Positions 1 through 37,152 of a stretch of DNA of 37,152 nt are shown here, in pieces. The stretch spans positions 1 through 37,152 of the forward strand of contig WJLY01000009.1 of NCBI GenBank assembly GCA_014728245.1. The letters run 5' to 3'. The notes beneath the pieces are model-generated. The model saw only the letters and a program-made list of their open reading frames with translations. It did no database searches and was not told where the DNA came from. Positions within the stretch are counted from its first letter, which is position 1. Every line of letters begins with the position of its first letter. The translations under genes were made by a program, and so were the position numbers. The stretch is from Candidatus Effluviviaceae Genus IV sp. Its GTDB lineage: Bacteria; Joyebacterota; Joyebacteria; Joyebacterales; Joyebacteraceae.

Positions 1-920
1 ACGTTTATCAGATTCAGTTCCGTCAGATTAGACCAGGCCGACACGACTCCCGTTGGCCCCAGCGCCACGAACGGCGCGCCGACGGCAAAGACCAAAAGGT
101 TGAAGCTGTTGCTTCCCATGAGCGTGCCGAGCGCCATGTCCGGAGAGTCGGTCGATCGGATGGCGGAGAACGCGACCGTTACCTCCGGTAGCGACGTCGC
201 TATGGCCACGAGAAGCGTTCCGACGAACGTCTCTCCCAGGACCAGCGGCCCGCCCGCCGTCACAAACTCGTGCGTCGCGATCCGCTTGGCCGACCAGGAG
301 ACCACGACGCCCGCCAGCACCACGAGCGCGGACATCGCAAGGAACGCCAAGATGTCTCCACGAGTGGCGTGAGCCGCCGGCAGCCGTGCCTCATCCGCCC
401 GCTCGCCGGGCATGGCCGAATCGGATGTCTCGGGCGGCTCGACTCCGCCTGTCCTCGACTCGAGCACGAAGAGCGCCGCTATGGGCAGAGAGAAGGCGAG
501 AAGTGAAAGGGCGCCCGGCATCGCGGGGCCGGCCACCACACCGAGGCCGGCGAGAACGGTCGAAGCGCTGAGCAGGAGGCCGGTCCTCACGTAGCGCGAG
601 ACGTGCGCCCTCAGGAAGAGCCCGCCGCCGTAGAGCAGCGAAAGGAGCCCCGCGGTCGCGAAGTTGAAGTTGTTGCTTCCCAGAACGTTCGCGAACGCCA
701 GGTTCGGGGCCTCCAGGCGCATGGCCGAGATCGTGACCGCCAGCTCAGGCAGAGACGTGATGACCGCAAGCCCGAAGAGCCCCACGGAGGACTCTAGGAC
801 CCCAAACCGCCAGGCTATCTTCTTGCCAAGCGACGGGAGCTTCGCCCCTGCGAGAAGGATCACTGCCGTGCCTGCGCAGAACGCCGTGAACCAGACGAGC
901 GGAAGGTCGTTGAGAGCCAT
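1..920 (-). CDS. CaCA-family cation/Ca2+ exchanger (YrbG-like); 3' end runs off the left edge of the window
   Basis: Absent from the ORF track because its stop lies outside the window. My minus-strand translation from ATG at 918-920 (AGGGGAG just upstream) gives MALNDLPLVWFTAFCAGTAVILLAGAKLPSLGKK... and stays open to position 1 (the 2 leftover nt agree with the frame). It contains two CaCA alpha-repeat signatures (ITSLPELAV...GSNNFN and ATSLPEVTV...GSNSFN) within hydrophobic TM-like segments. Confidence 0.8.
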   Translation of the reverse strand, partial: MALNDLPLVWFTAFCAGTAVILLAGAKLPSLGKKIAWRFGVLESSVGLFGLAVITSLPELAVTISAMRLEAPNLAFANVLGSNNFNFATAGLLSLLYGGGLFLRAHVSRYVRTGLLLSASTVLAGLGVVAGPAMPGALSLLAFSLPIAALFVLESRTGGVEPPETSDSAMPGERADEARLPAAHATRGDILAFLAMSALVVLAGVVVSWSAKRIATHEFVTAGGPLVLGETFVGTLLVAIATSLPEVTVAFSAIRSTDSPDMALGTLMGSNSFNLLVFAVGAPFVALGPTGVVSAWSNLTELNLIN

Positions 921-956
921 GAACTCCCCTGAACAAGGGCCTGAATGCGTTCTCGC

Positions 957-986
957 AGTATATGGAGGCCCGTTCACAGGTGTCAA
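957..986 (-). promoter_or_regulatory. sigma70-like promoter for the CaCA gene
   Basis: Minus strand reads TTGACA (981-986), an 18-nt spacer, then TATACT (957-962). It lies about 37 nt upstream of the ATG at 920. Confidence 0.45.
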
Positions 987-996
987 CGGAAACGCG

Positions 997-1026
997 ACGG
1001 GCCCCGCGCGAATGCACGGGGCCCGT
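997..1026 (-). terminator. perfect 10-bp GC hairpin, possible second/back-up terminator
   Basis: acgggccccg (997-1006) pairs with cggggcccgt (1017-1026) across a 10-nt loop. On the minus strand it is followed by CGCGTTTCCGTT, only a weak U-tract. It sits between the stronger terminator and the CaCA promoter. Confidence 0.3.
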
Positions 1027-1047
1027 TGGCCCTGCCGCCCGGCCGGC

Positions 1048-1086
1048 AAAAAACCCCCGCCGCGCGGCCGGGCGACCTGCGCGGCG
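1048..1086 (-). terminator. rho-independent terminator after the small LTD gene
   Basis: Minus strand reads CGCCGCGC-13 nt loop-GCGCGGCG followed by GGGGTTTTTTG (plus-strand A6 at 1048-1053). It lies 47 nt downstream of the stop at 1133. Confidence 0.7.
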
Positions 1087-1132
1087 CTTCTGCTTGAGAG
1101 CTCGCCCGCTCCGGGCACGCTCCCGACGCGTG

Positions 1133-1750
1133 TCAGCGGTAGAGCGACTTGATGATGCCCCAGTGGACCGACTCGACGGGCGAGCCCACGTTGGGCGCGC
1201 CCGGCGTAGGCGGCAGGCCGGTCTCCGGGGGATCGAGGGGGTTCAGCTGGTCGAAGACCGCCCAGTCGGGCCCACCGTCGGGCAGGCGCCCGTACGACCT
1301 GTCGTCAGCTACGTCGCTCGACCCGTACTCCTTCTGGTCGATGATGGTCTCGTGATCGGCGGACACGAGAGTGACTACGTCGCCGCCGTTATTGAGCGAC
1401 AGGCCCTGACGCGGGTAGCCGCTCTGGTCCTCCCAGTGATAGGCCTCGTTGCCGAAGACAACCAGCAGATGGCCCGGCTGAATCGTCCCCGTGAACTCGT
1501 ACCTCCAGCTCGAGTCGGACACTGCGTCGCGCAGCCTCCAGCCCGTTATATCGACTGGATCGAGCCCGGCGTTCACGATCTCTACCCACTCATCCTCCAT
1601 CGAGTGGTACTCGTCGTTCCCGTCACTGGGCGACCAGTCCCTGGCCGGGTCGGCCATGACCTCGTTGATGAACACCTGCGCGCCAGCGGGCGAGACGCAG
1701 AGCGCGATAAGCGCGACGAACGCGGACACCAGAGCGGACCGAGTGATCAC
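1133..1750 (-). CDS. secreted lamin-tail-domain (LTD) protein, about 205 aa
   Basis: Shortened from track ORF 1133..1927. A GTG at 1748-1750 is preceded by GGAGGTG and yields a signal peptide (M)ITRSALVSAFVALIALCVSPAGA. LTD hallmarks follow: VFINEVMADP, EWVEIVN, DITGWRL, LSLNNGGDVVTL. The upstream in-frame extension is Arg/Pro-rich and unlike coding sequence. Confidence 0.8.
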   Translation of the reverse strand: MITRSALVSAFVALIALCVSPAGAQVFINEVMADPARDWSPSDGNDEYHSMEDEWVEIVNAGLDPVDITGWRLRDAVSDSSWRYEFTGTIQPGHLLVVFGNEAYHWEDQSGYPRQGLSLNNGGDVVTLVSADHETIIDQKEYGSSDVADDRSYGRLPDGGPDWAVFDQLNPLDPPETGLPPTPGAPNVGSPVESVHWGIIKSLYR

Positions 1751-2015
1751 TTGGTCACCTCCGTCTTGTAGAGTCTTACCGATGATGGCGATTGCGCTGG
1801 CTGCGGGGTGCAATGGGGAGAAACGGGTCCGTTTCGGGGTGGCAGAGGGGTTCTCTCGGGTCCGCCCAAGTCCGGGCGATGGGTTTCGGAGCGCGCTTCC
1901 GTAGACCGTCACCCGGCCGTTGTCCATGAAGTTGACGGAGTCCCGGGGAAACAGACGGAGACAAGCACGAACCGTGCCGGCGTTCGGCTCGGAACGGCGG
2001 CGACCGCCCGGGGCA

Positions 2016-2112
2016 TGTCGGTGAGATCCTGGGGACGCGCCGGTGAGACTCTTTGATGTGTCGTTGAGATCCTCCGACGGGCAGGTGAGATTTTCGGACC
2101 TGCCGAGTGACA
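2016..2112. repeat. phased GGTGAGA boxes (21-22 bp period), also readable as a diverged 43-bp tandem duplication
   Basis: GGTGAGA at 2020-2026, 2042-2048 and 2084-2090; GTTGAGA at 2063-2069; degenerate AGTGACA at 2106-2112. The flanks tgtcggtgagatcct (2016-2030) and tgtcgttgagatcct (2059-2073) are 14/15 identical. Confidence 0.7.
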
Positions 2113-2170
2113 GCCGGAGCCCGGTCGCTGAACTCGCAGAGACGCGCCGGTCCGCAAGCCGACCCGGGGG

Positions 2171-2207
2171 ACAAAGAAGCGGCCCCCGCCAAGATGGCGG
2201 GGGCCGC
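2171..2207 (-). terminator. rho-independent terminator after the 955-aa LTD/OB/CTD gene
   Basis: gcggcccccgcc (2179-2190) pairs with ggcgggggccgc (2196-2207) across a short loop. On the minus strand TTCTTTGT follows. It lies 24 nt downstream of the stop at 2231. Confidence 0.7.
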
Positions 2208-2230
2208 GTTGGGCTCTCTTCGGACCTCCC

Positions 2231-5098
2231 CTACTTCAGGAGGACCATCTTCTTGCTCATCTCCTTCTCGCCGGCGTTCAGGCGGTAGAAGTAGACGCCG
2301 CTGGCGACCCGCTCGCCTGAGTTGGAACGACCGTTCCACTCCACGCTGTGCGGACCGGCGGCCATGTGACCGTCGACCAGCGTGGCAACTCTCCGTCCGG
2401 CCACGTCGTAGATGCTGAGTTCGACGTCGCCCGCCGAGGCCAGGCTGAAGGCGATCCTGGTCTTCGGGTTGAACGGGTTCGGCGAGTTCTGATGCAGGCC
2501 GAGCTTCGCGCTCACGCCGTCAGGCACGTCGACCGGGTTGACAGCGATGTCCTCGTTGCCCCTCGGCTCGATCCTGTAGTCCCCGTAGGCGTAGGCCACG
2601 AGTCCCTTGACGTAGACGTTGTCGCCCTGCACCGGCACGTAGTCGTAGTCGGCGTAGTCGCTGACGCGGCAGGTGTCGGACGCAGCGCCGTTTGTGATCA
2701 TCCACTCTCCGTACCCGACGTCCGCGTCCTCGACCGTGCAGTCCTCGGCGTGCACGTAGACGCTCTCGTACTGCTCACCCGAGACCGTGTTCTGGAGGCT
2801 CGCCGTCGCTATCGATGTCGGCGATATGGCCTCGCTCCGCGGCGGCGTGGCGAGCTGGGCGCAATCGGAGAAGTGGAGGGCCAACTGCGTCTGACCGAAG
2901 TACTCCTGAACCTCGCCGCAGGCCACGATGTAGTCGCCGCGCGAGAAGGTCTTCGAGCCCGACCTGTCGTAGACCAGGATGCCGTTCCAGGCTCCGCTGG
3001 CGTCGGCGATGTAGAACTGGTAGTCGCCGAAGACGCCCGGCTCCGCCGTCACGTAGCCCTCGACGTTGACCGCCAGGGACTCCATGACCGAAGCATCCAG
3101 GTCAGGTCCGACCGCCTGGACGTTCGCGATGTCCTCGATGCCGACGTAGAAGCTGTAGGTCCCGGCGGAGGGCTTCCGCGCGTCCATCGTGGCGTCCTGG
3201 CACTCGACGTAGTAGTAGATGCGGTCCCCGTCGCTGAACGGACCGATCGACGCCGCCCAGGTCTCTTCGACCGCCCTTGTCACCTCGGACATCGCGGTGC
3301 CTGTGAAGGGACCGCTCGGGCTGAGCGACCAGTTGAGAGTCGCGGACGAGATGTCGACGTCGTCCTCGAAGACCGCGCTCACGGTCACGTTTCCGCCCGG
3401 CGCCGGCGGCACCGGCGAGTAGCGCACGTCGCCTACCCTCGGCGGACCGATGATGTCCTCGTCGTATCTGGGCTCGAGCTTGTACTCGTCGTAGCTGTAC
3501 ATCACGATGCCACGGATCTCGTCTATCGCATCCAGCACTTCCGGCTCGTAGGAGTAGTATGCGTAGTCATCGACGTCCGCGTCTACGCCGGAAGAGTCCT
3601 GAATGTGCCACTGGCCGTAGTTGTCAGGGATGAGCGTAACGGTCGCGTCGGTAACGCTCACGAGCTGACTCTCGTACCGCTCGGCGTTGGGCTCGGTCGG
3701 CGCGATGTCGGCCGTGGTCACCGAGGCGTAGCCGTAGTTCGGGTTCCCGGTCGAGTGGACGACCAGCGCCTCCCAGAAGTGCTGCACGATCTCGGTCTGA
3801 CCGTAGTACTCACTGACGGTCCCGCAGATCGTTATGTCGTCGCCCTCGTTGATCTCCCCGTAGTAGCCGGGGGCGTAGCACTGGATACCCTCGTAGAAGC
3901 CGTTCCCCTCGTGGATCCAGAAGCTCGAGTCGGAGAACTCGCCCTTGGCGGCGGTCACGATACCGCGCACGTTCACGGCCTGCCCCACCAGAGGCGACTC
4001 GTCGACGGCCGTCTGGATGTCCGCGATCGTCGTATAGCCGACCGAGAAAGCGTAGGGATCGGCCTGCCCCTCGGCGGGGTAGTTGATGCCGGCGGCCTGG
4101 TCGTCGACCGCGCGCACGTAGTACTCGACCTGTGCGCCGTCGTACAGGTCCGCCATCGGGATGGCCCCCGTGTAGAGCGAATCGGGCGTTGTCGCGAAGA
4201 CTCGCTGCCAGCCCGCACCGTCGACGTTGTAGTAGACCATCACCGAGTCGACGCCGCTGTCGTCCGTCACGACCGCCGAGATCTCGACGTCCGACGTCTC
4301 GACCGGAGGAATCGGGGAATACTGCGGCGAGCGGACCCATGGAGGCGTGTTCGTGGTGTTCATCGCGGCCGGAGTCGGAACCTGCATCGCCCAGTCGACG
4401 TCGCTGTTGTCGGTATCGGTGCCGGCGGAGTCGCGCCCCAGCGTGTTGCCGAGGTACGGAATCCCGGCGAACGCGTTGTCGTCGGCGCCGTCATCGCCCG
4501 TGCAGGGATCGGTCGTGCACTCGTCGGGGTTTACATACTCAACGAGGTCGACCAGCGTAATAAAGGTCGAGGACGTGTAGAGATAGACGACGTCCGCGTT
4601 GCTCGTGCCGCCGCACATTACGCCGTAGCCGTTGCCGCCGACCAGGCCTATCTCGTCACTGTAGTTGGTGGCCGGATCGTCGTTGACGATCGTCATGTTC
4701 GGAACCGCCGCATAGTCGTCGTCGTAGGCGAACGACGGGTCGAACAACTCGAAGTCGGGATCGAAGCCGAAGTTCTCGTAGAAGCCGTCGTCGCCGTCGT
4801 GCGCGTCCTTGGCGACCACGATGTAGCCGCCCGCGGGTATCTCCGTGCCGGCGGGGAAGGTCCAGACATCCTCGCCGCCGCAAAGCTCGTCGAACTCCGT
4901 GCCGGTGAGCGCCCATCCGGCGATGGGGATCGAGCTCGCCGTCGGGTTGTAGAGCTCTATGAACTCCGCCCCGTCGTAGTTGCCGGGCGGGTTCGCATAG
5001 ATCTCGTTTATGACCACGTTGTCCCCGGAAGGACTGGCCACCGCCGTCCCGAAAGCGACAATGAGGACGACCGCGGCGATGAACGGAATCCGGTTCAT
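2231..5098 (-). CDS. secreted modular protein (955 aa): signal peptide, LTD, two copies of an [Ig-like + paired OB-like barrel] module, FlgD-Ig/T9SS-type C-terminal domain
   Basis: ATG at 5096-5098 follows AAGGAGGGAG. Signal peptide is MNRIPFIAAVVLIVAFGTAVA. LTD motifs: VVINEIYANPPG, EFIELYNP, IAGWAL. The C-terminus LHQNSPNPFNPKTRIAFSL...LSIYDVAGRRVATL...WNGR...SGVYFYRL...KKMVLLK is a near-textbook Por_Secre_tail/FlgD_ig pattern. Confidence 0.9.
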   Translation of the reverse strand: MNRIPFIAAVVLIVAFGTAVASPSGDNVVINEIYANPPGNYDGAEFIELYNPTASSIPIAGWALTGTEFDELCGGEDVWTFPAGTEIPAGGYIVVAKDAHDGDDGFYENFGFDPDFELFDPSFAYDDDYAAVPNMTIVNDDPATNYSDEIGLVGGNGYGVMCGGTSNADVVYLYTSSTFITLVDLVEYVNPDECTTDPCTGDDGADDNAFAGIPYLGNTLGRDSAGTDTDNSDVDWAMQVPTPAAMNTTNTPPWVRSPQYSPIPPVETSDVEISAVVTDDSGVDSVMVYYNVDGAGWQRVFATTPDSLYTGAIPMADLYDGAQVEYYVRAVDDQAAGINYPAEGQADPYAFSVGYTTIADIQTAVDESPLVGQAVNVRGIVTAAKGEFSDSSFWIHEGNGFYEGIQCYAPGYYGEINEGDDITICGTVSEYYGQTEIVQHFWEALVVHSTGNPNYGYASVTTADIAPTEPNAERYESQLVSVTDATVTLIPDNYGQWHIQDSSGVDADVDDYAYYSYEPEVLDAIDEIRGIVMYSYDEYKLEPRYDEDIIGPPRVGDVRYSPVPPAPGGNVTVSAVFEDDVDISSATLNWSLSPSGPFTGTAMSEVTRAVEETWAASIGPFSDGDRIYYYVECQDATMDARKPSAGTYSFYVGIEDIANVQAVGPDLDASVMESLAVNVEGYVTAEPGVFGDYQFYIADASGAWNGILVYDRSGSKTFSRGDYIVACGEVQEYFGQTQLALHFSDCAQLATPPRSEAISPTSIATASLQNTVSGEQYESVYVHAEDCTVEDADVGYGEWMITNGAASDTCRVSDYADYDYVPVQGDNVYVKGLVAYAYGDYRIEPRGNEDIAVNPVDVPDGVSAKLGLHQNSPNPFNPKTRIAFSLASAGDVELSIYDVAGRRVATLVDGHMAAGPHSVEWNGRSNSGERVASGVYFYRLNAGEKEMSKKMVLLK

Positions 5099-5285
5099 GT
5101 GAACTCCCTCCTTGGCTGCTGCTCCTCTCGTGCCGTTACCCTTCTTCATGAACCCGTGTTGATCGTGCCTCCTGTGCCCCCCTTTGTCTATGAGTGCACT
5201 CCTCCGTTACGCAACCGGCTCTCGTAAGACCCGCTGCGGAGTCCGCGACGTCGTTGCGCAAGAGGGCATGTTTTCCAGCATTGCG

Positions 5286-5314
5286 ATTATATCATATTCA
5301 ATCTGACTTGTCCA
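5286..5314 (-). promoter_or_regulatory. near-consensus sigma70 promoter for the 955-aa gene
   Basis: Minus strand reads TGGACA (5309-5314), a 17-nt spacer, then TATAAT (5286-5291). It lies in the most AT-rich patch I noticed by eye (about 5268-5318). The implied leader to the ATG at 5098 is about 180 nt. Confidence 0.55.
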
Positions 5315-5343
5315 GCTCCACACCTGAGTACCCGAAAGCATGA

Positions 5344-5371
5344 GCCCCGGCGGACTTCTGTCCCCCGGGGC
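5344..5371 (-). terminator. candidate terminator hairpin after the 5'-nucleotidase gene
   Basis: gccccgg (5344-5350) pairs with ccggggc (5365-5371). On the minus strand TCATGCTTTCGGG follows, a weak U-tract. It lies upstream of the 5286-5314 promoter. Confidence 0.3.
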
Positions 5372-5476
5372 CCACGGTCAGCATCGCTCTCTGCGAACCG
5401 CTCGCGAAATGCGGCGTCAGACGCTGCCGCCGGTGCCGTCCACGCCTGCCCCCGGCCACCTGTCCGGTCCGCCATG

Positions 5477-7231
5477 CTACTGATACGGGCCTGCGGATTC
5501 GTCTCCCGGCGGCTTCAGGGGCTCCATGCCCTCCATCGCTTCCTTGAGCTCCGGCGACTTCTCGGCGGTGTCGTCTCTGACCCACCGCCCGTCCAGAACG
5601 CCCTTCACGGGCGAATGGCGCTCAATGTAGTGGATCACCGCGTCGCGCATCGTCGTAGACGAGCGCATCTTCTTGTCTTCCGGCACATTCGGTAGCATGT
5701 AGAGTCCCGCGTTGCCAGACGCCAGGAAGTCGCTCGTCACGACACGGTAGGTCTTGTCAGGCTGCCACTGCTCGCCGCCCACGGTGAATTGCGTGATCCG
5801 GTCGTAATCGGGCCGCGTCTTGTTGTAGACGATCTCCCCACCCGACATGTAGACACCGTGATGGTCCGCGCTCACGCGGTACTCGATGACTTCTTTAAGG
5901 AGCCGCCCGTCCATCTCGAAGACCATGATGCTGTTGCCGAACGGCAGAACCTTGAAGACGTCGCGGGGAGTGATGGGCCCCGCGGGGATCTGGTCGCGGA
6001 TTCCGCCGAGGTTCGTGAAGGCGAAGTCGGCCGACATCTCTTCCCGCATCGCGTCGCACACGAGGTTGCCCATCCGCGTCTCGCCCTCGCCGCCTCGCGT
6101 CAGGTCGTTGGCCGCCTGGCCGATCACGCGGTCCATGCCGGCCTCGGCCTCATCGACCATGGCGTTCACCATCTCCGCCGTTTCGGGATCCGGCCACCAC
6201 TCGTCCTCGAAAAGGGTAATCAGGTCCCCTCTGTAGCTCGGAAGCTCGTACCCGGCGAGCGACTTCGTGTCGGGATCGATCAGGAGCATGATGTGGCCGA
6301 CGCCGGAGCCCCGTCCGTATGTCTGGAAGCACATCGTGTGGTTGGTGGGGTCTATCCACGGCTCGTCGTAGCCCACGTGGATGTGCCCGCCGAAGAAGGC
6401 GTCGATGCCGGAGACCTCGTGGGTGATCTTCATCACGTTCGGCCCCCACTTGCTCTCCTCCAGAGGTTCCCGTACCTCTTCGGCCTCTCGCTCCTCTTCC
6501 TCCTCGATCATCTTCCAGTATGCTTCCTCGCGTTCGTAGGGCAGCCCCATGTGGCCGGAGACGAACACGATGTCGACGCCCTTCTCTCGCAGCTCCCGGA
6601 CATACTTCCTGGCCGTCTCGATCTCCGGGAGGAACTCGATGGGCTCGACGTGCTTGGGAAAGGCCATCTTCGGCGTGTCGGTCGTCGTGAGTCCGATGAT
6701 CCCGACCTTGACGCCTCCGAACTCCTTGATGAGGTAGGGTTCCACGAGCTCAACGGGCTCCCCGCTTTCGGCCCACACCAGGTTGGCGGAGAGAACCGGC
6801 ATCTCCGACATCTCGATCAGGTGCCAGAGGTTCTCGGCGCCCTCGTCGAACTCGTGGTTGCCGACCGTCCACAGGTCGACACCGACGTGGTTGAAGAACT
6901 CGACGACCGTCTCGCCGTCCTTGTAGTTCCCCACCGGCGTACCCTGGAAGATGTCGCCCTGGTCCATCACCAGAACGTAGTGGTTGTCGCTCTCTGCCGC
7001 CTCGTCGCGCACCCTCTCTATGTAGGTAGCCGCCGAAGCGCCCCCGCCCAGCGGCGGAGGGAACTCCCTATTCATGAAGGTCGCGCCGCTCGGGTCGATG
7101 CCGCCGTGGATGTCGTTGGTGAAGATCACGGACAGCCGAATGAGATCGCCGTCCGCCTCGGCCGCATGCGACCCGCCGGCCGCCACGAGAAGCGCCGCGG
7201 CGACCGCCAGTATCAGAATTCTGAGTCTCAT
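5477..7231 (-). CDS. secreted 5'-nucleotidase / 2',3'-cyclic phosphodiesterase family (UshA-like; calcineurin-like phosphoesterase + 5'-nucleotidase C-terminal domain)
   Basis: Metallophosphoesterase motifs: TNDIHGG, DQGDIFQG, GNHEFDEG, SGHMG, GGHIHVG. C-terminal substrate-domain motifs: FTNLGGIR, FKVLPFGNS. Preferred start is ATG 7229-7231 after GGGGGAAGAG, giving the signal peptide MRLRILILAVAAALLVAAGGSHA. The track start at 7252 is the alternative. Confidence 0.9.
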   Translation of the reverse strand: MRLRILILAVAAALLVAAGGSHAAEADGDLIRLSVIFTNDIHGGIDPSGATFMNREFPPPLGGGASAATYIERVRDEAAESDNHYVLVMDQGDIFQGTPVGNYKDGETVVEFFNHVGVDLWTVGNHEFDEGAENLWHLIEMSEMPVLSANLVWAESGEPVELVEPYLIKEFGGVKVGIIGLTTTDTPKMAFPKHVEPIEFLPEIETARKYVRELREKGVDIVFVSGHMGLPYEREEAYWKMIEEEEEREAEEVREPLEESKWGPNVMKITHEVSGIDAFFGGHIHVGYDEPWIDPTNHTMCFQTYGRGSGVGHIMLLIDPDTKSLAGYELPSYRGDLITLFEDEWWPDPETAEMVNAMVDEAEAGMDRVIGQAANDLTRGGEGETRMGNLVCDAMREEMSADFAFTNLGGIRDQIPAGPITPRDVFKVLPFGNSIMVFEMDGRLLKEVIEYRVSADHHGVYMSGGEIVYNKTRPDYDRITQFTVGGEQWQPDKTYRVVTSDFLASGNAGLYMLPNVPEDKKMRSSTTMRDAVIHYIERHSPVKGVLDGRWVRDDTAEKSPELKEAMEGMEPLKPPGDESAGPYQ

Positions 7232-7325
7232 CTCTTCCCCCTGTCTTCGCATCTGCCGCCGCGCTTGCCGGAGGCCGAGCCCGGGGGAGGCAACTCTCTG
7301 CCCCGGAAGACGGCAGTCCCTGTCG

Positions 7326-8564
7326 CTAGAACGAGTGGACCAGCGTCGCCATCGCCTGCGTCGTCGTCTCCTTGAGCGTGGCGTCGCCGACGTCGTACTC
7401 GCGCATCATGATCCGCCCGCCGACGTCCACCCTTGCGCCCAGAAGGTTCAGGCCGACTCCCGCGCAGAAACCCGTGCGGGCGACGGTGTTGTCGACGTAC
7501 GAAGGCTCGTAGATGAAGCCGAAGCGCGCCTGTGTGTCGTCGTAGTAACCGTGCTCGATTCCCACCCTGTAGACGACCGTGTCGTCCAGCTCCGGGTCCT
7601 CTTCAACGCTTCCGTCCTCGAACTCGGACCACCTCACGTACTCGACGTCGAATGAGACCGTGGTCATGATGAGATTCCGCGGATGGTACTCGAATCCGAC
7701 CGCGAAGGCGTCGGGATAGCCGTACGTGAAGCTCCCGGACGCGGTCGAATCGGGACCCGTGGCGCTCATCGAATAGTCGTCGACGTCCAGATCGAACGCG
7801 GAGCGGTAGACGAACGCTATGTCGACCCGGTGGAGCGTCTCCACCAGAAGGCCGGCCGTGAACTGCGTGCCCGAGACGTCGTCGTACTCCCACCGCGTCT
7901 CCGAATCCGACTCCTCGGAGTCCGGCGGGTAGACGTATCGCTCCCGGTCCTCGAAGTCGCCGCGGATAAAGTCGACGCCCAGTCCGAGGTGGACGTCCCT
8001 GTATACCTCCTGCCCCAGCGCTACCGTGAACGCGCTCACCGCGCCGTCGCCCTCGGCGTAGTAGTCGTAGAGGATCTTGTCGTTGGGCTCGGTCTGGCTG
8101 TCGGGATCCCGGTACTGGACATGGTACTTGTAGTTCATGTCCAGCCTGGGTCCGTAACCCACGCCTACCGTCGGCGCCCACGTGAGGTCGTCGGGCGGCG
8201 TATAGGCCACGTTCAGCATGTAGTGGTCGTAGAACCCGGTGTTCAGGGCGAACGTGTTCTCGGCGATGATGCCGTCGAAGCTGTCGTGGAGCGGCACGTC
8301 TCGAGACTCCTCAGCCGCCATTCCGAAAGCGGTGGCGGCCACCTGAAGCCCCTGGTTCTTTCCCAGAAGGGCCGGGTTCAGGCCGATGCCTCTCGCGCCG
8401 TCGGCCGACGCCATTCCGGCCCCGCCCATCGCCATCGACCTTCCGTCGATGGGAGGCAAGGGATCGCCGTACTGCTGCCAGCCGGTGTAGGTGTATGCGC
8501 CCGCCGAAGCGGCCGTAACCGCCACGCACAGGGCAGCCAGCGCCGCAGCTCGCACGTGCCGCAT
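7326..8564 (-). CDS. outer-membrane beta-barrel, FadL/PorV superfamily
   Basis: ATG at 8562-8564 follows AGGAGG at ideal spacing, giving the signal peptide MRHVRAAALAALCVAVTAASAGA. The N-terminal hatch-like motif GRSMAMGGAGMASADGARGIGLNPALLG resembles FadL/PorV families. Alternating amphipathic strands follow, with a terminal ...LVHSF (aromatic last residue). Confidence 0.7.
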   Translation of the reverse strand: MRHVRAAALAALCVAVTAASAGAYTYTGWQQYGDPLPPIDGRSMAMGGAGMASADGARGIGLNPALLGKNQGLQVAATAFGMAAEESRDVPLHDSFDGIIAENTFALNTGFYDHYMLNVAYTPPDDLTWAPTVGVGYGPRLDMNYKYHVQYRDPDSQTEPNDKILYDYYAEGDGAVSAFTVALGQEVYRDVHLGLGVDFIRGDFEDRERYVYPPDSEESDSETRWEYDDVSGTQFTAGLLVETLHRVDIAFVYRSAFDLDVDDYSMSATGPDSTASGSFTYGYPDAFAVGFEYHPRNLIMTTVSFDVEYVRWSEFEDGSVEEDPELDDTVVYRVGIEHGYYDDTQARFGFIYEPSYVDNTVARTGFCAGVGLNLLGARVDVGGRIMMREYDVGDATLKETTTQAMATLVHSF

Positions 8565-8632
8565 CTTTGGCCTCCTGTCTCTTCTCTTCACAGTTGTTTT
8601 GATGCGATTCATCGTCTCAGGACTCCCTGTTG

Positions 8633-11113
8633 CTACCAGGAATAGTCGACCTGCAGCCTGAATCCCGACCAGTCGTCACGCACGTAAGACCCGTCCGGCT
8701 CGGGATTTCCGGGCGGGTTCCAGTTGTACTCCCTGGCGTCCAGATACGTTATCGGATACTTGTGGTCGCTGGTCCAGCGGAGCCTCAGCGCGAGATTGTC
8801 CGAGATCCTGTCGGAGAGAGAGATCCACCAGCGGAACGCCTTGCCGTCCACGACGGTGAACTGCCCGTCCTCGAAGGTCCAATAGAAGCCGTCGTAGTAC
8901 CCGAACGCCCCGCTCATGGCCAGCCAGTCGCTGAAGTTGTGGGTCACTACTCCTAGAAGCGCATAGGAGGGGGATCCCGCCGAACCGATGTCCGGATGAC
9001 CTCCGTCCGCCTCGATGTTGTCGGACAGCCTGGGCCTCGGCGGCCACTTGATCCACGACCGAGACAGCATGAACTCCACGTTGTCGTACTTCGAGAGGCG
9101 GTACTCGAGGTTGAACCTGGTCTCCGTTTGCGTGTAGCTCATCGGCGAGATCCAGTTCGACTCGAGCCGGCCCTGCCACTTCTGCCTCAGGTTCATGACA
9201 ATGTTGTAGATCGGCTGGAACCTGAGCTTCAGCACCAGTCGCGAGTAGTCCGAACCGTCGGCCTTCCGCTCCCAGACGTCGTATTCGACCGACGGCGTGA
9301 GGCGGTGGGAGAAGCGGTACCGCGACTCCAGGAAGAGCCCGCGCTCCGGCTGAGGCGTCACCGAGTTCAGGTACAAAAGCCCGTAGATCGGGTCCGCCAG
9401 GTAGAAGTAGTCCTCGAGCACGGTGCCCTTGTAGCGCTTGTACTGCGAGAAGGCCCTCGAGTACGGGTTGTCGTAGTCGATGTCATAGTCACGGTAGATG
9501 GCCAGCAGGTTCAGGTTGCTGTAGGCCGCGTAGCCGTTCAACACGAAGGCGTTCGGGTCATCCCCGAACTCGAATATCTCGCCGTCGCTGTCGAGGCCGG
9601 CGTACTCCCCCGCGAACGAGTAGTTGTCGTGCACCCACTGGAACTCCGCGCCGTAGACCCTGCGGAACTTGCCGGGGCTCGTGTAGGTGCTGAAGTACTC
9701 GCCGTCCATGGCGACCAGATGATCCTCGTCCGCGTCGGGAACCATCCACGTGACGTCGATCGGTGTCGAGGGATCGTACGCAGCCTTGAAGTACTTGTTG
9801 TACCTGCTCTCGTAACCGGAGAGTCCCACCCAGGTCCCGGGTCCGAAGTTGTACTTGAGGTTGCCGCCGAAGGTCTGCTCGTGGAGCACGTCGCGCATCG
9901 GCCTTAGGCCCGCGCCCTTGAGATCGTCGTTCCGGATCCTCGGCGACATGATGATGTACTGATTGGCCGTGCCGTCGGGATTCAGGACCGCGTCCTTCCA
10001 GTCGTCGGAGTAGAAGAAGATGCCCTTCAGGGGACCCGCCGTCGCCTCGGCTGCTGCGCCCGAGAGCTGGAACTCCTGCGTCTGAGACAGGTCGCCGATG
10101 ATGCCTATGTAGCGGTGCTCCCATCCGAAGCCCGAGTTCCTTGGCTTGTAGAAGTCGGTGTTCTGCATCACGAGGCCCTGGCCCCAGGCCACGGCGTAGT
10201 TTCCCAGGATGATGTTGTCGAAGTGGACCGGCCCCGCCTTCTTGTCCTTGACGGTGGCGTGGAACTTGACCGCGTCCAGCTCTTCGTCCGCCCCCAGCCC
10301 GCGGTGGGCCAGCGCTCCCGCCCTTATGTCCTGACCCCACCTGAGCCTGAGCTTGTGCTGATAGGTGGGCGCATCGTTGCCCAGATCGAGGCGGTCCCAC
10401 CACGAGTCGTAGGCCTCGTCGGCTGGATTGCGGTCCTCACGGAGGCAGTCCTCAACGTCGAAGAGCGTCGAAGCGCTGCTGACCCTGTACTGGTAGCTTC
10501 CCCGAAGGTCGGCTGCCTCGCTCGGCTCCTCGTACCTGACGAAGTTTCTTGCGTTGTAGTACCCCCAGTAAGTGAGTCCGGGCACGTTGCGGAGCTGCGA
10601 ACGGTACTCGATCCTGTTCCTGCGAGTGTACCTGTAGATCGCAGCCGCATCGGACGGAGAGACGTTCTGCAGATTCGCAAGCTCCGTGTACGTGGCGGTG
10701 TTGACGTTGATCGGATCCTTCGCGAGGTCGATCCACTGGTCAACCAGAGCCTCGCTCGCGCCCTCCTCGGCCTCCCACCGGCGAATCCTGTAGTAGATCT
10801 CGTTGATCCGCTGGAGCTCCTCGTCCTCCACCGTCACCGGCACCACCTTGACCAGCGGCTTGAGCGTGTTCATCTCCTCCACGGAGATCTCGCCCAGCTC
10901 CCTGAGATCGTAGATGCTGTCGTAGTACCGGTGGTACTCCTTGTGCCACCAGATCGCGTAGGCGTCCTCGTCGGAGATCGGAAGCTCCTTGATCTCCTCG
11001 AGGCTGGCCGCGTTCAGGTCGAGCTTCTCGTCCCCATACGCTGTCGGGGCGGCAGCAAGGAGCCCCAGGAGTACAAGCATCCCCAGAAGCCCCGCGGCCG
11101 TTCTGTGTCTCAT
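8633..11113 (-). CDS. ComEA-like helix-hairpin-helix region fused to a large outer-membrane beta-barrel (826 aa)
   Basis: Trimmed from track ORF 8633..11458. ATG at 11111-11113 follows GGGAGGT, giving the signal peptide MRHRTAAGLLGMLVLLGLLAAAPTAYG. Two ComEA-type units are present: LDLNAASLEEIKELPISDEDAYAIW and INVNTATYTELANLQNVSPSDAAAIYRY. About 600 aa rich in Y/W/G/D/N alternating strands follow, ending ...RLQVDYSW. Confidence 0.8.
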   Translation of the reverse strand: MRHRTAAGLLGMLVLLGLLAAAPTAYGDEKLDLNAASLEEIKELPISDEDAYAIWWHKEYHRYYDSIYDLRELGEISVEEMNTLKPLVKVVPVTVEDEELQRINEIYYRIRRWEAEEGASEALVDQWIDLAKDPINVNTATYTELANLQNVSPSDAAAIYRYTRRNRIEYRSQLRNVPGLTYWGYYNARNFVRYEEPSEAADLRGSYQYRVSSASTLFDVEDCLREDRNPADEAYDSWWDRLDLGNDAPTYQHKLRLRWGQDIRAGALAHRGLGADEELDAVKFHATVKDKKAGPVHFDNIILGNYAVAWGQGLVMQNTDFYKPRNSGFGWEHRYIGIIGDLSQTQEFQLSGAAAEATAGPLKGIFFYSDDWKDAVLNPDGTANQYIIMSPRIRNDDLKGAGLRPMRDVLHEQTFGGNLKYNFGPGTWVGLSGYESRYNKYFKAAYDPSTPIDVTWMVPDADEDHLVAMDGEYFSTYTSPGKFRRVYGAEFQWVHDNYSFAGEYAGLDSDGEIFEFGDDPNAFVLNGYAAYSNLNLLAIYRDYDIDYDNPYSRAFSQYKRYKGTVLEDYFYLADPIYGLLYLNSVTPQPERGLFLESRYRFSHRLTPSVEYDVWERKADGSDYSRLVLKLRFQPIYNIVMNLRQKWQGRLESNWISPMSYTQTETRFNLEYRLSKYDNVEFMLSRSWIKWPPRPRLSDNIEADGGHPDIGSAGSPSYALLGVVTHNFSDWLAMSGAFGYYDGFYWTFEDGQFTVVDGKAFRWWISLSDRISDNLALRLRWTSDHKYPITYLDAREYNWNPPGNPEPDGSYVRDDWSGFRLQVDYSW

Positions 11114-11184
11114 CGTACCTCCCGCGTCTCTTCGGTTCGTGAAGACCGCGCCGACGTCCGGCGCAGGCCCCGGCCCGAGACCTC

Positions 11185-12066
11185 CTAGAATGCGTAGCCC
11201 AGAGCGAAATGGTGCGAGCCCGGAAGCGTGGCGTGCGACGTATAGCTGTAGTCGACTCGAACGCCCTTCCAGTGCGTCCCGAAGCCGACCGACAGGCGGT
11301 CGGGCTGGTTCTGCAGTCCGCCACGCAGCGTTATGTAGTCGGTGACCTCCATCTCCAGCCCGAAGCAACTCCTCAGGTCCTCGTCGTCCTGCTTCTGCAT
11401 CTCGAGCACGGTGTTGACCCCGCCGTACGGGCTGTACGCGACTCCGGCCGTGAACCACTGCGGAAGGTCCTCGGCGTCGGGATCGCCCAGCTTCGGGTTG
11501 TTCAGGTTCTTCGCGAAGAACCCGAAGCTTGTCCGGCCGCGCAGCGTTCCGATCACGCCGACGTCGATCCCGAACGTGCTCGCTGAGCCAAGATCGTGAC
11601 CTCCCACGCTCTCCTCCTCGAAGGAGAGGCCGTAGAAGCTGAACGAGTAGCCCAGGGAGAGCGACGAGTGGATGTCCTCCATCACCGTGAAGCCGTGTCC
11701 GAGGGCGACCGAGTACTCGTTCTCCAGATCGACTCCCTCGTAGGACACGCTCAGGACCCTGGCGCCGAGGCCTATCGTGCCCTTGCCCGTGGGCATGGCG
11801 GCGGCGAATGAACCGAGGTCCAGAAACTCGTAGCCGTAGAGGTCGACGTAGGTCCCGTAGAACCCGAACTTATCCTGCTGCGCCAGGCCCGCGGGATTCG
11901 TGAAGATCGCGGTCTCGTCATCGGACACCGCGACGAATGCGCCGCCCATCGCGCGGGCTCTCGGCGACAGCACCAGGTTGTCGAACACACCCGCGGCGGC
12001 CGCCCACGACGGGACGAGAAGCGCCGCCAGTGCCGCAAGCGTGACTGCCAGTCTTGCTGTTCTCAC
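11185..12066 (-). CDS. PorV/PorQ-like outer-membrane beta-barrel (FadL/PorV superfamily)
   Basis: GTG at 12064-12066 follows AAGGAGG, giving the signal peptide (M)RTARLAVTLAALAALLVPSWAAAAG. The motif SPRARAMGGAFVAVSDDETAIFTNPAGLAQ matches my memory of the PorV-family N-terminus. The protein ends ...ALGYAF. Confidence 0.7.
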   Translation of the reverse strand: MRTARLAVTLAALAALLVPSWAAAAGVFDNLVLSPRARAMGGAFVAVSDDETAIFTNPAGLAQQDKFGFYGTYVDLYGYEFLDLGSFAAAMPTGKGTIGLGARVLSVSYEGVDLENEYSVALGHGFTVMEDIHSSLSLGYSFSFYGLSFEEESVGGHDLGSASTFGIDVGVIGTLRGRTSFGFFAKNLNNPKLGDPDAEDLPQWFTAGVAYSPYGGVNTVLEMQKQDDEDLRSCFGLEMEVTDYITLRGGLQNQPDRLSVGFGTHWKGVRVDYSYTSHATLPGSHHFALGYAF

Positions 12067-12121
12067 TTAGGCCTCCTTCGGGAGCGGGAAGGACCGTTCC
12101 CGCCTCAAACGCGTGTGTTCC

Positions 12122-15100
12122 CTAGTTGAGTTTCGTCCCGACGACGATCGGAACCGCCGAGTCGGTTATCTTCTCTCCGTCACGTGCGTCCGCCTGGATG
12201 TGGCAGATGTACACGCCGACGGGTACCTTCTTTCCATTGTCGTCCCGTCCGTCCCAGCTCCGCCTGATGTCACCCATGCACTTCCCGTCGTAGACGGTCG
12301 CCACCGCGCGGCCCTTGAGATCGTAGATCCGTACCGCCACGTGGCTGCACCCGTTGGAGAAGAACCCTATGTCTATCGACTCGCCGGACGAGATGTCGAG
12401 GACCTTCGCGTCCACGTCGAGTCTGGCGGTCCCTTCTCCGGCGCTGCCCAGCTTGACGATGTCGCTGTCGTACCTCGGCGCCAGCTCGTACCCGTCGAGG
12501 TACGGCTCGGTGTAGTCGTACTGCAGGACGATGCCCGTGACGTCGAGGCTGTCGCCGAGCGCGTACTGGCTGAAGTCGAGGTCTGTGAAGTTCTGGTAGA
12601 CCTGGCAGGCGCCCGAGCCGTCGTCTATGTAGATCGCGAACCCCTCGACGCTTACGACGACACCGGACGTCCTGGCGAGCGTGCCCTCCAGCCGCTCGCT
12701 CCCCACGTCACCGGTCCTGAGCACCGACGGTTCTATCGCGTCGAACCCCCTGGCCAGAACGGTTATGAGGGCGTTGGATATCTCCGTGGTCGAGCCCTCC
12801 GGGGTCGCCCACGGATCGCTGCTGTCGACGCTCCGGTACTCCACGACGAGACCGGAGCAAAGGAGCAGGTCGCCGACCATCGCGGGATGCGGCATGAGTT
12901 CGGGCGAATAGACGTTGAGGCCCCAACCTTCGGTGTCCTCGATGAAGATGTTCGTTCTGTCAGGCTGGAACACGCCCGGCTCGACTACCGCGAACCCGAC
13001 CGTCGTCGCTTCCTGCCCCCACAACGGCGAGTATCCGTTCTCGTCCCAGTCCTGGATCTCCGAGAGCGGCGTCACGACCGAGGGCGAGCCGCTGAAGGTG
13101 CCGTCGTGGGGATCGATCAGGTTCCCGCCGGCGTCGGACACGCCGGTGACGGAGATGTCGTAGACCTGATCGGGCGTCTGCTCGCCGGTCTTGAGAAGCA
13201 CGGTCCTGGCGTCTCGCGTGAGCCACGCGCCGCCCACCGTGAGCCTCTCCGCCAGGCCCTCCTGAGCTGTGATCTCGTAATTGGCCTCGTCGACGGCGTC
13301 GTCCTCGTCGACCGGCTCGTTGAACTCGACGAGCACGAACGTGCTGCCCCCGGTGCCGACGGTGACGATCTCGGGGGCCTTCCCGTCCCCCAGCACGTTT
13401 GCCGTGCCCGGGGTCGGCCAGGAAGAAAGCACGAAGTCGTGCGCTGAGTCGTCGGTGTCATCCTCCGTGAGATCGCGGACCAGCGAGTAGTGCTCGGGCG
13501 GCACGCCGGGATACGCGTCGGACGCGCCACCGAGCCCCTCAGTGCCCGGGCAGTGGTCGCTCTGGAAGTGGACCGGATCCCGGTACTCCATCGCGTCGAC
13601 AAGCTGCGTCAGGGTTCTGTCGGAGTAGAGGTACACGGCCTCCGCTCCGGGCAGAAGCGCGGGCGAGAGCGCCCCGTTCCTGTCGAACCCGCCCAGCAGC
13701 CGGATCTCCTGGCTCGTCGTCACGTCCCCGTCCGAATCCGAAACCAGGACCATGTTGGGCACGTCGTCCCACGTAGCGTCACCCTGCCAGTCGCTGTCGT
13801 CGAAGTCGGAATCGACCATCTCGAAGAGCTTGATCGCGTTCACGTCGAGACTGTCGCCGAACACCTTGAGGAAGCCGTACGACCGGGGCCCGGCCTCCTT
13901 GTAGGCGTCCTTCGTCACCACCAGCCGCTCGCCGGGGGCCAGTCTGACGGGCGGGTCGGTGGGGAATTCCCAGATGTTCGATCCGCCGCACGCCCCCGAG
14001 TCGTCCAGGTCCGCGAGCGCCCAGCCGGACACGTCGACCGTGTCGTCGCCCGGGTTCGCCAGTTCGATGAACTCCGCCCGGTCCTTGGCGTCCTGGTCCT
14101 CGAGCGAGTGAGCGTATACCTCCGTTATGAGGACCGCGCCCGGATCAGCCAGGAAGCCCACGACCACCTCGGGCGACTCCTGGATCGCCGCGGGTTCTCC
14201 GGCGGCCGGCGCCGTCGCGAAGACGAACGTGAATCCGCCGGCGGCGTCCGGAGCGACGATGTTCTCGATCTCCAGCGTTCCGATGTCGTCGACGGTGAGC
14301 GCCGCGCCCGATACGGTAACGAGGTCCGCCGTCGTGCTGTCTTCGACGACCGCGGCGCCCGTGAAGCCGGCACCCGAGAGAGCGACGTCCGAGGCCTGGC
14401 CCGAGAAGTTCCACCCCTCCGGGATCTCGACCACGATGCGCGTCAGAACGTCTGCTTCTCCTCTGAGCGAGAACGCCAGGTCTACGGTCTGGTTGGCGAA
14501 GACGCGTTCGGTCTCCGCCTCGGCGAACCCGCTCCCCGGCCCGCGCGACAGAACATGCTCGCGCGACGGCGGAAGCATCCCGTGCCCTCTCCAGGACGAC
14601 ACGGTTCTCAGTCTCGGCACGACGACCCCGTAGACGTCGAACGTGTCGCCCGGGGCCGGCGAGCCGCACACGTCGGTGTCCGCGTCGAACCACAGCCTGC
14701 AGGACGTATCGGCGTCCGCGACGTAGGTTGCCTGGTCGACGGCGCATGGCTCGTCGGGCCATTGATGCGGGAGCGTGAGGTACACCCGCCTCATGACCGC
14801 GTACGTCCCCTCGTAATCCTCGCCCTCCGACGTTGCCAGCATGCGCGGCGTCACGACGGCCGGCGCGGGCGGAGCGTGCCCGGTCGACAGAACCGCGATC
14901 CCGGCCTCCGGAACCTGGGACGTGTCGACCTCGATGTAGGTCTTCCTGAGCGAACCCGAACTCAGGTCGTAGAGAACCTCCCCCGTCACCATCACGCTGT
15001 CGCCCCTGGCGACCGCGGGCGAGGCGGTCAGGGGCTGCACGACGTTCACGCCTCCCGTCGCGTCCTGAATGTAGACGTCGTTGTTGGAGGCCAGATACCC

Positions 15101-15268
15101 CGTGCCGATAGTGACCACTCCCCTGACGGTCACGACCTGCTCAAAGAGAACGGGGTAGCCGTTCTCGTCATCGGCATTGACCTCCGAGATGTCTATGACC
15201 TGTCCCAGCGCGACGGACGGGAGCAGGACAAGCAACATCCCTGTCGTCAGTGCAAGGCCAAGTTTCAT
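12122..15268 (-). CDS. secreted modular protein (1048 aa): paired OB-like barrels, Ig-like region, LTD, SbsA-Ig-like domain, second paired OB-like barrels, FlgD-Ig-type C-terminal domain
   Basis: Signal peptide is MKLGLALTTGMLLVLLPSVALG. LTD motifs lie at about aa 377-622: VLITEVYAHS, EFIELANPG, VSGWALADL. OB-like pattern: VTVRGVVT...VYIQDATGGVNV...GDSVMVTGEV and VGFAVVEPG...IFIEDTEGWGLNV...GYELAPRYDSDI. The C-terminus is RIYDLKGRAVATVYDG...WDGRDDNGKKVPVGVYICHI...VVGTKLN. Confidence 0.9.
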   Translation of the reverse strand: MKLGLALTTGMLLVLLPSVALGQVIDISEVNADDENGYPVLFEQVVTVRGVVTIGTGYLASNNDVYIQDATGGVNVVQPLTASPAVARGDSVMVTGEVLYDLSSGSLRKTYIEVDTSQVPEAGIAVLSTGHAPPAPAVVTPRMLATSEGEDYEGTYAVMRRVYLTLPHQWPDEPCAVDQATYVADADTSCRLWFDADTDVCGSPAPGDTFDVYGVVVPRLRTVSSWRGHGMLPPSREHVLSRGPGSGFAEAETERVFANQTVDLAFSLRGEADVLTRIVVEIPEGWNFSGQASDVALSGAGFTGAAVVEDSTTADLVTVSGAALTVDDIGTLEIENIVAPDAAGGFTFVFATAPAAGEPAAIQESPEVVVGFLADPGAVLITEVYAHSLEDQDAKDRAEFIELANPGDDTVDVSGWALADLDDSGACGGSNIWEFPTDPPVRLAPGERLVVTKDAYKEAGPRSYGFLKVFGDSLDVNAIKLFEMVDSDFDDSDWQGDATWDDVPNMVLVSDSDGDVTTSQEIRLLGGFDRNGALSPALLPGAEAVYLYSDRTLTQLVDAMEYRDPVHFQSDHCPGTEGLGGASDAYPGVPPEHYSLVRDLTEDDTDDSAHDFVLSSWPTPGTANVLGDGKAPEIVTVGTGGSTFVLVEFNEPVDEDDAVDEANYEITAQEGLAERLTVGGAWLTRDARTVLLKTGEQTPDQVYDISVTGVSDAGGNLIDPHDGTFSGSPSVVTPLSEIQDWDENGYSPLWGQEATTVGFAVVEPGVFQPDRTNIFIEDTEGWGLNVYSPELMPHPAMVGDLLLCSGLVVEYRSVDSSDPWATPEGSTTEISNALITVLARGFDAIEPSVLRTGDVGSERLEGTLARTSGVVVSVEGFAIYIDDGSGACQVYQNFTDLDFSQYALGDSLDVTGIVLQYDYTEPYLDGYELAPRYDSDIVKLGSAGEGTARLDVDAKVLDISSGESIDIGFFSNGCSHVAVRIYDLKGRAVATVYDGKCMGDIRRSWDGRDDNGKKVPVGVYICHIQADARDGEKITDSAVPIVVGTKLN

Positions 15269-15298
15269 GCTTCCTGTCCTTTCGTATCCGTCGTGCGA

Positions 15299-16399
15299 TC
15301 AGTTCAGCTTTATTCCGACGACCGCCGGCGCAATCTTGACGCTCTTGTTGCCGTCGCGGTCCTCCACCTCCAGCCTGCAGATATAGGTGCCCGCCGGGAC
15401 CAGACGCCTCAGCTCGTCGCGCCCGTCCCAGCCACGGACGCCCTCGCCGTAGAACCCTTCCTTGTAGTATTCCGGCAGAGCCGAGATGCCCTCGTAGTCT
15501 CCCTCGGTCAGCGTCCTCACAAGCCGTCCCTGGAGGTCGTAGACCTCGATCGTGGTCTCGCTTCTCTCGGGAGCGGAGTATCCGATGGGAAGCACCTCAC
15601 CTATGTCCGGGCGGAACGGCCGGGCTGGAACGCTGAGACGAGCCTCGGCCGAGTACTCCGGCTCCGGCGGCTCCACCGGCTCGGCGTACTGCATGTCGCT
15701 CTGGTAACGCGGCACCAGCTCGTAGCCCTGCAGGTACGGCGCCGCCCGGTCGTACTGCAGCACGAAGCCGGTGATCTCGAGCGTGTCGCCGGGCACGAAA
15801 ACGCTGAAGTCGGTGCCCTCGATGTAGCTCTTGTATACCTGCACGCTGGCTCCCGAGTACGGGTCACCCAGGTACATGCTGAAGTCGAAGTTGTTGTCGA
15901 TCACGATGCCGATCGTCTTGACGAGTCTCCCCTCGTTGTCCTCGAGATTCACGTCCGGCAGGTCGAGCGCGGCCGCCTCGACCGGATCGTTGCCGGTCGA
16001 GAGAAGCTCTATCTGCTCCAGGCTCTCGCACATGATCTCGGTCGTTGCTCCGGCCCCCGAACCGCTGCTCACGTACTCCACCACCTCTCCGGTCACCTGG
16101 ACCGAGTCTCCGAGCGCCAGCTCGAAGGGAAGGAGGTCGAAGCAGAAGATGTTGACCCCGCAGTCGCCCTGCTGGATGTACATCGACGTGTATTGCGGCT
16201 GCAGAAGCCCCGGCGGCACGATCACCGCTCCCTTCACCGTCACCGTTTCTCCCTCCAGGAGAGAAAAACCGGCCGAATCGTAGTCCTGCACGTCGCATAT
16301 GGTCACCGCCCCGGCGGGCGCCGGGCGGGCGAGAAGCGCCGCCAGGCACAGGGCCGCCGCGAGCGTCGCGACCGCAGGTGTATTCAGGTTCTTCGTCAT
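15299..16399 (-). CDS. secreted minimal paralog (366 aa): paired OB-like barrels + FlgD-Ig-type C-terminal domain, no LTD
   Basis: ATG 16397-16399 follows AGGGGGA. The signal peptide ends ...ARPAPAGA. Pattern: ICDVQDYD...VTVKGAVIVPPG...MYIQQGDCGVNIF...GDSVQVTGEVVEY...GYELVPRYQSDM. The C-terminus EVYDLQGRLVRTL...WDGRDELRRLVPAGTYICRL...VVGIKLN is paralogous to that of the 1048-aa protein. Confidence 0.85.
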   Translation of the reverse strand: MTKNLNTPAVATLAAALCLAALLARPAPAGAVTICDVQDYDSAGFSLLEGETVTVKGAVIVPPGLLQPQYTSMYIQQGDCGVNIFCFDLLPFELALGDSVQVTGEVVEYVSSGSGAGATTEIMCESLEQIELLSTGNDPVEAAALDLPDVNLEDNEGRLVKTIGIVIDNNFDFSMYLGDPYSGASVQVYKSYIEGTDFSVFVPGDTLEITGFVLQYDRAAPYLQGYELVPRYQSDMQYAEPVEPPEPEYSAEARLSVPARPFRPDIGEVLPIGYSAPERSETTIEVYDLQGRLVRTLTEGDYEGISALPEYYKEGFYGEGVRGWDGRDELRRLVPAGTYICRLEVEDRDGNKSVKIAPAVVGIKLN

Positions 16400-16433
16400 C
16401 GCGTCCCCCTTGAACGCATCACCATCGTTCGCG

Positions 16434-17726
16434 CTAGTATTTGGACCGCCTCTCGCTCTCGAGCTCGGCGTTGACGGCCCGAGCCGCCATCTCGAGAGCC
16501 TCCTCGGGACTGGCCTGCTCCCGGAGCGCGCTCTCCACTGCGGTCTCCTCGAGATACTTCCGCCCGGCGTACCAGGCGCCCGATCTGGGTTCGTAGGAGG
16601 CGAACTCGAGCTGCCCGTACACCTCCCTGAGCCCGTCTATCTCCTCGAACCTGCGAAGCATCGCGTCCGACTGCATCGCGCTCATCCGCACCGGAGCGTA
16701 CCCGGTGCCCGCCGCCCAACGCGCGGTGATCTCCGGACTCACGAACCACTTGATGAACTCCCAGGCGGCCCGCTTCTCGGCGTCGGTCGCCTCCGAGAAG
16801 ATCACGACGTTGGTGCCGGCGACGAAGCATCCCTCGCGTTCCTTCTCGGGAAGCGGCGCCAGCGCCAGGTCGAACGTGTACTTGCCTTCCATGAACGAGA
16901 GCGAGACGGTCGAGCCCTCTATCATGGCGACCTTGCCCGCCTGGAAGTCGTTCTGGTATTCGTAGCCGGAAGTGACCTTGCCGTAGTCCGTCAGAAGCTT
17001 CACCATGAACCTGAGCGCCTCGACTCCTTGCGGGCCGTTGAAGGCCGCCCGCGTGCCGTCAGGAGTCAGGATGCGGCCGCCGTTCTGTATGAGCAGGTTC
17101 TCGAACATCCAGGCGCTGATCTGTCCGGCCGTGCCCCACTGGTCCGGCTCTCCGTCTCCGTCCTGGTCCTTCGTGAGACGGCGCGCGTAGTCCATGTACT
17201 CGTCCCAGTTCCGCGGAGCGCGATCCAGCCCCTCCTCCCCGAAAAGGTCCCGGTTCCAGTAGAGAGCCCTGACGCTCTTGTTGAACGGGAACGAATAGAC
17301 CGTTCCGTCCCAGGTGTTGTTCTCGACCATCCCGGGCACGAAGTCGGCGAGCTCCTCCTGCGAAAGCCCGTTCGGCCCCTCGATGTAGTCGTTCAGCGGC
17401 TCGGCGCTGCCGTTCTCGATGAGCTCGCCCGTCCAGGCCTCGTACGCCTGAGCCAGGACGGGAGGCTCCCCCGCGGCGACCGCGGCCATGATCTTCTGCG
17501 AGAGCGCCTGGTAACGACCCATGCTGACCGACTCGACTCGGATGTCGGCATGCGTCTCGTTGAACTCCAGAACCAGCTCCTCAAGCCGGTCGCCCAAAGG
17601 GCCGCCCATGGCGTGCCAGAACGACACGACGGTCGCTCCGTCGGTACCCGCATCATCGCCGCCGCCGCACCCGAAGAGAACGGCGGCCAGCGCCAGCGCC
17701 ACCGCGAACATCGTGAAACGCTTCAT
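16434..17726 (-). CDS. ABC transporter substrate-binding lipoprotein, family-1 (CUT1 sugar-type)
   Basis: ATG 17724-17726 follows GGAGGT. Lipoprotein signal is MKRFTMFAVALALAAVLFGCGGG. Size and composition are typical of a MalE-like family-1 SBP. The track start at 17810 lies inside a tandem repeat and would add 28 non-signal residues. Confidence 0.85.
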   Translation of the reverse strand: MKRFTMFAVALALAAVLFGCGGGDDAGTDGATVVSFWHAMGGPLGDRLEELVLEFNETHADIRVESVSMGRYQALSQKIMAAVAAGEPPVLAQAYEAWTGELIENGSAEPLNDYIEGPNGLSQEELADFVPGMVENNTWDGTVYSFPFNKSVRALYWNRDLFGEEGLDRAPRNWDEYMDYARRLTKDQDGDGEPDQWGTAGQISAWMFENLLIQNGGRILTPDGTRAAFNGPQGVEALRFMVKLLTDYGKVTSGYEYQNDFQAGKVAMIEGSTVSLSFMEGKYTFDLALAPLPEKEREGCFVAGTNVVIFSEATDAEKRAAWEFIKWFVSPEITARWAAGTGYAPVRMSAMQSDAMLRRFEEIDGLREVYGQLEFASYEPRSGAWYAGRKYLEETAVESALREQASPEEALEMAARAVNAELESERRSKY

Positions 17727-17802
17727 CGTGTTACCTCCGTCGAACTCCCCTACGGCCCGTCCCTGCGCGGCCAACGCGGCCGCGCCGGCGGAAGACGCCT
17801 GA

Positions 17803-17893
17803 CTCTTCATGCCCGACCTTGCCGGGTTGGCGTCTAGCTTTTCATGCCCGACCTTGCCGGGTTGACGTCTAGCTCTTCATGCCCGACGTTGCC
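17803..17893. repeat. 35-bp tandem repeat, about 2.6 units, copying the 3' end and stop codon of the MalG-like gene
   Basis: Unit 1 (17803-17837): ctcttcatgcccgaccttgccgggttggcgtctag. Unit 2 (17838-17872): cttttcatgcccgaccttgccgggttgacgtctag. Partial unit 3 (17873-17893): ctcttcatgcccgacgttgcc, which encodes the real C-terminus ...ATSGMKS. Confidence 0.9.
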
Positions 17894-19002
17894 AAGCTCT
17901 GGATTATCTGCTTCTGAGCGAAGAAATAGGCCACGATCAGAGGCGCGATGGAGAACGCCGCCGCGGCCATCATGAGCTCGTGATTGGTCCCCTGCTCCTG
18001 TGAGAACCTGGCCAGACCTACCTGGAGCGGACGCACCTCAGGCGTGTTAGTCATGACGAGGGGCCAGAGGAACGAGTTCCAGGTTCCTACGATCGTGAAT
18101 ATCACGACCGCCACGAGCACCGCCTTCGAGAGCGGCAGCATCACCCTCCACAGGAAGCCGAACCTGCTGCAGCCGTCGATGATGGCGGCGTCGTAGAGAT
18201 CGTTGGGTATCGTCTTGAAGTGCTGCCGAAGAAGGAAGATCGAAAAGATGTGCGCGATCCAGGGCACGATCAGGGCCTGGTAGGTGTCGATCATGCCGAG
18301 CTTCACGAGGATGATGTACGATGGGACGATGTAGACCGGCTGCGGGACCATCATCATCGAGAGGAACAGCACGAATATGTTGTCCCGCCCCCAGAACTTC
18401 ATCCTCGCGAACGCGTACGCGGCCAGCGAGGAGGTCACCAGAACGCCCGCCACCACGAACAGCGTCACAAAGATCGTGTTGAAGTAGTAGCGCGCGAACG
18501 GAGCCTGGTTCCAGGCCTCGACGTAGTTTCTGAACCTGAGACGTATCCTGTCGTCCACCCGTGACTCGTCGACCGTCATCTCCCCTTCGGCCGCCGGTAC
18601 GCCCGCCGGCTCGTCGACCGACTCGACCGGCTGGACGGTCACCGTCCCCGCCGCCTCGTCGCGCGACACCACGTACACTTCGATCCACTGGTCCTCCGTG
18701 ACTTCCAGGTAGTGCCCGGTCGGTATCCATGTGGGCGGGAAGCTCAGGATCTCTATCGGAGACTTGAGGGACGTCGAGATCATCCAGACAAAGGGGACGA
18801 TCATTATGACGATCCCGATCCAGACGGCGAGATAGACGCCCGCCCGCCCCAGCCCGCGCCGAGCGCGGAAGCCCGCGTTCTCGTCCCTGTCGCGCGACGA
18901 GACCGGCCGCGTCTCGCGTCCGCCCGGCAGAACGGCTCCGGGGCCTGCCTTGCGTCTCGGCGTTCCCTCTCTCAAGTTCCTCTCCGCGCTTGCGGCTTCC
19001 AC
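17869..19002 (-). CDS. ABC transporter permease, MalG-like (CUT1)
   Basis: EAA-loop motif: DAAIIDGCSRFGFLWRVMLPLSKAV. Six-TM layout with an insertion of about 70 aa in the first periplasmic loop (HYLEVTEDQWIEVYVV...RIRLRF). The GTG start at 19002 gives an unusually long, charged N-terminus of about 55 aa, so the start is uncertain. Confidence 0.8.
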   Translation of the reverse strand: MEAASAERNLREGTPRRKAGPGAVLPGGRETRPVSSRDRDENAGFRARRGLGRAGVYLAVWIGIVIMIVPFVWMISTSLKSPIEILSFPPTWIPTGHYLEVTEDQWIEVYVVSRDEAAGTVTVQPVESVDEPAGVPAAEGEMTVDESRVDDRIRLRFRNYVEAWNQAPFARYYFNTIFVTLFVVAGVLVTSSLAAYAFARMKFWGRDNIFVLFLSMMMVPQPVYIVPSYIILVKLGMIDTYQALIVPWIAHIFSIFLLRQHFKTIPNDLYDAAIIDGCSRFGFLWRVMLPLSKAVLVAVVIFTIVGTWNSFLWPLVMTNTPEVRPLQVGLARFSQEQGTNHELMMAAAAFSIAPLIVAYFFAQKQIIQSLATSGMKS

Positions 19003-19038
19003 GACGGCGGCCCGCCGGGGCCGACTAGCGGGACGCTC

Positions 19039-20013
19039 CTAGTAGTAGACTCGCCTCTCGACTATCCGGCGCTGAAGCAGCGTTAGAGACAGAATGATCA
19101 TGAAGAGGATGAGCGCCACGGCGCTCGCGTATCCCATGTTGCCGCCGGCGTCGAATCCCTTCTCGAACAGGTAGTAAACGATGACCTTGGTCGTTCCCAT
19201 CGGGCCGCCCACCGGCGGACCGGTCATCAGATATATCTGAGTGAAGACCTGGAAGGAGACGATCGTCGTCGACAGGAGCACGTAGAACGTCGTCGGAGAG
19301 AGCAGGGGCCACGTCACCTTCCAGAAGACCTGCCTGTTGTTCGCGCCGTCTATCCTCGCTGCCTCGTAGTACTGGTCCGGGATGTTCTGCAGCCCGGCCA
19401 GGAAGATCACGATGTTGTAGCCCATGCCCCGCCAGATGGAGACGACTATCACGGCCACGAGCGCGAGACTCGGCCCGGCCAGCCCGTCCGGCCACCACGA
19501 CCAGCCGAGCCCCCCGGCCATCATCTCGAATATGCCCCTCGGCTCCTCGAGCCATTGGAGCGATCCTCCTCCCAACAGGCTCAGAAAGTAGTTCAGGAGC
19601 CCCAGCCGCGGGTGGAATATCCACTTCCACACCATCGACACCGCCACGAGCGAGGTAACGACCGGAAGGAAGTAGACGGTGCGGTAGAACCCCAGGCCCT
19701 TCAGCTTCTGATTCAGAAGCACCGCGATGAAGAGCGACAGGAAGAGGGAGATCGGGACCACGCCGAGGACGTAGTAGGAAGTGGTGCCGAGCGAACTCCA
19801 GAACGTCGGGTCCTGGAAGAGCCTGCCGTACTGCGCGAGCCCGACGAACCCCCTGATGCGCCCCATCTTCACGTCGAAGAACGACAGAATGAAGGCGGAC
19901 GCGATCGGGACCATCCTGAACACGACCACGATGACGCCGGCCGGCACGAGGTAAAGTGCCGCCGTGACCGGATCCATCGCCTTCTTGCGCTTGAGCCTGT
20001 CGAGCCAGGTCAC
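19039..20013 (-). CDS. ABC transporter permease, MalF-like (CUT1)
   Basis: EAA-loop motif: YEAARIDGANNRQVFWKVTWPLLSP. The N-terminus ...KRKKAMDPVTAALYLVPAGVIVVVF is typical. GTG 20011-20013 follows GGGAG; an alternative ATG lies at 19977. Confidence 0.9.
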   Translation of the reverse strand: MTWLDRLKRKKAMDPVTAALYLVPAGVIVVVFRMVPIASAFILSFFDVKMGRIRGFVGLAQYGRLFQDPTFWSSLGTTSYYVLGVVPISLFLSLFIAVLLNQKLKGLGFYRTVYFLPVVTSLVAVSMVWKWIFHPRLGLLNYFLSLLGGGSLQWLEEPRGIFEMMAGGLGWSWWPDGLAGPSLALVAVIVVSIWRGMGYNIVIFLAGLQNIPDQYYEAARIDGANNRQVFWKVTWPLLSPTTFYVLLSTTIVSFQVFTQIYLMTGPPVGGPMGTTKVIVYYLFEKGFDAGGNMGYASAVALILFMIILSLTLLQRRIVERRVYY

Positions 20014-20101
20014 TCGTTGGCTCCCGTTACCGCCGCAGTTCCCGTCGTCCGGAGCGCGGCGGGAACCCCGCTCGCCAGGACGGCGGGCTGCTCCTCGCTC
20101 T

Positions 20102-21376
20102 CTACCAGGGATCGGGCTCCAGGACGATCTCTATGGTCTCGCCGTCGGTCACCGCGATGATGTTCCCATAGGTCGGAGTGACGTTTCTCGGCGTGTTGGG
20201 GTAGATCCGGTCCGTCACGAAGTAGTCGGCGTCGACCGCCCGGATCCCCTGCGTGACCACCTCCTTCTGGAGCTGTGCCTCGATCATCGCGTTGGAGATG
20301 AGCGCGATCCTCGGTGATACGTTCTCCAGCCACAGCTCGGAGGACGCGTCGTCGTTGCCGTGGTGGCCGATCTGAAGCAGATCGGCCCGAGAGCCCTGGC
20401 GGCCGTACGTATCGACGATGTCGTACTCCGCGAAGTACTCGGCGTCGCCGGTAACGACGTACGATACGCCGCCCCACGTGATGCGCAGCACGATCGAGTC
20501 GTTGTTGCCCTTCATGCCCTCCTGGCCGGTATCTTCCGGGCCGCCGATGAGACCTCCGTAGGCGGCGCCGAGCACCTCGACGCGGAAGCCGGGCGTGCCG
20601 TCCCAGTCGAGCGCGGGCGTGTTGTCGGAGCTGTGCCCCTGCTGCACGTACGTGACGGGGATGCCGTTCGCCAGGAGCCTCTCCTCGAGAGACCCCCACA
20701 TCGGTATGTAAGCCGTGGTGAAGTCCGGAGCGACGAAGCCGCCGACGCCGAAGACGTCGAGCACTCCGCCCTCTTCCGCGAACCCGCCGACATGATCGCC
20801 GTGGTAGTGGGTAACGACCGCCGCGTCGAAGTAGCCTATCCCCTCTCCCTGCACGAACTCCAACACGTCCGGCAGGTGGTAGTCCGCGCCCGCGTCTATC
20901 AGGGCACGGGAGCCGTCAGGCGTCGTGATCACGACCGCCAGACCCCAACCGACGTCGATCATCGAGAGCGACATCGTCTGGTTGCGGGCGGTCCGTCCTA
21001 CGATCGTCGCCGGTAGCTGCGCGGACGCCTCGTACGCCTCGTTGCCGGCCCGGTCCCGGCTGCGAACCCGCACCTTGTACTCCTCCCCGTCCTCCGCTCC
21101 CAGGAGCTCCACCCTGTGGTACGTCGAGAAGTACTTGGTCGACTCGTAGACGTAGTTCTCGTAATCGCCGCCCACGGGTCCGTACTCGAGCACGCAGAGC
21201 GCCTCCTCGTCGGTCGACCACTGGGCCTCTCCACCCGAGTACGTGAAGCTCGTAACAACCGGGGGTTCCTGATCCTGCTGCGGGTCGTAGGGGTTGACCT
21301 CGCTGTCGCTGCAGCCGCAGACGCAGAGCATCGCCAGCGCAGCGAACGCTATCGGAAAGAGCCTGGCTCGTCCCAT
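20102..21376 (-). CDS. metallo-beta-lactamase-fold lipoprotein with N-terminal FN3/Ig-like domain; MBL domain resembles the ComEC/Rec2 type
   Basis: ATG 21374-21376 follows AGGAG. Lipoprotein signal is MGRARLFPIAFAALAMLCVCGCS. An N-terminal beta-sandwich-like segment (...EYKVRVRSRDRAGNE) precedes MIDVGWGLAVVITTPDGSRALIDAGA and the metal motif VTHYHGDHVGG. Confidence 0.85.
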   Translation of the reverse strand: MGRARLFPIAFAALAMLCVCGCSDSEVNPYDPQQDQEPPVVTSFTYSGGEAQWSTDEEALCVLEYGPVGGDYENYVYESTKYFSTYHRVELLGAEDGEEYKVRVRSRDRAGNEAYEASAQLPATIVGRTARNQTMSLSMIDVGWGLAVVITTPDGSRALIDAGADYHLPDVLEFVQGEGIGYFDAAVVTHYHGDHVGGFAEEGGVLDVFGVGGFVAPDFTTAYIPMWGSLEERLLANGIPVTYVQQGHSSDNTPALDWDGTPGFRVEVLGAAYGGLIGGPEDTGQEGMKGNNDSIVLRITWGGVSYVVTGDAEYFAEYDIVDTYGRQGSRADLLQIGHHGNDDASSELWLENVSPRIALISNAMIEAQLQKEVVTQGIRAVDADYFVTDRIYPNTPRNVTPTYGNIIAVTDGETIEIVLEPDPW

Positions 21377-21453
21377 TCGGCACTCCTGTTTCTGTTGTCC
21401 CTGGTGCTGCGAAAGCCCGCGGCGGCGTCCCGCGGGCCCGCGTGGGTAGGAAG

Positions 21454-21482
21454 AGTCTAGGGGCATCCGGCCCCTAAGTCAA
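21454..21482 (-). promoter_or_regulatory. possible internal sigma70-like promoter ahead of the MBL gene
   Basis: Minus strand reads TTGACT (21477-21482), a 17-nt spacer (itself a 7-bp hairpin, taggggc/gccccta), then TAGACT (21454-21459). It lies about 78 nt upstream of the ATG at 21376. Confidence 0.3.
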
Positions 21483-21540
21483 CACAACAGGGCCCCGCCG
21501 GCACTCGAAGACAGCGCCTGGCCGCGCCTGTCGGGCGCGA

Positions 21541-22443
21541 TCAGTATGGCTTGCCGGACGCCGCCGGCGGCCTCGCCCGGCCGATGACGCCCACGAGCGC
21601 CACCATTGTCAGCACGTACGGGATCATCTGGACGAACTGCGAAGGTATCCCGCGTCCCTGCAGCCCCATCTGAACCGCCTCCGCGTACCCGAACAGGAGA
21701 CACGCAAAGAGCGCTCCGACGGGATTCCACTTCCCGAAGATCATGGCGGCGAGCGCGATGAAACCCCGGCCGGCCGACATGTTCTTCACGAACTGATGCG
21801 TGTTCAGGGCCAGGAACGCGCCGCCCAGCCCAGCGAGCGCGCCGGAGAGAAGAACGCCGGCGTACCTGAGCCTGTGGACGTTGATTCCGAGGGTGTCCGC
21901 CGCCTCGGGGTGCTCCCCCACCGCGCGCAGGCGAAGCCCGAACGCGGTCCTCCAGAGCGTCACGTGGGCGATCACGACGCTCGCGAAGGCGATGTAGACG
22001 AGTGGCGGGTAGTGCCCGATCACCACGTTGACCGCTCGGGCGACCGCGCCCCAGGACTCGGGCAGCGCCCAGTAGGACATGCCCTCGACGGGAGGCGAGT
22101 TGGCGGAGCTTCCCCAGATTATCCAGGTGAGAAACTGCGTCGCGCCCATGGCGAGGAGGTTGATGGCAACGCCGCTCACGATCTGGTTCGCCTTGAACGT
22201 GATCGACACGACGGCGTGTATCGCCGAGACCAGAACTCCGGCCAGGAGCCCCGCGAACGCCCCGAGCCACGGATCGCCCGTCTGGTAGGTCACTAGAATG
22301 CTCGCGAACGCGCCCGTCAGGAGGATGCCCTCGAGCGCGATGTTGACGACCCCCGACCGTTCGGAGAACATCCCCCCGAGCGCCGCGAAGATGAGCGGCG
22401 TAGCCATCCTCAGAGCCGCGTCGAAGACTGTGAGCTCGAACAC
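21541..22443 (-). CDS. ABC transporter permease (BPD_transp_2 type; second permease of the BMP/nucleoside system)
   Basis: GTG 22441-22443 follows GGGAGG. MFELTVFDAALRMATPLIFAALGGMFSERSGVVNIALEG is the characteristic N-terminus of YufQ/NupQ-like permeases. The protein is hydrophobic throughout. Confidence 0.9.
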   Translation of the reverse strand: MFELTVFDAALRMATPLIFAALGGMFSERSGVVNIALEGILLTGAFASILVTYQTGDPWLGAFAGLLAGVLVSAIHAVVSITFKANQIVSGVAINLLAMGATQFLTWIIWGSSANSPPVEGMSYWALPESWGAVARAVNVVIGHYPPLVYIAFASVVIAHVTLWRTAFGLRLRAVGEHPEAADTLGINVHRLRYAGVLLSGALAGLGGAFLALNTHQFVKNMSAGRGFIALAAMIFGKWNPVGALFACLLFGYAEAVQMGLQGRGIPSQFVQMIPYVLTMVALVGVIGRARPPAASGKPY

Positions 22444-22546
22444 GAAACCTCCCTGGGGTCTCGTCGCGGGGCCGGCCTTCGGCCGGACCGGTACGTCGGT
22501 ACTCCCGCTCGACGTCGGCCCTGCCGCCCGAAGCGCCCTCTCACAC

Positions 22547-24253
22547 TCAGGGCGTCTCGTCGTCCACGGGGGGCGCCTCGTAGGCGCCCGGCGCCCTTCT
22601 ACCGGCCTTCCTGAGAAGCGTCCTCAGGCCGTCCCGGAAGACCGCGGCCGCCTCTCGCAGATCCTCTCTTGCGAGCAGATAGGCCGCCCCCAGATAGACC
22701 GCGATCCCGAGGACCGCCGGCGCCGCGAGCGCGAGCACTCGCACGGTGAGCGACGCACCCTCTCCCATCTTCACGAAGAAGGGGCCAGTGAAGTAGAGCA
22801 CCGCGCCCATGATCGCCGTGGCGACGGCCACTCCCGCGAACCCCCTGAAGAGCTTCCCATACCGCCCTCTCCGGATCTCCCGCGGCACCATGAGAAGGAA
22901 GAGACCCAGCTTGAACACGTGCGACACGGAGGTGGCGAGCGCGATGCCCGCGTGCTGGAAGGCCCCGATGAAGGCGAAGATCAGGCCGACCTTGAGAGCG
23001 AGCCGCACGAGCCCGACCACGACCGGCGTCTTCGTGTCCTTCATGGCGACGAAGCCGGAGATCATGACGCTCGTGAGGCCGAGGGCCCAGAGCGTCGGCG
23101 TGTAGAGCAGAAGCGCCGACACCGTGAACGTTACCGACTGCTCGTCGAACGCGCCCCGTTGGAAGACGACCCTCACGAACGGCTCTCCCAGAATCGCGAT
23201 CATCACCGACACCGGGAAGAGAGCGAAGAACGCGATCCTGAGCGCCGATATGAACCTGTCGGCGAAGACCTCCATGCGCCCCCTGGCCACGACCCTGGCG
23301 AAGAACGGGAAGAGTACCGTGGAGAACCCCACGACGAGTATCTCGCGCGGGATGTCGATCAGGCGCATCGCGTACGAGAGTCCGGATATGCTCCCCTCCG
23401 AGAGCATCGAGGCGAAGACGCGGTCGATCACGTCGTCCAGCTTCGCTCCGGCCATCCCGATGAAGAGCGGCAGCGCCAGCCGCATCACGCCGAGGAACAT
23501 CGGGTGCCGGAAGTCGAGGCCCAGTCTGATCTTCGACCTGTGCTTCCAGTAGAAGGGCGACTGGATCAGAATCCCGGCGACGCTTCCGGCCAGAAAGCCC
23601 CACGCCAGCCCGCGTATGCCGAGCGTTCCGGTCAGGAGCACCGCGCCCCCGATCAGGAACAGGTTTCTGGCCGGGTGGCGCATCTCGGGCAGCATGAAGT
23701 TCCCGTAGCAGTGGAGGACGTCTCCCATGATCCCGGAGAACGCTCCGAGAAAGACAGTCCCGATCATGATGCGGACGAGCGACGCCGCCAGCGCGTGTTC
23801 GGGCGGGTCGAAACCGGGGGCCACCAGCGACACGATCTGCGGAGCGAACACGAACCCGGCGATCGCGACGACCGCCGAGAGGACCAGGAGGTCGCCGAGG
23901 AACGTCCCCGCCGCGCGCCACGTCTTCTTCTCGCCGTCTCTCTCCAACCCCTCGGTGAAGAGAGGCACGAACCCGGATCGCAACGGAGAGCGGAGCCAGC
24001 TCGATATCAGGATCGGCACCGTGAACGCCACGAGGAAGGCGTCCATCGAGGCGCTGGTGCCGTACTTGGCGGCGACCACGACGTCCTTGACGAGACCGAG
24101 GAGCTTGCCCAGGAGCATGAAGCCGATCACCCAGAGCGCCGACACGATCACGCGAACGCCCGGGACCTTGTGGCCCGCGTTCCCGGAAGTCTCCGCGTCG
24201 GTGTGCGCTCCGCTGTCCCGTCCCTCGACGTCTGCCCTGTCGAGCGTCGTCAC
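22547..24253 (-). CDS. murJ: MurJ/MviN-family (MOP superfamily) lipid II flippase-like protein
   Basis: VIGFMLLGKLLGLVKDVVVAAKYGTSASMDAFLVAFTVP matches the MurJ N-terminal consensus. The protein has about 14 TM segments. The GTG start overlaps the upstream permease stop (GTGA at 24250-24253) and gives a non-conserved extension of about 30 aa, so the true start may be downstream. Confidence 0.8.
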   Translation of the reverse strand: MTTLDRADVEGRDSGAHTDAETSGNAGHKVPGVRVIVSALWVIGFMLLGKLLGLVKDVVVAAKYGTSASMDAFLVAFTVPILISSWLRSPLRSGFVPLFTEGLERDGEKKTWRAAGTFLGDLLVLSAVVAIAGFVFAPQIVSLVAPGFDPPEHALAASLVRIMIGTVFLGAFSGIMGDVLHCYGNFMLPEMRHPARNLFLIGGAVLLTGTLGIRGLAWGFLAGSVAGILIQSPFYWKHRSKIRLGLDFRHPMFLGVMRLALPLFIGMAGAKLDDVIDRVFASMLSEGSISGLSYAMRLIDIPREILVVGFSTVLFPFFARVVARGRMEVFADRFISALRIAFFALFPVSVMIAILGEPFVRVVFQRGAFDEQSVTFTVSALLLYTPTLWALGLTSVMISGFVAMKDTKTPVVVGLVRLALKVGLIFAFIGAFQHAGIALATSVSHVFKLGLFLLMVPREIRRGRYGKLFRGFAGVAVATAIMGAVLYFTGPFFVKMGEGASLTVRVLALAAPAVLGIAVYLGAAYLLAREDLREAAAVFRDGLRTLLRKAGRRAPGAYEAPPVDDETP

Positions 24254-25353
24254 GCGCTCTCCTCGGTGGCTTGGGAGGCGGCTCCCGCCTCGCGTTCCCG
24301 CAGCTTCTTCGTCAGAACCTCGTTCGCCACAACGACGAGTATGATCGTCACCGCCTGCAGAACCAGTATCAACTCCCGGGGGACGTCGGTGAAGACGTCC
24401 ACCTCGAGCGCCCCGGTGTTCAGCACCCCGAAGAGGAGCGCGGCGAAGAGAACGCCGAGGGGTGTGTTCTTGCCGAGAAGCGCGACGGCTATTCCCATGA
24501 AACCGATCTGCGCCGAGAAGTTATCCAGGTATCTGTAGCGAAATCCCATGATCTCGTTAGTGGCGACGAGCCCCGCGAACGCCCCGGAGATCATCATCGC
24601 CACCACCAGCATCCGGCGCACGTTGATCCCGGCGTACTCCGCAGCCGACGGGTTCAGGCCGACCGCGCGTATCTCGTAGCCGAGCGTCGTCCTGTTGAGG
24701 ATGAACCAGGCGGCCCAGACGGCTCCGAGCGCGATGAGGATCGAGGCGTTCAGGGGATTCGCGGCGGGGAGCGGAATCCCGACGCTCTGAAGCGCGCCGG
24801 CGAGCCGGGGAAGCTGGCCGGACGCGGCGATCTCAGCGGTCTGGGGCGTCATCTGGCCGGGCTCCTTGAAGACATTGATGACGAAGTAGCTCGTGAGCCC
24901 GATGGCGATGAAATTCAGCATGATCGTATTGATCACCTCGTGCACGCCGAACCTCGCCTTGAGGAACCCGGGGATCGCCGCCCACGCCGCGCCCCCGGCT
25001 GCGGAGGCCAGGACCAGCAGGGGCACCGCGAGCGCCGCTGGAACGCCCCCGAGCTTGAGGCCGACCCACGCGCACACGAACGACCCGACGTACAGCTGTC
25101 CCTCGCCGCCTATGTTGAAAAGCCCGGCCCGAAACGCGAACGCTACGGCGAGGCCGGTGAAGATGAGGGGGCACGCGTTGAACACGACGTAGCCCAGCGA
25201 GTCGACGCTCCCGAACGCCCCCCGGAAGAGAATCGAGTAGACGCGAAGCGGGCTCTCGCCGATCGCCATCACGACGAGGCCCCCGACGAGAAGCGCGGCC
25301 GCCACCGCTATGACGGGCGAGAGGACGCTGACTGCCTTCGCAAAACGGCTCAC
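24250..25353 (-). CDS. ABC transporter permease (BPD_transp_2 type; first permease of the BMP/nucleoside system)
   Basis: The protein is hydrophobic (MSRFAKAVSVLSPVIAVAAALLVGGLVVMAIGESPLRVYSILFRGAFGS...), typical of YufP/NupP-like permeases. The GTG start overlaps the ATPase stop (GTGA at 25350-25353). Confidence 0.9.
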   Translation of the reverse strand: MSRFAKAVSVLSPVIAVAAALLVGGLVVMAIGESPLRVYSILFRGAFGSVDSLGYVVFNACPLIFTGLAVAFAFRAGLFNIGGEGQLYVGSFVCAWVGLKLGGVPAALAVPLLVLASAAGGAAWAAIPGFLKARFGVHEVINTIMLNFIAIGLTSYFVINVFKEPGQMTPQTAEIAASGQLPRLAGALQSVGIPLPAANPLNASILIALGAVWAAWFILNRTTLGYEIRAVGLNPSAAEYAGINVRRMLVVAMMISGAFAGLVATNEIMGFRYRYLDNFSAQIGFMGIAVALLGKNTPLGVLFAALLFGVLNTGALEVDVFTDVPRELILVLQAVTIILVVVANEVLTKKLREREAGAASQATEESA

Positions 25354-26948
25354 GCTGCTCCGCCCCTCCGGTCAGCCCCCGGCTCTTTCGTTCCCGCGCC
25401 GCCCGCATGATCCCGCGCGCGTCCCTCGCGCGCGTCTCCGCCCCCGGTCATGAGGAGCCCCAGCTCGTCCTCGGTGACCTCGCCCGCGCCGAAGCTCGCG
25501 ACCATCTCGCCCCGATACATGACGGCGATCGTGTCGGAGAGCGCCATTATCTCCGAGAGCTCAGCGGACACCAGCAGCACGGCCGCCCCCTCGTCGCGCA
25601 GATCGAGGAGGCTACGGTGGACGAACTCTATCGCGCCAACGTCGACGCCGCGCGTCGGCTGACAGGCCACGACGAGCACGGGCCGTCCGTCCAGCTCGCG
25701 GGCTACGATGAGCTTCTGCTGGTTCCCCCCCGACAGGCTACCCGCGAGCGATCCCGGGTCGCGCGGCCTGAGATCGTTCTCGTCGATGAGCCTCTCCGCC
25801 CTCTCTCCTATGGCGCCGAGATCGAGAAGCCCTCTTCCTGAGTAGGGCGCCCGGTGATGCCGGCCGAACACCAGGTTCTCGGCGACCGTGAAGGAGAGCA
25901 CAAGGCCCCGCTCCTGTCTGTCCTCGGGTATGTGGGCCACGCCCGAGTCCCTGACGTTCCGTGGGCTCCGGCCGGTGAGGTCTACGCCGCGCAGCGCAAC
26001 GCTGCCGGCCCCCGCGGTGCGCAGGCCAGTTATGGCCTCGATGAGCTCGGTCTGGCCGTTGCCCTGCACGCCGGCGATCCCCAGGATCTCTCCCGACCGC
26101 ACATCCAGGTCCACGTTGCGCACCGCCTCGGTTCCCTTCCGGCCCTCCACGGCGAGGCCCCGCACCGAGAGGATCGTCTCGCCCGGCGCTCCGGGGGACT
26201 TGGAGACGCGGAGGAGCACCTCTCTTCCTACCATCATATGGGCCAGCTCCTCCCTGGTGGTCAACCCGGCTTCGACCACGCCGGTGACCCTGCCGTCACG
26301 CATGACGGTGATGCGGTCGGCAAGCTCCAGCACTTCGTCGAGCTTGTGCGTAATGAAGACGATGGTCCGGCCGCTCTCTCTGAGCGACCGCAGGATGGAG
26401 AAGAGTTCGCGCACCTCGTTCGGCGTGAGGACGCCCGTCGGCTCGTCGAGGATCAGGATGGAAGCGCCCCGGTACAGCACCTTCACGATCTCCACGCGCT
26501 GCTCGAGCCCGACGGAAAGCCCCTCGACCTTCTCGCGCGGGTCCAGCTCGAAACCGTATTCGCGCGAGAGCCTCTCGACGCGCTCGGAGGCCGCCCGGGA
26601 GTCGACGAACACGCCGCGGGCGCGCGGCTCGTCCCCCAGGACGACGTTTTCCGCGATGGAGAGAGTATCGACCAGCATGAAGTGCTGGTGGACCATTCCG
26701 ATGCCCGCGCGAATGGCGTCCCGCGGGCCGGCGGGAGAGAAGGGCTCGCCGCCCACCAGCATGCTCCCCGAGTCGGGGGAGACAAGTCCGTAGAGCACCT
26801 TCATGAGCGTCGACTTGCCCGCGCCGTTCTCGCCCACGATGGCGTGGATCTCGCCCTCGCGAACGGACAGGTCGACGCGGTCGTTGGCAAGCACGCGCGG
26901 GTAACGCTTGGTGACCTCGCGCATCTCGATGGCGACGCGCTCGCTCAT
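25350..26948 (-). CDS. ABC transporter ATP-binding protein, duplicated-ATPase (RbsA/NupO-like) type
   Basis: First half: GENGAGKST, LSVGLEQR, ILILDEPT. Second half: GVQGNGQTEL, LSGGNQQK, ACQPTRGVDVGA. Preferred ATG is 26946-26948 (MSERVAIEMREVTKRY); the track start at 26981 is the alternative. Confidence 0.9.
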   Translation of the reverse strand: MSERVAIEMREVTKRYPRVLANDRVDLSVREGEIHAIVGENGAGKSTLMKVLYGLVSPDSGSMLVGGEPFSPAGPRDAIRAGIGMVHQHFMLVDTLSIAENVVLGDEPRARGVFVDSRAASERVERLSREYGFELDPREKVEGLSVGLEQRVEIVKVLYRGASILILDEPTGVLTPNEVRELFSILRSLRESGRTIVFITHKLDEVLELADRITVMRDGRVTGVVEAGLTTREELAHMMVGREVLLRVSKSPGAPGETILSVRGLAVEGRKGTEAVRNVDLDVRSGEILGIAGVQGNGQTELIEAITGLRTAGAGSVALRGVDLTGRSPRNVRDSGVAHIPEDRQERGLVLSFTVAENLVFGRHHRAPYSGRGLLDLGAIGERAERLIDENDLRPRDPGSLAGSLSGGNQQKLIVARELDGRPVLVVACQPTRGVDVGAIEFVHRSLLDLRDEGAAVLLVSAELSEIMALSDTIAVMYRGEMVASFGAGEVTEDELGLLMTGGGDAREGRARDHAGGAGTKEPGADRRGGAA

Positions 26949-27028
26949 GAGGCAGGCGCCCCTTCCGTCCTTGCTCTTCATGCGCCGTTGTGCCCCGGCC
27001 GGGGCGACGGACGTGTGGCGGGACGTGG

Positions 27029-28039
<1,011 letters not shown>

Positions 28040-28077
28040 GACACAAGCTCCATTCGATACTGGGAACATCCCGCGGC

Positions 28078-29280
28078 TCACGCCCCGTCCTTCTCCGGGG
28101 ACGCCTCGAAACAGGACTCCAGAAGCCCGTCGCTGTGCGCCTTCCTGATCAGAAGAACGAAAGCTATGAAGCCGAGAACCACCACAAGAGAACCACCCTT
28201 GAAGACGAAGTCAAGTCCGAAGATGCGCTCCGCGACGCCCCCCGACAGCGGGCCGAGGATCAGTCCGATGCTCATCCCGCTGCTGAAGAGCGCCATTACC
28301 GTTCCCATTCCGTTCAGTTTCCGACCGCACATTGACGCGACCGCGATGGCCGCGGGGAAGCCCAGCGCGGACACGATGCCGGTGGCCACTTGGAGCAGGA
28401 AGAGGTGCATGACCGTCTCGCAAAACGGTATCGCGAAGATCACCGCCGCGCTGCCGACCATGCTCATCCCCATGAGCAGCGTCCTCGGCACTCTGTCGGC
28501 GAGCTTGCCGAAAGGGATCTGCATCGCGCCGGCGAGCAGGATGTTGGTCGCCAGAAGCACGCCGATGACCGACAGCGACGCTCCGCGGGACTCCGCCACA
28601 AACGGAAGGAAGGGGATCACAAGCCCCCGGCCGAACGCCACCGACGACCTGAACACCATCAGGGCGACCACGAGCGTGTGCGCCAGCACGCTCCTGATGG
28701 GGACCCTCTGTTCCCACCTCTCTCTGTGCAGACCCAGCTCGGGAAGGAAGAGGAGAACCAGCACCAGCGCCAGCGCCGAAAGCCCCCCCATCGCGTAGAA
28801 CGGCGTCTCCATCCCGAAGCGGTCGGCCAGCGGGCCGCCCAGAAGGGGGCCGATGCCGAACGCCGTGAAGAGGGACACCATGAACGCGCCCATGAACGTG
28901 CCCTCGCGGCCCTCGGGCGCGATCTCGGCCACGTAGGCCTGAGCGACCGGGATCACCATGCCGGACGACGCTCCGTGTAGCACGCGCACCAGCACGAGAT
29001 GCGAAGCGGTCTCCGCCATCATGTAGGCGAACGAGAAGCAGGAGTAGACGGCGAGGCCGATGGCCAGGAAGATCTTGCGGCCGTGCTTGTCCGAGAGCCT
29101 GCCGATGAACGGGCTGAGCCCGAACCGCGCCACCGAGAACCCGGCGAAGATCATGCCCAGGGACAGGCCAGCCGCTCCGAGGTCCCGCGCGTACAGCGGA
29201 AGGAGGGGACCGATGAAACCGACCCCCATCGTCGATGCGAAGACCGCTATGAAAAGGACGACGTAGGTCCTGCGATGCAT
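28078..29280 (-). CDS. MFS transporter
   Basis: 12-TM profile with MFS motif A (GRLSDKHGRK). ATG 29278-29280 follows GGGAG. Confidence 0.85.
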   Translation of the reverse strand: MHRRTYVVLFIAVFASTMGVGFIGPLLPLYARDLGAAGLSLGMIFAGFSVARFGLSPFIGRLSDKHGRKIFLAIGLAVYSCFSFAYMMAETASHLVLVRVLHGASSGMVIPVAQAYVAEIAPEGREGTFMGAFMVSLFTAFGIGPLLGGPLADRFGMETPFYAMGGLSALALVLVLLFLPELGLHRERWEQRVPIRSVLAHTLVVALMVFRSSVAFGRGLVIPFLPFVAESRGASLSVIGVLLATNILLAGAMQIPFGKLADRVPRTLLMGMSMVGSAAVIFAIPFCETVMHLFLLQVATGIVSALGFPAAIAVASMCGRKLNGMGTVMALFSSGMSIGLILGPLSGGVAERIFGLDFVFKGGSLVVVLGFIAFVLLIRKAHSDGLLESCFEASPEKDGA

Positions 29281-29311
29281 GCTGCTCCCGGTTCGTGGGT
29301 CCTTGAGCCGG

Positions 29312-31021
29312 TCAGACGAACAGGTCGGTCAGTTCGAAAGCCTCGACGTCCACGAGCCCCAGGTCTGTCACCTTGAGCTTGGGGATCACCGGAAGCGCCA
29401 TGAACGACATGGCCATGAACGGATCGTCGAGCTTCGATCCGAGGCGTCTGGCCGCCTTCCTGACGTCGTCCAGCCCCTTGACGACGTCCTTGAGCGATCC
29501 TTTGGACATGAGGCCGGCGATCGGCAACGACAGCCCCGCCACCAGCTTACCGTCACGGACGACCGAGAGGCCGCCCTTCATCTTCGATATTTCCACGACC
29601 GCCGCCATCATGTCCTCGCTGCTGGTCCCGACGACGACGATGTTGTGAGAGTCGTGAGCGACCGAGCTTGCGATCGCGCCCTTCTTGAGGCCGAACCCGC
29701 GCACGATGCCGCGGCCTATGCGGTCGCTCGCCTGATGGCGCTCCACGACCGCTATCTTCAGAAGGTCGCGCTCGGTATCGGCCACGACCTTTCCGTCCTC
29801 GATCTTGACGTTCTCAACCGACGACCCGGTGATGATCTGGTCGGGCACGAGGTCGATGACCTTCGCCTTCTTCCCGCGCGCCTCTATGTCGAAGTCCTCC
29901 GGAGTCAGCCACTTGATGTTGATCGAGCTCCTGAGCGTGACCTCCGGCGTCCGAGGCCGGGACGAGACCATCACGCCGTCCTGGGCGACGACCTTCCCGC
30001 TCTTGAAAACCGTCCGCACCTTGAAGCGCTTGAGACTGTCGACCACGACCATGTCGGCGCGGTACCCGGGGGCTATGGCCCCGAGGTCGGTCAGCCCGAA
30101 GTACTGGGCGGTGTTGATCGTCGCGAGCCTGATAGCCGCCACGGGGTCGAGCCCCTCCTTTATCGCGATCTTGATCATGTGGTCTATGTGGCCCTTGTCC
30201 AGAAGATCTTTCGGGTGCCGGTCGTCCGTGACGAAGAAGCAGCGCGGGAGGTTGTCCCGCGTGATCGCCGGCAGGAGGTCCCGGAGGTTCTTCGTGACCG
30301 AGCCCTCACGGATCATGATGTACATTCCGAGCCTGAGTTTCTCGAGGACCTCTTCCACGGACGTGCTCTCGTGGTCGGACGTGACGCCGGCGGCTATGTA
30401 GGCGTTCAGGTCCTTCCCCGAGAGACCCGGAGCGTGCCCGTCTATGCGCTTGTTCGACGTCATCGAGATCTTGTCCAGGAGCCCCTCGTCCTCCTGCAGT
30501 ATGCCCGGGTAGTTCATCATCTCGCCCAACCCGAGCACCCACTTCTCCCTCAGGAGAGGATAGAGATCGAAGCCCCTCAGCCTCGCGCCGCTCGTCTCGA
30601 ACTCGGTTGCCGGGACGCAGGAGGAGAGCATGACGAAGATGTTGACGGGGCTGTACTTCGCCGTGTTCAGGATGTAGTGGATTCCCTCCAGTCCGTGCAC
30701 GTTGGCTATCTCGTGCGGATCGCAGATGACGGATGTCGTGCCCCTCGGCACGACCGACCGCGCGAACTCCTGCACCGTGACCATCGTGCTCTCAACGTGC
30801 ATGTGTCCGTCGATGAGTCCCGGCAGCACGTATCCGCCCTCGAGATCGATCTCCTTTCTTCCCTCGTAATCGCCGATCCCGATGATCCGACCGCCCCATA
30901 TGGCGATATTGCTCCTGTAGACCTCCGCCGAGAACACGTTCACGATCCTCGCGTTTCTGAGCACAAGATCGCACGGAACGAGTCCACGCGCTACTCGGAT
31001 GATCTTCGCGAGTTCCTTCAT
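29312..31021 (-). CDS. ade: adenine deaminase (amidohydrolase superfamily)
   Basis: MKELAKIIRVARG...DLVLRNARIVNVF...LPGLIDGHMHVEST...VICDPHEIANV is typical of Ade. The size (569 aa) fits. The ATG overlaps the carbamate kinase stop (ATGA at 31018-31021). Confidence 0.9.
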   Translation of the reverse strand: MKELAKIIRVARGLVPCDLVLRNARIVNVFSAEVYRSNIAIWGGRIIGIGDYEGRKEIDLEGGYVLPGLIDGHMHVESTMVTVQEFARSVVPRGTTSVICDPHEIANVHGLEGIHYILNTAKYSPVNIFVMLSSCVPATEFETSGARLRGFDLYPLLREKWVLGLGEMMNYPGILQEDEGLLDKISMTSNKRIDGHAPGLSGKDLNAYIAAGVTSDHESTSVEEVLEKLRLGMYIMIREGSVTKNLRDLLPAITRDNLPRCFFVTDDRHPKDLLDKGHIDHMIKIAIKEGLDPVAAIRLATINTAQYFGLTDLGAIAPGYRADMVVVDSLKRFKVRTVFKSGKVVAQDGVMVSSRPRTPEVTLRSSINIKWLTPEDFDIEARGKKAKVIDLVPDQIITGSSVENVKIEDGKVVADTERDLLKIAVVERHQASDRIGRGIVRGFGLKKGAIASSVAHDSHNIVVVGTSSEDMMAAVVEISKMKGGLSVVRDGKLVAGLSLPIAGLMSKGSLKDVVKGLDDVRKAARRLGSKLDDPFMAMSFMALPVIPKLKVTDLGLVDVEAFELTDLFV

Positions 31022-31965
31022 TCCCGCTCCCTGATTATTCTCGTCCCCGTCTCGCCGTCGAGCGCCCTGCCCAGCGACCCCGGGTTCGTGATTATCACCG
31101 TTCCGCCCCCGTTCCGGATGAAGTCGATGCCGGCGAGCACCTTAGGGCCCATGCTTCCGGGCGGGAAGTGACCCTCGCGATGGTAGCGCTCCGCCTCCTC
31201 GACGGTCATCTCGTCGATCGCGGTCTCCCTGTCCGTGCCGTAGTGAAGCGCCACCTGCGGCACGTCGGTGGAGATGACGAACAGCCCCGCGCCGATCTGG
31301 TTGGCCAGAAGCCTCGAGGCGTGGTCCTTGTCTATGACCGCCTCAACGCCTCTGAGTCCCCCGTCCGATTCCACGACGGGAATCCCTCCTCCGCCGACTC
31401 CGATGACAACGCAGCCGGCGGACAACAGCGCCCTGATCGCTCCGACCTCAACGATTCTCACGGGCATCGGAGAGGGAACGACCCTCCGCCATCCTCTACT
31501 CGCGTCCTCCATCACCGCCCACCCCTGCTCGTCTCGCCTGCGCTTCACGTCCTCCTCGGAGTAGAAGGGCCCGATCGGCTTCGACGGCTCGTCGAACGCG
31601 GGATCGTTCGGATCTACGACGACCTGGGTCAGGACGGTGACAACGTCTTTCTCGATCGCCCGCCGCCTGAGCTCGGTCCCCAGGACCTGCTGCAGCATGT
31701 ACCCGATGCCACCCTGCGAATCGGCGCCGCAGGTGTCGAGCGGCAGCGGCGGCAGCACCGACGACGCCATCTCGGCCCTGAGGAGTATGTTCCCCACCTG
31801 TGGCCCGTTGCCGTGCGTCAGGACGACCTCGTGACCCCTCGCGATCATGTCGGCGATTACCGCGCTCGTCGCGCGCGTGTTCTCGAACTGCTCCGGGATA
31901 GTGCCCCGCTGTCCCGGTCTGGTGAGAGAATTGCCGCCTATGGCGACAACGGCAAGCTTGTCCAT
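31018..31965 (-). CDS. arcC: carbamate kinase
   Basis: ATG 31963-31965 follows GAGGTG. Carbamate-kinase hallmarks: MDKLAVVAIGGNSL and VLTHGNGPQVGN, later GGGGIPV. The track's N-terminal extension (to 32046) is Arg/Gly-rich junk. Confidence 0.9.
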   Translation of the reverse strand: MDKLAVVAIGGNSLTRPGQRGTIPEQFENTRATSAVIADMIARGHEVVLTHGNGPQVGNILLRAEMASSVLPPLPLDTCGADSQGGIGYMLQQVLGTELRRRAIEKDVVTVLTQVVVDPNDPAFDEPSKPIGPFYSEEDVKRRRDEQGWAVMEDASRGWRRVVPSPMPVRIVEVGAIRALLSAGCVVIGVGGGGIPVVESDGGLRGVEAVIDKDHASRLLANQIGAGLFVISTDVPQVALHYGTDRETAIDEMTVEEAERYHREGHFPPGSMGPKVLAGIDFIRNGGGTVIITNPGSLGRALDGETGTRIIRERE

Positions 31966-32071
31966 CGAACACCTCTTCAAGTTGCTTTCCCTGGCGGGGC
32001 CGCCGGCGCGGCCGCCGCGCTTTGGATTTCCGCCCGGCGTCCGCATCCGACGGACGTCCCCCGGCCCGTCT

Positions 32072-33079
32072 TTACCCGGCCATCGTCAGGGCCATGATCG
32101 CCTTCTGTACGTGCAGGCGGTTCTCGGCTATGTCGTAGAGAAGCGAGCGCTCACTGTCGCACACGTCGTCATCGACCTCGTTTCCCCTGTCGACCGGCAT
32201 CGGGTGGACGAAGACGGCGTCGTTCGTACGGCTCATCCTCTCCATGGTCGTCCGCCAGTCGCGGTTCTCCGCCGCCAGCTTCTGATCGCCCTCCCTGCCG
32301 ATGCGATAGCGGTCAGGGTGCATCCAGTGACGCGAGTAGACGACGTCGACGCCGTCGTAGGCCTCTTCCTGTTCGTGGGTGATCTCGAAATCCACCCCGG
32401 CCGCGTCGCAGTTGGCCTTCGTTCGGCCGATCACGTCGGGGTCGAGGTCGTACCCCTCCGGAAAGGCCAGCCGGACGTTCATCCCCAGACGGGAGTTCAC
32501 GAGCAAACTCTCCTGCACCGAACTCCAGGACCTGACCATCGGAGAGTAGCCCCAGATCTGGAGGAGCGTCTTTCCCCGCGTATCGCCCAGCCGTTCCCTC
32601 ATGCCCAGCACGTCCGCCAGCCCCTGGCAGGGATGGAACTTGTCGTGCGCCATGCTCACGACCGGCACGTCAGCCAGCTCCGCGAACTCCCTGAGAAACG
32701 CGTCGCCGTCGCCGTACGCTTCCACGGAATCCTCCAGTATCCGGATACCTATCCCGCAGGCGTACCTGCTCATCACCTTCGCGGTGTCCCGAAGGACCTC
32801 CCCGGAGCTGGTCTTCGTCTTGATCCGGAGCTTCGAGGGCTCGAGGAACTGAGCGTGGCCGCCCAGCTCGCTCGCCGCCGCCTCGAACGACTGGCGCGTG
32901 CGAAGCGAGGAGTTGTAGAACATCATCATGAAGGTCCTGTGCCGCAGGATCTCTGCGTCCTCGTCCGAGTATCTCCGGGCCTTCATCCGGGCGGCGAGAT
33001 CCAGGACCGCCTCCAGCTCGTCCACGGCCCAGTCCTGCGTGCAGACGAGGTCGCGGCCTCTGAGTTCAGTAACGTCCAT
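32072..33079 (-). CDS. carbamoyltransferase, divergent member of the knotted AOTCase/SOTCase/YgeW-like group (substrate unknown)
   Basis: ATG 33077-33079 follows GGAGAAG, 14 nt after the upstream stop. Motifs: FYNSSLRTR (carbamoyl-phosphate site), FHPCQ, and an unusual FVHPMPVDRGNEV (32195-32206 encodes HPMP) where ornithine-type enzymes have HCLP. The track extension to 33364 overlaps the upstream gene and is rejected. Confidence 0.85.
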   Translation of the reverse strand: MDVTELRGRDLVCTQDWAVDELEAVLDLAARMKARRYSDEDAEILRHRTFMMMFYNSSLRTRQSFEAAASELGGHAQFLEPSKLRIKTKTSSGEVLRDTAKVMSRYACGIGIRILEDSVEAYGDGDAFLREFAELADVPVVSMAHDKFHPCQGLADVLGMRERLGDTRGKTLLQIWGYSPMVRSWSSVQESLLVNSRLGMNVRLAFPEGYDLDPDVIGRTKANCDAAGVDFEITHEQEEAYDGVDVVYSRHWMHPDRYRIGREGDQKLAAENRDWRTTMERMSRTNDAVFVHPMPVDRGNEVDDDVCDSERSLLYDIAENRLHVQKAIMALTMAG

Positions 33080-33093
33080 GGTCTTCTCCGTTG

Positions 33094-34140
33094 TCAGTCC
33101 ATCAAGAGCGACATGATCGCCTTCTGCGCGTGCAGCCGGTTCTCGGCCTGGTCGAACACTATCGAACGGGGGCCGTCGATCACGTCGTCGGTCACCTCGT
33201 AGCCGCGGTCGCACGGCAGGCAGTGCATGTACTTCACGTTGTCCGCGCCCAGCTTCATCTTCTCCTCGTCGCACATCCAGTGCTTGTTGGCGGCGAAGAG
33301 CTCCTCCGTCTTCTCCAGCATCGGCTCGTCCGCGATCGGCGGAATGAAGTGCTTGGAGGTCCACGCCTTCGGATAGACCACGTGGGCCCCGTCGAACGCT
33401 TCATCCATGTCGTTCGTTATCTCGAACGACCCGCCCGACTCCTTCGCCCGCTTCTCCGTCGCCTTGAGGATCCTGTCCTCGAGCTCGAGCCCCTCGGGGT
33501 GAGCCAGGACGACGTCGCAGCCGACCGTAGCCGCCGCGATGATAGCGCTGTGCGGCACCGAGAGCGGCTTGTGGACCGAAGGGCTGTATGCCCAGCTCAT
33601 CACGAACTTGACGCCGTTGAATCGCCCGAAGTGCTCCCTCACCGTCATGATGTCGGCCATGCCCTGGCAGGGATGGTAGAGGTCGTCCTCCATGTTGATC
33701 ACCGGAACGTGCTCGGCCCAGTCAGCGAACTCCCGGACTATCCTGTTGGCCTTGCCGTTCTGCCAGCCCACGGGATCGCCGTACATCCTGATGGCTATCC
33801 CGTGCCCCATCCTGTCCAGCACCCGCGCCACATCCGAGATGCGTTCGGTCGAGTACGCCACCTCCTCGCCCTCCAGCGCGGGCATGTAGATCTTGTCGGG
33901 ATCCAGGAAGTGCGCGTGGCCGCCGAGCTGCGTCATCCCCGCCTCGAAGCTGTTCCGCGTGCGCAACGACTGGTTGTAGAAGAGCATGAAGAGCGTTCTG
34001 TCCTCCAGGTACTTGTGCGGCTGGCCGCGCTTGAACTTGCGCTTGAGCTCGTCAGCCAGATCGAGCATCGCCTCGACCTCGTTCTTCTTGAAGTCGAGTA
34101 TCGAGATGAAATCTCTGCCCCTGAACTTAGAATTGAACAT
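33094..34140 (-). CDS. carbamoyltransferase, YgeW/AOTCase-like knotted type (substrate unknown)
   Basis: Motifs: FYNQSLRTR, YHPCQ, MHCLPCDRGYEVTDDV. The stretch MSWAYSPSVHKPLSVP...VLAHPEG...ESGGSFEIT resembles my recollection of E. coli YgeW. ATG 34138-34140 follows GGGAGGA. Confidence 0.85.
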   Translation of the reverse strand: MFNSKFRGRDFISILDFKKNEVEAMLDLADELKRKFKRGQPHKYLEDRTLFMLFYNQSLRTRNSFEAGMTQLGGHAHFLDPDKIYMPALEGEEVAYSTERISDVARVLDRMGHGIAIRMYGDPVGWQNGKANRIVREFADWAEHVPVINMEDDLYHPCQGMADIMTVREHFGRFNGVKFVMSWAYSPSVHKPLSVPHSAIIAAATVGCDVVLAHPEGLELEDRILKATEKRAKESGGSFEITNDMDEAFDGAHVVYPKAWTSKHFIPPIADEPMLEKTEELFAANKHWMCDEEKMKLGADNVKYMHCLPCDRGYEVTDDVIDGPRSIVFDQAENRLHAQKAIMSLLMD

Positions 34141-34172
34141 GCATCCTCCCTTGGCGTACCACGCTCATCGCC

Positions 34173-34248
34173 GCGCCCGGCACTCGCCGTCTTCCACTCG
34201 GTCTCGACGGGCGCCCGGCACTCGCCGTCTTCCACGCGATCCAGACGG
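34173..34248. repeat. 38-bp tandem direct repeat (2 units) just upstream of the first carbamoyltransferase gene
   Basis: gcgcccggcactcgccgtcttccac occurs identically at 34173-34197 and 34211-34235. The following 13 nt (tcggtctcgacgg / gcgatccagacgg) match 9/13. Confidence 0.9.
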
Positions 34249-34318
34249 GATCTCGCCATCGTCCGCACCGCGCCCATCCGACTCCCTGCGCGTCGCCAGG
34301 CAGGCGCCGCGCCGGCGT

Positions 34319-35260
34319 TCAGCTTCTCCTGCACACCTCCCGGAGCGCCCTCTCAGTGAGGACCCTCGTGAGTCTTCTTCTGTATGAGGCCGTCGCTCTC
34401 ACGTCGTCTATGCAACATGTCGACCCGGCCGCCCTCTCCGCCACTTCGCCGAACAGGCCGTCGTCCCCGCGGGGCCCCGGCCACCTGTCCCCGAAGAGCG
34501 CCTCCGCCGCTTCCGCCCTGACGGGAGTCGGGGCGACCGAGCCGAGCGCCAGCCGGACACGGCCCTCTCCCGGCAGGTAGACGGCGGCCACCGACACGAT
34601 CGCGATGGCCAGCGCGTTCCTCTGGCCAGCCTTGAGGTAGACGCTCCTCGCGCCCTCGCCAGGGAGATCAAAGCTTACGCTCTCCAGGAGGTCGCAGCTC
34701 CCGAGCGCGCACGTGCCCGGGCCGGTGATGAACTCCCGCGCCGGGACGTCGCTCGCCGTGCCGTCGCCGAGCCGCACGTGAACCGTCGCGTCGAGGGCGA
34801 CGAGGGCGGCGACGGCGTCGGCCGCCGGAGAGGCGTTGACCAGATTGCCGCCGACGGTGCCGCGCGCTCGAATCTGCGGCGAACCTACGCGCCCGCAGGC
34901 CATACGCAGGACCCGCGCTCCGTCGCGCAACTCGTCGCCGTCCGAGAGCCTGCCGTGGGTCACAGTCGCTCCGACGAGCACCCGGTGTCCCTTTCTTTCG
35001 AAGACCCGCAGCGCCTCGACGCGTCCCAGGTCGACCAGCGTCGAGGGACGTTCAATGCCGGAGGCTATGCGGACAGCGAGGTCGGTACCCCCCGCTATCG
35101 GGCGGGCGTGTACCGCTCTCCCGGAGATGTCGCTCGTCGGGCGCTCACGTCCTGCGCCCTCTGCCGTGGCCGCGGCCGGGCCGCCCGCTCCCGCGGTCTC
35201 CGAGAGCGCCTCGATGCTCTCCTCTATCGAGCGCGGCCTCTTCCAGACCGGGTCATACAT
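34319..35260 (-). CDS. FAD-binding subunit of a xanthine dehydrogenase / CO dehydrogenase-family molybdenum hydroxylase
   Basis: FAD_binding_5-type motifs: RPIAGGTDLAVR and RGTVGGNLVNASPAAD, plus a C-terminal CO_deh_flav_C-like part. Preferred ATG is 35258-35260 (MYDPVWKRPRSIEE...) after GAGGGTAGAG. The track start at 35311 is in frame but lies in the duplicated copy. Confidence 0.85.
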   Translation of the reverse strand: MYDPVWKRPRSIEESIEALSETAGAGGPAAATAEGAGRERPTSDISGRAVHARPIAGGTDLAVRIASGIERPSTLVDLGRVEALRVFERKGHRVLVGATVTHGRLSDGDELRDGARVLRMACGRVGSPQIRARGTVGGNLVNASPAADAVAALVALDATVHVRLGDGTASDVPAREFITGPGTCALGSCDLLESVSFDLPGEGARSVYLKAGQRNALAIAIVSVAAVYLPGEGRVRLALGSVAPTPVRAEAAEALFGDRWPGPRGDDGLFGEVAERAAGSTCCIDDVRATASYRRRLTRVLTERALREVCRRS

Positions 35261-35335
35261 CGTCTCTACCCTCGCCGGGTATCGTGCGCGGTCTCTTCCA
35301 GACCGGGTCATACATCGTTTCTACCCTCGCCGGGT
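35226..35335. repeat. 55-bp head-to-tail tandem duplication (52/55 identical) covering the RBS, start codon and first 11 codons of the FAD-subunit gene
   Basis: The units are 35226-35280 and 35281-35335. On the minus strand each reads ACCCGGCGAGGGTAGA(A/G)ACGATGTATGACCCGGTCTGGAAGAG(A/G)CCGCGC(A/T)CGAT. Confidence 0.9.
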
Positions 35336-35421
35336 GACGAACACAACGTGCGCTTCCCGCATGGAGTGCGCATCAGGCTCCTCGGCGCCTGCGCACGAAC
35401 GGGGCTTCCAGGGGCGCCGAC

Positions 35422-36273
35422 TCACACATCGGAGTTCCGCACGGTCGTCGGACACCTCGGAAGGGCCCGCCCTCTCAGCAGGCCCTCCAGCACCGCCCCC
35501 GCCACCGCCCGCGCCTTGTCAGAGATCAACATGTGGTCTATCTCCGAGCCCCGCGGGTCCACGTCGCCCAGCTTGTCGCCGCCGCGGAGTCTTGTGCCGT
35601 CGGCGACGAGCCCACGCAGAAGCCCGGACACGCCGGCTCTTGCCTCTGCCTCCCCGACCGTTCCGACCAGCTCCCCGTCTCCGACGAGATCCCCGATCGC
35701 TCGGACCGATCTGAACTGCCCGACGCCCGGCGAGCGGATCACGCGTTCTCTTCCCACGCCCCGCACCTCCGCCGGAACGCCGGTGTCGGGCGCGGCGCTT
35801 CCCTCGTCGATCAAGCGTCCCAGCGAGTGCCCCCGCATTGTCTCCACCACGTAGTCGACGTCCTCGCCGGCGCGGAACCCCGGACCGAGGCCTATAGTGA
35901 CCGGCGCGTCGCCTCTGACGGTGCCGAGGTTGCGCTTGGCCATCCTGGCATCGACGACCGCCCCGGGACGCAGAGCCTCGATCGAAGCGCCCTCCGGGTC
36001 GATCACGAGAGGGACCCAATCCGGACGGCCGGGGCCCGAGACCGCGGCAGCGGCCTCCGCGACGGTCGCCTTCCTGGTCTCCACTCCCTCGACAGAGGCC
36101 GCGCCGTCGAAGGCGGCCTGCGCGAACGAGACCGTCCGCCGGACGACGCGCGGATCCTCCCTTTCCAGGACGACGACCGCGTATCCCGCACGGAACAGCC
36201 GGTGCGCCACCCCGGTGCCGAGATCCCCTCCGCCTCTCACGATTACCAGACCCTCGGTCGCCATCCGCGTCAC
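35422..36273 (-). CDS. yqeB: YqeB-family protein (accessory factor linked to selenium-dependent molybdenum hydroxylases)
   Basis: LVIVRGGGDLGTGVAHRLFRAGYAVVVLEREDPRVVRRTVSFAQAAFDG...VEGV, PVTIGLGPGF and ISDKARAVAGAVLEGL closely parallel what I recall of the C-terminal half of E. coli YqeB. The GTG start overlaps the xdhC stop (GTGA at 36270-36273); an alternative ATG lies at 36264. Confidence 0.7.
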   Translation of the reverse strand: MTRMATEGLVIVRGGGDLGTGVAHRLFRAGYAVVVLEREDPRVVRRTVSFAQAAFDGAASVEGVETRKATVAEAAAAVSGPGRPDWVPLVIDPEGASIEALRPGAVVDARMAKRNLGTVRGDAPVTIGLGPGFRAGEDVDYVVETMRGHSLGRLIDEGSAAPDTGVPAEVRGVGRERVIRSPGVGQFRSVRAIGDLVGDGELVGTVGEAEARAGVSGLLRGLVADGTRLRGGDKLGDVDPRGSEIDHMLISDKARAVAGAVLEGLLRGRALPRCPTTVRNSDV

Positions 36274-37094
36274 CTGTTCGAGCCCTTGTGCCCGAACTTG
36301 TCCCTGAGCATCACGGTATCCGTGATGCCGTGCCTGACCGCTATGATCTCCGCGACCACGCTGACCGCGATCTCGTCCGGCGTCTCCGCACCGATGTCGA
36401 TCCCTATCGGCGCGTGGAGCGATCGCAACGATTCCTCGGTGACGCCCTCCTCCCGTAACGCGTCGAGAGTCAGTGTCACTTTCTTCTCGCTCCCGATCAT
36501 GCCCAGGTATCGCGGCCGATGATCGGAGAGCGCCCTAACCCATTCGCGATCGAACCTGTGCCCGCGGGTCACGACGACCACGAAGGTCGAGTCGTCGAGC
36601 TCGATCTCGTCCTCCAGAAGCTCGACGCCGCCAACGAGTCTGCGCTCCGCGTCGGGGAAGCGCTCGTTCGTCACCATGTCGGCCCGGTCGTCGACCACGA
36701 CGACCCGGAAGCCGGCCCTTGCGGCCGCCGCGGCGACGGCGCGACCGACGTGTCCGCCTCCGACCACGAGTACCCGGGGGCCGGCCGCGACCGGCTCGAG
36801 GAAGACGTCCATCTTCCCCCCGCAAGCGGCTTCCGTATCGTCGTCGAGGTCGAACGACAGAAGCTCCGTCTGGCTCCCCCCGGCCATCGCTCTGGCTCGC
36901 TCGATGACGGAGCTCTCCACCGCTCCACCTCCGACCGAGCCCAGAGTCCTCCCGTCTTCGTAGACGATCATCTTCGCACCCGCGCCGCGAGGCGTCGACC
37001 CGCCTGCCGAGACGACCGTCGCTATCGTGCCCGGAACGCCGTCGCGGTGCATCCTGGCGATCTCGTCGAACAGGTCCCTCAACCTGAGAGCCAT
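36270..37094 (-). CDS. xdhC: XdhC/CoxI-family molybdenum-hydroxylase maturation protein
   Basis: XdhC N-domain: GTIATVVSAGGSTPRGAGAKMIV...GSVGGG. Rossmann part: VLVVGGGHVGRAVAAAAARAGFRVVVVDDR. C-terminal motif: LHAPIGIDIGAETPDEIAVSVVAEI. Confidence 0.85.
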   Translation of the reverse strand: MALRLRDLFDEIARMHRDGVPGTIATVVSAGGSTPRGAGAKMIVYEDGRTLGSVGGGAVESSVIERARAMAGGSQTELLSFDLDDDTEAACGGKMDVFLEPVAAGPRVLVVGGGHVGRAVAAAAARAGFRVVVVDDRADMVTNERFPDAERRLVGGVELLEDEIELDDSTFVVVVTRGHRFDREWVRALSDHRPRYLGMIGSEKKVTLTLDALREEGVTEESLRSLHAPIGIDIGAETPDEIAVSVVAEIIAVRHGITDTVMLRDKFGHKGSNR

Positions 37095-37152
37095 CGGCTT
37101 TCCCTGCCTCCCATCCCGCGCCGTCCGGAGACGGCGACGGACCCCGCTGTCC

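What the first reader, a model, noticed from the sequence alone, without database searches (positions are those of the whole stretch)
1133..37094. One 36-kb co-directional array linking putative extracellular nucleic-acid capture and hydrolysis, nucleoside import and selenium-type purine fermentation
Seen in sequence: 22 consecutive minus-strand genes with tiny gaps or 4-nt overlaps. Their predicted products form a spatially ordered series.
- Cell surface: three LTD/OB-like/CTD proteins, a small LTD protein, two PorV/FadL-like barrels and a ComEA-HhH-barrel fusion.
- Periplasm or surface hydrolases: a 5'-nucleotidase and a ComEC-like MBL lipoprotein.
- Import: a BMP-family nucleoside-type ABC system, a CUT1 ABC system and an MFS transporter.
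- Cytoplasm: adenine deaminase, XdhC/YqeB/FAD subunit, two carbamoyltransferases and carbamate kinase.
Established knowledge:
- The Pfam LTD description notes bacterial LTDs fused to membrane-associated hydrolases of the MBL, synaptojanin-like and calcineurin-like phosphoesterase superfamilies. Here the MBL and calcineurin-like enzymes are operon neighbours instead of fusions.
- B. subtilis YhcR combines OB folds, a nuclease and a 5'-nucleotidase on the cell surface.
- ComEA HhH domains bind dsDNA.
- PnrA-type BMP proteins bind purine nucleosides.
- The E. coli ygeW-yqeA-yqeB neighbourhood pairs a knotted carbamoyltransferase, a carbamate kinase and YqeB with XDH-family genes.
Inference: the locus is an extracellular DNA/RNA utilisation system feeding an ATP-yielding purine pathway. 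No canonical nuclease fold (EEP, SNase, NUC) is present, so the cleavage step would fall to the MBL protein or to an unrecognised domain. I do not know of this combination being described as a unit.
Basis: partly seen in the sequence, partly recalled or inferred. Interest (0 to 1): 0.8.

Follow-up and report, generated by a model that had tools for sequence, protein, structure and literature searches.

The report
DNA-scavenging gene cluster with novel channel
An uncultured Eisenbacteria genome carries a conserved set of cell-surface and outer-membrane genes that look built to catch, take in and digest foreign DNA or RNA, placed next to genes that import nucleosides and break down purines; it resembles the DNA-utilization loci recently found in gut Bacteroides but uses a different, undescribed membrane channel.

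Summary
The co-directional array is real. It has 25 complete minus-strand genes, not 22; MurJ was missed. A cut Na/Ca exchanger follows. The window appears to be a whole 37-kb contig of a Candidatus Eisenbacteria MAG.

Comparative genomics splits the array into two layers.

1. A conserved core. It comprises a tandem-OB/LTD surface protein with a T9SS-type tail, a PorV-like barrel, an HhH-fused ~24-strand barrel, a FadL-like barrel, sometimes a ComEC-type MBL lipoprotein, and a 5'-nucleotidase. The order is kept in nearly all of 80 species-representative loci. These come from Eisenbacteria, Zixibacteria, Gemmatimonadota, Fibrobacterota, Krumholzibacteriota and Latescibacterota (at least 579 relatives).

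2. A lineage-specific junction. The link to the Bmp nucleoside importer, adenine deaminase, carbamate kinase and the YqeB/XdhC cluster was seen only in two Eisenbacteria clades. Elsewhere rpoD, an EF-G-like gene or other genes flank the core.

The OB module models as a HIN-like tandem OB. The same analogue was reported for DdbD of the Bacteroidales DNA-utilization locus (PNAS 2025), the closest known system. Channel, nuclease and anchoring differ here.

Best reading: a nucleic-acid capture, uptake and degradation module that one lineage has placed beside nucleoside import and purine catabolism. Nothing is shown biochemically. Several transcription units are likely.

The parts
36270..37094 (-). 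XdhC-family molybdenum-cofactor insertion/maturation protein
   Evidence: Pfam XdhC_CoxI + XdhC_C. NCBIfam hits stay below equivalog cut-offs.
35422..36273 (-). YqeB, marker of selenium-dependent molybdenum hydroxylase maturation
   Evidence: TIGR03309, 310 bits against a cut-off of 220. No Pfam hit.
34319..35311 (-). FAD-binding subunit of an XDH/CO-dehydrogenase-family molybdenum hydroxylase
   Evidence: FAD_binding_5 + CO_deh_flav_C. XdhB-like, 155 bits, below the cut-off of 310.
33094..34140 (-). Carbamoyltransferase 1 (OTC / N-acetylornithine carbamoyltransferase-like)
   Evidence: OTCace_N + OTCace. NF003384 scores 288.6 against a cut-off of 288. YgeW scores only 164-169 against cut-offs of 453-500.
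32072..33079 (-). Carbamoyltransferase 2 (paralog). Start refined to ATG 33079, giving 335 aa.
   Evidence: The homolog in L167 is also 335 aa.
31018..32046 (-). Carbamate kinase
   Evidence: TIGR00746 arcC, 390 bits against a cut-off of 358.
29312..31021 (-). Adenine deaminase
   Evidence: TIGR01178, 666 bits against a cut-off of 472. Adenine_deam_C.
28078..29280 (-). MFS transporter, substrate unknown
   Evidence: MFS_1. The only NCBIfam similarities are weak ones to efflux-type transporters.
27029..28081 (-). Bmp/PnrA-family substrate-binding lipoprotein of a nucleoside-type ABC importer
   Evidence: Pfam Bmp, 249 bits. PDB sequence relatives include BmpD 6shu and TmpC 2fqw; from memory, TmpC is the purine nucleoside receptor PnrA.
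25350..26981 (-). Tandem ABC ATPase of the Bmp system
   Evidence: ABC_tran x2.
24250..25353 (-). Bmp-system permease
   Evidence: BPD_transp_2.
22547..24253 (-). MurJ lipid II flippase, embedded between the two Bmp permeases. Not part of the proposed pathway.
   Evidence: Pfam MurJ, 264 bits. Same position in L167.
21541..22443 (-). Bmp-system permease
   Evidence: BPD_transp_2.
20102..21376 (-). Lipoprotein with an N-terminal beta-sandwich and a ComEC-type metallo-beta-lactamase domain. Candidate nuclease.
   Evidence: Lactamase_B. ComEC_Rec2 model positions 439-633 only. Best PDB sequence hits are ComEC MBL domains 9ic4 and 30bt. HxHxDH, GD and HH motifs are conserved in homologs from several phyla; in some distant loci the gene sits between the FadL-like barrel and the 5'-nucleotidase.
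19039..20013 (-). CUT1 ABC permease
   Evidence: BPD_transp_1.
17869..19002 (-). CUT1 ABC permease
   Evidence: BPD_transp_1.
16434..17726 (-). CUT1 substrate-binding lipoprotein of the UgpB-like (phosphate-ester-binding) branch
   Evidence: SBP_bac_8/1. UgpB is the best NCBIfam hit, 122 bits, below cut-off. Best PDB hits are the 7c0t series, then UgpB 4aq4 and 4mfi.
15299..16399 (-). Secreted tandem-OB module plus C-terminal T9SS-like domain (366 aa)
   Evidence: AF2 pLDDT 87. Foldseek finds AspRS/AsnRS anticodon OB, Stn1/Ten1 and HIN domains of p202/AIM2/IFI16/MNDA. tRNA_anti-codon matched 28 of the 35 alignment members (31 full-length homologs plus 4 OB segments of the window).
12122..15268 (-). 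Secreted OB module - beta-sandwich - LTD - Ig-like - OB module - C-terminal sorting domain (1048 aa)
   Evidence: Pfam LTD, FlgD_ig. Module repeats shown by blastp.
11185..12066 (-). PorV/PorQ/PorP-like small outer-membrane barrel. Always immediately upstream of the HhH-barrel.
   Evidence: NF033709 PorV_fam, 78.9 bits against a cut-off of 90. Present in 71 of 71 evaluable loci. The C-terminus ends in F.
8633..11113 (-). Signal peptide, two ComEA-type HhH modules and a ~24-strand outer-membrane beta-barrel (826 aa). The anchor of the conserved core.
   Evidence: HHH_3, 46 bits. AF2 pLDDT 82.7, pTM 0.81. Foldseek finds only generic large barrels, TM <=0.33. At least 579 relatives in GTDB representatives. 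188 representatives at E<=1e-30.
7326..8564 (-). FadL/Toluene_X-like outer-membrane barrel
   Evidence: Toluene_X, 30.1 bits against a cut-off of 29.7. Downstream of the HhH-barrel in 64 of 68 loci.
5477..7231 (-). UshA-type 5'-nucleotidase with a signal peptide and no sorting tail. Probably periplasmic.
   Evidence: Metallophos + 5_nucleotid_C. PDB relatives 3ivd, 2z1a and UshA 1ush. Present in 51 of 53 loci.
5286..5314 (-). Sigma70-like promoter consensus match (TGGACA-17-TATAAT with TG) in the gap upstream of the 955-aa LTD protein
   Evidence: This is a consensus match only.
2231..5098 (-). Secreted LTD - Ig - OB module - Ig - OB module - T9SS type A sorting domain (955 aa from ATG 5098)
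   Evidence: LTD, FlgD_ig, CHU_C. TIGR04183, 31.5 bits against a cut-off of 23. ExeM_NucH matched only at model positions 31-116 of 546. Internal repeats.
2179..2207 (-). Intrinsic-terminator-like hairpin (13 bp, 12 GC, then a T-rich tail), 24 nt after the stop of the 955-aa gene
1133..1750 (-). Small secreted LTD protein (205 aa from GTG 1750)
   Evidence: Pfam LTD, 65 bits. Start from the RBS and from 204-206 aa homologs.

Best explanation
The window holds a conserved envelope module for capturing, taking up and degrading extracellular nucleic acid. In this Eisenbacteria lineage it sits directly downstream of a nucleoside ABC importer and a purine-catabolic cluster.

Proposed mechanism (all steps inferred unless marked):
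1. Capture. Three secreted proteins carry five tandem-OB (HIN-like) modules and LTDs. They reach the cell surface through their T9SS-type C-terminal domains and bind DNA or RNA. The adjacent PorV/PorP-like and FadL-like barrels may anchor them.
2. Outer-membrane passage. The polymer or large fragments pass through the ~24-strand barrel. Its N-terminal tandem ComEA-type HhH domains, expected in the periplasm, hold or ratchet the DNA inward.
3. Cleavage. The ComEC-type MBL lipoprotein cuts it to oligo- and mononucleotides.
4. Small-product handling. The UshA-type 5'-nucleotidase releases nucleosides and phosphate. The UgpB-branch CUT1 transporter may import phosphodiester products such as dinucleotides.
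5. Import and catabolism. The Bmp ABC system imports nucleosides. Adenine deaminase feeds purines to a selenium-dependent molybdenum-hydroxylase pathway, with carbamoyltransferase plus carbamate kinase yielding ATP.

Shown here: domain content; fold predictions; conservation of gene order across FCB phyla; conserved MBL metal-binding motifs; co-location with the purine block in two Eisenbacteria clades.

The array is probably several transcription units rather than one operon.
For: Core synteny:
- The PorV-like barrel is upstream of the HhH-barrel in 71/71 evaluable loci.
- The FadL-like barrel is downstream in 64/68.
- The 5'-nucleotidase is downstream in 51/53.
- An OB/LTD/CTD paralog is upstream in 57/57 (tblastn hits covering at least 30% of a paralog).
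- These counts come from 80 species-representative loci labelled Eisenbacteria, Zixibacteria, Gemmatimonadota, Fibrobacteraceae, Krumholzibacteriota and Latescibacterota.

MBL lipoprotein:
- It is linked in all close relatives (14/14).
- In 7 of 21 distant loci it sits between the FadL-like barrel and the 5'-nucleotidase.
- Its metal-binding motifs are conserved.
- Its nearest solved relatives are ComEC MBL domains. ComEC's MBL domain has nuclease activity (PMC8579336, PMC12455585).

HhH-barrel:
- The model is confident.
- HHH_3 is above the Pfam threshold.
- All three barrels end in an aromatic residue, as a BAM beta-signal does.

OB module:
- The model matches nucleic-acid OB folds and dsDNA-binding HIN domains, including 4jbm.
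- 4jbm is the same analogue published for DdbD of the Bacteroides DNA-utilization locus.
- The YhcR-like OB region is essential for ExeM nuclease activity.

Transporters:
- The Bmp SBP is related to BmpD and TmpC.
- The CUT1 SBP falls with UgpB-like phosphate-ester binders.

Purine link:
- L167 abuts L019 on one contig.
- The ade/purine locus (L168) and the MBL-CUT1-surface locus (L050) lie about 4.8 kb apart on one contig, in a clade with only 45% HhH-barrel identity. A second clade-2 contig has the same ade-side layout (L169).
- YqeB and carbamate kinase pass their equivalog thresholds.
Against: - No activity, binding or expression data exist.
- No canonical nuclease is present. The MBL is only a candidate and is missing next to the core in many lineages (for example L004-L006).
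- Pfam DUF5689, the DdbD family, is matched only weakly in one protein (17 bits against a cut-off of 28.6) and in none of 35 OB-module sequences at E<=0.05.
- Foldseek E-values for the HIN matches are only about 1e-3.
- CUT1 systems usually carry sugars, and no CUT1 ATPase is in the window.
- The purine link is absent outside two Eisenbacteria clades. rpoD, a divergent EF-G-like gene, a upp-like gene or a CTD protein flank the module instead.
- MurJ, a housekeeping gene, sits inside the array.
- A strong hairpin, a promoter-like site and gaps of 160-480 nt argue for several transcription units.
- The carbamoyltransferases are not YgeW-type, and no molybdopterin catalytic subunit is seen in the window or within 10 kb upstream in relatives.
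- Negative GC skew fits leading-strand co-orientation as a partial cause of co-directionality.
Confidence: 0.5

Rival explanations
1. The core is a nucleic-acid module, but its adjacency to the Bmp importer and the purine/selenium cluster is inherited synteny. Leading-strand co-orientation adds to the appearance of unity. The blocks are separately regulated and have no dedicated functional coupling.
For: - The link is seen only in Eisenbacteria clades.
- Relatives of similar distance have rpoD (L004), a divergent EF-G-like gene (L039/41/43/44), a upp-like gene (L033) or another CTD protein (L035) upstream of CUT1.
- Distant phyla have none of g13-g25 within 10 kb.
- MurJ is embedded in the array.
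- In clade 2 a Tricorn protease, DJ-1, a Na/H exchanger and an EIIA gene, some on the opposite strand, are inserted inside the Bmp system.
- There are terminator-like and promoter-like signals and long gaps.
- GC skew is uniformly negative.
Against: - The adjacency survived divergence to 45% (HhH-barrel) and 61% (adenine deaminase) identity, despite insertions and replacement of the carbamoyltransferases.
- The products of the core (nucleosides, bases) are exactly the substrates of the neighbours.
- Nucleoside/base salvage genes (PNP in L005, a upp-like gene in L033) recur next to the core in other lineages.
Confidence: 0.27
2. The core is a type-IV-pilus-independent DNA-uptake machine for natural transformation, as proposed for Riemerella, rather than a feeding system.
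For: - The HhH domains are ComEA-type and the MBL is ComEC-type.
- In Riemerella anatipestifer a DUF5689 protein, an outer-membrane barrel and an HhH protein are each essential for transformation.
- The Ddb locus is evolutionarily related to that system.
Against: - No ComEC channel domain, ComF, DprA or RecA appears in the window or the inspected neighbourhoods.
- The near-universal partner is a 5'-nucleotidase, which destroys the information content.
- In Eisenbacteria the neighbours are catabolic.
Confidence: 0.08
3. The surface block is a T9SS cargo/attachment cluster for another polymer (polysaccharide, protein) or for adhesion to an eDNA-containing biofilm matrix. The CUT1 system imports sugars, and the nucleotidase is incidental.
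For: - The surface proteins have T9SS-type tails and Ig-like domains, and their neighbours are PorV/PorQ/PorP-like barrels.
- The CUT1 family is mostly a sugar-uptake family.
- LTD function is unknown.
- No canonical nuclease is present.
Against: - HhH, nucleic-acid-type OB folds, the ComEC-type MBL and the 5'-nucleotidase co-occur and are syntenic across phyla.
- No glycoside hydrolase, CBM or peptidase domain is present in any of the 25 genes.
- The CUT1 SBP groups with phosphate-ester binders rather than oligosaccharide binders.
Confidence: 0.1

Closest known systems
Bacteroidales DNA-utilization locus ddbABCDEF and the related Riemerella anatipestifer DNA-uptake genes RA0C_RS04915/04920/02645 (PMC12478041; PMC8459023)
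   Same: - Both are FCB-superphylum loci that combine a surface DNA-binding protein, an outer-membrane barrel and envelope hydrolases for exogenous DNA.
- DdbD's model was likened to the p202 HIN dsDNA-binding domain (PDB 4JBM). My OB-module model hits the same entry.
- Riemerella additionally needs an HhH protein.
- In B. thetaiotaomicron the downstream products are deaminated nucleobases, which parallels the adenine deaminase here.
   Different: - No DdbC-type transporter is present: no CarboxypepD_reg, Plug or TonB_dep_Rec domain in any ORF.
- The channel here is a plug-less ~24-strand barrel fused to HhH domains.
- The DNA-binding modules sit on SPI/T9SS-tail proteins with LTDs, not on an SPII lipoprotein.
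- There are no DdbA/B/F-type nucleases. A ComEC-type MBL and a 5'-nucleotidase are present instead.
- Two extra PorV/FadL-like barrels are present.
- DUF5689 membership is not confirmed.
- The host phyla are outside Bacteroidota.
ExeM/NucH/Xds extracellular nucleases (LTD + YhcR-like OB + EEP) and B. subtilis YhcR
   Same: - They have the same LTD plus OB front end.
- NF033681 aligns to the OB part of the window's proteins.
- The OB region is essential for ExeM activity (PMC6085458).
   Different: The catalytic EEP (or SNase) domain is absent. The NF033681 match covers only model positions 31-116 of 546 and scores 62 bits against a cut-off of 300. The proteins here are binding modules only, with T9SS-type tails.
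Competence proteins ComEA and ComEC
   Same: - The HhH_3 DNA-binding repeats are as in ComEA.
- The MBL domain's closest solved relatives are ComEC C-terminal domains, which are nucleases (PMC8579336).
   Different: - The HhH repeats are fused to an outer-membrane barrel, not to a small periplasmic or membrane-anchored protein.
- The MBL is a free-standing lipoprotein without the ComEC channel or its OB domain.
- The context is catabolic.
Selenium-dependent anaerobic purine degradation cluster (E. coli ygeW-yqeA-yqeB-yqeC region; 2,8-dioxopurine pathway, bioRxiv 10.1101/2025.04.24.650524)
   Same: - YqeB, XdhC, an FAD subunit and a carbamate kinase next to carbamoyltransferases.
- Clade-2 relatives add YqeC, a MocA-like gene, a 2Fe-2S subunit, a PALP enzyme and an M20 peptidase. 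The last two are plausibly YgeX- and YgeY-like; I did not test that.
   Different: - The carbamoyltransferases are OTC/AOTC-like, not YgeW-type.
- The molybdopterin catalytic subunit, SsnA, HyuA and YgfK were not seen.
- The adenine deaminase and the Bmp importer are attached directly.
T9SS cargo with cognate PorP/SprF- or PorV/PorQ-type anchor barrels
   Same: - The cargo gene with a C-terminal sorting domain is followed by a small PorV/PorP-family barrel gene.
- g02 passes TIGR04183. g06 hits PorV_fam and PorP_SprF.
   Different: g06 is below the family cut-offs. T9SS core genes could not be checked for this genome. The module contains an additional large HhH-barrel with no T9SS counterpart.

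Membership tests
Ddb-type DNA-utilization locus (Bacteroidales) / Riemerella DNA-uptake system | DdbC/RA0C_RS04915-type outer-membrane transporter (carboxypeptidase-regulatory-like domain, TonB-dependent-type barrel) | tested here: not met
   No CarboxypepD_reg, Plug or TonB_dep_Rec hit in any of the 25 ORFs. The HhH-barrel has HhH domains where a plug would be.
Ddb-type DNA-utilization locus (Bacteroidales) / Riemerella DNA-uptake system | DdbD/RA0C_RS04920-type DUF5689 DNA-binding surface protein | tested here: inconclusive
   g02 gives a full-length but sub-threshold DUF5689 match (17.3 bits against 28.6). None of 35 OB-module sequences match at E<=0.05. The fold matches the same HIN domain (4jbm) reported for DdbD.
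Ddb-type DNA-utilization locus (Bacteroidales) / Riemerella DNA-uptake system | Secreted or periplasmic nucleases encoded in the locus | tested here: inconclusive
   No canonical nuclease family was found. A ComEC-type MBL lipoprotein with intact motifs is the only candidate.
Ddb-type DNA-utilization locus (Bacteroidales) / Riemerella DNA-uptake system | Locus required for depletion of exogenous DNA | not testable with these tools
   This needs genetics in a carrier organism.
ExeM/NucH extracellular endonuclease (NF033681) | EEP catalytic domain after the LTD and OB region; full-length model score | tested here: not met
   62.5 bits against a cut-off of 300. Only model positions 31-116 of 546 are matched. 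All residues of g02 are accounted for by LTD, Ig, OB and CTD modules.
ComEA | HhH_3 DNA-binding domain | tested here: met
   PF12836, 46.3 bits against a cut-off of 27. Two HhH modules appear in the model.
ComEA | Small periplasmic or membrane-anchored protein (TIGR01259 full-length) | tested here: not met
   TIGR01259 scores 29.7 bits against a cut-off of 152. The protein is 826 aa with a ~620-residue barrel.
ComEC/Rec2 | Competence transmembrane channel domain plus N-terminal OB (DUF4131) | tested here: not met
   Only model positions 439-633 of 663 (the MBL part) are matched, at 76 bits against a cut-off of 190. There is no Competence domain.
T9SS type A cargo | C-terminal sorting domain (TIGR04183 / Por_Secre_tail) | tested here: met
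   g02 scores 31.5 bits on TIGR04183 against a cut-off of 23, and FlgD_ig scores 44 against 27. g07 is borderline (FlgD_ig 27.0). g08 is below threshold but homologous to the g07 tail.
T9SS type A cargo | T9SS machinery (SprA, PorU, PorV and others) present in the genome | not testable with these tools
   Only one 37-kb contig of this genome is available.
PorV/PorQ family outer-membrane protein (NF033709) | Family model score above cut-off | tested here: not met
   g06 scores 78.9 bits against a cut-off of 90, aligned over the whole model. g04 scores 29 bits.
UshA-type 5'-nucleotidase | Metallophos and 5_nucleotid_C domains | tested here: met
   51 and 127 bits, both above the Pfam cut-offs. 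The UshA equivalog model scores 201 against 600, so the exact substrate range is open.
Bmp/PnrA nucleoside ABC importer | Bmp-family SBP with BPD_transp_2 permeases and a tandem ATPase | tested here: met
   PDB relatives BmpD and TmpC. Ligand not tested.
Selenium-dependent molybdenum hydroxylase purine cluster (ygeW-yqeA-yqeB type) | YqeB and carbamate kinase | tested here: met
   TIGR03309 scores 310 against 220. TIGR00746 scores 390 against 358.
Selenium-dependent molybdenum hydroxylase purine cluster (ygeW-yqeA-yqeB type) | YgeW knotted carbamoyltransferase | tested here: not met
   TIGR03316 scores 164 and 134 bits against a cut-off of 500. The best models are OTC and N-acetylornithine carbamoyltransferase.
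Selenium-dependent molybdenum hydroxylase purine cluster (ygeW-yqeA-yqeB type) | Molybdopterin-binding catalytic subunit, YqeC and SelD | tested here: not met
   None is in the window. YqeC and a 2Fe-2S subunit appear upstream in clade-2 relatives. The window is cut just upstream of XdhC, so absence from the genome is not shown.

The most novel reading that the evidence does not exclude
The HhH-barrel family is a new kind of outer-membrane DNA translocon. It is a plug-less ~24-strand channel with a built-in ComEA-like periplasmic ratchet. It works with tandem-OB 'fishing' proteins delivered by the T9SS and anchored on PorV-like barrels, and it is independent of type IV pili, secretins and TonB. 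On this reading, many FCB phyla (Eisenbacteria, Zixibacteria, Gemmatimonadota, Fibrobacterota, Krumholzibacteriota, Latescibacterota) import polymeric DNA into the periplasm for food. In Eisenbacteria this is wired directly to ATP-yielding purine fermentation.
Probability: 0.3. Interest if true: 0.85.

Novelty: new variant of a known kind. Interest (0 to 1): 0.62.

Why it matters
Extracellular DNA is a major pool of P, N and C in sediments, soils and sludge. Which uncultured lineages consume it, and by what machinery, is largely unknown.
- Outside type IV pilus/secretin systems, the only described route for DNA across an outer membrane is the recently reported DdbCD/Riemerella transporter of Bacteroidota.
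- A second, structurally different channel family, syntenic with DNA-binding and nucleotide-degrading genes in at least six FCB phyla, would widen that picture.
- It would give a genomic marker for DNA-foraging potential in MAGs.
- It offers a testable candidate in cultivable relatives such as Fibrobacter and Gemmatimonas.
- The Eisenbacteria arrangement suggests a complete route from polymer to ATP in one chromosomal neighbourhood.

Tried and rejected
- Exact look-up of the window's HhH-barrel protein: not on record.
- Metagenome scan anchored on the MBL protein: the back-translated patterns were too specific.
- Rfam scan of the whole window at E<=1: no riboswitch or other RNA family. There is no RNA-based clue to regulation.
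- Pfam scan of 35 OB-module sequences for DUF5689: no match. Homology to DdbD rests on one weak hit and a shared structural analogue.
- PDB sequence searches: none for the PorV-like barrel; only Ig and FlgD-like pieces for the 972-aa protein.
- Foldseek of the HhH-barrel: only generic large barrels (SlpA, ushers, MtrB, TonB-dependent receptors) at TM 0.2-0.33. I rejected any claim of a specific usher or TBDT relationship.
- Hidden nuclease domain in the large surface proteins: rejected. Every segment is accounted for by LTD, Ig-like, OB or CTD modules.
- Single 36-kb operon: rejected as unlikely, because of the hairpin, the promoter-like site and the long gaps.
- Could not be done:
  - Comparing g05 with Riemerella RA0C_RS02645 or with DdbC/DdbD directly.
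  - Inspecting model coordinates for pore occlusion or HhH placement.

Full report
**1. Observation**

The window is 65% GC. From 1133 to 37094 it carries an unbroken series of minus-strand ORFs with third-position GC of 0.76-0.91. I count 25 complete genes, plus a Na/Ca exchanger that runs off the low end.

The cluster that holds the window's own HhH-barrel lists a single contig of 37152 bases. The window is therefore probably a whole contig, and the array is cut at both ends.

A MurJ lipid II flippase (22547-24253) is wedged between the two Bmp permeases with 4-nt overlaps.

Start-codon refinement from ribosome-binding sites, signal peptides and homolog lengths gives these sizes:
- HhH-barrel: 826 aa (8633-11113)
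- Large LTD protein: 955 aa (2231-5098)
- Small LTD protein: 205 aa (1133-1750)
- MBL lipoprotein: 424 aa (20102-21376)

Most junctions are overlaps or gaps under 110 nt. Four are long:
- About 378 nt before the 955-aa LTD gene, with a sigma70-like TGGACA-17-TATAAT at 5314-5286.
- About 480 nt after that gene, with a 13-bp GC-rich hairpin and T-rich tail at 2207-2179.
- 178 nt between the FAD subunit and the first carbamoyltransferase.
- Up to 164 nt before the MBL gene.

No Rfam family is present. GC skew is negative throughout, so the coding strand is G-rich. If it is the leading strand, co-orientation with replication would account for part of the co-directionality.

**2. Who it is and how widespread the pieces are**

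Homologs of the HhH-barrel with source names are annotated Candidatus Eisenbacteria. A scan of one genome per GTDB species with a 34-sequence alignment gave the following:
- The best 80 come from MAGs labelled Eisenbacteria, Zixibacteria, Gemmatimonadota (including a Gemmatimonas sp.), Fibrobacteraceae (including a Fibrobacter sp.), Krumholzibacteriota and Latescibacterota.

An exhaustive HMM search of 1.84 billion cluster representatives gave 188 proteins at E<=1e-30. Most full-length ones are 750-950 aa and matched end to end. The HhH-plus-barrel architecture is therefore a coherent family.

**3. Neighbourhood test**

I ran tblastn of all 26 window proteins against the 80 species-representative loci (+/-10 kb) and counted only loci with enough flank.

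| Feature relative to the HhH-barrel | Count |
|---|---|
| PorV-like barrel immediately upstream | 71/71 |
| FadL-like barrel downstream | 64/68 |
| 5'-nucleotidase downstream | 51/53 |
| OB/LTD/CTD paralog upstream | 57/57 |
| CUT1 transporter upstream, HhH-barrel identity >=43% | 28/28 |
| CUT1 transporter upstream, identity <43% | 0/18 |
| MBL upstream, identity >=60% | 14/14 |
| MBL upstream, identity 43-50% | 4/13 |
| MBL between FadL-like barrel and 5'-nucleotidase, identity <43% | 7/21 |

In the seven distant loci the MBL has moved inside the core. That is strong evidence that it belongs to the module. Precomputed Pfam annotations of five independent contigs tell the same story.

The conserved core is therefore: CTD-bearing OB/LTD protein, PorV-like barrel, HhH-barrel, FadL-like barrel, (MBL), 5'-nucleotidase.

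**4. The link to nucleoside import and purine catabolism**

None of g13-g25 lies within 10 kb of the HhH-barrel in any locus, but in close relatives that distance is simply too short. I therefore anchored on adenine deaminase.
- Its closest homologs sit on contigs of exactly the same length as the HhH-barrel contigs in at least ten close relatives, some as short as 28.6 and 33.5 kb.
- On a 297-kb contig the ade-anchored locus L167 (158460-180178) abuts the barrel-anchored locus L019 (136048-158525). It reproduces the window's order, including MurJ between the permeases.
- In a second clade, with 45% barrel identity and 61% ade identity, the purine/ade/Bmp block again lies on the same contig. 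L168 spans 21547-43259 of a 612-kb contig. About 4.8 kb away, L050 (1-16771) starts with the MBL-CUT1-surface block. That clade includes a MAG labelled Eisenbacteria.
- A second clade-2 contig of 94 kb shows the same ade-side layout (L169). The HhH-barrel homolog P0055 has a longest contig of the same length.
- In clade 2 a Tricorn protease, DJ-1, a Na/H exchanger and an EIIA gene are inserted in the Bmp system, and an M20 peptidase and an AAA protein stand where the window has its two carbamoyltransferases.

Elsewhere the link is absent. Upstream of CUT1 there is:
- rpoD in L004.
- A divergent EF-G-like gene in four loci that group with others labelled Gemmatimonadota (L039/41/43/44).
- A upp-like gene in L033.
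- Another CTD protein in L035.

The co-location is real and has survived substantial divergence. It was seen only in two clades that include MAGs labelled Eisenbacteria.

**5. What the parts look like**

*HhH-barrel.* The AF2 model from the 34-sequence alignment has pLDDT 82.7 and pTM 0.81. It shows a signal peptide, two HhH modules (about residues 30-190) and about 24 long beta-strands (203-825). Foldseek against the PDB returns only generic large barrels at TM 0.2-0.33 and at most 11% identity:
- Deinococcus SlpA
- FimD/PapC ushers
- MtrB
- TonB-dependent receptors

No solved homolog exists. The protein ends in W. The PorV-like and FadL-like barrels end in F, as expected for a BAM beta-signal (read from the sequence). 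With an even strand number, the N-terminal HhH domains are expected to be periplasmic. That placement is an inference.

*Surface proteins.* blastp of segments shows the module inventory:
- Five copies of a ~205-aa OB module: two in g02, two in g07, one in g08.
- LTDs in g01, g02 and g07.
- Sorting tails in g02, g07 and g08.
- Two Ig-like domains in g02.

This leaves no room for a hidden catalytic domain.

*OB module.* The AF2 model of g08 (pLDDT 87) shows two consecutive small barrels. Foldseek gives these hits:
- AspRS/AsnRS anticodon-binding OB folds and Stn1/Ten1.
- Over about 200 columns, the tandem-OB HIN domains of p202, AIM2/IFI16 and MNDA, several solved with dsDNA (4jbm, 4lnq, 8i6k). 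E is about 1e-3 and TM about 0.4 on the target.

tRNA_anti-codon OB hits occur in 28 of the 35 alignment members. DUF5689 occurs in none.

*MBL.* Its best solved sequence relatives are ComEC MBL domains (9ic4, 30bt). The HxHxDH, GD and HH motifs and a lipoprotein-type signal are conserved in homologs from several phyla.

*Other parts.*
- The 5'-nucleotidase resembles UshA-type enzymes.
- The Bmp SBP resembles BmpD and TmpC.
- The CUT1 SBP's best solved relatives are the 7c0t series, followed by E. coli and M. tuberculosis UgpB.
- From memory, the 7c0x entries are the Thermus dinucleotide (U3G)-binding protein of Chandravanshi et al. 2021. PMC12718374 confirms that such a protein exists and clusters with UgpB in the phosphate-binding branch of CUT1. 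The PDB-code assignment itself is unverified.

**6. Mechanism proposed**

Every step below is inferred, not shown.
1. Tandem-OB/LTD proteins exported by a T9SS-type route capture nucleic acid at the surface. They may be held by the neighbouring PorV/PorP-like and FadL-like barrels, as SprF holds SprB; that analogy is from my own knowledge.
2. The HhH-barrel conducts the polymer or fragments across the outer membrane. Its periplasmic ComEA-like domains retain it.
3. The MBL lipoprotein cleaves it.
4. The 5'-nucleotidase liberates nucleosides and phosphate.
5. The UgpB-branch CUT1 system may take up phosphodiester products.
6. The Bmp system takes up nucleosides.
7. Adenine deaminase and a selenium-dependent molybdenum hydroxylase pathway, with carbamoyltransferase and carbamate kinase, catabolise purines with ATP gain.

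The last step is modelled on the YgeW/YqeA step of the 2,8-dioxopurine pathway. Here the carbamoyltransferases are OTC/AOTC-like, not YgeW-type, and the catalytic molybdenum subunit is not in view.

**7. Comparison with known systems**

The closest described system is the ddbABCDEF DNA-utilization locus of Bacteroides thetaiotaomicron (PMC12478041).
- It encodes three nucleases, the TonB-dependent-type transporter DdbC, and the DUF5689 protein DdbD. The authors likened DdbD's model to p202/4JBM.
- The locus is needed for DNA depletion and for xanthine and uracil production.
- It is related to the Riemerella transformation genes RA0C_RS04915/04920. A separate HhH protein, RA0C_RS02645, is also essential there (PMC8459023).

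The window's module works like these at the level of logic: surface DNA binder, outer-membrane barrel, envelope hydrolases, HhH protein. It fails the membership tests:
- No DdbC-type transporter.
- No confirmed DUF5689.
- No Ddb nucleases.
- A different anchoring mode.

It also shares the LTD+OB front end of ExeM/Xds/YhcR nucleases but lacks their catalytic domains. Full-text searches for an HhH-fused outer-membrane barrel, or for DNA use by Eisenbacteria, found nothing specific. One secretome survey notes multiple probable secreted nucleases in an Eisenbacteria MAG.

**8. Verdict**

The nucleic-acid reading of the surface block gains real comparative and structural support. The coupling to purine fermentation is plausible but lineage-restricted and unproven. 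The single-unit and ygeW parallels are overstated.
- I class it as a new variant of a known kind, a DNA-utilization locus. Its most novel element is an apparently undescribed HhH-barrel family conserved across FCB phyla.
- Confidence in the overall mechanism is about 0.5. The main rival, at about 0.27, accepts the core but treats the purine adjacency as inherited synteny.

Noticed in passing
window 22547-24253 (-); L167 16826-18487: A MurJ lipid II flippase gene sits between the two Bmp ABC permease genes with 4-nt overlaps. The same arrangement is kept in a relative with 69% HhH-barrel identity. It is odd to find a housekeeping cell-wall gene embedded in a nucleoside importer operon.
   Followed up: partly
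window 16434-20013 (-): The CUT1 substrate-binding protein groups with UgpB-like phosphate-ester binders. Its best solved relatives (the 7c0t series) are, from memory, the Thermus dinucleotide (U3G)-binding protein. This suggests uptake of dinucleotides or other phosphodiesters rather than sugars. No CUT1 ATPase gene is in the window.
   Followed up: partly
window 32072-34140 (-); L167 6875-8969; L168 6440-9032; L169 6458-9039: The window and its close relative have two tandem OTC/AOTC-like carbamoyltransferases before the carbamate kinase. The second Eisenbacteria clade has an M20 peptidase (possibly YgeY-like, not tested) and an MgsA-type AAA protein in that slot. Speculation: two transferases could phosphorolyse both ureido groups of 2,3-diureidopropanoate and double the ATP yield.
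   Followed up: no
window 2179-2207 (-) and 5286-5314 (-): A 13-bp GC-rich hairpin with a T-rich tail lies 24 nt after the 955-aa LTD gene. An 11/12 sigma70-like promoter match with an extended -10 TG lies in the 378-nt gap before it. This gene looks like its own transcription unit.
   Followed up: partly
L167 19456-21426: A close relative carries an extra 656-aa protein with a faint purple-acid-phosphatase N-terminal domain hit, between the Bmp permease and the MBL gene. It is absent from the window. It may be an additional phosphoesterase of the system.
   Followed up: no
L005 1-523; L033 634-1293: Nucleoside and base salvage genes recur next to the core in other lineages. A PNP_UDP_1 phosphorylase lies upstream in L005, and a 220-aa ORF that reads like uracil phosphoribosyltransferase lies just upstream of CUT1 in L033 (judged from its sequence, no family search).
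   Followed up: no
window 7326-8564 (-) and 11185-12066 (-): The FadL-like and PorV-like barrels share an N-terminal motif (R-x-x-A-M-G-G-A ... N-P-A-x-L) although they are otherwise barely alignable. They may be distant paralogs flanking the HhH-barrel.
   Followed up: partly
window 20102-21376 (-), residues after the lipobox Cys: The mature MBL lipoprotein would begin C-S-D-S-E. This is reminiscent of the acidic lipoprotein export signal that sends Bacteroidota lipoproteins to the cell surface (from memory). If it applies here, the candidate nuclease would be surface-exposed rather than periplasmic.
   Followed up: no
window 3-1133 (-): A Na/Ca exchanger-family gene follows the small LTD gene on the same strand. 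It is kept in that position in relatives down to about 66% HhH-barrel identity (10 of 12 evaluable close loci). Its relation to the module is unknown; ExeM-type nucleases are Ca/Mg dependent.
   Followed up: no

Follow-up and report, generated by a model that had tools for sequence, protein, structure and literature searches.

Three secreted proteins, p955, p1048 and p366, are encoded in the window (the whole stretch of 37,152 nucleotides that was analysed, from an uncultured sediment bacterium of Candidatus Eisenbacteria), and in sum they hold five copies of a tandem-OB unit of ~210 aa, two LTDs and C-terminal FlgD-Ig/T9SS-type domains (CTDs; Table 1). All features that an earlier sequence-only reading had located were recovered in place on the (-) strand. 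Between the paralogues lie genes for a PorV/PorQ-like barrel, a barrel with helix-hairpin-helix domains (HhH barrel, or HhH-OMP), a FadL-like barrel and a UshA-like 5'-nucleotidase; upstream of them are a ComEC-type metallo-beta-lactamase (MBL) lipoprotein, nucleoside ABC transporters and purine catabolism genes.

Table 1. Positions in the window of the genes, protein parts and signals described in the text
Feature	Position	Strand	Size	Remarks
LTD-only secreted protein	1133-1750	(-)	205 aa	GTG start; Pfam LTD 65.3 bits; C-terminal end HWGIIKSLYR
Intrinsic-terminator-like hairpin, strong	2179-2207	(-)		directly 3' of p955 stop codon; 13 pairs, 12 G-C, T-rich tail
p955	2231-5098	(-)	955 aa	ORF
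p955 canonical T9SS type-A CTD	about 2234-2494	(-)		TIGR04183
p955 OB unit 2	2534-3166	(-)		
p955 Ig-like domain 2	between OB units 1 and 2	(-)		
p955 OB unit 1	3440-4042	(-)		
p955 Ig-like domain 1		(-)		PPAD-Ig-like; matches PPAD Ig domain
p955 LTD	4325-5032	(-)		Pfam 58.6 bits
Promoter-like site 5' of p955	5286-5314	(-)		TGGACA-17-TATAAT, extended TG; 11/12 in consensus scan, consensus match only
UshA-like 5'-nucleotidase, secreted	5477-7231	(-)		Pfam Metallophos 127.4, 5_nucleotid_C 51.2 bits; NCBIfam UshA 201 bits
FadL/PorV-like outer-membrane barrel	7326-8612	(-)	413-428 aa	Pfam Toluene_X 30.1 bits; NCBIfam BamG, PorV_fam sub-threshold
HhH-OMP	8633-11113	(-)	826 aa	signal peptide, two ComEA-type helix-hairpin-helix domains, beta-barrel; Pfam HHH_3 46.3 bits
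PorV/PorQ-family-like outer-membrane barrel	11185-12066	(-)	293 aa	NCBIfam PorV_fam E=5e-22, 78.9 bits, below cut-off 90
p1048	12122-15268	(-)	1048 aa	ORF
p1048 variant CTD	12125-12424	(-)		Pfam FlgD_ig 27.0 bits
p1048 OB unit 2	12425-13096	(-)		
p1048 Ig-like region	residues 626-724	(-)		no family assigned
p1048 LTD	13394-14158; residues ~371-625	(-)		Pfam 42.2 bits
p1048 beta-rich region	residues 240-370	(-)		no family assigned
p1048 OB unit 1	14555-15205	(-)		
p366	15299-16399	(-)	366 aa	ORF
p366 variant FlgD-Ig-type CTD	15302-15646; residues ~252-366	(-)		
p366 tandem-OB unit	15680-16312; residues ~30-240	(-)		one copy
UgpB/UgpA/UgpE-like ABC importer	16434-20013	(-)		one SBP, two permeases; directly upstream of p366
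ComEC-type MBL lipoprotein, candidate nuclease	20102-21376	(-)		NCBIfam ComEC_Rec2 positions 439-633, E=1.9e-21
Bmp/PnrA-type nucleoside ABC importer	21541-28081	(-)		SBP, double ATPase, two permeases; murJ between permease genes
Purine catabolism genes	29312-37094	(-)		products listed in the text

The longest ORF at the p955 locus has 972 aa, from 5149, but homologues, which carry the name 'lamin tail domain-containing protein', are of 953-980 aa and cover the 955-aa form fully. That the three proteins are paralogous is borne out by blastp similarity far above chance: p366 is 37% identical to the C-terminal 320 aa of p1048 (E=7e-58) and matches its N-terminal unit at 28% (E=6e-13), and p955 matches p1048 at 28% across 582 aa (E=1e-35). 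Read from the sequence, each has at its N-terminus a hydrophobic segment that resembles a signal peptide and closes with an A-x-A-type site. In p955 this is followed by the LTD, Ig-like domain 1, OB unit 1, Ig-like domain 2, OB unit 2 and a canonical CTD; in p1048, where our own OB-pair HMM finds two domains, by OB unit 1, the beta-rich region, the LTD, the Ig-like region, OB unit 2 and a variant CTD. The LTDs of these two proteins, and that of the small LTD-only protein, are to be read against a Pfam gathering score of 34.3, and uphold the earlier assignments.

All five repeat units align with the paired-barrel consensus that had been drawn by eye, including G..V.V.G, I.D, GD.V.V.G.V.EY, E..EG.LV and GY.L.PR. 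The AlphaFold model of p366 (pLDDT 91.8) resolves the unit into two OB folds, confirming what had been a pattern-based guess, and its Foldseek matches comprise OB folds, the HIN-200 tandem OB and the PorU CTD; for the OB part they are the AspRS and STN1 OB folds and the dsDNA-binding HIN-200 tandem OB, all with a probability of at least 0.98, OB matches reaching 1.00 with an rmsd of about 4 Å. Barrels of CBM type were considered and rejected, CBM74/Sas6 matches being poor (probability 0.57-0.69, rmsd 18 Å). Sequence comparison shows the unit to be a homologue of the OB region at the N-terminus of ExeM/NucH nucleases, a kinship already suspected: the ExeM_NucH N-terminal region matches p955 twice (NCBIfam, E=3.5e-17) and the N-terminus of the EEP nuclease in PDB 9sf8/9sf9 matches the unit (PDB sequence search, E=5e-4). 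In ExeM, the OB region is essential for activity and the LTD largely dispensable (PMC6085458). Profile comparison indicates that the unit is also homologous to DUF5689: a five-unit profile retrieves 8284 representative proteins, and among 48 sampled top matches DUF5689 matches 20 on the same segment as the unit; a nuclease domain of any kind is present in only three of the 48.

Searches of p955, p1048 and p366 against Pfam, NCBIfam and PDB sequences found no catalytic domain, as the sequence-only reading had held. A cryptic nuclease or phosphodiesterase, which would make the proteins other than catalytically silent, might be sought in the two regions of p1048 without family assignment, in the similarly unassigned long LTD insertions or in the LTD itself, and the labels 'predicted extracellular nuclease' and 'YhcR' have been given to certain homologues by JGI pipelines. 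These names, however, derive from the OB and LTD parts, the p366 model comprises an OB pair and a CTD only, and the same searches returned no match to any catalytic family, such that we regard a hidden enzyme as most improbable.

The distinction between canonical and variant CTDs was well drawn: NSPNPFNP is missing from the start of the variant, which has an additional strand at its end, A(V)P.VVG.KLN, almost invariant across 52 orthologues (p366 orthologue clusters number ~100, most from Ca. Eisenbacteria). Of the FlgD-Ig domain proposed for all three proteins, Pfam supports the copies in p955 (44.2 bits) and p1048 (exactly on the cut-off), but that of p366 only below threshold (19.1 bits); similarly, the T9SS type-A model TIGR04183 (cut-off 23) is passed by p955 (31.5) but failed by the variant CTD of p366 and p1048. 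The variant-CTD gene lies directly upstream of the PorV/PorQ-like gene in 62/64 loci, a placement which suggests that the variant serves docking specifically and not export in general. Such docking would resemble that of PorU, whose CTD is uncleavable and which is located at the surface via binding PorV, and of PorZ, whose CTD is likewise kept and for which anchoring through PorQ has been proposed (PMC5562754). Two CTD-bearing C25 peptidases were tested as PorU and are not PorU.

The gene neighbourhood is widely conserved. Across 80 loci from at least eight FCB lineages, including Eisenbacteria, Gemmatimonadota, Zixibacteria, Fibrobacteraceae and Latescibacterota, the core order of variant-CTD LTD/OB protein, PorV-like barrel, HhH barrel, FadL-like barrel and 5'-nucleotidase is near-invariant: the PorV-like gene immediately precedes the HhH barrel in 69/70 loci, the FadL-like gene adjoins that barrel in 64/68 and the 5'-nucleotidase follows within 5 kb downstream in 49/51. 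Fully flanked loci (n=36) contain a UgpB-like SBP in 21 cases, the MBL gene in 18 and the LTD-only protein in 14. The MBL gene sits within the core in Fibrobacteraceae and Krumholzibacteriia; given its presence in only half of the fully flanked loci, the proposed endonuclease step is not encoded nearby everywhere. The cargo consists of OB-pair arrays and/or LTDs in every examined locus, and of an enzyme domain in none. These proteins are very unlikely to be a generic surface coat, adhesins or spacers that occur with the module only through sharing its PorV-like anchoring device and not its substrate. They are certainly repetitive, beta-rich and multidomain with CTDs, and it is with the PorV-like gene, not with any enzyme, that the variant CTD shows tight linkage; yet other adhesin folds never appear as cargo in the examined loci, and the order of genes, HhH barrel and 5'-nucleotidase included, is kept down to about 40% identity.

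The HhH barrel, with 390 relatives in GTDB species genomes, is large (~24-26 strands, C-terminal end ...QVDYSW); its AlphaFold model (pLDDT 83.3) has Foldseek matches to SlpA, MtrB, FimD usher and TBDT barrels, and its hairpins lack, by sequence, the usual G-h-G glycines, which counts against the scavenging reading given below. The MBL protein has a lipoprotein-type signal (…LCVCGC) together with two domains, one FN3-like and one of ComEC type (HYHGDH), the latter matching PDB ComEC MBL domains at E=4e-12 to 1e-10. The purine genes encode adenine deaminase, carbamate kinase, two OTCase/YgeW-like carbamoyltransferases, a xanthine-dehydrogenase-type FAD subunit, YqeB and XdhC. This context, which runs from the ComEA-type HhH barrel and the ComEC-type MBL through the 5'-nucleotidase to genes for nucleoside ABC transport and the breakdown of purines, speaks strongly for a nucleic-acid substrate, in line with the earlier suggestion, and the cluster looks built for catching, importing and digesting environmental DNA or RNA. 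We consider it probable, if well short of certain, that the three paralogues serve a conserved outer-membrane module for nucleic-acid scavenging as antennae, capturing substrate without catalysis. 'Catalytically silent' holds in that no catalytic domain was recognised, but the proteins are not free-standing, with enzymes encoded next door in a conserved split multi-gene module; they appear to be its antenna subunits, with catalytic and transport parts supplied in trans.

In such a module, Sec signal peptides would export the proteins and the C-terminal FlgD-Ig/T9SS-type domains bring them to the cell surface, where, to judge from strict gene adjacency, the uncleaved variant CTD may dock p366 and p1048 on the neighbouring PorV/PorQ-like barrel. 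Tandem-OB arrays and LTDs would then keep DNA or RNA from outside the cell bound to the surface. It is worth noting that these modules are extremely acidic (net charge -17 to -30 for OB units and -37 to -39 for LTDs, with a median of -19 over 404 OB units from relatives), whereas HIN domains bind DNA through basic faces; a simple electrostatic mode like that of HIN is therefore unlikely here, and base stacking or divalent-cation bridges are the probable mode. The same family-wide acidity could instead indicate that the antennae bind some other ligand (divalent cations, mineral surfaces, a cationic polymer or a glycan) whilst the module scavenges only free nucleotides or organophosphates. Oligosaccharides, too, are ligands of OB folds, Pfam matches CBM_56 in multi-LTD cargo proteins, and a UgpB-like importer adjoins. 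We nevertheless judge this unlikely, in view of the unit's homology to the OB region that ExeM requires, an MBL and OB-pair fusion adjoining the module in locus L054, the HhH domains on the partner barrel, and CBM matches far poorer than those to OB folds.

Beyond capture, the scavenging model would have the MBL lipoprotein cut the polymer, which, from topology and ComEA biology, may thread through the large HhH barrel, with the N-terminal ComEA-type HhH domains acting in the periplasm as a retention ratchet. The UshA-like enzyme would, from its family, turn nucleotides into nucleosides and phosphate; the gene content for what follows is present, and nucleosides would pass through the Bmp/PnrA importer to adenine deaminase and the xanthine-dehydrogenase/carbamate-kinase purine pathway. 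Among known systems, the Bacteroidales ddb DNA-utilization locus comes closest; there, the DNA-binding partner is proposed to be a DUF5689 protein (PMC12478041). As ddb is evolutionarily related to the natural-transformation system of Riemerella (PMC12478041), which cannot do without a DUF5689 protein and the outer-membrane partner of that protein (PMC8459023), and as HhH domains of ComEA type and an MBL of ComEC type are hallmarks of competence, the cluster might serve DNA uptake for transformation rather than feeding, with OB/LTD proteins as DNA receptors, the HhH barrel as outer-membrane entry port and the MBL processing the incoming strand. This is fairly unlikely, considering that the 5'-nucleotidase belongs to the core, that nucleoside importers and purine catabolism genes adjoin the module in this window and close relatives, and that the MBL protein, unlike ComEC, is a free-standing lipoprotein without a membrane channel; the two roles are not mutually exclusive. 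The murJ-interrupted arrangement of the Bmp/PnrA importer recurs in locus L002.

The three secreted proteins at the centre of this locus, of 955, 1048 and 366 residues (hereafter p955, p1048 and p366), are encoded, as are all of the genes discussed here, on the minus strand of a window with a G+C content of 62–70%, and each opens with a hydrophobic segment that reads by eye as a signal peptide. Pairwise BLASTP aligns p366 with the C-terminal 320 residues of p1048 (37% identity, E=7e-58) and with the N-terminal unit of the same protein (28% identity, E=6e-13), and p955 with p1048 over 582 residues (E=1e-35); by sequence comparison, the three are paralogous well beyond chance. Homologues of p955 measure 953–980 residues and span the 955-residue form end to end. 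A unit of ~210 residues recurs within the family, once in p366 and twice in each of p1048 and p955, and alignment of these five copies reproduced a paired-barrel consensus previously drawn by eye. Lamin tail domains (LTD, PF00932; gathering score 34.3 bits) were found by Pfam in p955 (58.6 bits), p1048 (42.2 bits) and a small LTD-only protein encoded downstream (65.3 bits), with none in p366, and FlgD_ig was matched at the C-termini. No catalytic family was detected in the three paralogues by Pfam and NCBIfam at E<=0.01 or by PDB sequence searches of p955 and p1048, which returned only LTD, FlgD-Ig, OB, a PPAD-like Ig domain and FlgD. A hidden catalytic domain was rejected on these grounds, and it is most improbable that the paralogues contain a cryptic enzyme. 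As the domains and the paralogy are present and no catalytic family was detected, the sequence-only reading, which had described a family of LTD, OB-like and FlgD-Ig C-terminal domain (CTD) proteins without a recognisable catalytic domain, is confirmed.

Coordinates of the features discussed, in the window and in related loci from other genomes
Feature	Sequence	Position	Strand	Remarks
Partial membrane-protein ORF	window	1-1000	minus	runs off the window start
LTD-only protein	window	1133-1750	minus	
C-terminus of LTD-only protein	window	1133-1162	minus	HWGIIKSLYR
Terminator-like hairpin of p955	window	2207-2179		strong; consensus match only
p955	window	2231-5098	minus	ORF; longest ORF, from 5149, encodes 972 aa
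Promoter-like site of p955	window	5314-5286		consensus match only
5'-nucleotidase, secreted, UshA-like	window	5477-7231	minus	separate gene
HhH domains of the 826-aa barrel	window	10200-11030	minus	
p1048	window	12122-15268	minus	real ORF
p366	window	15299-16399	minus	real ORF
murJ	window	22547-24253	minus	lipid II flippase (TIGR01695, 298 bits)
Purine-fermentation-type gene set	window	29312-37094	minus	
Split HhH-barrel gene and neighbours	L001	15282-18993		1.14-Mb ENA contig
Extra ~957-aa canonical-CTD protein	L021	8995-11865		
Extra ~957-aa canonical-CTD protein	L029	18940-21810		
Metallo-beta-lactamase/OB-pair fusion	L054	20583-22073	plus	single ORF, cut by contig end

The AlphaFold model of p366, for which 52 orthologues were used (pLDDT 91.8, pTM 0.77), consists of two small beta-barrels in succession and then a beta-sandwich. 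A Foldseek comparison with the PDB matched this model, at a probability of 1.00, to the OB folds of aspartyl- and asparaginyl-tRNA synthetase anticodon-binding domains and of STN1 of the CST complex (rmsd about 4 Å over 95–120 residues), and to the tandem-OB HIN-200 domains of MNDA, p202 (HIN1/HIN2), AIM2 and IFI16 at probabilities of 0.98–1.00 over ~200 columns, with modest TM scores of 0.33–0.41. The OB assignment, originally made from pattern, is thus borne out, and a check for a carbohydrate-binding-module fold returned OB folds instead: the CBM74/Sas6 matches were whole-chain, with an rmsd of about 18 Å and probabilities of 0.57–0.69, and the OB matches were preferred. At the level of families, p955 matches the ExeM/NucH model NF033681 (positions 31–116) twice in NCBIfam (E=3.5e-17), p366 does so weakly, and the p366 family profile matches the N-terminus of the EEP nuclease structures 9sf8/9sf9 (E=5e-4). 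A profile of the five window units retrieved 8284 representative proteins at E<=1e-3, 435 of them at E<=1e-30. When 48 proteins sampled from the best 150 matches (E<=1e-45) were scanned with Pfam, 21 carried PF01336 (OB-fold), 20 DUF5689 (best E 3e-56), 16 FlgD_ig, 15 Por_Secre_tail and 13 LTD, with a nuclease domain (Endonuclease_1, PLDc_2 or EEP) in only three; among the closest relatives of the unit, OB and CTD proteins without a nuclease are the rule, not the exception. Since these relatives match DUF5689, and in one of them (P0458) the Pfam DUF5689 segment (23–203) coincides with the unit match (22–205), the paired-barrel unit is, judged by its relatives, a divergent DUF5689-type tandem OB module. 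Residues 373–566 of p955 align with positions 4–217 of the 217 in DUF5689 (PF18942) at 17.3 bits (E=0.0047), below the gathering score of 28.6.

The most serious caveat to a role in nucleic-acid capture is charge. Net charges of the five OB units range from -17 to -30, with only 6–12 lysines and arginines each, and those of the LTDs are -37 and -39; the acidity of the OB units is also family-wide, with a median net charge of -19 over 404 units from the top relatives. Electrostatic, HIN-like DNA binding was rejected on the strongly negative charge of the units, leaving the HIN likeness as one of fold only, and binding by the unit would therefore need stacking or Mg2+/Ca2+ bridges. With this caveat on one side and the OB fold and ExeM/NucH homology on the other, we consider it unlikely that the proteins bind a ligand other than nucleic acid. 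The acidity may be partly environmental, given that all exported and outer-membrane proteins of the window have a pI of 4–5 (4.0–4.9) and large negative net charges (-110 for p955, -113 for p1048), and that many related MAGs bear cold-seep or sediment-type isolate names. The cytoplasmic enzymes of the window are near neutral, and the acidic exported proteins suggest a saline habitat or a cation-rich surface layer.

Only p955 passes the T9SS type-A CTD model TIGR04183 (31.5 against a cut-off of 23), with PF18962 at 26.7, just under its cut-off of 27; p366 scores 19.2 on TIGR04183, below 23, and p1048 has no match to that model, only FlgD_ig at 27.0 bits. The scores, together with the alignment, agree with the earlier distinction between a canonical CTD in p955 and a variant in the other two. 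The variant retains the FlgD-Ig core (IYD..GR.V.T, WDGRD, GxY), lacks the NSPNPFNP start and gains an extra final strand, A(V)P.VVG.KLN, that is almost invariant in 52 orthologues. PorU of Porphyromonas is the best Foldseek match of the p366 model, via its C-terminal domain, and the CTDs of all three paralogues align to the PorU C-terminus (NCBIfam). An uncleavable CTD holds PorU on PorV, and PorZ, which keeps its CTD, is proposed to be anchored via PorQ (PMC5562754). The variant CTD suggests a second use of T9SS-type CTDs, in which, by analogy with PorU and PorZ, it would be a retained docking tag holding a surface protein non-covalently on the neighbouring FadL-like PorV barrel; it is the adjacency of the two genes that points to such an interaction. 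The locus differs from these precedents in having no sortase or LPS-delivery function, and in a PorV-like gene that is dedicated to the module and sub-threshold for its family. The searchable literature yielded no link between Eisenbacteria and the T9SS, and in two CTD-bearing C25 peptidases from relatives, found via CTD similarity, the PorU model matched the CTD only, so that neither is PorU. The interpretation attached to the sequence-only reading is partly supported: the non-catalytic character and the OB fold stand, the gene context points to nucleic acid as the probable substrate, and a T9SS type-A CTD above the model cut-off is confined to p955.

Between p1048 and p955 lie four genes, encoding a PorV-like barrel (293 residues), an 826-residue outer-membrane barrel with ComEA-type helix-hairpin-helix domains (the HhH barrel), a FadL-like barrel and the 5'-nucleotidase. 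The PorV-like protein aligns over its full length with NF033709 (11–326 of 326; E=5e-22) at 78.9 bits, the family cut-off being 90, and a distant orthologue has a weak Pfam PorV match. HHH_3 scores 46.3 bits in the HhH barrel against a gathering score of 27, and the domain is hence present, yet at 29.7 against a cut-off of 152 on the ComEA model TIGR01259 the protein is not a ComEA orthologue. Its AlphaFold model (pLDDT 83.3) comprises a pair of HhH domains at the N-terminus and a large barrel with some 24–26 strands, for which the closest structural neighbours in Foldseek are SlpA, MtrB, the FimD/PapC ushers and TonB-dependent receptor barrels; no plug, TonB-box or TonB-dependent receptor family was matched in the PorV-like or HhH barrels by Pfam or NCBIfam. 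In both HhH domains the canonical G-h-G hairpin glycines are replaced (LP-ISDEDA and LQNVSPSDA, against LPGIGxxxA), and because 52 homologues share this change, it cannot be taken for granted that the two domains bind DNA.

Upstream of p366 are a UgpB/A/E-like ABC importer, a Bmp/PnrA nucleoside ABC importer and a lipoprotein combining an FN3-like domain with a metallo-beta-lactamase (MBL) domain, whose best matches are to the ComEC nuclease domain (NCBIfam E=1.9e-21; PDB ComEC MBL domains E=4e-12). Because transport, hydrolase and purine genes flank the paralogues, the window reads as one putative path from polymeric nucleic acid through nucleoside to purine catabolism. The purine-fermentation-type set comprises adenine deaminase, carbamate kinase, two tandem OTCase/YgeW-like carbamoyltransferases, an XDH FAD subunit, the selenium-dependent Mo-cofactor protein YqeB and XdhC; the two carbamoyltransferase ORFs overlap, so the start of the second is probably internal. 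murJ is inserted between the two Bmp/PnrA permease genes, as it also is in a related locus (L002). With a promoter-like site and a terminator-like hairpin of its own, p955 appears to form its own transcription unit.

Most orthologues of the three paralogues and the HhH barrel belong to MAGs of Candidatus Eisenbacteria, their annotations being 'lamin tail domain-containing', 'helix-hairpin-helix domain-containing' or hypothetical, and two related loci share the gene order of the window. A search for the exact p366 sequence found no record of it, and the window is placed taxonomically by homologues at 69–85% identity that bear the name Candidatus Eisenbacteria. Scanning the HhH-barrel alignment against one genome per GTDB species gave 390 confirmed matches, the best 80 of which fall in Eisenbacteria, Zixibacteria, Gemmatimonadota, Ignavibacteria, Fibrobacteraceae, KSB1, Krumholzibacteriia and Latescibacterota. 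In a local census of these best 80 loci, with denominators restricted to loci whose flanks were long enough to judge, the PorV-like gene lay directly upstream of the HhH barrel in 69/70, a variant-CTD (cargo) protein directly upstream of the PorV-like gene in 62/64, and the FadL-like gene directly downstream of the HhH barrel in 64/68, with the 5'-nucleotidase within 5 kb of the HhH barrel in 49/51. Among the 36 loci with full 10-kb flanks, 21 encoded a UgpB-like SBP, 18 a canonical-CTD p955-type protein, 14 an LTD-only protein and 18 a ComEC-type MBL, which sits inside the core in Fibrobacteraceae and Krumholzibacteriia. The content of the cargo protein varies, with OB pairs in 44 of 62 loci; of the loci in which the local search found neither OB pair nor LTD, six were scanned with Pfam, which gives 2–4 LTDs in five. 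The most distant cargo (L004-type) has no OB pair by local hmmsearch, and consists in Pfam of 2–4 LTDs and the same variant CTD; CBM_56 matches in such distant multi-LTD proteins were short and partial, and are not counted as evidence of glycan binding. No enzyme domain was found in any cargo protein scanned with Pfam. Such proteins could in principle be generic coat or spacer proteins, which, set beside a neighbourhood conserved to this degree, we regard as improbable. In locus L054 a single ORF next to the same module joins a signal peptide, a ComEC-type MBL (HYHSDH) and an OB pair, and the OB unit is therefore functionally tied to a ComEC-type hydrolase.

Two further features of related loci were observed. 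In L001 many short ORFs stand in place of the HhH-barrel gene and several genes next to it; they are probably the product of assembly frameshifts rather than pseudogenes, since order and content otherwise match. Some Eisenbacteria (L021, L029) encode an additional ~957-residue canonical-CTD protein between the p955-type and LTD-only genes, in which local search found no OB pair or LTD.

The fold and domain content, the homology to DUF5689 and to the OB region of ExeM/NucH, the lack of a detectable catalytic domain and the conserved neighbourhood are directly established, and we consider it probable that the paralogues are non-catalytic antennae of a module for the capture, uptake and digestion of nucleic acid. 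They would be displayed on the cell surface through their CTDs, and their OB pairs and LTDs would hold extracellular DNA or RNA; the MBL lipoprotein would cut the polymer and the HhH barrel conduct it inward, where the N-terminal HhH domains, periplasmic by standard barrel topology, may retain it as ComEA does in competent bacteria. The 5'-nucleotidase would then free nucleosides for import by the Bmp system and subsequent catabolism. Of described systems, the nearest is ddbABCDEF of Bacteroidales, a PUL-like DNA-utilization system first described in 2025, in gut Bacteroidales only, in which DdbD, a lipoprotein with DUF5689 and a fold like that of p202, has been proposed to bind DNA as the partner of DdbC, a TonB-dependent transporter (Sharan et al., PNAS 2025, PMC12478041). 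In each, the surface protein is non-catalytic and has a DUF5689 unit of the tandem-OB, HIN/p202-like kind; its gene neighbours those for a transporter of the outer membrane and for nucleic-acid hydrolases that are secreted or periplasmic, and the route leads, here putatively, from nucleic acid to nucleobases. DdbD, however, is a single-unit SPII lipoprotein working with a TonB-dependent transporter, whereas here the units are arrayed with LTDs and T9SS-type CTDs, the barrels are PorV-like and HhH-fused with no plug or TonB box detected, the enzymes are a ComEC-type MBL and a 5'-nucleotidase, and the phyla differ. No lipobox was found in the three paralogues, whose N-termini read as ordinary signal peptides; they are thus not DdbD-type lipoprotein partners of TonB-dependent transporters, and are proposed to work like DdbD in a different architecture.

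The ddb genes are related to transformation genes of Riemerella anatipestifer, in which a DUF5689+DUF5017 surface protein (RA0C_RS04920), the adjacent barrel RA0C_RS04915 and a ComEA-like HhH protein are all needed for DNA uptake (PMC8459023). The Riemerella HhH protein is separate and periplasmic, its barrel is TonB-dependent-like and the outcome is transformation rather than catabolism. A role of the present module in natural transformation would be compatible with feeding, and we consider it unlikely. Capture for feeding, the reading we prefer, finds parallels in enzymes too. Bacillus subtilis YhcR unites OB folds, an SNase domain and a 5'-nucleotidase in one sortase-anchored polypeptide, and thus resembles the surface-displayed set of (predicted) OB nucleic-acid binding and 5'-nucleotidase seen here; in our locus the functions are split over separate genes and the thermonuclease domain is missing, Pfam and NCBIfam matching no SNase domain in the three paralogues. 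ExeM, NucH and Xds likewise pair a secreted LTD with a YhcR-like double-OB region, to which the OB region here corresponds (NF033681 positions 31–116), and in ExeM/NucH the LTD and an essential double-OB region accompany an EEP domain (PMC6085458). The paralogues match neither PF03372 nor PF19580, score 62.5 bits on NF033681 against a cut-off of 300, and carry a CTD where ExeM has GlyGly-CTERM/rhombosortase anchoring; because the catalytic domains were searched for and are absent, they are not members of the ExeM/NucH or YhcR families. The N-terminal HHH_3-type domains of the barrel protein, whose predicted location is the periplasm, recall ComEA, a periplasmic DNA-binding competence protein (PMC3879209), but they are fused to an outer-membrane barrel of ~600 residues and have other residues in place of the hairpin glycines, and the protein is not a ComEA orthologue. 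LTDs have been suggested as DNA-binding helpers of halophile DNases (PMC4486849), and an LTD/nuclease protein marks 'DNA-degradation loci' in Izemoplasmatales (PMC8289736).

No earlier description of the HhH-barrel module was found in the searchable literature. More tentatively, and with the balance of probability somewhat against it, the HhH barrel, the two PorV/FadL-type barrels and the CTD-docked LTD/OB antennae could together constitute an undescribed outer-membrane nucleic-acid importer, independent of TonB and pili. Outside the Bacteroidia, such an importer may occur widely across the FCB superphylum (Eisenbacteria, Gemmatimonadota, Zixibacteria, Fibrobacterota, Latescibacterota, KSB1, Krumholzibacteriia and Ignavibacteria), may have co-opted a variant T9SS-type CTD to dock proteins permanently on a dedicated paralogue of PorV, and may draw the polymer inward by a built-in ComEA-like ratchet. 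Extracellular DNA in sediments is a major pool of phosphorus, nitrogen and carbon (PMC8289736). The locus follows the logic of ddb (an OB antenna that is not catalytic, a transporter in the outer membrane, hydrolases that are secreted) but with other parts: anchoring by CTD, a dock of PorV-like type and a barrel fused to ComEA-type domains. It would represent a type of DNA-utilization locus defined by CTD-anchored LTD/OB antennae and that barrel, itself a candidate channel for DNA in the outer membrane. The module, which is conserved in many phyla and hundreds of species genomes, offers a testable role for bacterial LTDs and for thousands of 'hypothetical' OB/CTD proteins; it is carried by relatives labelled Fibrobacter and Gemmatimonas (both MAGs), and if cultured members carry it too, these predictions become open to genetic testing.

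Two minor observations concern the start of the window. The LTD-only protein ends in a sequence similar to the SWGRVKALHR of an unrelated 248-residue relative consisting of an OB pair only (P0471), and the two C-terminal ends may represent a short tag, of a kind other than the CTDs, for sorting or anchoring. Beyond it, the partial membrane-protein ORF (…GSNNFNFATAGL…, …GSNSFNLLVF…) looks, by eye, like a cation/Ca2+ exchanger.

What the first reader, a model, noticed from the sequence alone, without database searches (positions are those of the whole stretch)
8633..11113. ComEA-type DNA-binding helix-hairpin-helix units fused to a ~600-aa outer-membrane beta-barrel
Seen in sequence:
- After a signal peptide come two HhH units: LDLNAASLEEIKELPISDEDAYAIWWHKE...IYDLRELGEISVEEMNTLKPLV (aa ~30-90) and INVNTATYTELANLQNVSPSDAAAIYRY...LRNVPGL (aa ~135-180). 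Together they span nt ~10529-11026.
- The rest of the protein has beta-barrel composition (e.g. LGNYAVAWGQGLVMQN) and ends DYSW.
Established knowledge: ComEA-like HhH domains bind dsDNA without sequence specificity and act in the periplasm or at the cell surface during DNA uptake.
Inference: a barrel of this size carrying its own DNA-binding module could be an outer-membrane DNA receptor or conduit. That would be an alternative to the secretin/pilus route, either for uptake or for presenting DNA to hydrolases. I recall large proteins annotated only as helix-hairpin-helix domain-containing proteins in FCB-group bacteria, but no functional characterisation.
Basis: partly seen in the sequence, partly recalled or inferred. 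Interest (0 to 1): 0.75.

Follow-up and report, generated by a model that had tools for sequence, protein, structure and literature searches.

The report
ComEA-like outer-membrane barrel, DNA-scavenging operon
This gene encodes an uncharacterised outer-membrane barrel with two competence-protein-like (ComEA-type) domains at its periplasmic end, and it sits in a gene cluster, conserved across many uncultured bacterial phyla, that looks built to capture, import and digest environmental DNA.

Summary
Window 8633-11113 (-) encodes an 826-aa protein: a signal peptide, two ComEA-type HHH_3 units joined by an acidic helical linker, then a barrel of about 24 strands ending in an aromatic residue. The barrel matches no Pfam, NCBIfam or PDB sequence family, and its predicted fold matches only generic large barrels.

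Context is the strongest evidence. In 83 related loci from at least ten FCB-group lineages, all MAGs, a PorV/PorQ-like barrel lies directly upstream in 73/73. It is preceded by a surface protein with OB-fold/LTD domains and a T9SS-type C-terminal domain. A FadL-like barrel follows in 59/72 and a 5'-nucleotidase in 54/60. A protein with a ComEC-type MBL domain recurs in 26/83. The window continues into nucleoside ABC transport and purine catabolism.

Best reading: this is the outer-membrane core of a nucleic-acid scavenging system, with no TonB-dependent-transporter domains. It is analogous to Bacteroidales DdbCD but built differently.

- By the usual barrel topology rule, the HhH module is periplasmic, not a surface receptor.
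- The lysine essential for DNA binding in Vibrio cholerae ComEA is an invariant aspartate here.
- DNA passage and DNA binding are inferred, not shown.

Verdict: uncharacterised family, new variant of a known kind, interest about 0.7.

The parts
11033..11113 (-). Signal peptide (aa 1-27, MRHRTAAGLLGMLVLLGLLAAAPTAYG, no lipobox Cys)
   Evidence: Read from the translation. The AF2 model shows helix 2-21 followed by a low-confidence segment at 21-27.
10838..11026 (-). HhH unit 1 (aa 30-92), a ComEA-type HHH_3 fold with a degenerate first hairpin (LPISDEDA) and acidic net charge
   Evidence: HHH_3 at 21 bits, E 3.6e-4, when scanned alone. The family profile matches ComEA 8dss at 6.5e-9 and EEPD1 at 4e-17. 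Net charge is -7 in this protein, family mean -2.8. Four helices with pLDDT 81-89.
10718..10837 (-). Acidic helical linker (aa 93-132) carrying the conserved E117-G118-x-x-E121 motif
   Evidence: Helices 98-105, 107-115 and 121-132. Family mean charge -5.2. Nearly invariant E117, G118, E121, D125 and D129.
10529..10717 (-). HhH unit 2 (aa 133-195), HHH_3 above threshold; family signature NVN...LQNVSPxDA...PGL(S/T)YWGYxNxRxFVRY with invariant D155
   Evidence: Pfam HHH_3 E 3.3e-12. ComEA TIGR models match below their cut-offs. Aligns to B. subtilis ComEA with K to D155. Mean charge +1.6. The Asp is kept in most of the distant members inspected.
8636..10507 (-). Outer-membrane beta-barrel of about 24 strands (aa 203-826), with the C-terminal signature FRLQVDYSW
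   Evidence: AF2 DSSP shows 24 long strands with short turns on the side of the termini. Foldseek matches SlpA, MtrB, FimD/PapC ushers, TonB-dependent transporters and LptD; the highest target-normalised TM-score in the list is 0.47, to the FimD translocation domain, with PapC at 0.43. No Pfam family matches even at E<=10. The lipid-facing parity is rich in Y/F/W; the lumen-facing parity is net positive, +4 to +17 across 43 sequences.
10067..10186 (-). Most conserved long loop, L3 (aa 310-349, WGQGLVMQNTD...GDLSQT); candidate in-barrel constriction or gate
   Evidence: Mean column conservation 0.70 against 0.57 for strands. Invariant G311, G313, R325, G328, G337 and D341. It was selected as the family pattern [QL]GLVM[DEQ][NA][TS]D.
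9347..9484 (-). Second conserved long loop, L7 (aa 544-589) with the YDNPYxRxFS motif
   Evidence: Conservation 0.63. It was selected as the family pattern [FY]DNPYxR[AGS]F[SA].
11185..12066 (-). PorV/PorQ-family small barrel (293 aa), the invariant upstream partner
   Evidence: NCBIfam PorV_fam E 5e-22, covering model positions 11-326 of 326, 78.9 bits against a cut-off of 90. It lies directly upstream in 73/73 loci with room. It is also present in the Fermentibacteraceae and WOR-3 loci.
12122..15268 (-). Surface protein (1048 aa) with LTD and an FlgD_ig/T9SS-type C-terminal domain; its positional counterparts in other loci carry OB folds
   Evidence: Pfam LTD 1.2e-10 and FlgD_ig 4.3e-6. Among 26 such proteins: LTD in 15, OB-fold in 13 (best E 4.6e-13), FlgD_ig in 13, DUF5689 in 4.
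15299..16399 (-). Second surface protein (366 aa): weak, sub-threshold OB-fold and FlgD_ig/T9SS C-terminal-domain matches
   Evidence: OB-fold 23.2 bits and FlgD_ig 19.1 bits, both below the cut-off of 27. Syntenic in most Eisenbacteria and Gemmatimonadota loci.
7326..8612 (-). FadL/Toluene_X-like barrel (428 aa) directly downstream
   Evidence: Pfam Toluene_X 30.1 bits against a cut-off of 29.7. Weak BamG and PorV_fam matches. Directly downstream in 59/72 loci.
5477..7252 (-). UshA-like 5'-nucleotidase with a non-lipoprotein signal peptide (predicted periplasmic)
   Evidence: Pfam 5_nucleotid_C 7e-37 and Metallophos. NCBIfam UshA 3e-59. Within 6 kb downstream in 54/60 loci.
2231..5149 (-). 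LTD + weak OB/DUF5689 + ExeM/NucH N-terminal region + T9SS type-A C-terminal-domain protein (972 aa); no EEP nuclease domain detected
   Evidence: Own promoter-like site at 5314-5286 and a strong terminator at 2207-2179.
20102..21466 (-). Protein with a ComEC/Rec2-type metallo-beta-lactamase domain and an N-terminal Cys-containing hydrophobic stretch (possible lipoprotein); candidate periplasmic nuclease
   Evidence: TIGR00361 ComEC_Rec2 E 1.9e-21, model positions 439-633. Sequence. Homologue present in 26/83 loci; in six Krumholzibacteriia, Fibrobacteraceae and related loci it lies at coordinates between the FadL-like gene and the 5'-nucleotidase, or directly after the FadL-like gene.
16434..20013 (-). 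Family-1 solute-binding protein (UgpB-like, below threshold) plus two ABC permeases, immediately upstream of the cassette
   Evidence: The permeases are syntenic in 31-33 of 83 loci.

Best explanation
The protein is the outer-membrane core of a conserved nucleic-acid scavenging apparatus of FCB-group bacteria that shows no TonB-dependent-transporter domains.

**Shown**
- It is a signal-peptide protein with two ComEA-type (HhH)2 units followed by a barrel of about 24 strands.
- It is always encoded directly after a PorV/PorQ-family barrel. That barrel follows a surface protein with OB-fold/LTD domains and a T9SS-type C-terminal domain.
- It is usually followed by a FadL-like barrel and a UshA-like 5'-nucleotidase with a signal peptide.
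- A protein with a ComEC-type MBL domain recurs in the cassette.
- In this window the cluster continues into Bmp/PnrA-type ABC transport and purine catabolism.

**Inferred**
1. The PorV-like barrel holds the OB-fold/LTD protein at the cell surface through its C-terminal domain.
2. That protein captures extracellular DNA or RNA.
3. The nucleic acid, whole or as oligonucleotides, enters the periplasm through the 24-strand barrel. The strand residues assigned to the lumen are net basic.
4. The tandem HhH module sits about 10 residues before strand 1, at the periplasmic mouth. It engages the incoming chain or docks the degrading enzymes.
5. The MBL nuclease and the 5'-nucleotidase convert the chain to nucleosides and phosphate for ABC import and purine catabolism.
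6. Periplasmic binding and degradation may supply directionality. No TonB-dependent-transporter domain was detected in the protein, and no pilus genes were noted in this window.
For: - **Architecture:**
- **ComEA-type fold of both units:** (ComEA 8dss at 6.5e-9, 2duy at 1.4e-5, EEPD1 tandem HhH at 4e-17; rmsd 1.5-1.7 A to ComEA).
- **The fusion is family-wide:** HHH_3 is found in 9 of the 10 divergent barrel homologues scanned and in eight further members, including WOR-3, Caldipriscus and Fermentibacteraceae.
- **Synteny across lineages:** PorV-like 73/73, FadL-like 59/72, 5'-nucleotidase 54/60. The three-gene core persists in the Fermentibacteraceae and WOR-3 loci.
- **Neighbouring surface proteins:** OB-fold in 13/26 (best 4.6e-13), LTD in 15/26, DUF5689 in 4/26, FlgD_ig C-terminal domain in 13/26.
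- **ComEC-type MBL protein:** in the window and in 26/83 loci.
- **Downstream metabolism in the window:** Bmp/PnrA ABC system, adenine deaminase, xanthine dehydrogenase subunit, XdhC, YqeB, carbamate kinase.
- **Basic lumen-facing strand residues** in all 43 family members.
- **Experimental precedent:** Bacteroidales ddbABCDEF pairs an outer-membrane transporter with a DUF5689 surface DNA binder and nucleases. The related Riemerella transformation genes include a separate periplasmic HhH protein (PMC12478041, PMC8459023).
Against: - **No experiment.** Every member found comes from a MAG or metagenome.
- **Key ComEA residues replaced.** The V. cholerae ComEA K62/K63 pair corresponds to S154/D155 in unit 2 and E49/D50 in unit 1. 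D155 is invariant, and K63E abolishes ComEA function.
- **First hairpins lack G-x-G.**
- **Acidic module.** Unit 1 plus the linker are strongly acidic, about -13 in this protein.
- **Acidic long loops**.
- **Pore state unknown.** I could not inspect model coordinates, so whether the pore is open, plugged by loops L3/L7, or plugged by the N-terminal module is not known.
- **No recognised nuclease catalytic domain** was found in the surface proteins.
- **The FadL-like barrel** could be the real import channel for small products.
- **The lumen-charge estimate** rests on a crude strand-parity rule.
Confidence: 0.5

Rival explanations
1. Export or anchoring platform. The barrel, with its PorV-like partner, is a small usher-like or SprA-like translocon or attachment site that exports or holds the neighbouring multi-domain surface protein. 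The degenerate HhH module is a periplasmic protein-interaction domain, as in GspK or PsbU. Nucleic acids never pass through the barrel. Degradation products enter through the FadL-like barrel or general porins.
For: - A PorV/PorQ-family partner lies directly upstream in 73/73 loci, always preceded by a protein with a C-terminal sorting-type domain. This resembles the SprA-PorV and PorQ-PorZ logic (my own knowledge of T9SS).
- The highest target-normalised TM-scores are to the 24-strand usher barrels FimD (0.47) and PapC (0.43), which pass folded Ig-like domains.
- The neighbouring proteins are strings of small beta-sandwich domains.
- The DNA-binding lysines of ComEA are replaced by acidic residues.
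Against: - No Usher, secretin or SprA family signal.
- No chaperone gene nearby.
- At least one locus protein carries a canonical T9SS type-A C-terminal domain (TIGR04183 above cut-off). This implies a general T9SS already exports such proteins.
- An HhH module retained across the deepest divergences is hard to explain for a protein exporter.
- The tight link to a 5'-nucleotidase with a signal peptide (54/60) needs an import route.
Confidence: 0.2
2. Natural-transformation uptake channel. The same machinery imports long DNA for recombination through ComEC/DprA rather than for food. This would be a pilus- and secretin-independent competence route.
For: - ComEA-type and ComEC-type modules occur in one cassette.
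- The related Bacteroidota DdbC/DdbD-like proteins are essential for transformation in Riemerella, together with a periplasmic HhH protein (PMC8459023; PMC12478041).
- One locus (L002) lies beside PilM and PilT-like genes.
Against: - The conserved partners are catabolic: a 5'-nucleotidase in 54/60 loci, and purine catabolism and nucleoside ABC import in the window.
- The MBL protein is a stand-alone domain with an N-terminal signal-like sequence, not a ComEC channel.
- No dprA, comEC channel or comF gene was seen in the window.
Confidence: 0.12
3. Small-solute channel. The barrel is a substrate-specific porin for nucleotides, phosphate or short phosphodiesters released outside the cell. The N-terminal module acts as a periplasmic plug or regulator and does not bind DNA.
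For: - Net basic lumen-facing residues with many conserved Arg/Lys. This resembles anion-selective porins (my own knowledge of OprP).
- An acidic N-terminal module could occlude a basic pore.
- A 5'-nucleotidase with a signal peptide acts on mononucleotides.
Against: - A 24-strand barrel is far larger than known small-solute channels.
- A dedicated FadL-like barrel is already present in most loci.
- Conserved surface OB-fold proteins suggest polymer handling.
Confidence: 0.13

Closest known systems
DdbC/DdbD of the Bacteroidales DNA-utilization locus ddbABCDEF, and the homologous Riemerella anatipestifer transformation proteins RA0C_RS04915/04920 (PMC12478041, PMC8459023)
   Same: - An outer-membrane barrel is encoded next to a surface protein predicted to bind nucleic acid: DUF5689 there; OB-fold, LTD and occasionally DUF5689 here.
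- Both are clustered with nucleic-acid-degrading enzymes.
- The logic resembles a polysaccharide-utilisation locus (PUL).
- Riemerella also needs a periplasmic HhH protein.
   Different: - DdbC is annotated as a TonB-dependent transporter. No TonB-dependent-transporter family (plug or barrel domain) is detected here, and about 24 strands are predicted.
- The HhH module is fused to the barrel instead of being a separate protein.
- The surface partner carries a T9SS-type C-terminal domain and is paired with a PorV-like barrel, rather than being a lipoprotein.
- Found in non-Bacteroidota FCB lineages.
ComEA (periplasmic or membrane-anchored competence DNA receptor; PDB 8dss, 8dfk, 2duy)
   Same: HHH_3 (HhH)2 fold by profile (E 6.5e-9 to 1.4e-5) and by predicted geometry (rmsd 1.5-1.7 A). 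A periplasmic location is predicted.
   Different: - Two units in tandem, fused to an outer-membrane barrel.
- Fails the curated ComEA models: 30 bits against 152, and 24.7 against 53.
- The first hairpins lack G-x-G.
- The essential lysine is an invariant Asp.
- The module is acidic overall.
EEPD1 (human; tandem HhH units plus an EEP nuclease-fold domain; PDB 9yi2)
   Same: Best sequence-profile match to the N-terminal module (E 4.3e-17, two stretches). It also has two ComEA-like HhH units in tandem with non-canonical hairpins.
   Different: Eukaryotic soluble protein with an EEP domain and no barrel. The similarity is limited to the HhH units.
Chaperone-usher ushers FimD/PapC (24-strand barrels)
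   Same: Highest target-normalised TM-scores in the Foldseek list (0.43-0.47), and the same apparent strand number.
   Different: No Usher Pfam signal, no plug or N-/C-terminal usher domains, no chaperone or pilin genes. TM-scores are low, so only the general barrel class is shared.
T9SS SprA-PorV and PorQ-PorZ pairs
   Same: A PorV/PorQ-family barrel is obligatorily paired with a larger barrel and with a protein carrying a T9SS-type C-terminal domain.
   Different: SprA is a 36-strand protein of more than 2000 aa without HhH units (my own knowledge). The PorV-like protein here is 293 aa and falls just below the PorV_fam cut-off (78.9 against 90 bits).

Membership tests
Outer-membrane beta-barrel protein (generic) | N-terminal signal peptide; an even number of amphipathic transmembrane strands with short periplasmic turns; an aromatic girdle; a C-terminal aromatic beta-signal | tested here: met
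   - Signal peptide and C-terminal ...FRLQVDYSW.
- 24 long strands with 2-6-residue turns on the side of the termini.
- Foldseek probability 1.00 to many outer-membrane barrels.
- The lipid-facing parity holds 18 Y, 18 F and 8 W.
ComEA | HHH_3 / (HhH)2 DNA-binding fold | tested here: met
   Pfam HHH_3 at 46.8 bits. Profile against ComEA structures at E 6.5e-9. Rmsd 1.5-1.7 A to 2duy and 8dss.
ComEA | Scores above the curated ComEA family models (TIGR01259, TIGR00426) | tested here: not met
   30.0 bits against a cut-off of 152.35, and 24.7 against 53.1.
ComEA | G-I-G first hairpin followed by the basic pair needed for DNA binding (V. cholerae G60, K62, K63; K63E is inactive, PMC3879209) | tested here: not met
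   - Unit 2 reads N150-V-S152-P-S154-D155-A, with D155 invariant.
- Unit 1 reads LPISDEDA; the family consensus is LPIxxExA.
- The Asp is kept in most of the distant members inspected.
ComEA | Binds dsDNA without sequence specificity | not testable with these tools
   Needs EMSA or similar. Composition argues both ways: unit 2 is mildly basic (+1.6 on average), while unit 1 and the linker are acidic.
TonB-dependent transporter (including DdbC) | N-terminal plug domain and a TonB-dependent-receptor barrel detectable by Pfam-A | tested here: not met
   A full Pfam-A scan returned only HHH_3 for the whole protein. It returned nothing for the barrel alone, even at E<=10. About 24 strands are predicted. 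A TonB-box motif was not searched for separately.
DNA-utilization locus (Ddb-like, functional class) | An outer-membrane transporter gene adjacent to a surface nucleic-acid-binding partner and clustered with nucleic-acid hydrolases | tested here: met
   An OB-fold/LTD/DUF5689 neighbour; a 5'-nucleotidase in 54/60 loci; a ComEC-type MBL in 26/83 loci. This is a match of organisation, not homology of the transporter.
DNA-utilization locus (Ddb-like, functional class) | The locus is required for depletion or use of exogenous DNA | not testable with these tools
   No isolate or experiment is available. All sources are MAGs or metagenomes.
Chaperone-usher usher | Usher family domains (barrel with a mid-barrel plug, N- and C-terminal periplasmic domains) and adjacent chaperone and pilin genes | tested here: not met
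   No Usher Pfam hit. The neighbours are PorV-like, FadL-like and a nucleotidase. Only low TM-scores of 0.43-0.47.
Secretin (PilQ-type DNA entry pore) | Secretin domain and N-domains; a multimeric pore | tested here: not met
   No secretin family hit in Pfam or NCBIfam. The model is a monomeric barrel.

The most novel reading that the evidence does not exclude
The three-gene core forms a self-contained outer-membrane translocon for polymeric DNA that needs neither a type IV pilus and secretin nor TonB. Its parts are an OB-fold surface protein anchored by its C-terminal domain, a PorV-like barrel, and the HhH-barrel. DNA captured at the surface is threaded through the 24-strand barrel. Directionality comes from the barrel's own periplasmic tandem HhH module and a ComEC-type nuclease. 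This would be a third, previously unrecognised route for DNA across a Gram-negative outer membrane, widespread in uncultured FCB phyla.
Probability: 0.3. Interest if true: 0.85.

Novelty: new variant of a known kind. Interest (0 to 1): 0.7.

Why it matters
Extracellular DNA is a major pool of phosphorus, nitrogen and carbon in sediments, soils and sludge. How it crosses the outer membrane is understood mainly for pilus/secretin competence systems. Since 2025 it has also been described for the TonB-dependent Ddb transporters of Bacteroidales.

If the reading here is right, it would give a concrete gene-level marker for DNA scavenging in many uncultured FCB lineages: Eisenbacteria, Gemmatimonadota, Zixibacteria, Fibrobacterota, Latescibacterota, KSB1, Krumholzibacteriia, Ignavibacteria, WOR-3 and Fermentibacteria.

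It would also show competence-type modules, a ComEA-type HhH and a ComEC-type MBL, placed in a catabolic outer-membrane and periplasmic machine. And it offers a compact single-chain barrel that can be tested for nucleic-acid translocation in vitro.

If the export rival is right instead, the finding would be a new PorV-partnered platform for surface display of proteins carrying the C-terminal sorting domain.

Tried and rejected
- **Barrel family searches.** Pfam and NCBIfam on the barrel alone gave no family, even at E<=10.
- **PDB by sequence.** The whole protein gave only a marginal ComEA hit, E 0.23.
- **Foldseek on the full model.** Only generic barrels with TM <= 0.47, so no informative structural relative.
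- **Rfam and tRNA scans of the window.** Nothing found, so no riboswitch clue to a ligand.
- **Literature.** Searches for an HhH or ComEA-like domain fused to an outer-membrane barrel, and for Eisenbacteria with nucleases, found no description of this family.
- **Second homologue search.** A profile of distant members found no isolate genome and did not extend the family.
- **A true nuclease domain in the LTD/OB surface proteins.** Only the N-terminal part of the ExeM/NucH model matches, with no EEP domain. The idea that they are ExeM/Xds-type nucleases was dropped.
- **The longer GTG ORF (to 11458).** Rejected because it overlaps the upstream gene and homologues start at the ATG.
- **Position of the N-terminal module.** A co-variation analysis was considered and not attempted, because too few diverse sequences were in hand.

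Full report
**1. The observation**

Window 8633-11113 (-) is a clean 826-codon ORF.

A longer GTG-initiated ORF reaches 11458 but runs into the upstream gene. Homologues are about 826 aa and align from residue 1, so the ATG at 11113 is the start. The N-terminus is a signal peptide without a lipobox cysteine. The C-terminus (FRLQVDYSW) has the alternating hydrophobic pattern and terminal aromatic residue of outer-membrane barrel proteins.

**2. Domain anatomy**

- Pfam finds one HHH_3 domain above threshold (aa 133-193, E 3.3e-12).
- The first unit (aa 30-92) scores 21 bits when scanned alone.
- A profile of the N-terminal 173 residues from 22 family members matches ComEA structures: 8dss at 6.5e-9, 8dfk at 2.5e-7, 2duy at 1.4e-5. 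It matches the tandem HhH units of EEPD1 best, at 4.3e-17. GspK and PsbU are not significant.
- An AlphaFold2 model of this module (pLDDT 84) superimposes on ComEA at 1.5-1.7 A over 59-64 columns. PsbU comes next at about 3.5 A.

So both units are ComEA-type (HhH)2 folds, joined by a conserved acidic helical linker.

The full-length model (pLDDT 82, pTM 0.80) then shows 24 long strands from aa 203 to 825. The turns on the side of the termini are 2-6 residues, and most loops on the other side are long. Foldseek against the PDB returns only large outer-membrane barrels: SlpA, MtrB, FimD/PapC, TonB-dependent transporters and LptD. The highest target-normalised TM-scores, 0.43-0.47, are to the 24-strand usher barrels.

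The barrel has no Pfam or NCBIfam family and no PDB sequence relative.

**3. Orientation**

The HhH module ends about 10 residues before strand 1. With an even strand number and the short-turn/long-loop asymmetry, the usual topology rule places both termini, and therefore the HhH module, in the periplasm. This is inference from established knowledge of barrel topology.

Two relatives carry an extra N-terminal TPR domain ahead of the HhH units (P0153 and P0198). This is typical of periplasmic extensions of outer-membrane barrels.

**4. Is the module a DNA binder?**

The fold says yes, but the key residues say "not in the ComEA way". In V. cholerae ComEA, DNA binding needs the G-I-G hairpin and the K62/K63 pair, and K63E abolishes function (PMC3879209).

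- In unit 2 the aligned positions read N150-V-S152-P-S154-D155-A. D155 is invariant across the family and is kept in most of the distant members inspected.
- Unit 1 reads LPISDEDA; the family consensus is LPIxxExA.
- Mean net charge is -2.8 for unit 1, -5.2 for the linker and +1.6 for unit 2.
- HHH_3 is retained in 9 of the 10 divergent barrel homologues scanned, so the module is under selection.

Its ligand could be DNA bound differently, possibly through a metal. It could instead be a partner protein, or the pore itself. This point is open.

**5. The barrel**

A strand-parity analysis was run on the family alignment. It assigns an aromatic-rich lipid face and a lumen face that is net positive in all 43 sequences (mean +9.9, range +4 to +17). 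Twelve Lys/Arg positions on that face are conserved. The long loops are acidic.

The two most conserved loops are L3 (aa 310-349, GQGLVMQNTD...) and L7 (aa 544-589, YDNPYxRxFS). They are candidates for an in-barrel constriction or gate. The parity rule is crude, so this is suggestive only.

**6. Genomic context: the decisive evidence**

In the window, all the following genes are on the minus strand with short gaps:

| Coordinates | Product |
|---|---|
| 16434-20013 | family-1 solute-binding protein plus two permeases |
| 15299-16399 | protein with weak OB-fold and C-terminal-domain matches |
| 12122-15268 | LTD + C-terminal-domain protein |
| 11185-12066 | PorV/PorQ-family barrel (E 5e-22, full model length) |
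| 8633-11113 | the HhH-barrel |
| 7326-8612 | FadL/Toluene_X-like barrel |
| 5477-7252 | UshA-like 5'-nucleotidase with signal peptide |
| 2231-5149 | LTD + OB/DUF5689 + NucH-like + T9SS type-A C-terminal-domain protein |

Beyond the permeases, at higher window coordinates, lie:
- a protein with a ComEC/Rec2-type MBL domain (20102-21466; E 1.9e-21);
- a Bmp/PnrA-type ABC system;
- adenine deaminase;
- carbamate kinase;
- two carbamoyltransferases;
- a xanthine-dehydrogenase subunit;
- YqeB and XdhC.

A scan of one genome per GTDB species found relatives in 505 genomes. The 80 best are all MAGs. They come from Eisenbacteria, Zixibacteria, Gemmatimonadota, Ignavibacteria, KSB1, Krumholzibacteriia, Latescibacterota and Fibrobacteraceae. 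Cluster names add WOR-3, Fermentibacteraceae and Caldipriscus.

Across 83 loci:
- the PorV-like gene is directly upstream in 73/73 with room;
- the FadL-like gene is directly downstream in 59/72;
- a 5'-nucleotidase lies within 6 kb in 54/60;
- the MBL gene is present in 26/83; in six Krumholzibacteriia, Fibrobacteraceae and related loci its coordinates fall between the FadL-like gene and the nucleotidase, or directly after the FadL-like gene.

The gene upstream of the PorV-like barrel is a variable multi-domain protein. Among 26 examples, LTD occurs in 15, OB-fold in 13 (best 4.6e-13), an FlgD_ig-type C-terminal domain in 13, and DUF5689 in 4.

The three-gene core is surface protein, PorV-like barrel, HhH-barrel. 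It persists even in minimal loci and in the deep Fermentibacteraceae and WOR-3 loci.

**7. Comparison with what is known**

DUF5689 led to two papers.

- In Riemerella anatipestifer, natural transformation requires three proteins. They are a DUF5689 surface protein, an adjacent outer-membrane barrel, and a separate periplasmic HhH protein (PMC8459023).
- In Bacteroides thetaiotaomicron, the homologous pair DdbC (annotated as a TonB-dependent transporter subunit) and DdbD (DUF5689, predicted DNA binder) lies in ddbABCDEF with three nucleases. The locus is required for depletion of exogenous DNA (PMC12478041).

The present cassette has the same logic with different parts:
- a barrel with no detectable TonB-dependent-transporter domains and about 24 strands;
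- the HhH module fused to it;
- a surface partner apparently tethered through a T9SS-type C-terminal domain and a PorV-like barrel;
- a FadL-like barrel;
- a 5'-nucleotidase;
- a ComEC-type MBL protein.

I found no paper describing this barrel family. Databases call it only "HhH domain-containing" or "ComE-like DNA-binding protein".

**8. Mechanism and rivals**

- **Best-supported (confidence about 0.5):** the barrel is the outer-membrane import component of a nucleic-acid scavenging system. The periplasmic HhH module receives the chain or docks the degrading enzymes.
- **Export or anchoring platform (about 0.2):** an usher-like or SprA-like platform for the neighbouring C-terminal-domain protein.
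- **Small-solute channel (about 0.13):** a channel for small anionic products, with the N-terminal module acting as a plug.
- **Transformation (about 0.12):** the same import machine serving recombination rather than catabolism.

The invariant Asp at the ComEA lysine position and the acidic module are the main facts that the favoured model does not explain.

**9. Verdict**

It needs correction on orientation, on canonical DNA binding and on the likely purpose.

This is an uncharacterised, widely distributed protein family in a strongly conserved operon. It is a new variant of the recently recognised class of DNA-utilization outer-membrane systems. Interest is 0.7.

Noticed in passing
window 20102-21466 (-): A stand-alone ComEC/Rec2-type metallo-beta-lactamase domain protein (454 aa) with an N-terminal hydrophobic stretch ending ...LCVCGCSDSE (possible lipoprotein signal). 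It amounts to a detached ComEC 'nuclease' domain. Homologues recur in 26/83 related loci.
   Followed up: partly
window 21541-28081 (-): A MurJ (lipid II flippase) gene at 22547-24253 sits between the two BPD_transp_2 permease genes of a Bmp/PnrA-type ABC transporter (permeases 21541-22443 and 24250-25353, ATPase 25350-26981, binding protein 27029-28081).
   Followed up: no
window 29312-37094 (-): A purine-catabolism cluster: adenine deaminase, carbamate kinase, two carbamoyltransferases with overlapping ORF calls (32072-33364 and 33094-34140), a xanthine-dehydrogenase FAD subunit, YqeB (selenium-dependent molybdenum cofactor maturation) and XdhC. This suggests selenium-dependent purine hydroxylase chemistry downstream of DNA scavenging.
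   Followed up: partly
window 16434-20013 (-): A family-1 solute-binding protein (UgpB-like, well below cut-off) with two permeases but no adjacent ATPase. The permeases are syntenic with the cassette in 31-33 of 83 loci. The substrate is unknown; candidates are phosphodiesters, deoxyribose derivatives or oligonucleotides.
   Followed up: partly
window 2179-2207 (-) and 5286-5314 (-): A strong terminator-like hairpin (13-bp stem, 12 G-C pairs) lies right after the 2231-5149 gene. The only sigma-70-like site in 1000-20500 (11 of 12 matches, TG-extended) lies just upstream of that gene. This suggests it is transcribed separately from the main cassette.
   Followed up: no
L059, L070, L072 (contigs of one Fibrobacteraceae MAG, CAYMCR01): One genome carries three paralogous copies of the cassette, each with its own surface protein and PorV-like barrel. 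This resembles the multiplication seen for polysaccharide-utilisation loci.
   Followed up: no
P0153 (1251 aa) and P0198 (668 aa): These variants of the family carry an additional N-terminal TPR domain ahead of the HhH unit or units.
   Followed up: partly
L085 3365-4534 (WOR-3 locus): A NamZ (DUF1343) gene lies just upstream, on the opposite strand, of the WOR-3 three-gene core. A DUF1343 protein was one of the four genes essential for transformation in Riemerella (PMC8459023). This may be coincidence.
   Followed up: no
L002 1-4527: Type IV pilus-like genes (PilM, a PilT/T2SSE-type ATPase and DUF4900) lie a few kb upstream, on the opposite strand, of a minimal cassette that lacks the FadL-like and nucleotidase genes.
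   Followed up: no
window 1133-1927 (-): A small (264 aa) protein consisting essentially of a lamin-tail domain (E 7.6e-18). It is syntenic at the distal end of the cassette in 16 loci. Function unknown.
   Followed up: partly
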